Below are positions 1 to 64,000 of a stretch of 64,000 nucleotides of DNA, piece after piece. The position numbers and the translations under genes are program-made. Source of the DNA: Isurus oxyrinchus (Eukaryota); contig JANJGN010000034.1 in NCBI GenBank assembly GCA_026770705.1, positions 17,546,001-17,610,000 on the forward strand, written 5' to 3'. A model generated the notes under the pieces. It was not told the DNA's origin. It saw only the letters and a list, made by a program, of their open reading frames with translations, and ran no database searches. Each line of letters opens with the position of its first letter. Position 1 is the first letter of the stretch.

Positions 1-769
1 TGGTCATGGTGCCAAATCCCCCTCCAATAGACATGGGGAGAATTGAGCACAACACCACCTAGGCGGTGCCACTCCCTCTGGCTTCTCCCTGAGGGACCAT
101 CTTTTTTTTTATGGGATGAGAATCCCAGGTTGCCATTTGCCTTCTCTGGTGGATGTACATGATCCCAAATCTCCAGCACAAGCTGGGTTTAGTTGAAGGC
201 CCTTAATGCCTGAGCTTTAACATTCCCAAAGAAATGAAAGCAGTGAGTTACTGATCAGTGCTCCTTGTAAATCAAGCATCGGAGTGTAACCATGTGAAGC
301 TTGGGATGTAATGTACCAGCAGGGAGGTTATATCTGTGGATAAATACTTTCATTCTTTCCCTGGTGACTTTCCTGTGCCAGTTTCTGGGTTCCTTTGGGA
401 GCAGCTTGTGCTGCCCTGTACCTACAAAGGGAGTGTCCCAGTCTCAGATTTACTGGCAATTTGGGGGACATCTCAGCATGAATTTTTATACAAGTTCATC
501 GCTGGGAATGACGATTTGACAGGACAAGGCCCACGGTTCAGAAACAGAACAAAACTGTTCAAAGATCAACTGGAACAGGGCAGCTGGTTGGTTCTGATCT
601 CTGAACTCAGGAAGTCTGACCAGTACCAGCATCAGTGTCACATTTACAGGAGCACGAGTGTGGGCTATTATTGGGAGCAAACTGATCTCGTTCATCTCTC
701 TGCAAGAGGTGAGAGGTTTCTATTTCAGGTATTCTGTATTTAATCTCTGATTGTATGGGTTCGATACTG

Positions 770-1060
770 CAGTGGTTATGTTACTAGCCTAGAAATACAG
801 AGGCCTGGACTAATAACCAGAGGATGAGAGTTCAAATGCCTCCATGGCACTTTCAGAATTTAAATTCATTTATTAAGTAAAAATCTGCAAATATAAAGTT
901 GGTCCCAATAAAAGTGACCCTGAAGCTGTTGGATTGTTGTAAAACCCCAACTGGTTCACGAATGTCCCTTTAGGGAAGGAAACCTACCGTCCATACCCAG
1001 TCTGGTCTCTGTGACTCCAGTCCCGCAGTAACCTGGGTGACTTTTAACTGACATCTGACT
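770..1060 (+). mobile_element. tRNA-derived SINE-like element in the IgV intron (paralogous copies ~9197-9480 and ~26135-26420)
   Basis: A/B-box-like head (GTGGTTATGTTAC...GAGTTCAAATCCC in B/D); same intron position in all three units. Confidence 0.6.
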
Positions 1061-1179
1061 TGCTCGGCTACATCAATCAGTTTGTATCCAACCATGAGAC
1101 AGAAAATAAGAGACTAAAATTGAACAGATCACTGGTTGTGACCCAAGTATGGAATCAGGAAACAACAAGGACCCACCCA

Positions 1180-1500
1180 GCTCAGTGGACTCTGCAATAT
1201 CCCCTCCCTAAAATCTGGGGACTAGTGTCCATGTTGGGAGAGCTGGATGATATAGTCATACTCACTGATGGAAGGAGTTAACAGTGTTATCAAGCTTCCC
1301 CCCCCCCCCCCCCCCCCCCCCCCCTGCCCCCAGCTGATGAATCAGCACTCCTGCATATTGAATGCCCCTTGGAGGAAGCAGTGAGGGTAGTGAGGACACA
1401 GAATGTACTGAGTGGGGTCTTCAATGTCCTTCACTAAGGGTGGGTCAGTAATACCACCACTGATCAAACAGGCTGATCCCTGAAGGACAGAGCTGTCAAA
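1180..1500 (+). mobile_element. Degraded CR1/L2 LINE endonuclease-region fragment (copies ~9600-10050 and ~26540-26990)
   Basis: CAGCTGATGAATCAGTACTCCTCCATGTTG...GGGGACTTCA (GDF-like) segment resembling shark LINE AP-endonuclease DNA; frame broken. Confidence 0.55.
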
Positions 1501-1658
1501 CTGGGTGATGGAAGGAGTTATTGGAGCTATCAAGCTGCACTCACTCTCAGAAACGTGAATCCTGGGTGGATTCTCTCCACAGGGGGATGTAGGCTGCTGG
1601 GAATGATCCTGCTCAGGATAACTCTGGAAAACTTCCATTATACCCCACCACCCCCCAC

Positions 1659-1660
<2 letters not shown>

Positions 1661-1732
<72 letters not shown>
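1661..1732. repeat. (CA)n microsatellite, about 36 units
   Basis: Read directly; absent at the same position in units B and D. Confidence 0.95.
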
Positions 1733-1735
<3 letters not shown>

Positions 1736-3351
1736 AATGCAATCCTGTTGGATTTTTCACTCTGTTGACCCTGTTACTGATCCTTCCCGATTAGTTTGAT
1801 CCAAATCTCGTTCCTCCCTGGATGTGTTTCCCTATAGCCGGATAGAATCTTTGAACGTTTCTGCAGTTTGTTTCACACACAACACTAAACACATGTTGTT
1901 TTCTTTAGAGCGAGCTCATACACACCTGTAGCAGATAAATCTGTTTCTAAACTACTGCATGTGTTTTCAGCTCTTACTTTTGAACGTGCTGCAGAGACAG
2001 GTAGTAACATTGGAAGGTTTGAAATGCTGTGTGATATTTCACCATAGAATGATTCTGTGAGAGTGAGTGATGTGGGTCACTGTTACCTGTAACTGGTCCT
2101 TAAACTACTTGGAATTGTTATTTCTGTTTTCTGAGTCTCATCTTCCTGTCCCTCAGATACAGAACTGAGGATTCCTAGCATTAGTGTCTCTGGAATTCTG
2201 TGTGGAAAGTCTTGGTACAATTTTAACCCAACCCTCCTATTGGGAAATTCACGGGATTGAGCAACGCTGGTTGAAGTCAGTGGAGAGTAATATTGACCTG
2301 GGTGTAAATCAGTGTTCCACCGAATCCCATGGCTTTCCTGATCCGCAAATTAATTTAAAATTCCCCGCTCTATTTCAGCGGACTGTTGGGTTTAATTGGA
2401 GGGAGGTTGCTGCTGGTCAGTAATCTTGATTGGAAAACATGTATCCATCACATTGTGGGACAGTGTGTGCGTTAACGGAGCTGTGGGGTGGCCCGGTGTG
2501 TGTATGATTATTGGTATCCAACCTCCCACATCCCTCCAAGACTAGAATGAACCAGGGATCTGTTTGTACAGGGGTTGGTTCTGAAACACCTGGTGCTGAA
2601 GGTCTCGGCTGTTAGATTTGTTAGTGAGCCCCAGTCTGTTAATGGCTTCATTCTGTCTCTAGATTCTGGACTCTCGACTGGAGCAAGCGTTGGATTGGGA
2701 ATGGGGATCAGAATTCCTGTTTTTCTTCCTGCTCCACTTATTGGTTTTGTAATCCGAAAGCGACAAAGACGGTGAGTTCTAGATTGTTCCTTTGTTCCCA
2801 TTGTTAATTCTAGTTTTCTTTTATTACATTTAGTGTTGCGGAAATGTTGCATACAGCGATACACTTTGAGCTGTGTGGGATGTTTCAATGCTGCATTATC
2901 CAGTCACTTCCAGCTTGTTGTCATCCTCGAGCTGCTGAACTGACGGTGAAGAGCAGGAATGTGCGGCTCCCTCACACAGTTAATAGACACTTGCCGAATC
3001 TCTGTACCAAACAACTCGCCAGCTGACACTAAAAACGCTAAAATCCCCTTGTTGCCTCTCCTCTGACTTTTCTCCACCCTCTGATCCTTGCTCTGTTCCC
3101 CAGTCACTGACCCCATCCTCTTCCCTGTCCTCTGAAGCTGAACCAGAGCTGAATTTCTGACCCCATATCCTCTCCATCATAAAGACCACCTCCCTCCAGC
3201 TCTGTGACATCCCCTGTCTCTGACCCTGTATCAGCTCATCTGCTGCTCAAACCCTGCACCATGTCATTGTTACCACTCACATTGACTATTCCAATGCTCC
3301 CTGAGCCAGATACCCATCATGTCAACGTCAGCTCATCGAAAACTCTGCCCC

Positions 3352-3480
3352 TTGGCGCCGACCCTCCGACAGCGTGGCGCCCCCTCAGTGCCGACCCTCC
3401 GACAGCGCGGCGCCCCTTTAGGGCCGACCCTCCGACAGCGCAGCGCCCCCTCAGCCTCAGTGCTGACCCTCCGACAACAG
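3352..3480. repeat. Short array of the 33-bp SINE-derived repeat (GACCCTCCGACAGCGCGGCGCCCCCTCAGT...)
   Basis: 3-4 units, same family as 15920-16655. Confidence 0.85.
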
Positions 3481-3759
3481 AATGTGTTAATAGCAGAACG
3501 CGGGTCCACACTCGGTGAAGGAACAACATGGAAGAAGTGACAGATGGTCCTTTGGGGTGGGGAGAGGGGACATTGGAAGTGAGAAGAATAGCAAGTGGGA
3601 TAAAAAAGGGGATAAATCAGTGAATAAATGATTGAAAATAAGTAGGTGAAACAATAAAAACATTTTAAAAATGGGATTAAAGAAGTGGGAGAGGATAGAG
3701 GAGAAATTCCATGACCTGAAGTTGAACTTCATGTTAAGACTGCAAGGCTGTAAAGTTTG

Positions 3760-4318
3760 AGTTGAGGTCCGCCCCGGACATGGGAGCTGGAAAGTGGGTC
3801 CTGGGACCGCAACTGGACACTGACGGATCTGCGGTCACATCCTGCAGAGGGAGGGGCGGGTCTGGGAATCAGTGACCAATGGAGATGGAGAATCCGCCCG
3901 TGGCGCAGCAAATATTGTCCAATGAGAGGAGGGGGCAGCGCGGGTCCTGCTCCGTAGATAGAAACAAAGCGCGGAGGCTGGAAATCCAGAACCAAAGCAG
4001 AAATACCTGGAAAAACTCAGCAGGTCTGAGAGGATCTTCGGGGAGGAACAAAGGCGACGCCTCGAGTCCTCAGGACCCTTCACCAGAAATGTTGGGATTT
4101 TCTGTTATTGTTTCGGCTCCTGTCCTGTGTCCAGTGAGGATCAGGAGGGCGGCTCCTGCTCAGTCTAACGGTTTCTTTCGGTTCCTCAAACTACCCCCGA
4201 GAGGAGTCGGTGAGAGCGAGGACCCCCCCCGCACCCCGGGTGAATTTCTATATCACACCCGTAAAATCAACCGGGATCTCCCCCCACTGGACTCTCCCTG
4301 ATCCCGGTGTGGACCCGA
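3760..4318 (+). promoter_or_regulatory. Putative promoter/5'UTR of unit B
   Basis: CpG-rich; GC box ~3854; CCAAT at ~3876 and ~3919; homologous sequence precedes exon 1 in units C and D; interrupted by a short Penelope end fragment (~3960-4090). Confidence 0.6.
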
Positions 4319-4339
4319 ATGGATGGAAAGGAGCTGCGG
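4319..4339 (+). CDS. Unit B exon 1 coding part (MDGKELR)
   Basis: ATG GAT GGA AAG GAG CTG CGG|GTACCG; the phase-0 donor matches the phase-0 leader exon, which has no in-frame ATG; conserved in three units. Confidence 0.65.
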
Positions 4340-4532
4340 GTACCGGCAGGGCCTCAGAGCCGGGAGTGGGGTTGGGGGAGTGGGGGGGCCGTGGGTCCGG
4401 GTGTCGGGGGGACCGGGAATGGGGGGGGGGGGGGTGGTTTGGATGCGGGTGAAATGTGGGGAACAAGGAAACTGAACTGATCCGCGATCCGGGGAAAACA
4501 TTAAAAAATGGAACTGGGATCGGGAGGGAGAA

Positions 4533-6190
4533 ACTCAGCAGGTCTGACAGCGTCAGTGGAGAGGAAAACAGTTAATGTTTGCAGTCCGAATGACTCTTCA
4601 ACAGAGCCAAGGAGAAATAGAAGAGGTGAAATATAAGCTGGTTTAAGGGGTGGGGTGAGACAGGTAGAGCTGGATAGAGGGTCAGTGATAGGTGGAGACA
4701 ACCAAAAGATGTCACAGACAAAAGGACAAAGAGGTGTTGAAGGTGGTGATATTATCTAAGAAATGTGCTATTTAAGGGTAGAAAGCAGGACAAGCAAGGG
4801 ACAGATAGTGGGGTGGGGGTGGGGTGGCATCATCAGAACAGATGCGACGGAGGCGAAGGAACTGAGTCGCATCTGTTCTGATGATATCACTTTCAAAACC
4901 AGTTCCTCTGACGTGTCCTTCTTCTTCCTTAACTGAGGTTTTCCACCCACGGTGGTTGACAGGGCCCTCAGCCGTGTCTGGCCCATCTCCCGCGCATCCA
5001 CCCTCACACCTTCTCCTCCCTCCCAGATACATGATCGGGTCCCCCTTGTCCTCACTTATCATCCCACCAGCCTCCGCATTCAAAGGATCATCCTCCGCCA
5101 TTTCCGCCAACTCCAGCATGATGCCACCACCAAACACATCTTCCCTTCACCCCCCTGGCGGTTTTTCACAGGGATCATTCCCTCCAGGACACCCTGGTCC
5201 AGTCCTCCATCATCCCCTACACCTCAACCCCCTCCCACCGCACCTTCCCATGCAACTGCAGAAGGTGCAACACCTGCCCCTTTACTTCCCCTCTCCTCAC
5301 CGTCCAAGGGCCCAAACACTTCTTTCAAGTGAAGCAGTATTTCACTTGCACTTCCCTCAATATGTCTACTGCATTCGTTGCTCCCAATGCGGTTTCCTCT
5401 ACATTGGAGAGACCAAACGCAGACTGGGTGACCACTTTGCGCAACACCTTCGGTCTGTCCGCAAGCATTAGCCAGACCTCCCTGTCGTTTGCCATTTCAA
5501 CGCTCCACCCTGCTCTCATGCCCACATGTCCGTCCTTGGCCTGCTGCATTGTTTCAGTAAAGCTCAACGCAAACTGGAGGAACAGCACCTCATCTTCCAA
5601 CTGGGCACTTTAGAGCCTTCCGGACTGAATATTGAGTTCAACAGTTTTAGATCATGAACTCTCTCCTGCATCCCCACCCCCTTTTGGATCTCCCCCCCAC
5701 TTTTTTCCCCAATAATTTATATATAGATTTTTCTTTTCCCACCTTTTTCCATTATTTTTATATGTATTTCCATCCATTGTTTTATCTCTACCTTTTAGCC
5801 TTTTTATTGATTCCTTCCCTCCACCCCACCCCCATTGGGCTATCTATACCTTGCTTGTCCTGTTTTCCACCCTTAATGTCACCTATTATCACATTCCTTT
5901 AGATAATATCACCACCTTCAACACTCATTGTCCTTTTGTCTGTGACATCTTTTGGTTATCTCCACCTATCATTGGCCTTCTAACCAGCTCTACCTGTCCC
6001 CCCCCCCCGTCCCCCCCCAAACCACCTTTTTTTCACCGCTCTTCTATTTTTCCTTAGTTCTGTTGAAGAGTCATTCGGACTTGAAACGTTAACTGTTTTC
6101 CTCTCCACAGATGCTGTCAGACCTGCTGACTTTTTTCCAGGTATTTTTGTTTTTGTTTTGGATTTCCAGCACCCGCAGTTTTTTGCATTC
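4533..6190 (+). mobile_element. Penelope-like element, 5'-truncated and frameshifted, with an inverted terminal segment (4533-~4825, - strand)
   Basis: RT C-terminal remnant (RVPLVLTYHPTSLRIQRIILRHF) and GIY-YIG remnant (VYCIRCSQCGFLYIGETKRRLGDHFAQH); inverted copy of the 3' terminal repeat at the left end. Confidence 0.9.
6056..6094 (+). ncRNA. Minimal type I hammerhead-like motif in a Penelope terminus
   Basis: AGTT-CTGTTGA-A-GAGTC attcg GACTT-GAAAC-GTT-AACT. Confidence 0.55.
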
Positions 6191-6354
6191 ATCGGGAGGG
6201 AGAAACCTGTTGAACTCGGACTCAGTCTCAGTGCGGGAGTGGGAGGGGTTTGGATGCGGGTGAAATGTGGGGAGAAAGGAAACTGAACTGATCCGCAATC
6301 TGGGGAAAACATTAAATAACGGAACTAAGATCCGGAGGGATAAACCTGTTGAAT

Positions 6355-7550
6355 TAAAAACAAAAAACTACGGATGCTGGACATCCAAAACAAAAACAGA
6401 AATACCTGGAAAAACTCAGCAGGTCTGGCAGCATCGGCGGACAAGAAAAGAGTTGACGTTTCGAGTCCTCATGACCCTTCAACAGAGCTAAGTAAAAATA
6501 GGAAAGGGGTGAAATATAAGCTGGTTTAAGGTGGGGGGTGTTGGTTGTAAGGACAAGGAAGCAGTGATAGGAGCAGATAATCAAAAGATGTCACAGGCAA
6601 AAGAACAAAGAGGTGTTGAAGGTGGTGATATTATCTAAACGAATGTGCTAATTAAGAATGGATGGCAGGACACAAGGTACAGCTCTAGTGGGGTTGGGGT
6701 GGAATAAGACCAACAGGGCATAAAAGATATAGATTTAAAAATAATGGAAATAGGTGGGAAAAGGAAAATCTATATAAATTATTGGAAAAAAACAAAAGGG
6801 AGGGGGAAGAAACGGAAAGGGGGTGGGGATGGAGGAGGGAGTTCAAGATCTAAAGTTGTTGAATTCAATATTCAGTCCAGAAGGCTGTGAAGTGCCTAGT
6901 CGGAAGATGAGGTGCTGTTCCTCCAGTTTGCTTTGAGCTTCACTGGAACAATGCAGCAAGTCAAGGACAGACATGTGGGCAAGAGAGCAGGGTGGAGTGT
7001 TAAAATGGCAAGCGACAGGGAGGTTTGGGTCATTCTTGTGGACAGACCGCAGGTGTTCTGCAAAGCAGTCACCCAGTTTGAGTTTGGTCTCTCCGATGTA
7101 GAGGAGACCGCATTGGGAGCAATGAATGCAGTAGACTAAGTTGGGGGAAATGCAAGTAAAAGGCTGTTTCATGTGAAGGGAGTATTTGGGTCCTTGGACG
7201 GTGAGGAGAGAGGAAGTGAAGGGGCAGGTGTTGCATCTTTTGCGTGGGCATGGGGAGGTGCCATAGGTGGGGGTTGAGGAGTAGGGAGTGATGGAGGAGT
7301 GGACCATGGTGTCCAAGAGGGAACGATCCCTACGGAATGCCGCCGGTGGGGTGAAAGGAAGATGTGTTTGGTGGTGGCATCATGCTGGAGTAGGCGGAAA
7401 TGGCGGAGGATGATCCTTTGAAAGCGGAGACTGGTGGGGTGATAAGTGAGGACAAGGGGGACCCTATCATGTTTCTGGGAGGGAGGAGAAGGCGTGAAGG
7501 CGGATGCGTAGGAGATGGGCTGGACACAGCTGAGGGTCCTGTCAACGACC
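6355..7550 (-). mobile_element. Penelope-like element, 5'-truncated
   Basis: ORFs 6843-7316 (GIY-YIG) and 7169-7645 (RT C-terminus), frameshifted. Confidence 0.9.
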
Positions 7551-7579
7551 ATGAGTGACCTGTTGAACTTGGATTCAGG

Positions 7580-7740
7580 CTCAGTGCGCATGCTCCTCTC
7601 CGGGGCCCGGCCCCTTTCTCCAGCTCCCGGGCGCATGCCTGGCATCAGTCAATCTTCACCCGGGGGCAGGCCATAAACCCGCGCATGCGCCTACCCCGGC
7701 CCAGTCCCATCATCAACCTGATCAGGAAGTGAACCTGTTG
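7580..7740. promoter_or_regulatory. Intronic CpG patch with three NRF1-type GCGCATGC motifs and an ETS/IRF-like GGAAGTGAAC (copy at ~24510-24665)
   Basis: Motifs read directly and conserved in units B and D; function not shown. Confidence 0.45.
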
Positions 7741-7771
7741 TAAAGGGGGTAACTGTGTTTTCTTGTTGCAG

Positions 7772-7829
7772 GGACACAACTTACAGAAGCTACTCCTGCT
7801 GCTTCTCAATGTTGTTGCTGCTGTTTCAG
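7772..7829 (+). CDS. Unit B exon 2, signal peptide (GHNLQKLLLLLLNVVAAVS)
   Basis: Acceptor ttttcttgttgcAG, donor CAG|GTAAGT, hydrophobic leader, phase 0-1. Confidence 0.85.
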
Positions 7830-8792
7830 GTAAGTGCTGTGACTGCTGGAACATTTCAGCAGTGATCAAAGGGAGGGGGGAATCAGGAATTCATCTTGCT
7901 TTAAGGAGCTGTGTGTACTGCAAGTGGAGCCATTGAGGGAGTGGACACAGTAGGTTCACATCACACATCATGATCCTGAGAACTGAAAGGAAGGCAGTTA
8001 ATGTCTTTAGATTAACCCCTGTGATGTAAACTGTGGGACACTCGGTGACACTGGGATGGGTGACTGGTATCAAGTGGGCTTGGGATGGGGTCCTGAGCAC
8101 TGGGATCAGGAGTCTGGGACATTCCTGGGATCAAATAGAACTGGGAATTGTTTTGGAACTGGGAATTGTTTTGGAGTAGGGACTTCAGGACTGGGGAATT
8201 GGGCTTTGATTCCTGGGAGTGGGCAGAGTCCACCGATATTGGGGGGGAGGACCAAGGTCTGACATGTTAGTGATGGAGGGAGGTAAGGATCCATATTGCC
8301 TCAGCCCCTTTCAGACAATCAGGTTCTGCCTCCCCCTACACGGTGCACTCGTCCGTCACTGTTCCCCAATCTGTGCAAAACCACTTCCACATGCTCTGGT
8401 ACCCCCTCCCCACCCATTCCTGTCTTTACGTTTCAGGGTCAGTTTTATGTTCCTGTGCTCCACCTCACATTGTGCGCCTCCAGCCTGTGATTTTTCTCCC
8501 AAGGGGAGGTGACCAATATCCTGATGTGTTCTCCCAGCATGTGTACAAATGAAAAACATGTGATTCAAAGTGCTGTCCAGCTGCTCTGTGCTTACAAATC
8601 TCCAGCACAAGCTGGTTTTAGTTGAAGGCCCTTAATTCCTGAGCTTCATCCTTTCCACAGAAATGAAAGCAGTGAGTTATTGATCAGTGTTTCTTGTAAA
8701 CTGAGCATCACATTGTAAGCAGGTGAAACATGGGTTGTATTGTACCAGCAGGGAGGTTATATCTTTTGATAAATACTTGCAATCTTTTCCAG

Positions 8793-9137
8793 GTAACTTG
8801 CCTGTCCCAGTTTCTGGGTTCCTTGGGGAGCAGGTTGTGCTGCCCTGTACCTACAAAGTGAATGTCCCAGTCTCTGATTTACTGGTAGTCTGGGAGACAG
8901 CCAACGGTGAAATTTTACAGAAGTTCATCGCTGGGAACGACGATTTGACACAACAAGATCCACGATTCAGAAACAGAACAAACCTGTTCAAAGATCAACT
9001 GGGACAAGGCAACTGGTCAGTTCTGATCTCTGACCTCAGGGAGTCAGACCAGAACCAGTATATATGTGACATTTACAAAAGGATAGCTGTGGGTTATAAA
9101 TGGGAGCAAACTGATATCATCCATCTTTCTGTGACAG
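8793..9137 (+). CDS. Unit B exon 3, B7/butyrophilin-like IgV domain
   Basis: 345-nt phase 1-1 exon; GEQVVLPC, W, QDPRFRNRTNLFKDQLGQGNWSVLI, DQNQYIC match the B7-family V-set signature. Confidence 0.92.
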
Positions 9138-10478
9138 GTGAGAGATGTCTGCTTCAGGTATTCTGTACTTAATCTCTGTATGGGTTCGGTAATTCAGTGG
9201 TTATGTTACTAGACTAGTAATACAGAGGCCTGGACTAATAATCCAGAGGATGAGAGTTCAAATCCCAGCATGGCACTTCCAGAATTTAAAATCAGTTTAT
9301 TAAATAAAAATCTGGAAATATAAAGTTAGTTGCAATAAAAGTGACCCTGAAGCTGTTGGATTGTTGTAAAACCCCAACTGGTTCATGAATGTCCCTTGAG
9401 GGAAGGAAACCTGCTGTCCTTACCCAGTCCCACCGTAAACTGGTTGGTTAAGCTGGCCTAGGAGGTCAGAGGGCAGTTAAAAATGAATTGATATCAAACC
9501 ATTGGAAAGAAAGAATAGAATAAAACTGAATTATCATTGGCTTCACCCCAGGCATCGAATCAGGAAACAACACAGACAAACCCAGGCCAGTTGACATTGG
9601 AAAGTCCCCTCACTAACATCTGGGGACTGGTGTCCAAGTTGGGAGAGCTGTCTGGCAGAGTCATACTGACAGAATTGACCCTGAATCCCAGTCTCCTCTG
9701 TCACCATCCCTGGGTATGTTCTGTCCCATTGGCAGGACAGTCCCACCAGAGATGCAGTATACAGTCCGGAGGGAGTAGTCCTGGGGATCCTCAACATTGA
9801 CTCTGAACCCCATGAAGTCTCACATCTCCAGGTCAAACCTCCTGCTGATTATCACCTACTGCCTCCCTCAGCTGATGAATCAGTACTCCTCCATGTTGAT
9901 CACCCCTTGGAGGAAGCAGTGAGGGTGGCAAGGACACAGAATGTACTGAGTGGGGACTTCACTGTCCCTCACCAAGGGTGGGTCAGTAATACCATCACTG
10001 ATCAAGCTGATGGGGCCCTGAAGGACAGAGCTGTCAAACTGGGTGATGGAAGGATTTAATGGAGCTATCAAGCTGCACTCACTCTCCAGCAAAGAGCTCT
10101 ATCTGTCTCCAGATGTTGGGGTGCAGGAGGTGGGCCCCATCACACCTCTCAGGTTGCCTTTCCAAGACCCAGTGTACTTATTTTGATAGTGTATCCCAGT
10201 AGACCCAGGATCCTGTGGGGATTCTCTCCACAGGGGGATGTAGGCTGCTGGGACTGATCCTGCTCAGGGTAACTCTGGAAATCTTCCATTCTACCCACCA
10301 CAGTTAATGCAATCCTGTTGGATTTTTCACTCTGCCGACCCTGTTCCTGATCCTTCCCGATCAGTTTGATCCGAGTCTCGTTCCTTCCTGGATGTGTTTC
10401 CCTAAAGCCCAATAGAGTCACTGAACATTTCTGCAGTTTGTTTCACACACAGTGCTAAACACATGTTGTTTTCTTTAG

Positions 10479-10517
10479 AGCGACCTCAAACACCTGTACC
10501 GACCATGCCTGTACCAG
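10479..10517 (+). CDS. Unit B exon 4, Pro/Thr stalk (ERPQTPVPTMPVP)
   Basis: 39 nt, ttttctttAG acceptor, CAG|GTAAAT donor, phase 1-1. Confidence 0.75.
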
Positions 10518-11248
10518 GTAAATCTGTTTCTAAACTACTCCATGTATTTTCAGCTCTTACTTTTGAACATGCTGCAGAGACAGGGAGTAACATTGGAAGG
10601 TTTGAAATGCTGTGTGATATTTCACCATAGAATGATTCTGTGAGAGTGAGTGGTGTGGGTCACTGTTACCTGTAACTGGCCCTGAAACTACCTGGAATTG
10701 TTATTTCTGTTTGAGTCTCACCTTCCTGTCTCTCAGATGCAAAACTGTGAGGATTCCTGCTTCCCACTAGCAGTCTGGAATTCTGTGTGGAAAGTCTTGG
10801 TACAATTATAACCGAACCCTCCTGTTGGGAAAATGACGGGATTGGGTGTAACACTGATTGAAGTCAGTGATGAGTAATATTGAGCTAGGTGTAAATCTGT
10901 ACTATGCCCAGGCCCGCGGTTTTCCTGATCCGCAAATTAGTTTAAAATTCCTGCTCTATTTCAGCGGACTGTTGGGTTTAATTGGAGGGAGTTTGCTGCT
11001 GGTCAGTGTCCAGTTATCTCGATTGGAAAGCATGTATCCATCACATTGTGGGACAGTGTGTGTGTGCAAAGAGCTGTGGGGTGGCCTGGTGTGTATGTGA
11101 TTATTGGTATCTAACCTTCCTCCAGGACTAGAATTAATCAGAGATCTGTTTGTACTGGGGTTGGTTGTGAAACACTAGGTGCTGAAGGTCTCTGCTGTTA
11201 GTTTTGTTAGTGTGTCCCAGTCTGTTAATGTCTTCAATCTGTCCATAG

Positions 11249-11348
11249 ATTCTGGGCTCTCGACTGGAGCAAGAGTGGGATTGGGAATTGGAATTCTTGT
11301 TTTTCTTGCTGCAGTTATTGGTTTTGTCATCCGAAAGTGGCAAAGACG
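11249..11348 (+). CDS. Unit B exon 5, transmembrane (DSGLSTGARVGLGIGILVFLAAVIGFVIRKWQR)
   Basis: 100 nt, AG acceptor and GTGAGT donor; hydrophobic helix followed by a basic stop-transfer segment. Confidence 0.88.
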
Positions 11349-11884
11349 GTGAGTTCTAGAATGTTCCACGGCTCCCATTGTTAATTCCAATTTAGTTTTA
11401 TTACATTTAGTGTTGCGGAAATGTTGTGTACAGTGATACACTTTGAGCTGTGTTGGATGTTTCAATGCTGCATTATCCAGTCACTTCCAGCTTGTAATCT
11501 TCCTCTAGCTGCTGAACTGACGATGAGCAGGAATGTGCGGCTCCCTCTATCACACAGTTAATAGACACTCGCCGAATCTCTGTACCAAAGAACTCACCAG
11601 CCGACATCCAAAATTCCCTTGTTGCCTCTTCTCTGATTTTTCTCCACCCTCTGATCCTTGCTCTGTTCCCCAGTCACTGACTCCATCCCCCTCTGTCAGC
11701 TTCAGCTCATCGAAAACTCTGCTGCCCCACATCCTAACTTACTCCCAAGTCCTGTTCACCCTCACACCCTCTGCTCACTCACCTACATTCATCCCCCTGT
11801 TCAAACTCCCCGATGGCCTCAGCCCCCCCCTACCCCTTTTAACTCCTCCTGGGCCGACAGCCTTTGAGATGCCTGTGCTCATCT

Positions 11885-12125
11885 ATCTGGCCTCTTGACC
11901 ATCCCCTGATTTCCATCACTCCATCATTGGCGGCCGTGACGTCAGCTGCCTGGGCCCTAAGCTCTGGAATTCCCTCCCTAAACCTCTCTTTTTCAGACAC
12001 TCTTTAAAATCTACCACCTTTTGATCAAGACTTTGGTCACCTGTCCTAATATCTCCTTATGTGGCTCACACTTTCCCCTGTTAGGCACCTTTGGACAATA
12101 AGGATGCTATATCAATGCAAGTTCT
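11885..12125 (+). mobile_element. L2-type LINE/SINE 3' tail (others at ~14190-14475, ~28825-29065, ~33815-34105)
   Basis: ...GCTCTGGAATTCCCTCCCTAAACC...GCTATAT(A/C)AATGCAAG tail, recurrent in the window. Confidence 0.65.
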
Positions 12126-12798
12126 TGCTCAATCTCAGCACCCTGTGACCCGGCCATCTGTGGTTTCCATCACTGGGACAGCCATCTTGGATTTCCTTGT
12201 CTCCTTCAACATCCCCATCTCCCTGCCCACCTCTCGCCCACCCACCGGTGGGGAGGGGAAATTATTACAGACACTCTAACCCTGTCCTCTGACTCTCCAT
12301 CACGATATTTCTGTGTTTGTTGACCTGTTTGGTCACTGCTGGATTGGGCTTGAGCACATCAAGGAATATCCTGTCCATCTGTGGCTCCTCTCAATCCTTC
12401 AGGATCAGTCTGGAGAGTCCGGAGACTCCCAACCTCCTCGTGTCTAATCTGATCCCCATCATCTTCAGCTCAGCGTTTACCGAGATCCTCATCAATTCTT
12501 CTTCATCTCCAATATTGAGGTGAGCTGGCATTTTTCTATTTGTCTGGTTCCTCAGTCAGCACAGCTCCTGTGGAGTGTCCAGCTCTTGCCCATTGCCTCC
12601 CCTATGAGCCTCCTCTCCTCTACGCTCTGTGCTCCATCACCGTGCAGCTCCTGTGACCCATTTTCCAGCTGCTATTGGTACCCAGGATGTTGAGTGTAAT
12701 TTTATTGATCTGTGCTCCTGAACGGCTCCTTTACACACTTGTCCAAAGTGTTGGATTCTTGTAATGTCACCTGAACTCTGCTGGTTTTTCTCTCCTAG

Positions 12799-12952
12799 CA
12801 ATCGACACTTGAATAATCGAAATGAAGCATCTAAGGATGTCCCTTGGACAGGGGTGAGCTGTCCAGGTGAAGCACGGGGCCTTGTGACAACAGCACCTGA
12901 GCATCAGGATGGAGAAGAAAACCTTGTGGGGAACAGGACTGTCCAGCACTGA
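12799..12952 (+). CDS. Unit B exon 6, cytoplasmic tail to stop (NRHLNNRNEASKDVP...NRTVQH*)
   Basis: Strong acceptor gtttttctctcctAG; phase 2 fits the TM exon; total CDS 717 nt = 238 aa. Confidence 0.72.
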
Positions 12953-13699
12953 CTGAGTTTCCCCAGCACTGAGCCTGTGTCAGGGAGGGGAAAATCAGCC
13001 CAGAATGGATGATTGTTACATATGCACGTATAACCCTCTGCACTGTGGAGGCTCCCCCCCATCATCGCCACCGCTGCCCTGCGGGGCCCAGCCCTCTCCC
13101 CACCCCCGACGTCATGCAGAGACTATGGGATATTTCAGTTTAATGTCTCACACATTCCCCTTGTAAACACGATAAATAACAATCACCTGTCAGGCAATGT
13201 GGACACACCTCATATTTTCGAAGATACCTAAGGTTTTAGATTCATAATAAAGACAGCTTCAATTATATATCAAGTATACACAGACCCACAGGAGCAGCAG
13301 TGCGAACCCTACAAACACACATGAGCAGTGTGAGCATTACAAACACACTCACACAAACGTGAGTAGTGAATGTTATAGACAGCAATATTTCTCTCTAACT
13401 CATTCACACACACACACTGCACTCGCACATGCACACACACATCGCACTCACACATTCACACACACACCTTGCTCACACAAACACAGCTCAGCCGCTTGCA
13501 GACTTGCCCACGGGTGTTAGAACAGAGCAGTTAAGCACAGGGTTGGCACAGCTCAGTGCCAGCGAGGTATCTGATCCCTCTGCTGGCCAGGACCTTCATC
13601 ATTTGAGCCTTTTGCTAATCTTTGAGCGGTGGGCCAACCCCTGAGGGAAGCGGGTGATGGTCAAGAGGCCAGAATTGGAGGAGCGTAGAGATCTTGCAG

Positions 13700-14190
13700 C
13701 GTTGTAGAGACTGGAGGAGGTTACAGAGATAAGGAGGGTTGTAGGGGCTGGAGGAGCTTACAGAGATAAGGAGGGTTGTAGGGGCTGGAGGAGGTTACAG
13801 AGATAAGGAGGTTTGTAGGGGCTGGAGGAGGTTACAGAGATAAGGAGGGTTGTAGGGGCTGGAGGAGGTTACAGAGATAGGGAGGGTTGTAGGGGCTGGA
13901 GGAGGTTACAGAGATAGGAAGGGTTGTAGGGGCTGGAGGAGGTTACAGAGATAGGAAGGGTTGTAGGGGCTAGAGGAGGTTACAGAGATAAGGAGGGTTG
14001 TAGGGGCTGGAGGAGGATACAGAGATAAGGAGAGTTGCAGGGACTGGAGGAGGTTTCTTCCAGCCCCTACAATCCCCTTATGTCAGTTACTTCCTCCAGC
14101 CCCTACAACCCTCGCTCTCGCTGTAATCTCCTCCAGCCCCTACAACCTTCCCTTTCTCTGTAACCTCCTCCGGCCCCTACAACCCTCCAA
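13700..14190. repeat. 37-bp minisatellite (GGGAGGGTTGTAGGGGCTGGAGGAGGTTACAGAGATA) that switches orientation at ~14055
   Basis: About 9 direct units, then about 3.5 reverse-complement units. Confidence 0.9.
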
Positions 14191-14609
14191 AATCTCCACG
14201 CTCCTTTCAGCCCCTTGAGCATCCCCCAATTTCCATCGCTCCACCATTGGTGGCTGTGCCTTCAGCTGCCTGGGACCAAGACTCTGAAATTCCCTCCCTA
14301 ATCCTCTATCTCCCTTCCTTTAAGATGCCCCTTAAAAACTTCATTGTCCAACATTTTGGTCCCTACCGTCTGCTCTGGTGGTGCTGGATCAACTTTTGAC
14401 TCATTTACAATACCTTGATGGGCATAGGGGCATTTTTTCGCAGTATTAATGGCGCGAAATAAAGGCAAGTTGGTTTTTTTTGTTGTTTTTCCTGTATTAA
14501 AGCGTTGTAGCCATTAGATGGCGCTGCGCATCCAAATTTAAAACCGAGCAGCGGTGCCACCAGGTGGGCAAAGGCCGGTATTGCAGAGACAACCTCAGCA
14601 ACTTTCAAA

Positions 14610-15925
14610 ACAAATACTTGCATTTCTCTGGCGCCTTCACTTTCCCGGGATGTCTAAAGCTTTTCACGGCCAATTAAATACCTTTCCAAAAGTATTTTCG
14701 GTGATGTAATGTAGGAAACGTGGCGGCCAATTTGTGCACAGCAAGCTCCCACAAACATCAATGTGATAATGACCCAAGTCATATGTTTATAGTGATGTTG
14801 GTTGAGGGATAAATATTGGCCCCAGAACACCGGAGAGACCCTCCTTCTGCTCTACATCAAACCACCATCGCCCAAACCCATCAAAGACGCAAGTTTGTGC
14901 ATTCCACCTCAGAAACCGTGAAGTCAAATGCCAGCTTAAAGTAACCTGGTGTGGAGCAACACTGATGCATTGTGAGCACCCTATCTACTTAGGAGTCACC
15001 CTTGACAAATGCCTCACCTGCAAGAAACACATCGAAAAGACAAAGGCAAAAGTGAGCGCACGAAACAACATCCTCAATAAGCTCACTAACACAAAATGGG
15101 GAGCAAGCTCGAAAACATTGCGAACCAGTGCACTTGCTGTTTGCTATTCCACTGCCGAATACACCTGCCCTGCATGGGAAAGATCTACTGATCTACTCAC
15201 GCTAAGAAGATGGATGCCGTTCTGAATACAAGCTGCCGACTTATCACAGGTTGTTTAAAACCAACAAACACCAACAGCCTATATATCCTGGCGGGTATCA
15301 CTCCCCCTGATATAAGAAGAACGGTAGCCGGCAAGAAGGAGCGACTCCATCAAACATCAGATGAGAGGCACCCTCTATATGGTCATACACCTACACCCAG
15401 CTGCCTAAAGTCAAGGAAGAGCTTCCTGAACAGTGTTGTTCCATTACAAACTACCCCATCTGAAGACCGCATCGCCTTGTGGAAAGACCGGCTCGTCAGT
15501 CTCGAACAATCCCCAGCGATGGAAATTCTACCAGATGAAATCATTCCCCCAGGAGCTAATTGCCACTGGGCAACCTGGAAGTCCCTTAACAGACTTAGGA
15601 CGGGTGTAGGTCATTCAAAGGTGTCACTAAGCAAATGGGGATATACAACCAGCCCGACAACATGTGAATATGGAACTGAGTCATAGACTTGCAACATCTT
15701 CTGCAATGCCTATCGCTAGAGGAACCCTGCACTGTTGCAGATGTTGCTAAATTCAACAACAAGGCACAAAAAGGTGTCCAGTTCTGGCTGGGACACGTAT
15801 AGACTGCCCGTGGACACGATAAGACTTCCAAATAGTGGCCGTGGGATATTTTACACCGACCAAGGGGGAAGATGTGGACCTTGGTTTAAAATTTCACCTG
15901 AAGGCCGGCATCTCCTCTGGCATCG
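14610..15925 (-). mobile_element. DeuSINE (SacSINE1/AmnSINE-like) element interrupted by a LINE insertion
   Basis: Deu-domain-like text (GAGGGATAAATATTGGCC...CTTCCAAATAGTGGCC); uninterrupted paralogue at ~34230-34635. Confidence 0.7.
14854..15824 (+). mobile_element. 5'-truncated I-clade (Ingi/Vingi-like) non-LTR retrotransposon
   Basis: YLGVTLD, KWGA, LNTSCRLITGCLKPT, WKSLNRLRTGVG, a Cys/His knuckle remnant and a GATAAGA tail; frameshifted. Confidence 0.75.
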
Positions 15926-16655
15926 ACCCTCCGACAGTGCAGCGCCCCCTCAGTGTCGACCCACCAACAGCGCGGCGGCCCCTCAGTACTGACCCTCCAA
16001 CAGCGTAGTGCCCCCTCAGTACTGACCATCCGACAGCACGGAGACCCCTCAGTACTGACCCTCCGACAGTGCGGCGCCCCCTCAGTACTGACCCTCCGAC
16101 AGTGCGGCGCCCCCTCAGTGTCGACCCTCTGACAGCGCGGAGCCCCCTCAGTACTGACCCTCTGACAGCGCGGAGTCCCTTCAGCACTGACCCTCCGACA
16201 GTGCGGAGCCCCCTCAGTACTGACCATCCGACAGCGCGGAGCCCCCTCAGTACTGACCCTCCAACAGTGCGGAGACCCCTCAGTACTGACCCTCTGACAG
16301 TGCGGCGCCCCCTGAGTACTGACTCTCCGACAGCGCGGAGACCCCTCAGTACTGACCCTCCGACAGTGCGGAGCCCCCTCAGTACTGACCCTCCAACAGT
16401 GCGGAGACCCCTCAGTACTGACCCTCCGACAGTGCGGCGCCCCCTGAGTACTGCCCCTCTGACAGTGCGGCGCCCCCTGAGTACTGCCCCTCTGACAGTG
16501 TGGCGCCCCTGAGTACTGACCCTCCAACAGCGCGGAGCCCCCTCAGTACTGACCCTCCGACCGCGCGGAGTACTGACCCTCCAACAGCGCGGAGCCCCCT
16601 CAGTACTGACCCTCCGACCGCGCGGAGCCCCCTCAGTACTGACCCTCCGACAACA
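15920..16655. repeat. 33-bp tandem repeat derived from the SINE body (CAGTACTGACCCTCCGACAGTGCGGAGCCCCCT), about 22 units
   Basis: 11-aa periodicity in all ORF frames; contiguous with the SINE. Confidence 0.92.
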
Positions 16656-17170
16656 GAATGTGTTAATAGCAGAACGAGGTTCCACACTCGGTGAAAGAAC
16701 AACATGGAAGAAGTGACAGATGGTCCTTTGGGGTGGGGAGAGGGGACATTGGAAGTGAGAATAGCAAGTGGGATAAAAAAGGGGATAAATCAATGAATAA
16801 ATGAATGGGGAAATGATTAGGTAAAACAATAAAAACATTTTAAAAATGCGATTAAAGATGTGGGAGAGGCTGGAGGAGAAATTTCATGATCTGAAGTTGA
16901 ACTTCATGTTAAATCTGCAAGGCTGTAAAGTTTGAGCTGAGCTCCTGCCCGGACATGCAGCTGGAAAGTGGGTCCCGGACCAAATGGACCGCTTCTGAAT
17001 TGAGAAATGATGTTTTTCTGCACATTGATGCATATCCGCGCTCACATCCGGCACAGGGGACGGGTGAGAGTTTTGTTTTTTGGAATCAGAGACCAAAGCA
17101 AATGCAGAATGTACCTGTGACGCAATTATTCTAATGAGAGGATGTGGGAGGCGGGAGATCCCTGCTCTGT

Positions 17171-19032
17171 AACAAAAACAGAATTACCTGGAAAAACTCA
17201 GTAGGTCTGGCAGCATCGGCGGAGGAGAAAAGAGTTGACGTTTCGAGTCCTCATGACCCTTCGACAGAACTTGATTTCGAGTCCAGGAAAGAGTTGAAAT
17301 ATAAGCTGGTTTAAGGTGTGTGGGGGGGGGGGGGGAAGGAGAGAGAGAGAGAGACAGAGGTGCTTGTGTAGACAAACAAGCAGTGATAGAAGCAGATCAT
17401 CAAAAGATGTCAGTAACAATGGTACAAAAGAACACATAGGTGTTAAAGTTAAAGTTGGTGATATTATCTAAACGAATGTGCTAATTAAGAATGGATGGTA
17501 GGGCACTCAAGGTACAGCTCTAGTGGGGGTGGGGGGAGCATAAAGGATTTTAAAATATTTAAAAATAATGGAAATAGGTGGGAAAAGAAAAATCTATAAA
17601 ATTTATAGGGGAAAAAAGGGGGAAACAGAAAGGGGGTGGGGATGGGGGAGGGAGCTCACGACCTAAAGTTATTGAATTCAATATTCAGACCGGAAGGCTG
17701 TAAGGTGCCTAGTCGGAAGATGAGGTGTTGTTCCTCCAGTTTGCGTTGGGCTTCACTGGAACAATGCAGTAAGCCAAGGACAGACATGTGGGCAAGAGAG
17801 CAGGGTGGAGTGTTAAAATGGCAAGCCACAGGGAGGTTTGGGTCATTCTTGCGGACAGACCGCAGGTGTTCTGCAAAGCGGTCGCCCAGTTTACGTTTGG
17901 TCTCTCCAATGTAGAGGAGACCACATTGGGAGCAACGAATGCAGTAGACTAAGTTGGGGGAAATGCAAGTGAAATGCTGCTTCACTTGAAAGGAATGTTT
18001 GGGCCCTTGGACGGTGAGGAGAGAGGAAGTGAAGGGGCAGGTGTTACATCTTTTGCGTGGGCATGGGGTGGTGCCATAGGAGGGGGTTGAGGAGTAGGGG
18101 GTGATGGAGGAGTGGACCAGGGTGTCCCGGAGGGAGCGATCTCTACGGAATGCCGATAAGGGGGGTGAAGGGAAGATGTGTTTGGTGGTGGCATCATGCT
18201 GGAGTTGGCGGAAATGGCGGAGGATGATCCTTTGAATGCGGAGGCTGGTGGGGTGATAAGTGAGGACAAGGGGGACCCTATCATGTTTCTGGGAGGGAGG
18301 AGAAGGCGTGAGGGCGGATGCGCGGGAGATGGGCCGGACACGGTTGAGGGCCCTGTCAACGACCGTGGGTGGAAAACCTCGGTTAAGGAAGAAGGAGGAC
18401 ATGTCAGAGGAACCGTTTTTGAAGGTAGCATCATCGGAACAGATGCGACGAAGGCGAAGGAACTGGGAGAATGGGATGGAGTCCTTACAGGAAGCGGGGT
18501 GTGAGGAGCTGTAGTCGAGGTAGCTGTGGGAGTCGGTGGGTTTGTAGTGGATATTGGTGGACAGTCTATCACCAGAGATTGAGACAGAGAGGTCAAGGAA
18601 GGGAAGGGAAGTGTCAGAGATGGACCACGTGAAAATGATGGAGGGGTGGAGATTGGAAGCAAAATTAATAAATTTTTCCAAGTCCCGACGAGAGCATGAA
18701 GCAGCACCGAAGTAATCATCGATGTACCGGAGAAAAAGTTGTGGAAGGGGGCCGGGGTAGGACTGCAACAAGGAATGTTCCACATATCCCATAAAGAGAC
18801 AGGCATAGCTGGGGCCCATGCGGGTACCCATAGCCACACCTTTTATTTGGAGGAAGTGAGAGGAGTTGAAGGAGAAATTGTTCAGCGTGAGAACAAGTTC
18901 AGCCAGACGGAGGAGAGTAGTGGTGGATGGGGATTGTTCGGGCCTCTGTTCGAGGAAGAAGCTAAGGGCCCTCAGACCATCCTGGTGGGGGATGGAGGTG
19001 TAGAGGGATTGGACGTCCATGGTGAAGAGGAA
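17171..19032 (-). mobile_element. Young Penelope-like element, 5'-truncated, with an uninterrupted 454-codon RT + GIY-YIG frame (17656-19020)
   Basis: DVQSLYTSIPH, GVAMGTRMGPSYA, RYIDD, FLDL, VYCIRC..C..LYIGET..L..RF.EH; possible duplicated target CCCTGCTCTGT at 17160-17170 and 19038-19048. Confidence 0.95.
17233..17271 (-). ncRNA. Minimal type I hammerhead-like motif
   Basis: - strand AGTT-CTGTCGA-A-GGGTC atgag GACTC-GAAAC-GTC-AACT. Confidence 0.6.
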
Positions 19033-19039
19033 ACTGCCC

Positions 19040-19435
19040 CTGCTCTGTGTCCAATGAGAGGATGAGGGAGGAGGACGAGTGCGGTTTGTGATTTTCTGTC
19101 TGACGGGTCCGTTATCTGCATCGGAGCGGAGTCGGCGAGAGCGAGGAGTCGCCGAGTTAATTTCTATATCACACCCGTAAAATCAACCGGGATCTCCCCC
19201 CACTGGACTCTCCCTGATCCCGGTGTGGACCCGAATGGATGGAAAGGAGCTGCAGGTACCGGCAGGGCCTCAGAGCCGGGAGTGGTGGGGGTGGCGGGAC
19301 CGTGGGTCCGGGTGTCGGGGGGACAGTGGGTCCGGGTGTCGGGGGGACCGGGAATGGGGGGGGTTTGGATGCGGGTGAAATGTGGGGAAAAAGGAAACTG
19401 AACTGATCCGCGATCCGGGGAAAACATTAAAAAAA
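19040..19435 (+). pseudogene. Unit C relic: promoter, exon 1 (19235-19255, MDGKELQ) and start of intron 1 only
   Basis: Near-identical to 4240-4510 and 23055-23295, then joins directly to sequence homologous to 32059 onward. Confidence 0.8.
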
Positions 19436-20799
19436 TGACGGTCAATAAATACTGAGTTTTATAGAAGTTTCTCCCATTCACCAATTGGGGAGCAGTAACA
19501 CTGTGTTGGTCCGCTGTGATATTTCTCTAATATGTGTAAAAACTTGGAGAGACATGAACTGGGTGAGAGCCTGGGTAAGGGGCTTCCACTCGCCCCACTG
19601 GGGAGCTTGTGTCCCTGGGTTACTGGGGTGGAAACACCAGTCAGTGTTTGAGGGTGGGAATGGGCAATGGCAGCAGGAGAGCAGACCAGGGGATCGCTGT
19701 GTTAACACACTGTGGCCTTTGGTATGAATGAACACAGCAAGCTGATTCAGGAGGCCATTCAGAGATGGGGCCCTTCCCCAGCCTGGGAGAAAGATACAGG
19801 AACATGGGAATATATTCCCACATCAAGGAAGAACAGCAGCTAAAAAGTCCCAGAGATCCAGACTTGTTCCTCAACACCTCAACCTCAGGAAACAATTCCC
19901 CAAATCCCTTTTAAACAATTTTTGGATTTATATAATTTAAAATGCGCAATATACATTGCATAGTAAACACACTCTTTGAGTGCTAGAGTTTGTCCTAATG
20001 TCTTCAGCAACTCATTTGCCAGGCACCTTCTGGAGTCTCACTCAGTGGATGTAGTTCGGCTATTTGGCTATGACGGGCATCACAGTTAAGTTTCTTACCC
20101 AAGAGAGGCTCTGAGATTTCAACAGGAGCGAATGGAGAGTGATCAGGAGCAGGAAATAAAAGAAATGTACAAAAACATTAAATATTCCACAAGCCAAATA
20201 GATGATAATTTAACAAATACATATGAACAGAGACTATGGGATATTTCAGTTTAATGTTTCACACTTTCCCCTTGTAAACATGATAAATAACAATCACCTG
20301 TCAGGCAATGTGGACACACCTTATATTTTCGAAGATACCTGAGTTTTTAGATTCATAATAGAGACTGCTTCATTTATATATAAAGTATACACAGACCCAC
20401 AGGAGCAGCAGTACAAACCCTACAAACACACATGAGCAGTGTGAGCCTTACACACACATAAACGTGAGTAGTGAATGTTATATACAGCAATATTTCTCTC
20501 TAACTCATTCACACTCACACACCTCACTTGCACATGCACACACACACCGCACTCACACATTCACACACACAGCTTGCTCACACAAACACAGCTCAGCCGC
20601 TTGCAGACTTTCCCATGGGTGTTAGAACGGAGCAGGTAACACATGTTTGGCACAGCTCAGTGCCAGCGAGGTATCCGATCCTTCTATTGTCAGGACCTTT
20701 ACCATTTGTGCCTTTTGCTAATCTTTGAGTGGTGGGGCTGCTCCTGAGGGAAGCGGGGGCTGGTCAAGAGGCCAGAATCGGAGGAGCATAGAGATCTTG

Positions 20800-21280
20800 G
20801 AATGTTGTAGGGGCTGGAGCAGGTTACAGAGATTGGCAGGGTTGTAGAGACTGGAGGAGGTTACAGAGATAGGGAGGGTTGCAGGGGCTGGAGGAGGTTA
20901 CAGAGATAGGGAGGGTTGTAGGGGTTGGAGGAGCTTACAGAGATAAGGAGGGTTGTAGGGCCTGGAGGAGGTTACAGAGATAGGGAGGGTTGTAGGGGCT
21001 GAAGGAGGTTACAGAGATCGGGAGGGTTGTAGGGGCTGGAGGAGGTTACAGAGATAAGGAGGGTTGTAGGGGCTGGAGGAGGTTACAGAGATAGGGAGGG
21101 TTGTAGGGGTTGGAGGAGGTTACAGAGATAGGGAGGGTTGTAGGGGCTGGAGGAGGTTACAGAGATAGGGAGGGTTGTAGGGGCTGGAGGAGTTTACAGA
21201 GATAGGGAGGGTTGTAGGGGCTGGAGGAGGTTACAGAGATAGGGAGAGTTGCAGTGGCTGGAGGAGGTTACAGAGATAGA
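20800..21280. repeat. 37-bp minisatellite, about 13 units
   Basis: Same unit as 13700-14055. Confidence 0.92.
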
Positions 21281-21284
21281 GAGC

Positions 21285-21584
21285 CTTTCCACCAACTTTA
21301 ACTTTAACACCTATGTGTTCTATTGTACCATTGTCATTGACATCTTTTGATGATCTGCTTCTATCACTGCTTGTTTGTCCCTACAACCACACACCCCCCA
21401 CCTCTCTCTCTCTCTATCTCTCCGCCCCCCACACACACACATTAAACCATCTTACATTTCAACTCTTTCTTGGACTTGAACTCAAGTTCTGTCGAAGGGT
21501 CATGAGGGCTCGAAACGTCAACTCTTTTCTTCTCCGCCGATGCTGCCAGACCTGCTGAGTTTTTCCAAGTAATTCTGTTTTTGC
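21285..21584 (+). mobile_element. Penelope terminal-repeat fragment with a hammerhead-like motif at 21485-21523
   Basis: Reverse-complement match to 17171-17460. Confidence 0.85.
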
Positions 21585-22460
21585 CAGCTTAAAGTAACCT
21601 GGTGTGGAGCAACACTGATGCATTGTGAGCACCCTATCTACTTAGGAGTCACCCTTCACCGATGCCTCACCTGCAAGAACCACATCGAAAAGACAAACGC
21701 AAAAGTGAGCGCACGAAACAACATCCTCAATAAGCTCACTAACATAAAATGGGGAGCAAGCCCGAAAACATCGCGAACCAGTGCACTTGCTGTTTGCTAT
21801 TCCACTGCCGAATACACCTGCCCTGTGTGGGAAAGATCTACTCACACTAAGAAGATGGATGCCGTTCTGAATACAAGCTGCCGACTTATCACAGGTTGTT
21901 TAAAACCAACAAACACCAGCATCGTATATATCCTGGCGGTAATCGCTTCCCCTGATATAAGAAGAACGGTAGCCAGCAAGAAAGAACAACTCCATCAAAC
22001 ATCAAATGAGAGTCACCCGCTACATGGTCATACACGTAAACCCAGCTGCCTAAAGTCAAGGAAGAGCTTCATGAACCTTACAAACAACCCCATCTGAAGC
22101 CCGCATCGCCTTGTGGAAAGACCGGCTCGCCAGTCTCGAACAATCCCCAGGGATGGAAATTCTACCAGATGAAATCATTCCCCCAGGAGCTAATTGCAAC
22201 TGGGCAACCTGGAAGTCCCTTAACAGACTTAGGGCTGGTGTAGGTCATTCAGAGGTCACTAAGCAAATGGGGATATACAACCAGCCCGACAACTTGTGAA
22301 TGTGGAACTGAGTCACAGACTATGCAACATCTCCTGCAATGCCTATCGCTATAGGAACCCTGCACTGTTGCAGATGTTGCCGAATTCAACAACAAGGCAC
22401 AAAAACATGTCCAGTTCTGGCTGGGCCATGTATAGACTGTCCGTGGACACGATAAGAAGA
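21585..22460 (+). mobile_element. Ingi/Vingi-like LINE fragment (duplicate of ~14930-15824)
   Basis: ORFs 21618-22097 and 22111-22299; same 3' junction. Confidence 0.75.
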
Positions 22461-22554
22461 CTTCCAAATAGTGGCCATGGGATATTTTACACTTACCAAG
22501 GGGGCAGATGTGGACCTTGATTTAAAATTTCACCTGAAGGCCGGCATCTCCTTT

Positions 22555-22940
22555 GGCACCGATCCTCCGACAGCGCGGAGACCCCTCAGTGTCGCAGCTC
22601 CGACAGCGCGGCGCCCACTCAGTGTCGACCCTCTGACAGCGCGGAGCCCCCTCAGTACGGAGCCTCCGACAGCACGGAGCCCCCTATGTACTGACCCTCC
22701 GACAGCACGGCGCCCCCTTGATACTGACCCTCCGACAGCGCGGAGCCGCCTCAGTACTGACCCTCTGACCACGCGGCGCCCCCTCAGTACTGACCCTCCG
22801 ACAGCGCGGAGCCCCCTCAGTACTGACTCTCCGACAGCACGGAGCCGCCTCAGTATTGACCCTCCGACAGCGCGGAGCCCCCTCAGTACTGACCCTCCGA
22901 CAGCGCGGAGCCCCCTCAGTACTGACCCTCCGACAGCGCG
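22555..22940. repeat. 33-bp SINE-derived tandem repeat, about 12 units
   Basis: Read directly. Confidence 0.9.
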
Positions 22941-23133
22941 TGTCCTGCTCTGCGTCCAATGAGGATGAGGAGGGCGGGTCCTGCTCTGTTATTCTCTGTC
23001 TGGCGGGTCCTTTAACTTCACCGGAGTGGAGTCGGTGAGAGCAGGGACTCGCCCGGTAAATTTCTCTATCACACCCGGAAAATCAACCGGGATCTCCTCC
23101 ACTGGACTCTCCCTGATCCCGGTGTGGACCTGA

Positions 23134-23154
23134 ATGGATGGAAAGGAGCTGCAG
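23134..23154 (+). CDS. Unit D exon 1 coding part (MDGKELQ)
   Basis: ATG...CAG|GTACCG; CCAAT (~22957) and GC box (~22972) upstream. Confidence 0.65.
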
Positions 23155-23314
23155 GTACCGGCAGAGCCTCAGAGTGGGGGGACCGTGGGTCCGGGTGTCG
23201 GGGGGACCGGGAATGGGGGGGTTTGGATGCGGGTGAAATGTGGGGAAAAAGGAAACTGAACTGATCCGCGATCCGGGGAAAACATTAAAAAATGGAACTG
23301 GGATCGGGAGGGAG

Positions 23315-24480
23315 AAACTCAGCAGGTCTGACAGCGTCTGTGGAGAGGAAAACAGTTAATGTTTCCAGTCCGAATGAGTCTTCAACAGAGCGATGGAGAA
23401 ATAGAAGAGGTGAAATATAAGCTGGTTTAAGGCGGGGGGGTGGTGGGTGGTGGAGGCGAGAGCAGTGTGGGGGAGGGGGTTGGTGGTGTTGGTTGTAGGG
23501 ACAAGCAGGCAGTGATCGGATCAGATAATCAAAAGATGTCACAGGCAAAAGAAAAAAGAGGTGTTAAAGGTGGTGATATTATCTAAATGAATGTGCTAAT
23601 TAATAATGGATGGCAGGACACACAAGGTACAGCTCTAGTGGGGTTGGGGTGGAATAAGACCAACAGGGCATTAAAGGTATAGATTTAAAAATAATGGAAA
23701 TAGGTGGGAAAAGGAAAATCTATGTAAATTATTGGAAAAAACAGAAAGGGGGTGGGGATGGAGGTGGGAGTTCAAGATCTAAAGTTGTTGAATTCAATAT
23801 TCAGTCCGGAAGGCTGTAAAGTGCCTAGTCGGAAGATGAGGTGTTTTTCCTCCAGATTGCATTGAGCTTCACTGGAACAATGCAGCAGATCAAGGACAGA
23901 CATGTGGGCAAGAGAGCAGGGTGGAGTGTTAAAATGGCAAGCGACAGGGAGGTTTGGGTCATTCTTGTGGACAGACCGCAGGTGTTCTGCAAAGCAGTCA
24001 CCCAGTTTGCGTCTGGTCTCTCCGATGTAGAGGAGACCGCATTGGGAGCAACGAATGCAGTAGACTAAGTTGGGGGAAATGCAAGTAAAAGGCTGTTTCA
24101 TGTGAAAGGAGTATTTGGGTCCTTGGACGGTGAGGAGAGAGGAAGTGAAGGGGCAGGTGGTGCATCTTTTGCGTGGGCATGGGGAGGTGCCATAGGTGGG
24201 GGTTGAGGAGTAGGGAGTGATGGAGGAGTGGACCAGGGTGTCCCGGAGGGAACGATCCCTACGGAATACCGCCAGTGGGGTGAAGGGAAGATGCGTTTGG
24301 TGGTGGCATCATGCTGGAGTTGGCGGAAATGGCGGAGGATGATCCTTTGAAAGCGGAGACGGGTGGGGTGATAAGTGAGGACAAGGGGGACCCTATCATG
24401 TTTCTGGGAGGGAGGAGAAGGCGTGAAGGCGGATGCGTAGGAGATGGGCTGGACACAGCTGAGGGCCCTGTCAACGACCG
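23315..24480 (-). mobile_element. Penelope-like element in unit D intron 1
   Basis: ORFs 23772-24101 and 24098-24574; body and junction shared with 6355-7550. Confidence 0.9.
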
Positions 24481-24700
24481 TGAGTGACCTGTTGAAATGG
24501 GATTCAGCCTCAGTGCGCATGCTCCTCTCCGGGGCCCGGCCCCTTTCTCCAGCTCCCGGGCGCATGCGCGGCACCAGTCAATCTTCACCCGGGGGCAGGC
24601 CATAAACCCGCGCATGCGCCTACCCCGGCCCAGTCCCATTATCAACCTGATCAGGAAGTGAACTTGTTGTAAAGGGGGTAACTGTGTTTTCTTGTTGCAG

Positions 24701-24758
24701 GGACACAACTTACAGAAGCTGCTCCTGCTGCTTCTCAATGTTATTGCTGCTGTTTCAG
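24701..24758 (+). CDS. Unit D exon 2, signal peptide (GHNLQKLLLLLLNVIAAVS)
   Basis: Canonical AG and GTAAGT splice sites. Confidence 0.85.
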
Positions 24759-25730
24759 GTAAGTGCTCTAACTGCTGGAACATTTCAGCAGTGATCAAAG
24801 GGAGGGGGGAATCAGGAATTCATCTTGCTTTAAGGAGCTGTGTGTACTGCAAGTGGAGCCATTGAGGGAGTGGACACAGTAGGTTCACATCACACATCAT
24901 GATCCTGAGAACTGAAAGGAAGGCAGTTAATGTCTTTAGATTAACCCCTGTGATGTAAACTGTGGGACACTGAACAACACTCGGTGACACTGGGATGGGT
25001 GACTGGTATCAAGTGGGCTTGGGATGGGGTCCTGAGCACTGGGATCGGAGTCTGGGACATTCCTGGGATTAAATAGAACTGGGAATTGTTTTGGAACTGG
25101 GAATTGTTTTGGAGTAGGGACTTCAGGACTGGGGAATTGGGCTTTGATTCCTGGGAGTGGGCAGAGTCCACCGATATTGGGGGGGAGGACCAAGGTCTGA
25201 CATGTTAGTGATGGAGGGAGGTAAGGATCCATATTGCCTCAGCCCCTTTCAGACAATCAGGTTCTGCCTCCCCCTACACGGTGCACTCGTCCATCACTGT
25301 TCCCCAATCTGTCCAAAACCACTTCCACATGCTCAGGTACCCCCTCCCCACCCATTCCTGTCTTTATGTTTCAGGGTCAGTTTTCTGTTCCTGTGCTCCA
25401 CCTCACATTGTGCTCCTCCAGCCTGTGATTTTTCTCCCAAGGGGAGGTGAGCAATATCCTGATATGTTCTCCCAGCATGTGTACAAATGAAAAACATGTG
25501 ATTCAAAGTGCTGTCCAGCTGCTCTGTGCTTACAAATCTCCAGCACAAGCTGGTTTTAGTTGAAGGCCCTTAATTCCTGAGCTTTATCCTTCCCACAGAA
25601 ATGAAAGCAGTGAGTTATTGATCAGTGTTCCTTGTAAACTGAGCATCACATTGTAAGCAGGTGAAACTTGGGGTGTATTGTACCAGCAGGGAGGTTATAT
25701 CTGTTGATAAATACTTTCAATCCTTTCCAG

Positions 25731-26075
25731 GTAACTTGCCTGTCCCAGTTTCTGGGTTCCTTGGGGAGCAGGTTGTGCTGCCCTGTACCTACAAAGTGAA
25801 TGTCCCAGTCTCTGATTTACTGGTAGTCTGGGAGACAGCCAAGGGTGAAATTTTACAGAAGTTCATCGCTGAGAACGAGGATTTGACAGAACAAGATCCA
25901 CGATTCAGAAACAGAACAAACCTGTTCAAAGATCAACTGGGACAAGGCAACTGGTCAGTTCTGATCTCTGACCTCAGGGAGTCAGACCAGAACCAGTATA
26001 TATGTGACATTTACAAGAGGATAGCTGTGGGTTATGACTCGGAGCAAACTGATATCATCCATCTTTCTGTGACAG
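25731..26075 (+). CDS. Unit D exon 3, B7/butyrophilin-like IgV domain
   Basis: 345 nt, phase 1-1; Cys/Trp/Cys core intact; 8 nt differences from unit B. Confidence 0.92.
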
Positions 26076-27417
26076 GTGAGAGGTTTCTGCTTCAGGTATT
26101 CTGTATTTAATCTCTGTATGGGTTCGGTAATTCAGTGGTTATGTTACTAGACTAGTAATACAGAGGCCTGGACTAATAATCCAGAGGTTGAGAGTTCAAA
26201 TCCCAGCATGGCACTTCCAGAATTTAAAATCAGTTTATTAAATAAAAATCTGGAAATATAAAGTTAGTTGCAATAAAAGTGACCCTGAAGCTGTTGGATT
26301 GTTGTAAAACCCCAACTGGTTCATGAATGTCCCTTGAGGGAAGGAAACCTGCTGTCCTTACCCAGTCCCACCGTAAACTGGTTGGTTCAGCTGGCCTAGG
26401 AGGTCAGAGGGCAGTTAAAAATGAATTGATATCAAACCATTGGAAAGAAAGAATAGAATAAAACTGAATCATCACTGGCTTCACCCCGGGCATCGAATCA
26501 GGAAACAACACAGACAAACCCAGGCCAGTTGACATTGCAAAGTCCCCTCAGTAACATCTGGGGACTGGTGTCCAAGTTGGGAGAGCTGTCTGGCAGAGTC
26601 ATACTGACAGGATTGACCCTGAATCCCAGTCTCCTCTGTCACCATCCCTGGGTATGTTCTGTCCAACTGGCAGGACAGTCCCACCAGAGATGCAGTATAC
26701 AGTCCGGAGGGAGTAGTCCTGGGGATCCTCAACATTGACTCTGAACCCCATGAAGTCTCACATCTCCAGGTCAAACCTCCTGCTGATTATCACCTACTGC
26801 CTCCCTCAGCTGATGAATCAGTACTCCTCCATGTTGATCACCCCTTGGAGGAAGCAGTGAGGGTGGCAAGGACACAGAATGTACTGAGTGGGGACAACAC
26901 TGTCCATCACCAAGGTATGGGTCAGTAATACCATCACTGACCAAGCTGATGGGGCCCTGAAGGACAGAGCTGTCAAACTGGGTGATGGAAGGAGTTAATG
27001 GAGCTATCAAGCTGCACTCACTCTCCAGCAAAGAGCTCTGTCTGTCTTCAGATGTTGGGGTGCAGGAGGTGGGCCCCATCACACTTCTCAGGTTGCCTTT
27101 CCAAGACCCAGTGTACTTATCTTGATAGTGTATCCCAATATACCCAAGATCCTGTGGGGATTCTCTCCACAGGGGGATGTAGGCTGCTGGGACTGATCCT
27201 GCTCAGGGTAACTCTGGAAAACTTCCATTCTACCCACCACAGTTAATGCAATCCTTTTGGATTTTTCACTCTGCCGACCCTGTTCCTGATCCTTCCCGAT
27301 CAGTTTGATCCGAGTCTCGTTCCTCCCTGGATGTGTTTCCCTAATGCCCGATAGAGTCTTTGAACATTTCTGCAGTTTGTTTCACACACAATACTAAACA
27401 CATGATGTTTTCTTTAG

Positions 27418-27456
27418 AGCGACCTCAAACACCTGTACCGACCACGCCTGTACCAG
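27418..27456 (+). CDS. Unit D exon 4, Pro/Thr stalk (ERPQTPVPTTPVP)
   Basis: 39 nt, canonical splice sites. Confidence 0.75.
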
Positions 27457-28187
27457 GTAAATCTGTTTCTAAACTACTCCATGTATTTTCAGCTCTTACA
27501 TTTGAACATGCTGCAGAGACAGGGAGTAACATTGGAAGGTTTGAAATGCTGTGTGATATTTCACCATAGAATGATTCTGTGAGAGTGAGTGGTGTGGGTC
27601 ACTGTTACCTGTAACTGCCCCTGAAACTACCTGGAATTGTTATTTGTGTTTGAATCTCACCTTCCTGTCTCTCAGATACAAAACTCTGAGGATTCCTGCT
27701 TCCCACTAGCAGTCTGGAATTCTGTGTGGAAAGTGTTGGTACAATTATAACCGAACCCTCCTGTTGGGAAAATGACGGGATTGGGTGTAACACTGATTGA
27801 AGTCAGTGGAGAGTAATATTGACCTAGGTGTAAATCTGTACTATGCCCAGGCCCGTGGTTTTCCTGATCCACAAATTAGTTTAAAATTCCTGCTCTATTG
27901 CAGCGGACTGTTGGGTTTAATTGGAGGGAGTTTGCTGCTGGTCAGTGTCCAGTTATCTCGATTGGAAAGCATGTATCCATCACATTGTGGGACAGTGTGT
28001 GTGTGCAAAGAGCTGTGGGGTGGCCTGGTGTGTATGTGATTATTGGTATCTAACCTTCCTCCAGGACTAGAATTAATCAGAGATCTGTTTGTACTGGGGT
28101 TGGTTGTGAAACACTAGGTGCTGAAGGTCTCTGCTGTTAGTTTTGTTAGTGTGTCCCAGTCTGTTAATGTCTTCAATCTGTCCATAG

Positions 28188-28287
28188 AATCTGGGCTCTC
28201 GACTGGAGCAAGAGTGGGATTGGGAATTGGAATTCTCGTTTTTCTTGCTGCAGTTATTGGTTTTGTCATCCGAAAGTGGCAAAGACG
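28188..28287 (+). CDS. Unit D exon 5, transmembrane
   Basis: 100 nt; VGLGIGILVFLAAVIGFVI followed by RKWQR. Confidence 0.88.
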
Positions 28288-29736
28288 GTGAGTTCTAGAA
28301 TGTTCCACGGCTCCCATTGTTAATTCCAATTTAGTTTTATTACATTTAGTGTTGCGGAAATGTTGTGTACAGTGATACACTTTGAGCTGTGTGGGATGTT
28401 TCAATGCTGCATTATCCAGTCACTTCCAGCTTGTAATCATCCTCTAGCTGCTGAACTGACGATGAGCAGGAATGTGCGGCTCCCTCTATCACACAGTTAA
28501 TAGACACTCGCCGAATCTCTGTACCAAAGAACTCACCAGCCGACATCCAAAGTCCCCTTGTTGCCTCTCCTCTGGTTTTTCTCCACCCTCTGATCCTTGC
28601 TCTGTTCCCCAGTCACTGACTCCATCCCCCTCTGTCAGCTTCAGCTCATCGAAAACTCTGCTGCCCCACATCCTAACTTACCCCAAGTCCTGTTCACCCT
28701 CACACCCTCTGCTCACTCACCTACATTCATCCCCCTGTTCAAACTCCCCGATGGCCTCAGCACCCCCCTACCCCTTTTAACTCCTCCTGGGCCGACAGCC
28801 TTTGAGATGCCTGTGCTCATCTATCTGGCCTCTTGACCATCCCCTGATTTCCATCACTCCATCATTGGCGGCCGTGACGTCAGCTGCCTCGGCCCTAAGC
28901 TCTGGAATTCCCTCCCTAAACCTCTCTTTTTCAGGCACTCTTTAAAACCTACCACCTTTTGATCAAGACTTTGGTCACCTGTCCTAATATCTCCTTATGT
29001 GGCTCACACTTTCCCCTGTTAGGCACCTTTGGACAATAAGGATGCTATATAAATGCAAGTTGTTGCTCAATCTCAGCACCCTGTGACCCGGCCATCTGTG
29101 GTTTCCATCACTGGGACAGCCATCTTGGATTTCCTTGTCTCCTTCAACATCCCTATCTCCCTGCCCACCTCTCGCCCACCCACCGGTGGGGAGGGGAAAT
29201 TATTACAGACACTCTAACCCTGTCCGCTGACTCTCCATCACGATATTTCTGTGTTTGTTGACCTGTTTGGTCACTGCTGGATTGGGCTTGAGCACATCAA
29301 GGAATATCCTGTCCATCTGTGGCTCCTCTCAATCCTTCAGGATCAGTCTGGAGAGTCCGGAGACTCCCAACCTCCTCGTGTCTAATCTGATCCCCATCAT
29401 CTTCAGCTCAGTGTTAACTGAGATCCTCATCAATTCTTCTTCATCTCCAATATTGAGGCGAGCTGGCATTTTTCTATTTGTCTGGTTCCTCAGTCAGCAC
29501 AGCTCCTGTGGAGTGTCCAGCTCTTGCCCATTGCCTCCCCTATGAGCCTCCTCTCCTCTACGCTCTGTGCTCCATCACCGTGCAACTCCTGTGACCCATT
29601 TTCCAGCTGCTATTGGTACCCAGGATGTTGAGTGTAATTTTATTGGTCTGTGCTCCTGAACGGCTCCTTTACACACTTGTCCAAAGTGTTGGATTCTTGT
29701 AATGTCACCTGAACTCTGCTGGTTTTTCTCTCCTAG

Positions 29737-29890
29737 CAATCGACACTTGAATAATCGAAATGAAGCATCTAAGGATGTCCCTTTGACAGGGGTGAGCTGT
29801 CCAGGTGAAGCACGGGGCCTTGTGACAACAGCACCTGAGCATCAGGATGGAGAAGAAAACCTTGTGGGGAACAGGACTGTCCAGCACTGA
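29737..29890 (+). CDS. Unit D exon 6, cytoplasmic tail to stop
   Basis: Same acceptor and frame as unit B; followed by an AT-rich 3'UTR. Confidence 0.72.
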
Positions 29891-30284
29891 CTGAGTTTCC
29901 CCTGCACTGAGCCTGTGTCAGGGTGGGGAAAATCAGCCCAGAATGGATGATTGTTACGTATGCACGTATAACCCTCTGCACTGTGGAGGCTCCCCCCCCT
30001 CATCGCCACCGCTGCCCTGCGGGGCCCAGCAGAGACTATGGGATATATCATAATTGTATTGAAGCACTTCAGAGTGTTAACATGATGTATGGCGATAACA
30101 TGAATAGCTTTGCACTGTCTGACTCTCTGTAATGACCATATTGAAATGTCTGTAATATCGATTCTATTGAAACACCTCATGACCTGTGTGGAAAACTGGA
30201 ATATGATTGCATTTTTTGTGATGACCATTTTGAAATGTCTTTTATAATGTTCTTTCAAATATTTTATGAAGTTATATTGTTCCA

Positions 30285-30290
30285 AATAAA
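30285..30290 (+). terminator. Putative polyadenylation signal of unit D
   Basis: AATAAA about 400 nt after the stop, with T/GT-rich sequence downstream. Confidence 0.55.
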
Positions 30291-30389
30291 AATTTTGTAT
30301 TTCATATCTTCAAAATGAAGTCAAACGGGTCTGTGGGTCTGGATTTTTAATTTCATACATTTCCCAGTTGGAGGGGATTCTGATCCTCC

Positions 30390-30662
30390 AGACAACCCTG
30401 TAATAGAAAAATTTCTCATTTCTGTCTTAAATGGGTAACCTCTTATTTTTAAACCATGAACCCCAAGTTCTAGATTCTCCCACAAGAGGAAACATTCTCT
30501 CCACTTTCACCTTGTCAAGACTCCTCAGGATCTTATTTGTTTCAATCAAGTCACCTCTTACTCTTCGAGTCTGTCCAACCCACCCATTCCAGGTATTGGT
30601 CTGGTAAACCTTCTCTGAACTGCTTCCAACGCATTTACATCCTTCCTTAAATAAGGAGACCG
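30390..30662 (-). mobile_element. Degraded CR1 LINE fragment
   Basis: Resembles the reverse complement of the CR1 3' coding region also seen at 58250-58830. Confidence 0.5.
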
Positions 30663-31164
30663 TTCAGTGCTTCCTTGTGGAGATCACAATTCAGGATTGA
30701 AATCAGAATCACTTCCCACTGATCATGAGTCCTTGTCACCAACTTGTCATCAGTGAGTCTGAGATGATAGTTTCAGAATGTCCAAATCGACAGGAGATCA
30801 GGAAAAGGAACTGACCAATTTGTTATTTTAGGGACATTTATTTATTACACTGAATAAGTTCAATAATATATTGGTACTTACAATTATACTTAGGACACTA
30901 TTAAGTTTGTACAGAAGTTCCCTGCCTTCCATGACCTTTACTGTCATCAGTGTAGAACATGATCTTGGAGAGTTTCCCAGTGCAGCTGCAGCTGGTGGCT
31001 TTGGTTTGGTGGGTGTGGTGGGTGGGATTATGAGGGTCGGGACTCTCACTGGATGAACATCCTGCGCCACCAGCTGCTCTCATTTGGCGGCTCGGGTCAA
31101 TTCTTCCTCAGGACCACCACCCCTGGAATCTGGGAGCGATTGGTGCCTTCTCTCCACCCAGAAA

Positions 31165-31810
31165 CTGAACTAGGCTAGCCATATAAACACTGTGGCTCCA
31201 AGAGCAGGCCAGAGGCTGGGAATCCTGCAGCAAGTAACTCACCTCCTGACTCCCCAAAGTCTGTCCACCATCTACAAGGCACAGGTCAGGAGTCTCTGAT
31301 GGAATAATCTCCACTTGCCCTGGATGAGTTTCGCTCCCACAACACTCAAGAAGCTCGACACCATCCAGGACAAAGCAGCTCGCTTTATTGGCACCCCTTC
31401 CACAAATATTCACTCACTCCACCGCTGACGCACACTTCCAGCAGTATGTACCATCTACAAGATGCAGTAGAGAAACCCACCAAGGCTCTTTAGGCAGCAC
31501 CTTCCAAACCCACCACCACTACCATCTAGAAGGACAAGGGCAGCAGATAGATGGGAAGACCACCACCTGGAAGTTCCCCTCCAAGCCACTCACCATTCTG
31601 ACTTGGAAATCTATCGGCCGTTCCTTCACTGTCAAATCTGGGGTCAAAATCCTGGAGCTCCCTCCCTAACAGCATTGTGGGTGTACCTACACCACATGGA
31701 CTGCAGCAGTTCAAGGAGACAGCTCATCACCACCTTCTAAAGGGGCAATTAGGGATGGGCAATAAATGCTGGGCCAGCCAATGACACCCACATGAATGAA
31801 TTTAAAAAAT
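31165..31810 (+). mobile_element. CR1/L2-type LINE 3' end
   Basis: Homologous (inverted) to 60700-61330; ATGAATGAA-type tail. Confidence 0.8.
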
Positions 31811-33469
31811 CCCACTCCCCTCCCCCACCCTAACGAGTGACCAGTATTGTTCCATGAAAATCCCAAAGTGTCTCAGCCGATGAACACATGGAGGTGTCCA
31901 AAAGGAGGAAATCAGTATTCCAATCTTTATAGAAACTCAGAGCACCCTGTGAATGTTGTTTGAACATAGTGGTTTAATTTATTTTACACACACAACAGAA
32001 CAAAGAAAGTTAGTGAGAATGAGACATTCAGAATAAGCCATTTAACTCACACGTAACTGACGGTCAATAAATAGAGTTTTATAAAAGTTTCTCCCATTCA
32101 CCAGTTGGGGAGCAGTAACACTGTGTTGGTCCGCTGTGATTTTTCTCTGATATCTGTAAAGACTTGGAGAGACATGAACTGGGTGAGGGCCTGGGTAAGG
32201 GGCTTCCAGTCGCCCCACAGGGGAGCTTGTGTCCCTGGGTTACTGGGGTGGAAACACCAGTCAGTGTTTGAGGGTGGGAATGGGCAATGGCAGCAGGAGA
32301 GCAGACCAGGGGATCGCTGTGTTAACACACTGTGGCCTTTGGTATGAATGAACACAGCAAGCTGATTCAGGAGGCCATTCAGAGATGGGGTCCTTCCCCA
32401 GCCTGGGAGAAAGATACAGGAACATGGGAATATATTCCCACATCTAGGAAGAACAGCAGCTAAAAAATTCCAGAGATCCAGACTTGTTCCTGGACACCTC
32501 ATCCACAGGAAACAATTCCCCAAATCCCTTTTAAACAATTTTTGGATTTATATCATTTAAATTGCCCAATATACATTGCATAGTAAACACACTCTTTTCG
32601 TGCTAGAGTTTGTCCTAATGTGTTCAGCAACTCATTTGCCAGGCACCTTCTAGAGCCTCACTCAGTGGATGTAGATGAGCTATTTGGCTATGACAGGCAT
32701 CACAGTTAAGTTTCTTACCCAAGAGAGGCTCTGAGATTTCAACAGGAGTGAATGGAGAGTGATCAGGAGCAGGAAATAAAAGAAATGTACAAAAACATTA
32801 AATATTCCACTAGCCAGATAGATGATAATTTAACAAATACATATGAACAGAGATTCTGGGGTATTTCAGTTTAATCTCACACACAATCCCCCTGTAAACA
32901 TGATAAATAACAATCACCTGTCAGGCAATGTGGACACACCTTATATTTTCCAAGATACTTGATTTTTTAGGTTTATAATACAGAGACGGCTTCAATTATA
33001 TATAAAGTATACACAGATCCACAGGTGCAGCAGTGGAAACCCAGAAACATGTGAGCCTTACAGACACACACGTGAGTAGTGAATGTTATATACAGTAATA
33101 TTTCTCTCTAACTCATTCGCACTCACACACCTCGCTCACACATTCACACATACACACTGCACTCACACACACACACCGCGCTCACGCATTCACACGCCTC
33201 GCTCATGCATTCACACGCACACCGCGCTCACACACACACACACCTTGCTCACACAAACACAGCTCAGCCGCTTGCAGACATGCCCATGGGTGTTAGAACG
33301 GAACAGTTAAGCACAGGGTTGGCACAGGTCAGTTCCAGCGAGGTATCTGATCCCTCTGCTGGCCAGAACCTTCATTTGTGCCTTTTGCTAACCTTTGAGC
33401 GGTTGGCCTGCCCCTGAGGGAATCGGGGGATGGTCAAGAGGCTGGAATTGGAGGAGCGTAGATATCTCG

Positions 33470-33815
33470 GAGGGTTATAGGGACTGAAGGAGGTTACAGA
33501 GATAGGGAGAGTTGCATGGGCTGGAGGAGGTTTCTTCCAGCCCCTACAATCCCCTTACGTCTGTAACCTCCTCCAGCCCCTAAAACCCTCCCTATCTCTG
33601 TAACCTCCTCCAGCCCCAACAACCCTCCCTTTCTCAGTAACCTCCTCCAGCCCCTACAACCCTCCTAATCTCTGTAACATCCTCCAGCCCCTAAAACCCT
33701 CCCAATCTCTGCAACCTCTTCTAGCCCCTACAACGCTCCCTTTCTCAGCAACCTCCTCCAGCCCCTACAACTCTCCCTATCTCTCTAAACTCCTCCAGCC
33801 CCTACAACCCTCGAA
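33470..33815. repeat. 37-bp minisatellite with orientation switch at ~33530
   Basis: About 1.5 direct and 7.5 inverted units. Confidence 0.88.
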
Positions 33816-34229
33816 AATCTCTGCCCTCCTTTCAGCCCCTTGAGCATCCCTCAATTCCCATCGCTCCAACATTGGCGGCCGTGCCTTCAGCTGCCTGGAG
33901 CCCTAAGCTCTGGAATTCCCTCCTTAATTCTCTATTTCCCTTCCTTTCAGATACCCCTTAAAAACATCATTGTCTAAGCTTTGGTCCCTAGTATTTTCTT
34001 AAGTGGCGCTGGATCAACTTTTGACTCATTTCCTATAAACTGATGTGCATAGGGGCATTTTGTTGCGATATTAATGGCGCTATATAAATGCAAGCTTTTT
34101 TTTTGTTGTTCCTGTATTAAAGGGGTTCAGCCATTAGATGGCGGTGCTCAACAAAATTTAAAACTGAGCAGCGCCACCACCAGGTTGGCAAAGGGCGGTA
34201 TTGCAGAGACAACTTCAGCAACTTTCAAA

Positions 34230-34635
34230 CAAAGACTTGCATTTCTCTGGCGCCTTCACCTTCCCAGGATGGCTAAAGCATTTCCAAGCCAATTAATTAC
34301 TTTTCCAAAATTATGTTCGCAGTTGTATTGTAAGAAACGTGGCGGCGAAATTGTGCACAGCAAGCTCCCTCAAACATCAATGTGATAATGACCCAGGTCA
34401 TCAGTTTTTAGTGATGTTGGTTGAGGGATAAATATTGGCCCCAGTACACCGGAGAGACTTTCCCCCAGCTCTTCTTCCAAATAGTGGCCACGGGATCTTT
34501 TACACCCACCAAGGAGGAAGATGGGGACGTCGGTTTAAAATTTCATCTCAAGGCCAGCATCTCCTTCGGCACCGACCCTCCGACAGCGTGGCACCTCCTC
34601 AGTGTCGACCCTCCGACAGCGCGGCACCTCCTTAG
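34230..34635 (-). mobile_element. DeuSINE-like element, uninterrupted
   Basis: Empty-site equivalent of 14610-15925. Confidence 0.7.
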
Positions 34636-34759
34636 TGTTGATGAGAGGGGGGGGGGGTGGGGGGGTGGATGGGGTGGTTTGGACAGGGACCGGGAGGTAG
34701 GGGGCCAATTGGAAAGGGACCAGGGTCTAGGGGTGGGGAGCGGATGCTAAGACAAATGG

Positions 34760-37700
34760 GGGTGGGGAGGGTGGGAGGGGGGGTGGGGAGGAAGAGAGGG
34801 AGTTGGGGGGGAGGGGGAAGAGAGGGAGCAGGGGGGAGGAAGAGAGGGAGCGGGGGGGGGGAGAGAGCGAGTGGGGGGGGGGAGAGAGCGAGTGGGGGGG
34901 GGAGAGAGCGAGTGGGGGGGGGAGAGAGCGAGTGGGGGGGGAGAGAGCGAGTGGGGGGGGGAGAGAGCGAGTGGGGGGGGAGAGAGCGAGTGGGGGGGGG
35001 AGTGAGCGAGTGGGGGGGGGAGAGAGCGAGTGGGGGGGGGGAGAGAGCGAGTGGTGGGGGGGAGAGAGCGAGTGGTGGGGGGGGAGAGAGCGAGTGGGGG
35101 GGGGGAGAGAGCGAGTGGGGGGGGGAGAGAGCGAGTGGGGGGGAGAGAGCGAGTGGGGGGGGAGAGAGCGAGTGGGGGGGAGAGAGCGAGTGGGGGGGGA
35201 GAGAGCGAGTGGGGGGGAGAGAGCGAGTGGGGGGGAGAGAGCGAGTGGGGGGGGAGAGAGCGAGTGAGGGGGGGAAGAGAGGGAGTGGGGGGGGAAGAGA
35301 GGGAGTGGGGGGGGAAGAGAGGGAGTGGGGGGGGAAGAGAGGGAGTGGGGGGGAAGAGAGGGAGTGGGGGGGAAGAGAGGGAGTGGGGGGGAAGAGAGGG
35401 AGTGGGGGGGGAAGAGAGGGAGTGGGGGGGGAAGAGAGGGAGTGGGGGGGGAAGAGAGGGAGTGGGGGGGGAAGAGAGGGAGTGGGGGGGGAAGAGAGGG
35501 AGTGGGGGGGGAAGAGCGGGAGTGGGGGGGGAAGAGAGGGAGTGGGGGGGGGAAGAGAGGGAGTGGGGGGGAAGAGAGGGAGTGGGGGGGGGGAGAGAGG
35601 GAGTGGGGGGAGACAGGGAGTGGGGGAGGAGAGAGGGAGTGGGGGGGGGAGAGAGGGAGTGGGGGGGGGGAGAGAGAGAGAGGGGGGGAGAGGGAGTGGG
35701 GGGGGGAGAGAGGGAGTGGGGGGGGGAAGAGAAGAAGTTGGGGGGAAGAGAAGAAGTGGGGGGAAGAGATGGACTTGGGGGGAAGAGAGGGAGTGGGGGG
35801 GAAGAAAGGGAGTGGGGGGGGAAGAGAGGGAATGGGGGGAAGAGAGGGATTGGAGGGCGGAAAATATGGAGTGGGGGGGAAGAGAGGGAGTGGGGGGGGA
35901 AGAGAGGGAGTGGGGGGGAAGAGAGGGAGTGGGGGGGAAGAGAGGGAGTGGGGGGGAAGAGAGGGAGTGGGGGGAGAGAGAGGAGTGGGGGGAAGAGAGG
36001 GAGTGGGGGGGAAGAGAGGGAGTGGGGGGGGAAGAGAGGGAGTGGGGGGGGAAGAGAGGGAGTGGGGGGGGAAGAGAGGGAGTGGGGGGGGAAGAGAGGG
36101 AGTGGGGGGGGAAGAGAGGGAGTGGGGGGGGAAGAGAGGGAGTGGGGGGGGAAGAGAGGGAGAGGGGGGGGGAAGAGAGGGAGTGGGGGGGGAAGAGAGG
36201 GAGTGGGGGGGGAAGAGAGGGAGTGGGGGGGGAAGAGAGGGAGTGGGGGGGAAGAGAGGGAGTGGGGGGGAAGAGAGGAGTGGGGGGGAAGAGAGGGAGT
36301 GGGGGGGAAGAGAGGGAGTGGGGGGGAAGAGAGGGATTGGGGGGGAAAGAGAGGGAGTGGGGGGGGAACAGAGGGAGTGGGGGGGGGAACAGAGGGAGTG
36401 GGGGGGGAAGAGAGGGAGTGGGGGGGGAAGAGAGGGAGTGGGGGGGGAAGAGAGGGAGTGGCTGGGAAGCGAGGGAGTGGGGGGGGGAAGAGAGGGAGTG
36501 GGGGGGGGAAGAGAGGGAGTGGGGGGGGAAGAGAGGGAGTGGGGGGGGGGGAAGAGAGGGAGTGGGGGGGTAGAGAGGGAGTGGGAGGGGAAGAGAGGGA
36601 GTGGGAGGGGAAGAGAGGGAGTGGGGAGGAAGAGATGGACTTAGGGGGGAAGAGGGGGAGCGGGAGGGGAAGAGAGGGAGTGGGGGGGAAGTGAGGGAGT
36701 GGGAGGGGAAGAGAGGGAGTGGGAGGGGAAGAGAGGGAGTGGGGAGGAAGAGATGGACTTAGGGGGGAAGAGGGGGAGCGGGAGGGGAAGAGAGGGAGTG
36801 GGGGGGAAGAGTGGGAGTGGCGGGGAAGAGAGGGAGTGGGAGGGGAAGAGAGGGAGTGGGAGGGGAAGAGAGGGAGTGGGAGGGGAAGAGAGGGAGTGGG
36901 GGGGAAGAGAGGGAGTGGGGGGGAAGAGAGGGAGTGGGGGGGAAGAGAGGGAGTGGGGGGGAAGAGAGGGAGTGGAGGGGGAAGAGATGGACGGTGGGGA
37001 TGAGAGGGAGTGGGGCGAGAGGGGGGGGCAGAGAGGGGTGGGGGGGCAGAGAGGGAGTGGGGGGGCAGAGAGGGAGTGGGGGGGCAGAGAGGGAGTGGGG
37101 GCGAGAGAGGGAGTGGGGGCGGCAGAGAGGGAGTGGGGGGGCAGAGAGGGAGTGGGGGGCAGAGAGGGAGTGGGGGGGCAGAGAGGGAGTGGGGGGGCAG
37201 AGAGGGAGTGGGGGGGCAGAGAGGGAGTGGGGGGGCAGAGAGGGAGTGGGGGGGCAGAGAGGGAGTGGGGGGGCAGAGAGGGAGTGGGGGGGAGAGAGGG
37301 AGTGGGGGGGAGAGAGGAGTGGGGGGGAGAGAGGGAGTGGGGGGGAGAGAGGGAGTGGGGGAGAGAGGGAGTGGGGGGGAGAGAGGGAGTGGGGGGGGAG
37401 AGAGGGAGTGGGGGGGAGAGAGGGAGTGGGGGGGAGAGAGGGAGTGGGGGGGAGAGAGGGCAGTGGGGGGGAGAGAGGGAGTGGGGGGGAGAGAGGGAGT
37501 GGGGGGGGAGAGAGGGAGTGGGGGGGAGAGGGAGTGGGGGGGAGAGAGGGAGTGGGGGGGAGAGAGGGAGTGGGGGGGAGAGAGGGAGTGGGGGGGAGAG
37601 AGGGAGTGGGGGGGAGAGAGGGAGTGGGGGGGAGAGAGGGAGTGGGGTGGGAGAGAGGGAGTGGGGTGGGAGAGAGGGAGTGGGGGGGGAAGAGAGGGAG

Positions 37701-38428
37701 TGGGAGGGGAAGAGAGGGAGTGGGGGGAGAAGAGAGGGAGTGGGGGGAGAAGAGAGGGAGTGGGGGAAAGAGAGGGAGTGGGGGAGAAGAGAGGGAGTGG
37801 AGGGGAAGAGATGAACTTGGGGGGATGAGAGGGAATGTGGGTGCAGAGAGTGAGTGGGGGGGGCAGAGAGGTAGTGGGGGGCAGAGAGGGAGAGGGGAGG
37901 CAGAGAGGGAGAGGGGAGGGCAGAGAGGAGTGGGGGGGGGCCAGAGAGGGCGTGGGGGGGGGCCAGAGAGGAGTGGGGGGGGGCCAGAGAGGGAGTGGGG
38001 GGGAGAGAGGGAGTGCGGGGGAGAGAGGGAGTGGGGGGTGGAGAGAGGGATTGGGGGGGGAGAGAGCGAGTGGGGGGGGGAGAGAGGGAGTGGGAAGGGA
38101 GAGACGGAGTGGGGGGAAGAGAAGAAGTGGGGGGGAAGAGAAGAAGTGGGGGGGAAGAGAAGAAGTGGGGGGAAGAGATGGACTTGTTGGGAAGAGAGGG
38201 AGTGGGGGGTGAAGAGAGGGACTGTGGGGAACAGAGGGATTGGAGGGCGGAAAAGAGGGAGTGGGGGGAAGAGAGGGGAGTTGGGGGGAAAAGAGGGAGT
38301 GGGGGGGAAGAGAGGGGAGTGGGGGAAGAAGAGAGGGAGCGGGAGGGGTAAGATAGGGAGCGGGGGGGGAAGAGAGGGAGCTGGAGGGAAGAGAGGGAGC
38401 AGGGGGGGAAAGAGAAGGAGCGGGGGGG
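34760..38428. repeat. Purine-rich ~19-20-bp satellite (GAAGAGAGGGAGTG6-8) and variants
   Basis: Read directly. Confidence 0.95.
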
Positions 38429-41400
38429 CAAGAGAGGGCGCGGGGGGGGCAAGAGAGGGCGCGGGAGGGCAAGAGAGGGCGCGGGAGGGCAAGAGAGGGC
38501 GGAGGGCAAGAGAGGGCGCGGGAGGGCAAGAGAGGGCGCGGGAGGGCAAGAGAGGGCGCGGGAGGGCAAGAGAGGGCGCGGAGGGCAAGAGAGGGCGCGG
38601 GGCAAGAGAGGGCGCGGAGGGCAAGAGAGGGCGCGGGAGGGCAAGAGAGGGCGCGGGAGGGCAAGAGAGGGCGCGGGAGGGCAAGAGAGGGCGCGGGAGG
38701 GCAAGAGAGGGGCGCGGGAGGGCAAGAGAGGGCGCGGGAGGGCAAGAGAGGGCGCGGGAGGGCAAGAGAGGGCGCGGGAGGGCAAGAGAGGGCGCGGGAG
38801 GGCAAGAGAGGGCGCGGGAGGGCAAGAGAGGGCGGGGAGGGCAAGAGAGGGCGCGGGAGGGCAAGAGAGGGCGCGGGAGGGCAAGAGAGGGCGCGGGAGG
38901 GCAAGAGAGGGCGCGGGAGGGCAAGAGAGGGCGCGGGAGGGCAAGAGGGCGCGGGAGGGCAAGAGAGGGCGCGGGAGGGCAAGAGAGGGCGCGGGAGGGC
39001 AAGAGAGGGCGCGGGAGGGCAAGAGAGGGCGCGGGAGGGCAAGAGAGGGCGCGGGGAGGGCAAGAGAGGGCGCGGAGGGCAAGAGAGGGCGCGGGAGGGC
39101 AAGAGAGGGCGCGGGAGGGCAAGAGAGGGCGCGGGAGGGCAAGAGAGGGCGCGGGAGGGCAAGAGAGGGCGCGGGAGGGCAAGAGAGGGCGCGGAGGGCA
39201 AGAGAGGGCGCGGGAGGGCAAGAGAGGGCGCGGGAGGGCAAGAGAGGGCGCGGGAGGGCAAGAGAGGGCGCGGGAGGGCAAGAGAGGGCGCGGGAGGGCC
39301 AAGAGAGGGCGCGGGAGGGCAAGAGAGGGCGCGGGGAGGGCAAGAGAGGGCGCGGGAGGGCAAGAGAGGGCGCGGGAGGGCAAGAGAGGGCGCGGGAGGG
39401 CAAGAGAGGGCGCGGGAGGGCAAGAGAGGGCGCGGGAGGGCAAGAGAGGGCGCGGGAGGGCAAGAGAGGGCGCGGGAGGGCAAGAGAGGGCGCGGGAGGG
39501 CAAGAGAGGGCGCGGAGGGCAAGAGAGGGCGCGGGAGGGCAAGAGAGGGCGCGGGAGGGCAAGAGAGGGCGCGGGAGGGCAAGAGAGGGCGCGGGAGGGC
39601 AAGAGAGGGCGCGGGAGGGCAAGAGAGGGGCGGCGGGAGGGCAAGAGAGGGCGCGGGAGGGCAAGAGAGGGCGCGGGAGGGCAAGAGAGGGCCCGGGAGG
39701 GCAAGAGAGGGCGCGGGAGGGCAAGAGAGGGCGCGGGAGGGCAAGAGAGGGCGCGGGAGGGCAAGAGAGGGCGCGGGAGGGCAAGAGAGGGCGCGGGAGG
39801 GCAAGAGAGGGCCGGGAGGGCAAGAGAGGGCGCGGGAGGGCAAGAGAGGGCGCGGGAGGGCAAGAGAGGGCGCGGGAGGGCAAGAGAGGGCGCGGGAGGG
39901 CAAGAGAGGGCGCGGGAGGGCAAGAGAGGGCGCGGGAGGGCAAGAGAGGGCGCGGGAGGGCAGAGAGGGCGCGGGAGGGCAAGAGAGGGCGCGGGAGGGC
40001 AAGAGAGGGCGCGGGAGGGCAAGAGAGGGCGCGGGAGGGCAAGAGAGGGCGCGGGAGGGCAAGAGAGGGCGCGGGAGGGCAAGAGAGGGCGCGGGAGGGC
40101 AAGAGAGGGCGCGGGGAGGGCAAGAGAGGGCGCGGGAGGGCAAGAGAGGGCGCGGGAGGGCAAGAGAGGGCGCGGGAGGGCAAGAGAGGGCGCGGGAGGG
40201 CAAGAGAGGGCGCGGGAGGGCAAGAGAGGGCGCGGGGAGGGCAAGAGAGGGCGCGGGAGGGCAAGAGAGGGCGCGGGAGGGCAAGAGAGGGCGCGGGAGG
40301 GCAAGAGAGGGCGCGGGAGGGCAAGAGAGGGCGCGGGAGGGCAAGAGAGGGCGCGGGAGGGCAAGAGAGGGCGCGGGAGGGCAAGAGAGGGCGCGGGAGG
40401 GCAAGAGAGGGCGCGGGAGGGCAAGAGAGGGCGCGGGAGGGCAAGAGAGGGCGCGGGAGGGCAAGAGAGGGCGCGGGAGGGCAAGAGAGGGCGCGGGAGG
40501 GCAAGAGAGGGCGCGGGAGGGCAAGAGAGGGCGCGGGAGGGCAAGAGAGGGCGCGGGAGGGCAAGAGAGGGCGCGGGAGGGCAAGAGAGGGCGCGGGAGG
40601 GCAAGAGAGGGCGCGGGAGGGCAAGAGAGGGCGCGGGAGGGCAAGAGAGGGCGCGGGAGGGCAAGAGAGGGCGCGGGAGGGCAAGAGAGGGCGCGGAGGG
40701 CAAGAGAGGGCGCGGGGAGGGCAAAGAGAGGGCGCGGGAGGGCAAGAGAGGGCGCGGGGAGGGCAAGAGAGGGCGCGGGAGGGCAAGAGGAGGGCGCGGG
40801 AGGGCAAGAGAGGGCGCGGGAGGGCAAGAGAGGGGCGCGGGAGGGCAAGAGGGCGCGGAGGGCAAGAGAGGGCGCGGGAGGGCAAGAGAGGGCGCGGGAG
40901 GGCAAGAGAGGGCGCGGGAGGGCAAGAGAGGGCGCGGGAGGGCAAGAGAGGGCGCGGGAGGGCAAGAGAGGGCGCGGGAGGGCAAGAGAGGGCGCGGGAG
41001 GGCAAGAGAGGGCGCGGGAGGGCAAGAGAGGGCGCGGGAGGGCAAGAGAGGGCGCGGGAGGGCAAGAGAGGGCGCGGGAGGGCAAGAGAGGGCGCGGGAG
41101 GGCAAGAGAGGGCGCGGGAGGGCAGGGCGGGCAAGAGAGGGCGCGGGAGGGCAAGAGAGGGCGCGGGAGGGCAAGAGAGGGCGCGGGAGGGCACGAGAGG
41201 GCGCGGGAGGGCAAGAGAGGGCGCGGGAGGGCAAGAGAGGGCGCGGGAGGGCCAAGAGAGGGCGCGGGAGGGCAAGAGAGGGCGCGGGAGGGCAAGAGAG
41301 GGCGCGGGAGGGCAAGAGAGGGCGCGGGAGGGCAAGAGAGGGCGCGGGAGGGCAAGAGAGGGCGCGGGAGGGCAAGAGAGGGCGCGGGAGGGCAAGAGAG

Positions 41401-44400
41401 GGCGCGGGAGGCAAGAGAGGGCGCGGGAGGGCAAGAGAGGGGCGCGGGAGGGCAAGAGAGGGCGCGGGAGGGCAAGAGAGGGCGCGGGAGGGCAAGAGAG
41501 GGCGCGGGAGGGCAAGAGAGGGCGCGGGAGGGGCAAGAGAGGGCGCGGGAGGGCAAGAGAGGGCGCGGAGGGCAAGAGAGGGCGCGGGAGGGCAAGAGAG
41601 GGCGCGGGAGGGCGCGGGAGGGCAAGAGAGGGCGCGGGAGGGCAAGAGAGGGCGCGGGAGGGCAAGAGAGGGCGCGGAGGGCAGAGAGGGCGCGGGAGGG
41701 CAAGAGAGGGCGCGGGAGGGCAAGAGAGGGCGCGGGAGGGCAAGAGAGGGCGCGGGAGGGCAAGAGAGGGCGCGGGAGGGCAAGAGAGGGCGCGGGAGGG
41801 CAAGAGAGGGCGCGGGAGGGCAAGAGAGGGCGCGGGAGGGCAAGAGAGGGCGCGGGAGGGCAAGAGAGGGCGCGGGAGGGGCAAGAGAGGGCGCGGGAGG
41901 GGCAAGAGAGGGCGCGGGGAGGGCAAGAGAGGGCGCGGGGAGGGCAAGAGAGGGGCGCGGGAGGGCAAGAGAGGGCGCGGGAGGGCAAGAGAGGGCGCGG
42001 GAGGGCAAGAGAGGGCGCGGGAGGGCAAGAGAGGGCGCGGGAGGGCAAGAGAGGGCGCGGGAGGGCAAGAGAGGGCGCGGGGAGGGCAAGAGAGGGCGCG
42101 GGGAGGGCAAGAGAGGGCGCGGGAGGGCAAGAGAGGGCGCGGGAGGGCAAGAGAGGGCGCGGGAGGGCAAGAGAGGGCGCGGGAGGGCAAGAGAGGGCGC
42201 GGGAGGGCAAGAGAGGGCGCGGGAGGGCAAGAGAGGGCGCGGGAGGGCAAGAGAGGGCGCGGGAGGGCAAGAGAGGGCGCGGGAGGGCAAGAGAGGGCGC
42301 GGGAGGGCAAGAGAGGGCGCGGGAGGGCAAGAGAGGGCGCGGGAGGGCAAGAGAGGGCGCGGGAGGGCAAGAGAGGGCGCGGGAGGGCAAGAGAGGGCGC
42401 GGGAGGGCAAGAGAGGGCGCGGGAGGGCAAGAGAGGGCGCGGGAGGGCAAGAGAGGGCGCGGGAGGGCAAGAGAGGGCGCGGGGAGGGCAAGAGAGGGCG
42501 CGGGAGGGCAAGAGAGGGCGCGGGAGGGCAAGAGAGGGCGCGGGAGGCAAGAGAGGGCGCGGGAGGGCAAGAGAGGGCGCGGGGAGGGCAAGAGAGGGCG
42601 CGGGAGGGCAAGAGAGGGCGCGGGAGGGCAAGAGAGGGCGCGGGAGGGCAAGAGAGGGCGCGGGAGGGCAAGAGAGGGCGCGGGAGGGCAAGAGAGGGCG
42701 CGGGAGGGCAAGAGAGGGCGCGGGAGGGCAAGAGAGGGCGCGGGAGGGCAAGAGAGGGCGCGGGAGGGCAAGAGAGGGCGCGGGAGGGCAAGAGAGGGCG
42801 CGGGAGGGCAAGAGAGGGCGCGGGAGGGCAAGAGAGGGCGCGGGAGGGCAAGAGAGGGCGCGGGAGGGCAAGAGAGGGCGCGGGGAGGGGCCAAAGAGAG
42901 GGCGCGGGAGGGCAAGAGAGGGCGCGGGAGGGCAAAGAGAGGGCGCGGGAGGGCAAGAGAGGGCGCGGAGGGCAAGAGAGGGCGCGGGAGGGCAAGAGAG
43001 GGCGCGGGAGGGCAAGAGAGGGCGCGGGAGGGCAAGAGAGGGCGCGGGAGGGCAAGAGAGGGCGCGGGAGGGCAAGAGAGGGCGCGGGAGGGCAAGAGAG
43101 GGCGCGGGAGGGCAAGAGAGGGCGCGGGGAGGGCAAGAGAGGGCGCGGGAGGGCAAGAGAGGGCGCGGGAGGGCAAGAGAGGGCGCGGGAGGGCAAGAGA
43201 GGGCGCGGGAGGGCAAGAGAGGGCGCGGGAGGGCAAGAGAGGGCGCGGGAGGGCAAGAGAGGGGCGCGGGAGGGCAAGAGAGGGCGCGGGAGGGCAAGAG
43301 AGGGCGCGGGAGGGCAAGAGAGGGCGCGGGAGGGCAAGAGAGGGCGCGGGAGGGCAAGAGAGGGCGCGGGAGGGCAAGAGAGGGCGCGGGAGGGCAAGAG
43401 AGGGCGCGGGAGGGCAAGAGAGGGCGCGGGAGGGCAAGAGCCGAGGCAGAGGCGCGGGAGGGCAAGAGAGGGCGCGGGAGGGCAAGAGAGGGCGCGGGAG
43501 GGCAAGAGAGGGCGCGGGAGGGCAAGAGAGGGCGCGGGAGGGCAAGAGAGGGCGCGGGAGGGCAAGAGAGGGCGCGGGAGGGCAAGAGAGGGCGCGGGAG
43601 GGCAAGAGAGGGCGCGGGAGGGCAAGAGAGGCGCGGGAGGCAAGAGAGGGCGCGGGAGGGCAAGAGAGGGCGCGGGAGGGCAAGAGAGGGCGCGGGAGGG
43701 CAAGAGAGGGCGCGGGGAGGGCAAGAGAGGGCGCGGGAGGGCAAGAGAGGGCGCGGGAGGGCAAGAGAGGGCGCGGGAGGGCAAGAGAGGGCGCGGGAGG
43801 GCAAGAGAGGGCGCGGGAGGGCAAGAGAGGGCGCGGGAGGGCAAGAGAGGGCGCGGGAGGGCAAGAGAGGGCGCGGGAGGGCAAGAGAGGGCGCGGGAGG
43901 GCAAGAGAGGGCGCGGGAGGGCAAGAGAGGGCGCGGGAGGGCAAGAGAGGGCGCGGGAGGGCAAGAGAGGGCGCGGGAGGGCAAGAGAGGGCGCGGGAGG
44001 GCAAGAGAGGGCGCGGGACGGGGCAAGAGAGGGCGCGGGAGGGCAAGAGAGGCCGGAGGCAAGAGAGGGCGCGGGAGGGCAAGAGAGGGCGCGGGAGGGC
44101 AAGAGAGGGCGCGGGAGGGCAAGAGAGGGCGCGGGAGGGCAAGAGAGGGCGCGGGAGGGCAAGAGAGGGCGCGGGAGGGCAAGAGAGGGCGCGGGAGGGC
44201 AAGAGAGGGCGCGGGAGGGCAAGAGAGGGCGCGGGAGGGCAAGAGAGGGCGCGGGAGGGCAAGAGAGGGCGCGGGAGGGCAAGAGAGGGCGCGGAGGGCA
44301 AGAGAGGGCGCGGGAGGGCAAGAGAGGGCGCGGGGAGGGCAAGAGAGGGCGCGGGAGGGCCAAGAGAGGGCGCGGGAGGGCAAGAGAGGGCGCGGAGGGC

Positions 44401-46255
44401 AAGAGAGGGCGCGGAGGGCAAGAGAGGGCGCGGGAGGGCAAGAGAGGGCGCGGGAGGGCAAGAGAGGGCGCGGGAGGGCAAGAGAGGGCGCGGGAGGGCA
44501 AGAGAGGGCGCGGGAGGGCAAGAGAGGGCGCGGGAGGGCAAGAGAGGGCGCGGGGAGGGGCAAGAGAGGGCGCGGGAGGGCAAGAGGAGGGCGCGGGAGG
44601 GCAAGAGAGGGCGCGGGAGGGCAAGAGAGGGCGCGGGAGGGCAAGAGAGGGCGCGGGAGGGCAAGAGAGGGCGCGGGAGGGCAAGAGAGGGCGCGGGAGG
44701 GCAAGAGAGGGCGGCGCGGAGGGCAAGAGAGGGCGCGGGAGGGCAAGAGAGGGCGCGGGAGGGCAAGAGAGGGCCGCGGGAGGGCAAGAGAGGGCGCGGG
44801 CAGGGGCCAAGAGAGGGCGCGGGAGGCAAGAGAGGGCGCGGGAGGGCAAGAGAGGGCGCGGGAGGGCAAGAGAGGGCGCGGGAGGGCAAGAGAGGGCGCG
44901 GGAGGGCAAGAGAGGGCGCGGGAGGGCAAGAGAGGGCGCGGGAGGGCAAGAGAGGGCGCGGGAGGGCAAGAGAGGGCGCGGGAGGGCAAGAGAGGGCGCG
45001 GGAGGGCAAGAGAGGGCGCGGGAGGGCAAGAGAGGGCGCGGGGAGGGCAAGAGAGGGCGCGGGGAGGGCAAGAGAGGGCGCGGGAGGGCAAGAGAGGGCG
45101 CGGGAGGGCAAGAGAGGGCGCGGGAGGGCAAGAGAGGGCGCGGGAGGGCAAGAGAGGGCGCGGGGAGGGCGGGGGCAAGAGAGGGCGCGGGAGGGCAAGA
45201 GAGGGCGCGGGAGGGCAAGAGAGGGCGCGGGAGGGCAAGAGAGGGCGCGGGAGGGCAAGAGAGGGCGCGGGAGGGCAAGAGAGGGCGCGGGAGGGCAAGA
45301 GAGGGCGCGGGAGGGCCAAGAGAGGGCGCGGGAGGGCAAGAGAGGGCGCGGGAGGGCAAGAGAGGGCGCGGGAGGGCAAGAGAGGGCGCGGGAGGGCAAG
45401 AGAGGGCGCGGGAGGGCAAGAGAGGGCGCGGGAGGGCAAGAGAGGGCGCGGGAGGGCAAGAGAGGGCGCGGGAGGGCAAGAGAGGGCGCGGGAGGGCAAG
45501 AGAGGGGCGCGGGAGGGCAAGAGAGGGCGCGGGAGGGCAAGAGAGGGCGCGGGAGGGCAAGAGAGGGCGCGGGAGGGCAAGAGAGGGCGCGGGAGGGCAA
45601 GAGAGGGCGCGGGAGGGCAGAGAGGGCGCGGAGGGCAAGAGAGGGCGCGGGAGGGCAAGAGAGGGCGCGGGAGGGCAAGAGAGGGCGCGGGAGGGCAAGA
45701 GAGGGCGCGGGAGGGCAAGAGAGGGCGCGGGAGGGCAAGAGAGGGCGCGGGAGGGCAAGAGAGGGCGCGGGAGGGCAAGAGAGGGCGCGGGAGGGCAAGA
45801 GAGGGCGCGGGAGGGCAAGAGAGGGCGCGGGAGGGCAAGAGAGGGCGCGGGAGGCAAGAGAGGGCGGCGGGGAGGGCAAGAGAGGGCGCGGGAGGGCAAG
45901 AGAGGGCGCGGGAGGGCAAGAGAGGGCGCGGGGGGCAAGAGAGGGCGCGGGAGGGCAAGAGAGGGCGCGGGAGGGCAAGAGAGGGCGCGGGAGGGCAAGA
46001 GAGGGCGCGGGAGGGCAAGAGAGGGCGCGGGAGGGCAAGAGAGGGCGCGGGAGGGCAAGAGAGGGCGCGGGAGGGCAAGAGAGGGCGCGGGAGGGCAAGA
46101 GAGGGCGCGGGAGGGCAAGAGAGGGCGCGGGAGGGCAAGAGAGGGCGCGGGAGGGGCAAGAGAGGGCGCGGGAGGGCAAGAGAGGGCGCGGGAGGGCAAG
46201 AGGGAGGGCGCGGGAGGGCAAGAGAGGGCGCGGGAGGGCAAGAGAGGGCGCGCGG
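38429..46255. repeat. Homogeneous 20-bp satellite (GGGAGGGCAAGAGAGGGCGC), about 390 units
   Basis: Read directly; no T seen on the + strand. Confidence 0.97.
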
Positions 46256-49200
46256 AGGAAGAGAGGGAGCGGGGGGAAGAGAGGGAGTGGGGGGAAGAGA
46301 GGGAGTGGGGGGAAGAGAGGGAGTGGGGGGAAGAGAGGGAGGGGGGGGGGAAGAGAGGGAGTGGGGGGGAAGAGAGGGAGTGGGAGGGGAAGAGAGGGAG
46401 TGGGGGGAAGAGAGGGAGTGGGGGGAAGAGAGGGAGTGGGGGGAAGAGAGGGAGTGGGGGGAAGAGAGGGAGTGGGGGGGGAAGAGAGGGAGTGGGGGGG
46501 GAAGAGAGGGATTGGGGGGGGAAGAGAGGCAGTGGGAAGAGATGGATTTGGGGGGGATGAGAGGGAATGGGGGTGCAGAGAGTGAGTGGGGGTGCAGAGA
46601 GGGAGTGGGGGGGCAGAGAAGGAGTGGGGGGGGCAGAGAAGGAGTGGGGGGGCAGAGAAGGAGTGGGGGGGAGGAGGGAGTGGGGGGGGCAGAGAGGGAG
46701 TGGGGGGCAGAGAGGGAGTGGGGGGCAGAGAGGGAGTGGGGGGACAGAGAGGGAGTGGGGGGGACAGAGAGGGAGTGGGGGGGCAGAGAGGGAGTGGGGG
46801 GGCAGAGAGGGAGTGGGGGGGCAGAGAGGGAGTGGGGGGGAAGAGAGGGAGTGGGGGGGAAGAGAGGGAGTGGGGGGGAAGAGAGGGAGTGGGGGGGAAG
46901 AGAGGGAGTGGGGGGGGAAGAGAGGGAGTGGGGGGGAAGAGAGGGAGTGGGGGGGAAGAGAGGGAGTGGGGGGGAAGAGAGGGAGTGGGGGGGAAGAGAG
47001 GGAGTGGGGGGGAAGAGAGGGAGAGGGGGGGGAAGAGAGGGAGTGGGGGGGAAGAGAGGGAGTGGGGGGGGAAGAGAGGGAGTGGGGGGGGAAGAGAGGG
47101 AGTGGGGGGAAGAGAGGGAGTGGGGGGGGGAAGAGAGGGAGTGGGGGGGGAAGAGAGGGAGTGGGGGGGTGAAGAGAGGGAGTGGGGGGGGGAAGAGAGG
47201 GAGTGGGGGGGGAAGAGAGGGAGTGGGGGGGGAAGAGAGGGAGTGGGGGGGGGAAGAGAGTGAGTGGGGGGGGAAGAGAGGGAGTGGGGGGGGAAAGAGA
47301 GGGAGTGGGAGGGGAAGAGAGGGAGTGGGGGGGAAGAGAGGGAGTGGGGGGGAAGAGAGGGAGTGGGGGGGAAGAGAGGGAGTGGGGGGAAGAGAGGGAG
47401 TGGGGGGTAAGAGAGGGAGTGGGGGGGAAGAGAAGGAGTGGGGGCGCAGAGAAGGAGTGGGGGGGCAGAGAGGGAGTGGGGGGGCAGAGAGGGAGTGGGG
47501 GGGCAGAGAGGGAGTGGGGGGGCAGAGAGGGAGTGGGGGGGCAGAGAGGGAGTGGGGGGGCAGAGAGGGAGTGGGGGGGCAGAGAGGGAGTGGGGGGGCA
47601 GAGAGGGAGTGGGGGGGAAGAGAGGGAGTGGGGGGGGAGAGAAGGAGTGGGTGGGGGGGAGAGAGGGACTGGGGGGGGGAAGAGAGAGACTGGGGGGGGG
47701 GGAAGAGAGGGACTGGGGGGGGGGGGAAGAGAGGGACTGGGGGGGGGGGAAGAGAGGGACTGGGGGGGGGGGGAAGAGAGGGACTGGGGGGGGGGGAAGA
47801 GAGGGACTGGGGGGGGGAAGAGAGGGACTGGGGGGGGGGAAGAGAGGGACTGGGGGGGGGAAGAGAGGGACTGGGGGGAGGGGAAGAGAGGGGACTGGGG
47901 GGGGGAAGAGAGGGGAGGGGGGGGAAGAGAGGGAGTGGGGGGGGAAGAGAGGGAGTGGGGGGGGAAGAGAGGGAGTGGGGGGGGGAAGAGAGGGAGTGGG
48001 GGGGGGAAGAGAGGGAGTGGGGGGGGGAAGAGAGGGAGTCGGGGGGGGAAGAGAGGGAGTGGGGGGGGGGGAAGAGAGGGAGTGGGGGGGGAAGAGAGGG
48101 AGTGGGGGGGGAAGAGAGTGAGTGGGGGGGGAAGAGAGGGAGTGGGGGGGAAGAGAGGGAGTGGGAGGGGAAGAGAGGGAGTGGGGGGGAAGAGAGGGAG
48201 TGGGGGGGAAGAGAGGGAGTGGGGGGGAAGAGAGGGAGTGGGGGGGAAGAGAGGGAGTGGGGGGGTAAGAGAGGGAGTGGGGGGGAAGAGAGGGATTGGG
48301 GGGGAAGAGAGGCAGTGGGAAGAGATGGATTTGGGGGGGATGAGAGGGAATGGGGGTGCAGAGAGGGAGCGGGGGGGGCAGAGAGGGAGCGGGGGGGGCA
48401 GAGAGGGAGCGGGGGGGGCAGAGAGGGAGCGGGGGGGGGCAGAGAGGGAGCGGGGGGGGAAGAGAGGGAGCGGGGGGGGGGAAGAGAGGGAGCGGGGGGG
48501 GAAGAGAGGGAGCGGGGGGGGAAGAGAGGGAGCGGGGGGGGAAGAGAGGGAGCGGGGGGGGAAGAGAGGGAGCGGGGGGGGGAAGAGAGGGAGCGGGGGG
48601 GGGAAGAGAGGGAGCGGGGGGGGAAGAGAGGGAGCGGGGGGGGGAAGAGAGGGAGCGGGGGGGGAAGAGAGGGAGCGGGGGGGAAGAGAGGGAGCGGGGG
48701 GGGGAAGAGAGGGAGCGGGGGGGGGGAAGAGAGGGAGCGGGGGGGGGGAAGAGAGGGAGCGGGGGGGAAGAGAGGGAGCGGGGGGGAAGAGAGGGAGCGG
48801 GGGGGGAAGAGAGGGAGCGGGGGGGGAAGAGAGGGAGCGGGGGGGGAAGAGAGGGAGCGGGGGGGGAAGAGAGGGAGCGGGGGGGGAAGAGAGGGAGCGG
48901 GGGGGAAGAGGGAGCGGGGGGGGAAGAGGGAGTGGGTGGGAAGAGGGAGTGGGGGGGAAGAGGGAGTGGGGGGGGAAGAGGGGAGTGGGGGGGGAAGAGG
49001 GAGTGGGGGGGGAAGAGGGAGTGGGGGGGGAAGAGGGAGTGGGGGGAAGAGGGAGTGGGTGGAAGAGGGAGTGGGGTGGAAGAGGGAGTGGGGTGGAAGA
49101 GGGAGTGGGGGGAAGAGGGAGTGGGGGGGGGAAGAGGGAGTGTGGGGGGAAAGAGAGGGAGTTCGGGGGGGGAAAGAGAGGGAGTTCGGGGGGGGAAAGA

Positions 49201-52200
49201 GAGGGAGTTCGGGGGGGGAAAAGAGAGGGAGTTCGGGGGGGGGAAAGAGAGGGAGTGGGGGTGTGGAAAGAGAGGGAGTTGGGGGGGAAAGAGAATGAGT
49301 TGGGGGGGGGAAGAGAGGGAGTTCGGGGGGGAAAAGAGAGGGAGTTGGGGGGGAAGAGAGGGAGTTGGGGGGGAAGAGAGGGAGTTGGGGGGGAAGAGAG
49401 GGAGTTGGGGGGGAAGAGAGGGAGTTGGGGGGGGGAAGAGAGGGAGCTCGGGGGGGAAAAGAGAGGGAGTTGGGGGGGGTCAGAAGGAGTTGGGGGGTCA
49501 GAGGGAGGGGGGGGGGCAAAGAGAGGGAGTTGGGGGGAAAAGAGAGGGAGTTGGGGGGGAAGAGAGGGAGAGTGGGGGGAAAGAGAGGGAGTGGGGGGTG
49601 GAAAGAGAATGAGTTGGGGGGGGAAGAGAGGGAGTTGGGGGGGAAGAGAGGGAGTGGGGGGGGAAGAGAGGAGTGGGGGGGAAGAGAGGGAGTGGGGGGG
49701 GGAAGAGAGGGAGTGGGGGGGGAAGAGAGGGAGTGGGGGGGGGAAGAGAGGGGAGTGGGGGGGGAAGAGAGGGAGTGGGGGGGGGAAGAGAGGGAGTGGG
49801 GGGGGAAGAGAGGCAGTGGGAAGAGATGGATTTGGGGGGGATGAGAGGGAATGGGGGTGCAGAGAGTGAGTGGGGGGGAAGAGAGGGAGTGGGGGGGGAA
49901 GAGAGGGAGTGGGGGGGGAGAGAAGGAGTGGGTGGGGGGGAGAGAGGGACTGGGGGGGGAAGAGAGAGACTGGGGGGGGGGGGAAGAGAGGGACTGGGGG
50001 GGGGGGGAAGAGAGGGACTGGGGGGGGGGGGGAAGAGAGGGACTGGGGGGGGGGGAAGAGAGGGACTGGGGGGGGGGGGAAGAGAGGGACTGGGGGGGGG
50101 AAGAGAGGGACTGGGGGGGGGAAGAGAGGGACTGGGGGGGGGAAGAGAGGGACTGGGGGGGGGAAGAGAGGGACTGGGGGGGGGAAGAGAGGGACTGGGG
50201 GGGGGAAGAGAGGGACTGGGGGGGGGGGAAGAGAGGGACTGGGGGGGGAAGAGAGGGAGGGGGGGGGAAGAGAGGAGGGAGTGGGGGGGGAAGAGAGGGA
50301 GTGGGGGGGGAAGAGAGGGAGTGGGGGGGGGAAGAGAGGGAGTGGGGGGGGGAAGAGAGGGAGTGGGGGGGGAAGAGAGGGAGTCGGGGGGGGAAGAGAG
50401 GGAGTCGGGGGGGAAGAGAGGGAGTGGGGGGGGGGGAAGAGAGGGAGTGGGGGGGGAAGAGAGGGAGTGGGGGGGGAAGAGAGAGAGTGGGGGGGGAAGA
50501 GAGGGAGTGGGGGGGGAAGAGAGGGAGTGGGAGGGGAAGAGAGGGAGTGGGGGGGAAGAGAGGGAGTGGGGGGGAAGAGAGGGAGTGGGGGGGAAGAGAG
50601 GGAGTGGGGGGAAGAGAGGGAGTGGGGGGTAAGAGAGGGAGTGGGGGGGAAGAGAGGGATTGGGGGGGAAGAGAGGCAGTGGGAAGAGATGGATTTGGGG
50701 GGGATGAGAGGGAATGGGGGTGCAGAGAGGAGCGGGGGGGGCAGAGAGGGAGCGGGGGGGGCAGAGAGGGAGCGGGGGGGGCAGAGAGGGAGCGGGGGGG
50801 GGCAGAGAGGGAGCGGGGGGGGGCAGAGAGGGAGCGGGGGGGGAAGAGAGGGAGCGGGGGGGGAAGAGAGGGAGCGGGGGGGGAAGAGAGGGAGCGGGGG
50901 GGAAGAGAGGGAGCGGGGGGGGAAGAGAGGGAGCGGGGGGGGAAGAGAGGGAGCGGGGGGGGAAGAGAGGGAGCGGGGGGGGGAAGAGAGGGAGCGGGGG
51001 GGGGAGAGAGGGAGCGGGGGGGGGAAGAGAGGGAGCGGGGGGGGAAGAGAGGGAGCGGGGGGGGGGAAGAGAGGGAGCGGGGGGGGGGAAGAGAGGGAGC
51101 GGGGGGGGAAGAGAGGGAGCGGGGGGGGGGAAGAGAGGGAGCGGGGGGGGGGGGGGAAGAGAGGGAGCGGGGGGGGGGAAGAGAGGGAGCGGGGGGGAAG
51201 AGAGGGAGCGGGGGGGAAGAGAGGGAGCGGGGGGGGGAAGAGAGGGAGCGGGGGGGGAAGAGAGGGAGCGGGGGGGGAAGAGAGGGAGCGGGGGGGGAAG
51301 AGAGGGAGCGGGGGGGAAGAGGGAGCGGGTGGGAAGAGGGAGTGGGGGGGGGAAGAGGGAGTGGGGGGGGGAAGAGGGAGTGGGGGGGGAAGAGGGAGTG
51401 GGGGGGGGAAGAGGGAGTGGGGGGGGAAGAGGGAGTGGGGGGGGAAGAGGGAGTGGGGGGAAGAGGGAGTGGGTGGAAGAGGGAGTGGGGTGGAAGAGGG
51501 AGTGGGGTGGAAGAGGGAGTGGGGGGGAAGAGGGAGTGGGGGGGAAAGAGAGGGAGTTCGGGGGGGGAAAGAGAGGGAGTTCGGGGGGGGAAAGAGAGGG
51601 AGTTCGGGGGGGGAAAGAGAGGGAGTTCGGGGGGGGAAAGAGAGGGAGTGGGGTGTGGAAAGAGAGGGAGTTGGGGGGGAAAGAGAATGAGTTGGGGGGG
51701 GGAAGAGAGGGAGTTCGGGGGGGAAAAGAGAGGGAGTTGGGGGGGAAGAGAGGGAGTTGGGGGGGAAGAGAGGGAGTTGGGGGGGAAGAGAGGGAGTTGG
51801 GGGGGGGAAGAGAGGGAGCTCGGGGGGGAAAAGAGAGGGAGTTGGGGGGGGTCAGAAGGAGTTGGGGGGTCAGAGGGAGGGGGGGGGGAAAGAGAGGGAG
51901 TTGGGGGGGAAAAGAGAGGGAGTTGGGGGGGAAGAGAGGGAGAGTGGGGGGAAAGAGAGGGAGTGGGGGGTGGAAAGAGAATGAGTTGGGGGGGGGAAGA
52001 GAGGGAGTTGGGGGGGAAGAGAGGAGTGGGGGGGAAGAGAGGGAGTGGGGGGGGGAAGAGAGGGAGTGGGGGGGGAAGAGAGGGAGTGGGGGGGGGAAGA
52101 GAGGGAGTGGGGGGGGGAAGAGAGGGAGTGGGGGGGGAAGAGAGGGAGTGGGGGGGGAAGAGAGGGAGTGGGGGGGGAAGAGAGGGAGTGGGGGGGGGAA

Positions 52201-52915
52201 GAGAGGGAGTGGGGGGGGGAAGAGAGGGAGTGGGGGGGGAAGAGAGGGAGTGGGGGGGGGAAGAGAGGCAGTGGGAAGAGATGGATTTGGGGGGGATGAG
52301 AGGGAATGGGGGTGCAGAGAGTGAGTGGGGGGGAAGAGAGGGAGTGGGGGGGGAAGAGAGGGAGTGGGGGGGGAAGAGAGGGGAGTGGGGGGGGGGAAGA
52401 GAGGGAGTGGGGGGGGGAAGAGAGGGAGTGGGGGGGGGAAGAGAGGGAGTGGGGGGGAAGAGAGGGAGTGGGGGGGAAGAGAGGGAGTGGGGGGGAAGAG
52501 AGGGAGTGGGGGGAAGAGAGGGAGTGGGGGGGGAAGAGAGGGAGTGGGGGGGGAAGAGAGGGATTGGGGGGGGAAGAGAGGCAGTGGGAAGAGATGGATT
52601 TGGGGGGGATGAGAGGGAATGGGGGTGCAGAGAGTGAGTGGGGGGGCAGAGAAGGAGTGGGGGGGCAGAGAAGGAGTGGGGGGGCAGAGTAGGAGTGGGG
52701 GGGGCCAGAGAGGGAGTGGGGGGGCAGAGAGGGAGTGGGGGGGCCGAGAGGGAGTGGGGGGGCAGAGAGGGAGTTCGGGGGGGAAAAGAGAGGGAGTTGG
52801 GGGGGTCAGAGGGAGTTGGGGGGTCAGAGGGAGGGGTGGGAAAAGAGAGGGAGTTGGGGGGGAAAAGAGAGGGAGTTGGGGAGGAAAAGAGAGGGAGTTG
52901 GGGGGGTGGGGGGGA
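46256..52915. repeat. Purine-rich satellite with a higher-order ~2.3-kb duplication
   Basis: The order of unit variants in ~47600-49870 recurs in ~49880-52330. Confidence 0.92.
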
Positions 52916-53208
52916 ATCTGTCGAAAATTCATACGGACTCGAAACGTCAACTGTTTCTCTTCACAGACTCTAGCAGAACTGGTGAATAGTTGCAGTATTT
53001 TCTGAGAGTGATCTCATCCCCCGCCCCCCCCCCCCCCCCCCCCCCCAAAGAGTGGAGAGATCAGGAGTGATTCCCCCACCCCCCCGTGGGTCAGATGGTA
53101 CTTGCTCGGTATAAAGTTCGCTGTTTCCCGGATCCAGACTGAGCGACTCCTTACTGAGAAAATGTCATATCATCTTCCTTCAGATGTCGAGTAACATCTG
53201 AAGTCACA

Positions 53209-53600
53209 GTGCCCGCGGAGGAGGTGGGGAGGCGGCCATCTTGGCAAAGGTACTGAGTAACCGTCACGGGCGGCGGTGCCCGCGGAGGAGTTGGGGAGGC
53301 GGCCATCTTGGCAAAGGTACTGAGTAACCGTCACGGGCGGCGGTGCCCGCGGAGGAGTTGGGGAGGCGGCCATCTTGGCAAAGGTACTGAGTAACCGTCA
53401 CGGGCGGCGGTGCCCGCGGAGGAGGTGGGGAGGCGGCCATCTTGGCAAAGGTACTGAGTAACCGTCACGGGCGGCGGTGCCCGCGGAGGAGGTGGGGAGG
53501 CGGCCATCTTGGCAAAGGTACTGAGTAACCGTCACGGGCGGCGGTGCCCGCGGAGCGGATGAGAATGAGGAGGCGGCCATCTTCGTAAAGGTACTGAGTG
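53209..53600. repeat. 67-bp CpG-rich tandem repeat (~6 units), each with a YY1-type GCCATCTT
   Basis: Units start at 53209, 53276, 53343, 53410, 53477 and 53544. Confidence 0.92.
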
Positions 53601-53654
53601 GGCCCCGGGGAAGCCTTTTCGGTGAAGGGAATAATAGAGCAGCAACAACATTCC

Positions 53655-54227
53655 AACAAAAACAGAATTACCTGGAAAAACTCAGCAGGTCTGGCAGCAT
53701 CGGCGGAGAAGAAAAGAGTTGACGTTTCGAGTCCTCATGACCCTTCGACAGAACTTGAGTTCGAGTCCAGGAAAGAGTTGAAATATAAGCTGGTTTAAGG
53801 TGTGTGTGTGGGGGGGCGGAGAGAGAGAGAGAGAGAGAGGTGCTTGTGTGGACAAACAAGCAGTGGTAGAAGCAGATCATCAAAAGATGTCAGCGACAAT
53901 GGTACAAAAGAACACATAGGTGTTAAAGTTAAAGTTGGTGATATTATCTAAACGAATGTGCTAATTAAGAATGGATGGTAGGGCATTCAAGGTACAGCTC
54001 TAGTGGGGGTGGGGAGAGCATAAAAGATTTTAAAATATTTAAAAATAATGGAAATAGGTGAGAAAAGAAAAATCTATATAATTTATTGGGAAAAAAAGGG
54101 GGNNNNNNNNNNNNNNNNNNNNNNNNNNNNNNNNNNNNNNNNNNNNNNNNNNNNNNNNNNNNNNNNNNNNNNNNNNNNNNNNNNNNNNNNNNNNNNNNNN
54201 NNTTTTCCAGGTAATTCTGCTTTTGTT
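53655..54227 (-). mobile_element. Penelope terminal repeat (hammerhead-like motif 53717-53755) running into the assembly gap; inverted terminus resumes at 54203-54227
   Basis: Near-identical to 17171-17620. Confidence 0.88.
54103..54202. other. Assembly gap (100 N)
   Basis: Run of N. Confidence 1.
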
Positions 54228-54319
54228 AAGAAAGACTTGAGTCTATTCAACACCTTTCACCACCTCCGGATGTCCCAAAGTGCTTCACAGCCAATGAAAT
54301 ACAGTGACTTGAGTGGCTT

Positions 54320-54985
54320 TGACAGTGCAGCACTCCCTCATTACTGACTCTTTGACAGTGCAGCACTCCCTCAGTAACTGTCCATCCGACAATGCAGCGC
54401 TCCCTCAGTGCTGACCCTCCGACAGTGCATCGCTCCCTCAGTACTGACCCTTTGATAGTACAGCGCTCCCTCAGTACTGACCCTCCGACAGTGCAGCACT
54501 CCCTCAGTACTGATCCTCCGACAGTGCAGCACTCCCTCAGTACTGACCCTCCAACAGTGCAGCACTCCCTCAGTACTGACCCTCCGACAGTGCAGCACTC
54601 CCTCAGTACTGACCCTCCGACAGTGCAGCACTCCCTCAGTACTGACCCTCTGACAGTGCAGCGCTCCCTCAGTACTGACCCTCTGACAGTCAGCACTCCC
54701 TCAGTACTGACCCTCTGACAGTGCAGGCACTCCCTCAGTACTGACCCTCCGACAGTGCAGCACTCCCTCAGTACTGACCCTCCGACAGTGCAGCGCGCCC
54801 TCAGTACTGACCCTCCAACAGTGCAGCACTCCCTCAGTACTGACCTCTGACCAATGTAGGACTGCCTTAGTACTGACCCGCTGACAGTGCGACATTCCCT
54901 CAGTTCTGTCCCTTGGACAGTGCAGCACTCCCTCAGTACTGACCCTCCGACAGTGTAGCACTCCCTCAGTACTGACCCTCCAAAA
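54320..54985. repeat. 33-bp SINE-derived tandem repeat (CAGTACTGACCCTCCGACAGTGCAGCACTCCCT), about 20 units
   Basis: Read directly. Confidence 0.92.
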
Positions 54986-55383
54986 TGGCTGATCCCTTAT
55001 CCTGAGACTCTGATCCCCTAGTTCTTGCTGAGCAATGGAAATTGGGGAACGCACAAGAAGAGCTCAGATACCTCAGAGGGTTGTAGGGGGCTGGAGGAGG
55101 TCACAGAGATAGGGAGGGGAACGAGGAGGGGTTTGAAAGCAAAGATAAGACGTTTAAGAGCACGGGGGCTCAGTGGGCAACACTGGGGGGTGGGGGGCGG
55201 TGATGGGCGAACGAGGCTTGTGTGGGTTCGGGCGCAGGAAGGAGAGTTTTGGACGAGCTGAACTTTGCGGAGAGTGAAGATGGACTAAGGTAGCGTCAGA
55301 ATGAACAGTCCAGCATGCTCAAGTCGACGTAAGATCAAAGGGGGTGGGGGGTGGGGGGCGGGGGGGCCGGTGAAAGGTTTTAC

Positions 55384-55712
55384 CTGCTGGGCTGTCGGAT
55401 TTTGAGGTGGGTGTTGATTGCGATGGCCAACAGCACGAAGACAGAGAACTGCGTAGTGATGAGTGGGAAGCAAGCCAGGAGCAGACAGCCGTATAAGCTG
55501 ACAGTGAGGTCCAAACTGAGTAAGATGGAGCACGGGACAGCCAGGGCCCCGACGCTTAGATCGGCCAAGGCAAGGCAGGCGATCAGGTAGTTGTTTAGTG
55601 TCCTCAGCTCTCGGTGTAAGTACACAGTCGCACAGACCAGCAGGTTTATACTAATGACACCAACAGCTAGGGCAACCTCCAAGGCAATGAAGACATTATC
55701 CCCCACCCCCAT
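55384..55712 (-). CDS. Coding exon 1 (TM1-TM3/ICL2) of a divergent adenosine-receptor-like class A GPCR
   Basis: FIALE (TM1 Glu), N1.50, NYLIACLALADLSVG, GCLLLACFPLITTQFSVFVLLAIA; 329-nt exon ending in a phase-2 donor AG|GTAAAA at the position of the ADORA-family intron. Confidence 0.88.
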
Positions 55713-56574
55713 TTAATCAGTTAACCCTTTCCGTCGCTAGGTCACTTTTTCCAACACTGGCTTTTTCTCCCAAGGGGTGCTGGTAAGGAAGGCTCTGTTG
55801 CTGGCTACACTCTTGCTGTCTCTAAATGGAAAGTAACAGGAGGTTGGTATATCAGCGCGCTTTACATGCTGATAACCAGACAGGTACATCGAAAAGTACA
55901 GGTGGGGGGGGGGGGGGGGGGGGGGGTGGGGGGCGATGGGATGGGGTGGGGTGTTCACAGGAGCTGATAATCGTGAAGATCCTGCATGGAACGAGTGAAG
56001 GAGGCAAGGGTGCAACTCGTTGGCAAAGCGCTGCGTTCCCTTCCATCGCGCGAGTTTATATCCATAAATCGAGGTTTCAGGCAAACTCCGCCTTGGTTTT
56101 GAGTGGTAGCGCTCTGCAAGGGATCAGCGAAATCAATCGTGCATGTGCGTTAAGGAAGCACTCAGAGCCTGTTACCGGATGACACCGCACATTACGGCAA
56201 ACATCAGCAACTGTCATTGTGTAAAAAGAAAATCACTGAATCGCACACATAACTCACGGCTACCACCTGTTAGTCAGGCTCTGAGATGGGGAAAGACTGT
56301 TGCTAAGAGAATGCGAATCGAGGACAGAACAAGCTGTGGACTTTGAAAAGTGCGTCTGAGATCTATAAATGATAGTCAATGTCTCCCATCACAGCACTCT
56401 AATGCGCTTCAGGTTATCTCTCTGCAGATAAACCGCTCCCAACCCACTGTATTGCTGGAAACGCAGTTGCAAATTTGCATCTCATTCTGTTGCTTAGGTA
56501 TTCTGTACTTGGGGGCCATCTGCAAATCGCAAGGAATATCACCCCAGTGTCAATGTTAAAGAGAATCACACTCG

Positions 56575-57532
56575 CCCTAAACTATCCCATCAAACACTTC
56601 CAGGGCAGATACAGCACGGGGTTAGACACAGAGTAAAGCTCCCTCTGCTCTGTCCCCATCAAACACTCCCAGGACAGGTACAGCACGGGGTTAGATACAG
56701 AGAAAAGCTCCCTCTACACTGTCCCCATCAAACACTTCCAGGGCAGGTACAGCACGAGGTTAGATACAGAGTAAAGCTCCATCTACGCTGCCCCCATCAA
56801 ACACTCCCAGGACAGGTACAGCACGGGGTTAGATACAGAGTAAAGCTCCCTCTATACTGTCCCCATCAAACACTCCCAGGACAGGTACAGCACGGGGTTA
56901 GATACAGAGTAAAGTTCCCTCTACGCTGTCCCCATCAAAGACTCCCAGAACAGGTACAGCACGGGGTTAGATACAGAGTAAAGCTCCCTCTAAACTGTCC
57001 CCATCAAACACTCCCAGGACAGGTACAGCACGGGGTTAGATACAGAGTAAAACTCCCTCTATGCTGTCCCCATCAAAGACCCCTAGGACAGGTACAGCAC
57101 GGGGTTAGATACAGAGTAAAACTCCCTCTAAACTGTCCCCATCAAACACTCCCAGGACAGGTACAGCACGGGGTTAGATACAGAGTAAAACTCCCTCTAT
57201 GCTGTCCCCATCAAAGACCCCTAGGACAGGTACAGCACGGGGTTAGATATAAAGTAAAACTCCCACTACACTGTCCCCATCAAATAGGCCCAGGGCAGGT
57301 ACAGCATGGGGTTAGATACAGAATAAAACTCCCTCTGTACTATCCCCATCAAACACTCCCAGGGCAGGTACAGCACGGGGTTAGGTACAGAGTAAAGCTC
57401 CCTCAACACTCTCCCCATCAAACACTCCCAGGACAGGCACAGCACGGGGTTAAATACAGAATAAAATTCTCTCTACACTGTCCCAATCACTCACAAGACA
57501 GGTACAGCATGGGGTTAGGTACAGAGTAAAGC
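56575..57532. repeat. 69-bp minisatellite (CCCCATCAAACACTCCCAGGACAGGTACAGCACGGGGTTAGATACAGAGTAAAGCTCCCTCTACACTGT), about 14 units
   Basis: Read directly. Confidence 0.93.
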
Positions 57533-57534
57533 AG

Positions 57535-58045
57535 GTATAGATCCAATTCTCTTCTGATTGTCTCAATTGAATCTGCCTCCCGTACACTCACAGGCAGTGC
57601 ATTGCAGATCCTAACCACTCGTTGATTAAAAATACTGTTCATTTTGTTTTCCTGGGATGTGGGCAAAGCTACCATTTATTCCCTACTGTAATTGCCTTTT
57701 TGACAGTAATAGTGAGCTATCTTCTTGAACTGCTGCAGTGCATCTGATGTAGGTATATCCACAGTGCTGTTGCTGTTGCCTCTTTTGCTTATTACCTTGA
57801 ATCGCTCTCCTTTAGTTCTTGATCCTTCTGCCAATGGGGACCGTTTCTCCCTAATCTGTCCAGAACCCTCATGATTTTGAACACTTCTATCAAATCTCCT
57901 TCTCTTCTCCAAGGACCATAGCCCCAGCTTTGCCAATCTATCCATGTAACTGATATTCCGTATCCCTGAAAGCATTCTTGTGAATTTTTTCTGCATGCTC
58001 TCTCATGTGTTCACATCTTTCCTAAGTTGTGGTACCCAGCACTGG
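57535..58045 (-). mobile_element. CR1 LINE 3' fragments
   Basis: MQKKFTRMLSG..SY.DRL.KLGL.SLEKRR; FNQRVVRICNALP. Confidence 0.8.
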
Positions 58046-58249
58046 CACCCATAACTTGCTTTCTTTTACAGGGTCTCATGTGCTTTATTAACCACTTTCT
58101 GAATTTGTGCCCACATTTATATATACCATAAATGCAACAAAGCAGCAAATCTTTGGATTATCATTCGAGCAATCCAGTACTGAGATACCATGCAAAGCAA
58201 AAAACTTCAAATTAATTTCCCAGTTTGCCTTCTGTTTTCTTTGAGAGGG

Positions 58250-58835
58250 CTGTTGGATCCTGGGCTTTATACACAGGAGCTTAGGTTAAAAAGCAAGGAG
58301 ATTATGATAAATCTGTATAAACCCTGGTTTGGCTTCAACTGGAGTCCCAGTCTGGGCACCACACTTTAGAAGCAATGTGAAGGCATCAGAGAGGATGCAG
58401 AAAAGATTCACAAGAACGGTTCCAGATGTGAGGAACTTCAGTTGTGTGGATAAATTGGAGAAGCTGGGGCTGTTGTCCTTGGAGAAGAGGTCAAGAGGAG
58501 ATTTGATAAAGGCGTTCAAAATCATGAGGGGTCTGGACTGGGTAGAGAGGGAGAAGCTGTCCCCATTGGTGGAAGGACCATGATCCAGAGGACACCAATT
58601 TACAGCGATTGGCAAAAGAAGCAACAGCGACATGAGGAGAAACCTTTTTCACGCGGTGAGTGGGTTAGCATCTGGGAATGCACTGCCCAAGAGTGTGGGG
58701 GAGGCAGGGTCAATTGAGACTTTCAAAAGAGAATTGGATAATCAGCTGAAGAAGAAACAAATTGCAGGGCCACAGGGGGTAGCTGAGTTGCTCTTGCAGG
58801 GAGCTAGCAGAGGCTCGATGGGCTGAATGATCCAA
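58250..58835 (+). mobile_element. CR1 LINE 3' end
   Basis: WAPHFRSNVKASERMQKRFTR...SLEKRSRGDLIKAFKIM; NALP...FKRELD. Confidence 0.85.
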
Positions 58836-59109
58836 GATTCCATGTGAGATCCCCAGGGTGCCATACCACATTCAGCCTGTAGATGGCGGACTGTACCACT
58901 CCTGCAGGTGGAGGGAGGGGGGAACCTCAACCTGTAACGCATCTAGATGCAAATAGGACGGTGGCTGAATGGGCTGGATACTAAGTCGGGGATTAATCTT
59001 AATGATCAAATCAAATGGAAGCCCTGCCGTGAAACCTGAGTCCATCCTATCCTGGTTATTTCTAAAACCATATTCTGCACCCACACCATACTTTGGAGCA
59101 GCGATGGTT

Positions 59110-59800
59110 GATCCCACAGGTGCGCAGGCGGGGCTAGAAATGTAGGGGGCGCGGCCTGTGGGGAGCACGTGCGCGGTAGGCGTGGGAAAGTGAGGCGGCA
59201 GAGGAGTGAGCGTGGACGGTAGTGAGCACGTGAGCGGCAGAGATGGGTGGCGGGTGGGAGGGGGCGTGGTCAAGTCGGGAGCGCCTGCGTCCTGTGTGGT
59301 GGATGAAGGGGGCGAGCGGATTTGAGGGGAGCCCGCACGGCGGAGCGAAGAAGGGGCGTGGCCGGGTCCGGGCGCCTGCGCAGTGGGATGGTGCTCGAGA
59401 AGAAGTGCGCGGGGGGGGGGAAATTCGTTGTCGGTTTCAAGCGCATGCGCAGCGGGTTGTCGAGCGCCTGCGTACTGCGGGCGTTGCTCGAAGAGGAATG
59501 GGCGCGGTCGGTTGGTAGCGCCTGCGCAGCGGGGCGTGGAGTGGTCGAGGAGGGAGGCGCGGTCGGTTGGGAGCGCCAGCGCAGCGGGGCGTGGACGAGG
59601 AGGGGGGGGGCGCGGTCGGTTGGGAGCGCCTGCGCAGCGGGGCGTGGAGTCGTCGAGGAAGGGGGCGTGGTCGGTTGAGAGCGCGTGCCAGCTGGGGGGG
59701 CGGGGCATTACAGCGCATGCGCAATAGGGCGCTGGTCGAAGGAGGCGCTCGAGCGCCCATTTTGGCGCGCTTTTCCGTTTTGTTTTGCAACAGCCGCTTT
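59110..59800. promoter_or_regulatory. CpG island with multiple NRF1-type (GCGCATGCGC/GCGCCTGCGC), GC-box and E-box motifs and ~55-bp internal repeats
   Basis: High CpG density; motifs read directly. Confidence 0.8.
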
Positions 59801-60694
59801 ATTGTTGTGTCAATTTCAGGGCTGGGGAGGGAACCAAAACCTGTCCATACCTCTCATAATATCCATAACCCCGGCAAAACCTGAGGAGAACCCACCCTCA
59901 TTTCGGTAAACAAAGCCATTTATTATCGTAGATGCCTTAATTCTTGGATTTTAACATATCTTAAAAGGAGCTGGTATTTACTGGTCACCAAAAAGAATTG
60001 GGGAGGCAGGTCTTGCTCTCAGTAAGAAATTCATCTAAAGTAGTATTTCAGGTGAATCAATGGTCCTGTGCAAAAAATTGTTGAGATTTGTGTATATATA
60101 TATATAGATATTTAGTATTTTCAGACAGTTGTGGCTGTGTATGTTTTAAAAATGGGTTGTTGTAATGGCACCAGGCAAAGTTCCTAACATTTTTTGGTGG
60201 CCAATTTAAAAAGAAAATTGTCACCAACTCTAGCATTTCAGAGACACAAACACTCTTAAAATTGCAACAGAATGAAGTTTTTACAAGGGGGTGTTGAATG
60301 ATACGCCAAATATTCATGACTGGGTCAGATGTTTCAATAATTACCCTTTGAAAAGTTTTTTTTAACAATAATTTGATAATTACTGGAAAATGACCTTTTT
60401 TTTAAGGAAAATAGTTTGGTTACCTCAAAACTCATTATAGTGATTTTTTTTCCATAAAAAATAAAAACAGAAAATGTTGGAAAAACTCAGCAGGTCTGAC
60501 AGCACCTGGGGAGAGAGAAACTGAGTCGACTATGACTTCTTCATAGTGATTTTTCAATCTGGTTACAGGATAGCATTAAATAATTTTATAAATTTTGTAT
60601 TTCTAATTTCTGTTTGATGTAAATTTTATTTGGCCTTTGTATATATGCGAGTAAAGACCAGACAAAATAATTTGTACTGATTTTTGGATGTTGA

Positions 60695-61700
60695 TTTTTT
60701 TTATTCATTCATGGGATGTGGGCGTCGCTGTCTGGGCCAGCATTTATTGCCCATCCCTAGTTGCCCCTTGAGAAGGTGGTGGGTGAGCTGCCTTCTTGAA
60801 CCGTTGCAGCCCCTGTGGTGTAGGTACACCCACAGTGCTGTTAGGGAGGGAGTTCCAGGATTTTGACCCAGCGACAGTGAAGGAACGGCTGATATATTTC
60901 CAAGTCAAGATGGTGAATGACTTGGAGGGGAATTTCCAGGTCATGGTATTCCTATTTATCTGCAGCCCTTGTCCTTCTAGGTGGTAGTGGTCCTGGGTTT
61001 GGAAGGTGCTGTCTAAGGAGTCTTGGTGAATTCCTGCAGTGCCTCTTGTAGATGGTACACTCACTGCTGCTACTGTGTGTCAGTGGTGGAGGGAGTGAAT
61101 GTTTGTGGAAGGGGTGCCAATCAAGTGGAGATGCTTTGTCCTGGATGGTGCTGAGCTTCTTGAGTGTTGTGGGAGCTGCAGTCATCCAGGCAATGGGGAG
61201 TATTCCATCACACTCCTGACTTGTGCCTTGTAGATGGTGGACAGGCTTTGGGGAGTCAGGAGGTGAGTTACTCACCACACGATTCCTAGCCTCTGACCTG
61301 CTCTTGTAGCCACAGTATTTATATGGCTATTCCAGTTCAGTTTCTGGTCAATGGTAACCCCCAGGGTGTTGATAGTGGGGGATTCAGTGATGGTAATGCT
61401 ATTGAACGTCAAAGGATGATGGTTGGATTTTCTCTTGTTGGAGATGGTCATTGCCTGACACTTGTGTGGTGTGAATGTTACTTGCTATTTGTCAGCCGAA
61501 GCCTGGATATTGTCCAGGTCTTGCTGCATTTGGTCATGGACTGCTTCAGTATCTGAGGAGTTGCGAATGGTGCTGAACATTGTGCAATCATCGGAAAACA
61601 TCCCCACTTTTGACCTTATGATGGAAGGAAGGTCATTGATGAAGCAGCTGAAGATGGTTGGGCTGAGGACACTACCCTGGGGAACTCTTGCAGTGATTTG
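60695..61700 (-). mobile_element. CR1/L2-type LINE, RT C-terminal half and 3' end
   Basis: VPQGSVLSPTIFSCFINDLP...MFSDD. Confidence 0.88.
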
Positions 61701-62034
61701 TTGTGGTGTCGTGTAAGGGAGGGAAATGCAGATAATTGGATTGGGCTGCACTGGCACCATTTGCAAATCGGATATTCTGTCCTTCTATGAAATGCTTAAA
61801 TTTATTTTATTATTTATAGAAAATTAATAATTTGAGAGTTAGAATTGCCAGAAGCACTGAACTTTCTCTGCTGTATAGGCTGAGGAGCTGGGAGGTTGCT
61901 ATCACTGGTGGGAGGATGTAATTACAAGGAGACACATTTACATTGGCTGTTACCATTATAAATCTGGACATCGGAGTTTATAGTTGAATAGGTTTACAAG
62001 AAGTGCACAACTTGTTTAGACATAGGCACAATAT

Positions 62035-63055
62035 AAACAAGGGCTGCTACTCCCTTCAATATATATAGGGGTTGCTATTTCCTTCAGTATACACATGGGT
62101 TGCTATTTCCTTCAATATACACTGGGGCTGTTATTTACTGCAATATGCACAGAGCCTGCAATTTGATATAATATGCACATGGGGCTTCTATACCTGTTAA
62201 TATACACAGAGGCTGCTATTTGTGACAATATATGCAGGGACTGCTTTTCATTATAGTATATAAAGGGACTACTATTGCCTATAATATACACGGCTGTTAT
62301 TCTGTACAATATGCATAAGGGCTACTATTCCTTTTAATATACACAGGGGCTGCTATTCCATATAATTTACACATGAGGTACTATTCTTTATAATATACAT
62401 GGGCTGCTATTCTTTCCAATTTGCCCAGGAGCTGCTATTTCCTGTAGTATATATAGGGACTGCTGTTCTTTATAATTTACACAGGAGCTGATATTCTTTA
62501 TAATATGAATAAGGGCTGCTGTTCTCTACAATATAATACTGGAGCTGTTTTTCCTTATAGTATACACAGGAGCTGCTATTCTTTCCAATTTACACAGGAT
62601 CTGCTATTCCCTATAATATGTTTGGAGGCTGCTGTTCTCTACAACATATACAGGGGCTGTTTTTCCTGATAATACAGACAGGGGCTGCTATTCTCTACAA
62701 TATACACAGGGGCTGCTATTCCCTATATTATAAACAGGGTCTGCTTTTCCTTATAGTATAGATAGGGGCTATTATTTTGTACAATATAATAGGAGCTGCT
62801 ATTCCGATAATATATATAGGGGCTGCTGTTCTCTACAACATATACAGAGGCCACTTTTCCTTATAGTATATACAGCGACTGCTATTCTCTACAATATACG
62901 CAAGGGCTGTTATCCTGTGCAATATATACAGGAACTGTTATCCTCTATATTATACCCAGTGGCTTTTATTCTTCAGAATATATACAGGGTTTGCTATCCC
63001 CTAGAGTATACAGAGAGGCTGTTAATCCCCACAATGTATGCAGAAATTACTACTT
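62035..63055. repeat. Degenerate 28-bp AT-rich minisatellite (GGGCTGCTATTCCCTATAATATACACAG-like)
   Basis: 28-bp period visible at 62041, 62069, 62097 and 62125. Confidence 0.85.
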
Positions 63056-63179
63056 AGTAAGTCACACACCCAGGCTGCTAATACCTATATCATCTTTTAG
63101 CTACCTAATCTAACCCTGAATTTTGATATACTATCTGCCTCAAATATTAACCTGTGAAAAGAATTCCACTTCCTCACAA

Positions 63180-63407
63180 TGCTGGGAAGAGTGTCCTGCA
63201 GTCAGCATCGTGGTGAAACAGTCTGGGAAGAGTGTCCTGCAGTTAGCATCGTGGTGAAGCAGCCTGGGAAGAGTGTTCTGCAGTCAGCATTGCAGTGAAG
63301 CAGTCTGGGAAAAGTGTCCTGCAGTTAGCATCGTGGTGAAGCAGCCTGGGAAGAGCGTCCTGCAGTCAGCACCGTGGTGAAGCCGTCTGGGAAGAGTGCC
63401 CTGCAGT
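63180..63407. repeat. 41-bp tandem repeat, about 5.5 units
   Basis: CTGGGAAGAGTGTCCTGCAGTCAGCATCGTGGTGAAGCAGC-like units at 63182, 63223, 63264 and onward. Confidence 0.9.
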
Positions 63408-63424
63408 TTTTGTTGAAAATAACG

Positions 63425-64000
63425 AGTGACATCACAAGACAGCATGAGAGAGTGGCAGAGAGATCAGAACCAGCGTGAGTGCGGGAAGCTTCAAAATGTG
63501 ATGCCAGCACACAGGTGAGAGCTGATTGGTGGGTAGTGGGTAAGTGTTTTTCTCCAGTTTAAAATAGATTAAGCTAGGGAAAGGTAAGAGTTCTCGTTTT
63601 TATTTAAAGTACATAAATAACCTTTTTTTTACTGTATTTAACTTAGAGTACGGGTTTTTTTTCAGCTAGAGGCATGGCAGGGCAGCTCATTCCCGTGTTA
63701 TGTACCGCCTGCAACATGTGGGAAGTCCTAGATGCTCCTTACACTCTGACCGACCACATGTGCAGGAAGTGCCACCAGCTGCAGCTACTTGAGCTCTGGG
63801 TTTCGGAGCTTTAGCGGCAGCTGGAGACACTGAGGTGCATCCGCGAGGCTGAGAGTTTCGTGGATAGCACGTTTTTAGATGTGGTCACCCCACAGCTTAC
63901 AAAGTGCAGACAGAGAGGGATTGGGTGACCATCAGTCAGAAGAAAGGTGTCAGGCAGGTAATCAGGAAACCCCCAGAGTGCATCTCGCTTGAGAACCGTT
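63425..64000 (+). mobile_element. CR1 LINE 5'UTR and disrupted ORF1 start
   Basis: CTACNMWEV...CRKCHQLQLLELWVSEL*RQLETL zinc-finger/leucine-zipper pattern from ~63674. Confidence 0.7.

What the first reader, a model, noticed from the sequence alone, without database searches (positions are those of the whole stretch)
364..30290. Birth-and-death cluster of a single-IgV B7/BTN-like receptor with no IgC, no B30.2 and no tail tyrosines
Seen: six phase-compatible exons (21+58+345+39+100+154 nt) give a 238-aa type I protein in units B and D, next to one decayed unit and one exon-1-only unit. Known: B7 members are usually V+C, butyrophilins usually add B30.2, and V-only relatives (MOG, chicken BG) have different tails. 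Inference: a lineage-specific, rapidly turning-over immune surface family of cartilaginous fish with a mucin-like mini-stalk, a Gly-rich TM (GARVG/GLGIG, GxxxG type) and a 50-aa Tyr-free tail. It may act as a ligand, decoy or dimerising co-receptor.
Basis: partly seen in the sequence, partly recalled or inferred. Interest (0 to 1): 0.72.

Follow-up and report, generated by a model that had tools for sequence, protein, structure and literature searches.

The report
Shark immune-type receptors with swappable heads
These are real, spliced genes of a fast-turning-over shark family of B7-like cell-surface proteins whose likely partner-binding face varies from copy to copy, and whose shared stalk, membrane anchor and tail can also carry a second, unusual antibody-like head; they likely act as surface ligands read by immune cells.

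Summary
The six-exon, 238-aa model in units B and D is exact, and all five junctions appear as spliced joints in RNA-like contigs of three studies. No IgC or B30.2 lies in the spliced product. The family has 19 V exons and 14 tail exons in three places on contig C34, away from MHC class I (C21). Its named relatives come only from sharks (10 genera). It is not the orthologue of CD276, VTCN1 or BTN/MOG, which this genome holds elsewhere. Variation sits on the GFCC' face, the ABED face is nearly invariant, and a site model finds positive selection there, confounded by segmental exchange. Correction: 'decayed' unit A is a transcribed gene that skips its dead V exon and uses a different, degenerate Ig head encoded just upstream of the window; other sharks have such genes intact. 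Best reading: a B7-type surface ligand family. No partner, tissue or function was shown.

The parts
364..708 (+). Unit A: dead IgV exon (acceptor CTG), skipped in transcripts; a diverged V lineage also present in basking shark models
   Evidence: stalk-to-TM joint skips it; P0005, P0006
1909..1934 (+). Unit A: stalk exon remnant with AT donor, skipped
1971..2000 (+). Unit A: second 30-nt stalk exon candidate with GT donor (GG in B and D); skipped in the listed joint
2663..2771 (+). Unit A: membrane exon, spliced to the X-head gene whose signal, X and stalk exons lie upstream of the window (C34:17542120-183, 17542308-574, 17545853-921); helix weakened (Arg, two Pro; hydropathy 1.73 vs 2.83)
4120..4520 (+). 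Unit B: CpG-rich patch around exon 1, likely promoter
   Evidence: CpG o/e 0.64 vs 0.20 in the gene body; promoter role inferred
4319..4339 (+). Unit B exon 1 (ATG, 7 codons)
7560..7760 (+). Unit B: CpG-rich patch with three GCGCATGC and one CAGGAAGTG motif just before the signal exon, likely second promoter
   Evidence: (contigs cover 7468-7796); motif names NRF1/ETS are recalled
7772..7829 (+). Unit B exon 2, signal peptide
8793..9137 (+). Unit B exon 3, B7-type IgV with two N-glycan sequons
10479..10517 (+). Unit B exon 4, Pro/Thr-rich stalk
11249..11348 (+). Unit B exon 5, membrane helix with GxxxG and basic stop-transfer residues
12403..12519 (+). Unit B: optional in-frame 117-nt tail exon candidate
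   Evidence: P0022; skipped
12799..12952 (+). Unit B exon 6, conserved tail and stop
19235..19255 (+). Unit C: lone exon 1 in a CpG-rich patch
23134..23154 (+). Unit D exon 1
24701..24758 (+). Unit D exon 2, signal peptide
25731..26075 (+). Unit D exon 3, IgV
27418..27456 (+). Unit D exon 4, stalk
28188..28287 (+). Unit D exon 5, membrane helix
29341..29457 (+). Unit D: optional tail exon candidate with GC donor
29737..29890 (+). Unit D exon 6, tail and stop
30285..30290 (+). AATAAA, candidate polyadenylation signal of unit D
   Evidence: use not shown

Best explanation
Units B and D are spliced members of a shark multigene family of type I membrane proteins with a B7-type IgV head and no IgC, which likely work as surface ligands: the variable GFCC' face would bind a receptor on another cell, probably a lymphocyte, while the near-invariant ABED face and the GxxxG helix would pair the proteins side by side in their own membrane. 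Shown: exon structure, splicing, fold, where the variation lies, copy turnover, and that the same signal, stalk, membrane and tail exons also carry a second, degenerate Ig head (X) or two V heads. Inferred: ligand role, dimerisation, immune cell type, and that the conserved tyrosine-poor tail serves sorting or scaffolding rather than ITIM/ITAM signalling. The symmetric phase 1-1 head and stalk exons explain how heads are gained, doubled, swapped or skipped.
For: Fold and sequence are nearest to B7 ligands: PD-L1, MOG, B7-H4, BTN. Over 65 shark V domains, outward positions of the C, C', F, G strands average 1.97 bits against 0.46 on the B, D, E strands (p 6e-5). On 10 intact V exons of this genome M2a beats M1a (p 0.007, omega 3.6 on 25% of sites) and 10 of 11 high-posterior sites lie on that face. 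B7 and BTN ligands bind their receptors with this face (PMC2193977 abstract; PMC6868513 passages), and CD80 uses ABED for its homodimer and GFCC'C'' for CTLA-4 (PMC7618755 passages). GxxxG in 58 of 61, charged helix residue in 3 of 61, shared tail motif in 41 of 61. Three conventional V+C B7-like genes lie between the clusters at C34:16.39-16.51 Mb, a possible local source. Sharks have a diverse CD28 family that could supply receptors (PMC11599192 passages).
Against: No partner, tissue or cell type was identified. With a free substitution rate for the face, omega falls to 1.5 and is not above 1 (p 0.22), pairwise pN is about equal to pS on the face (0.36 vs 0.34), and a unit 1.7 Mb away is a mosaic against unit B, so exchange between copies can mimic selection. 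The rest of the V exon shows only weak purifying selection within this genome (omega 0.6-0.8), and 9 of 19 V exons are broken or have a dead splice site. The sister group is unresolved (local B7 gene 54/12; CD276 and BTN as sister not rejected, p-AU 0.056 and 0.052). A second promoter-like patch with housekeeping-type motifs fits broad rather than immune-restricted expression. Fast change on a ligand face is more typical of pathogen pressure than of a fixed host receptor (own knowledge).
Confidence: 0.45

Rival explanations
1. Pathogen-driven family: a microbe or virus binds the GFCC' face, and copies diversify, exchange segments and lose heads to escape binding or to act as non-signalling decoys, as CEACAM N-domains do in primates.
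For: Selection signal and mosaicism on one exposed face; copy turnover and head swapping; no ITIM or ITAM and few charged helices. CEACAM N-domains show rapid evolution and gene conversion tied to bacterial adhesins (PMC8860441 abstract and passages).
Against: No paired activating and inhibitory members were found among 61 homologues, which CEACAM-type systems usually have (PMC5112662, search listing only). No pathogen ligand is known. This reading can hold together with the best explanation.
Confidence: 0.27
2. Homophilic or family-internal adhesion or self marker: paralogues (or V and X heads) bind each other across cells through the variable face, like nectins, SLAM/CD2 or MPZ-type proteins.
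For: The contig carries a nectin-like cluster; the X head is an Ig fold without the B-F disulphide, a trait of CD2/SLAM and CEACAM N domains (trait recalled); likely broad expression.
Against: The V head is B7-like, not nectin- or MPZ-like. In whale shark P0054 X and V sit on one chain, which suits stacked domains better than a ligand pair.
Confidence: 0.13
3. Largely neutral expansion in a repeat-rich region: one or two needed genes plus redundant copies; the patchy divergence comes from conversion tracts that homogenise the framework, not from selection on a binding face.
For: omega near 1 when rates are free; silent changes are also somewhat higher in the variable blocks; half of the V exons are broken; four near-identical copies (2-3%) at 17.49-17.58 Mb, some of which could be assembly duplicates.
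Against: Replacement differences in the variable blocks (50-63% of codons between deep lineages) exceed the framework (13-18%; p 1e-4 to 8e-7 in 5 of 6 pairs) while silent differences do not differ significantly in any pair, and flanking introns differ by only 6-24%; the same face varies in ten shark genera while tail and back face are kept.
Confidence: 0.15

Closest known systems
B7 family ligands (CD276/B7-H3, VTCN1/B7-H4, PD-L1, CD80, ICOSLG)
   Same: IgV of B7 type, type I topology, short tail without ITIM, variable front face and conserved back face that match the receptor and dimer faces of CD80 (PMC7618755).
   Different: No IgC; multicopy with birth and death; not the orthologue of CD276 (C28 exon scores 126 bits on one domain, ours 29) or VTCN1 (C18 exon 85, ours 52); heads are exchangeable.
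Butyrophilins and BTNL
   Same: Related IgV; CFG face is the receptor-binding face (PMC6868513).
   Different: No IgC, heptads or B30.2; not on the MHC class I contig, where this genome's BTN/MOG-like V exons lie.
Chicken BG genes
   Same: Single V plus membrane helix, tandem array with copy-number change (PMC8813856 passages).
   Different: BG has long heptad tails and selection for diversity in the tail (PMC8813856); here the tail is short and conserved and the diversity is in the V face. BG is MHC-linked.
MOG
   Same: Single IgV of the BTN/B7 group; many database models of this family are auto-named 'MOG-like'.
   Different: MOG scores 38 bits against our V but 116 against the C21 exon; single-copy, with a second hydrophobic segment (recalled).
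CEACAM N-domain system (analogy)
   Same: Rapid change and segmental exchange of a membrane-distal V domain in a tandem family (PMC8860441).
   Different: Different V lineage; no ITIM/ITAM pairs found here.
Bird V-only 'VTCN1-like' proteins and ray-finned fish tandem-V 'BTN/CD276/MOG-like' proteins
   Same: V-only B7-like architecture; nearest non-shark hits.
   Different: At most 69 bits per domain (fish, V profile) or 83-90 bits (birds, full profile); separate branches in the tree; they lack the shark tail motif by inspection.

Membership tests
B7/BTN superfamily (V domain) | IgV with B-F disulphide, C-strand Trp and best matches among B7/BTN/MOG | tested here: met
Canonical B7 ligands | IgV followed by a C2-type IgC | tested here: not met
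   V-stalk-TM joints; C-domain profile finds at most 3 bits in 364 kb of the three clusters, against 35-78 bits for control C exons not in the profile
Canonical B7 ligands | Orthology with a named member (CD276, VTCN1, ICOSLG, CD80/86, PD-L1, HHLA2) | tested here: inconclusive
   CD276 and VTCN1 have better matches elsewhere in the genome; own clade 99/97 but sister unresolved; human sequences were not in the tree; ICOSLG, CD80/86, HHLA2 not assigned
Canonical B7 ligands | Binding to a CD28-family or NK receptor | not testable with these tools
   needs binding assays
Butyrophilins | IgC, juxtamembrane heptads and B30.2 | tested here: not met
   TM exon splices straight to a 50-aa last exon with no Pfam match
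Butyrophilins / BG / MOG | Linkage to the MHC | tested here: not met
   MHC class I on C21 (31 of 33 matches; 2 on C16), family on C34
Chicken BG | Long heptad-repeat tail | tested here: not met
   56-aa tail from one exon
Paired immune receptors (CEACAM, CD300, SIRP type) | Inhibitory members with ITIM and activating members with ITAM or charged helix | tested here: not met
   61 homologues: 3 with a charged helix residue, 3 with a YxxPhi string (two at the helix end, one in an atypical C-terminus)
Ig superfamily (X head) | Ig-like beta sandwich | tested here: met
   AlphaFold pLDDT 78-86 in most of the domain from 8 sequences; VIA-align Z 6.5-8.0, rmsd 2.1-3.2 over 69-87 residues, rows dominated by Ig domains; titin Ig E 1e-4 and V-set E 0.056 for the catshark variant. 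Foldseek gave no match at E 0.001
CD2/SLAM or CEACAM N domain (X head) | Specific kinship beyond the shared fold | tested here: inconclusive
   CD48, 2B4, CEACAM1, CD300 and many others tie within 1 Z unit; Atlas leads under or near 0.9

The most novel reading that the evidence does not exclude
Sharks built a modular surface-receptor system on a non-MHC chromosome in which one signal-stalk-membrane-tail chassis carries exchangeable heads (one V, two V, an undescribed disulphide-rewired Ig head X, X+V, or none), and the diversified V faces are germline-coded ligands for shark T-cell or CD28-family receptors, a BTN-like self-sensing system without B30.2; X heads could be the partners of the V heads.
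Probability: 0.2. Interest if true: 0.8.

Novelty: new variant of a known kind. Interest (0 to 1): 0.52.

Why it matters
Databases scatter these genes under at least eight unrelated names (CD276-, MOG-, ICOSL-, VTCN1-, CD86-, BTN-, JAML-, SCN4B-, MXRA8-like), which hides one shark-wide family and confuses B7 orthology in the oldest jawed vertebrates with adaptive immunity. The family gives a testable case of a B7-type ligand face under diversifying pressure with a constant tail, the reverse of chicken BG, and a clear example of head swapping by symmetric exons that produced an Ig domain without a named family. Finding the partner would show what drives B7/BTN expansions.

Tried and rejected
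Complex prediction of a V-V homodimer was not available, so dimerisation is untested. No listed run is on record as RNA and none names a tissue; depth of contigs was not used to rank expression. IQ-TREE codon models did not move omega from 1.0 and were replaced by own codon models, which use a fixed DNA tree and ignore recombination. The first tree had a long-branch outgroup inside the family; it was rebuilt without four long rows and with fewer family and fish rows. Markers to name the chromosome's human counterpart failed: nicastrin no match, ERCC1 on an unplaced contig, no Kir channel on C34. PRDM7/9-like sequence fused to a basking shark model (P0021) was not found in the 30-40 kb flanks examined. 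Rejected: Arg before the helix as an activating-receptor charge (not conserved); canonical dileucine or TRAF motifs in the tail (spacing does not fit the recalled consensus); 'fully processed retrocopy' for the C13 copy (it keeps the intron-1 end). The joint from unit A's membrane exon to a signal-type exon could be back-splicing or read-through into unit B; not resolved. Absence from rays and chimaeras is not shown: the word-based searches and 50% clustering can hide diverged members. Literature: nine searches, of which some aimed at shark B7-like families, listed no paper on this family; term look-ups in PMC12841164, PMC12227049, PMC6795676, PMC10751288, PMC7677710, PMC11599192 and PMC12151841 showed none in the passages seen. 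The B7 evolution paper PMC3709836 is not held, other subscription papers are not searched, and no supplements were opened; gene lists there (for example of PMC12841164, PMC7677710, PMC11599192) may include members.
Full report
1. Observation. The window holds four related units on the + strand. Units B and D align over 6.7 kb at 96%. A script located six exons of 21, 58, 345, 39, 100 and 154 nt in each, all with AG/GT ends, joining to 238 aa with 14 codon differences, 11 of them replacements. The product has a signal peptide, an IgV (Pfam V-set E 8e-9) with two N-glycan sequons, a 19-residue stalk of which 10 are Ser, Thr or Pro, one membrane helix and a 56-aa tail without Tyr. Contigs of four public runs (three studies; RNA is the tool's guess) laid on 4100-13400 at 90% likeness show skipped stretches of exactly the five intron lengths, in 3, 4, 3, 4 and 3 of 4 runs. 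The V exon joins the stalk, the stalk joins the membrane exon, and that joins the last exon, so no IgC or B30.2 exon is in these forms. Paralogues may contribute to these joints. An extra in-frame 117-nt exon candidate before the last exon is skipped in the listed joints but occurs in one database model.

2. Extent in the genome. The window is G000:C34:17546001-17610000. Close V exons lie at three places on C34: 7.6 Mb, 15.71-15.90 Mb and 17.49-17.58 Mb; mapping on 364 kb of fetched DNA gives 19 V exons and one fragment, of which 10 have an AG acceptor, an open frame and both cysteines. A DNA search finds 14 tail exons, all on C34 (lower bound). Several units carry a second V exon with a dead CTG acceptor. 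Four units at 17.49-17.58 Mb differ by only 1-6% in 250-nt bins, and the unit at 15.89 Mb is a mosaic against unit B: 2-3% around V, 12-15% around the membrane exon, 0-2% towards the tail. This is birth and death with segmental exchange. A profile of this genome's own C domains finds nothing in the clusters (best 3 bits; controls 35-78).

3. Range. A search with the V exon returned 54 proteins of 150 candidates, all named from sharks; a profile search returned 82, of which 74 are named from sharks of ten genera, one is unnamed, five are bird V-only 'VTCN1-like' proteins and two are catfish proteins. None is named from a ray or chimaera, which does not prove absence. White shark and basking shark proteins are closest (up to 90%), so the source is likely a lamniform shark (inference). 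In the representative search the next domains score at most 69 bits against more than 115 for whole family domains; the 13 non-family hits looked up are from ray-finned fish. Database names are inconsistent.

4. Kinship. Sequence and fold are nearest to CD276, VTCN1, PD-L1, MOG and BTN, all at about 25-30% identity. The genome holds better matches to CD276 on C28, to MOG/BTN on C21 and to VTCN1 on C18. In a 27-row tree the family is one clade (99/97) with an unresolved sister; the best tree joins it to a V+C gene at C34:16.39 Mb with support 54/12, and CD276 or BTN as sister are not rejected (p-AU 0.056, 0.052). MHC class I is on C21. C34 carries three V+C B7-like genes at 16.39-16.51 Mb, between the clusters, and nectin-like genes at 13.07-13.73 Mb. 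Origin from a local B7 gene by loss of C is plausible, not shown.

5. Where the variation lies. Across 65 V domains cut from the 54 homologues, entropy is high at outward positions of C, C', F and G and the CC' and FG loops, and low on B, D and E: 1.97 against 0.46 bits for 14 and 10 outward positions (p 6e-5). Faces were assigned from the model's strands and residue alternation, not from coordinates, and after the alignment had been seen. Between deep lineages in this genome 50-63% of codons in the C-C' and F-G blocks change the residue against 13-18% elsewhere; silent differences are higher in the blocks but not significantly in any pair. A partition model gives omega 3.3 for the face and 0.6 for the rest with a shared rate (p 1e-6), but 1.5 (p 0.22) when the face has its own rate, which fits better (p 0.013). 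A site model gives p 0.007, omega 3.6, with 10 of 11 selected sites on the face. Selection is likely; exchange between copies weakens the test. PD-L1/PD-L2 (PMC2193977, abstract), BTNL3 and BTN3A (PMC6868513, passages) bind receptors with this face; CD80 uses ABED for its homodimer and the opposite face for CTLA-4 (PMC7618755, passages). Chicken BG shows the reverse pattern, with selected diversity in the tail (PMC8813856, passages).

6. Membrane and tail. Of 61 homologues with a clear helix, 58 have GxxxG at or just before its start, 3 a charged residue in it, 10 a Tyr in the tail, none a convincing ITIM, and 41 share the motif HQDG...EQNLL. GxxxG is common in such helices, so it is only a hint of dimers. 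There is no sign of activating and inhibitory pairs.

7. Unit A and the X head. Profile hits that match only stalk, helix and tail (P0115, P0116, P0138, later P0221, P0222) carry another domain of about 90 residues, and whale shark P0054 carries it in front of a V. The same exon lies 3.4 kb upstream of the window, between a signal exon and its own stalk exon, in frame with unit A's membrane exon. Contigs show signal-to-X (1 of 4 runs), X-to-stalk (3 of 4) and stalk-to-membrane joints (3 of 4; two studies), the last skipping the dead V exon; one contig matches A's membrane exon without a difference. So unit A is a transcribed X-head gene. It looks to be decaying here: no tail exon, a weakened helix, a Cys-to-Arg change in the assembly that one run does not share, and a 2-nt deletion in X in the second organism. 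Its membrane exon joins a signal-type exon, by back-splicing or read-through. X has no Pfam match over threshold, keeps 4-6 cysteines in non-canonical places and lacks the B-F pair and the C-strand Trp. The model from 8 sequences is a small beta sandwich that aligns to Ig domains at Z 6.5-8.0, with no Foldseek match at E 0.001; no specific family can be named. Further X exons lie at C34:17.01 Mb (open, with stalk) and 9.76 Mb (with a stop, near tail remnants), and a copy on C13 has the signal exon joined exactly to X. All head and stalk exons are phase 1-1, which allows doubling, swapping and skipping; headless database isoforms exist.

8. Mechanism. Most likely a surface ligand that presents a variable front face to a receptor on another cell and pairs in cis through its constant back face and helix (0.45). 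Rivals: pathogen escape or decoy as in CEACAMs (PMC8860441, abstract and passages; 0.27), neutral expansion with patchy conversion (0.15), adhesion within the family (0.13). Structure, splicing, turnover and head swapping are shown; every functional step is inferred. The complex predictor was not available.

9. Novelty. The V-only B7/BTN design and its tandem expansion have precedents (BG, MOG, fish and bird V-only proteins), and the genes exist as automatic models. I found no paper on the family in the searches listed under Tried and rejected, with the stated gaps. The diversified front face on a constant tail and the exchangeable X head make it a new variant of a known kind. Interest 0.52.

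Noticed in passing
window 34758-52906: An 18-kb purine-rich satellite of 20/40/60-nt period (GC up to 0.75) separates the cluster from the next genes.
   Followed up: no
window 55386-55712 (-): First coding exon of a class A GPCR (Pfam 7tm_1 E 3e-11); adenosine-receptor-like by recalled resemblance.
   Followed up: partly
window 53209-53599 and 59160-59760: A 67-nt tandem repeat with CGGCCATCTT motifs and a CpG-rich patch with a 55-nt repeat and GCGCATGCGC motifs, both promoter-like; genes not identified.
   Followed up: no
window 54103-54202: 100-N assembly gap.
   Followed up: no
window 4866-7557, 14929-15825, 17171-19030, 21582-22450, 23311-24486, 31158-31811: Retroelement fragments inside intron 1 and between units; they dominate contig depth. 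Class not tested.
   Followed up: no
G000:C34:16.39, 16.46, 16.50 Mb (L042, L092, L041/L083): Three tandem V+C B7-like genes; two have near-identical C exons under very different V exons, another sign of head exchange or conversion.
   Followed up: partly
G000:C34:13.07-13.73 Mb (L089-L091): Cluster of at least four nectin-like C2 exons and three V exons.
   Followed up: partly
G000:C13:21824915-21825071 (L081): Semi-processed copy: signal exon joined exactly to X, upstream intron end kept, which fits a transcript starting just before the signal exon.
   Followed up: partly
L051:446, 556, 589, 594: One run differs from the assembly at four C-to-T positions in the X exon, another run of the same sample at one; likely alleles, editing not tested.
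   Followed up: no
G000:C21:3.5, 15.9, 35.6 Mb and 107.5-113.9 Mb: Further multicopy B7-like V+C genes and a BTN/MOG-like cluster near MHC class I.
   Followed up: partly
protein P0021: Basking shark model fuses a family member to a PRDM7/9-like gene, suggesting they are neighbours there; not found in the flanks examined here.
   Followed up: partly
proteins P0225-P0229: Bird V-only 'VTCN1-like' proteins of 155-168 aa ending in a hydrophobic C-terminus, possibly GPI-anchored.
   Followed up: no
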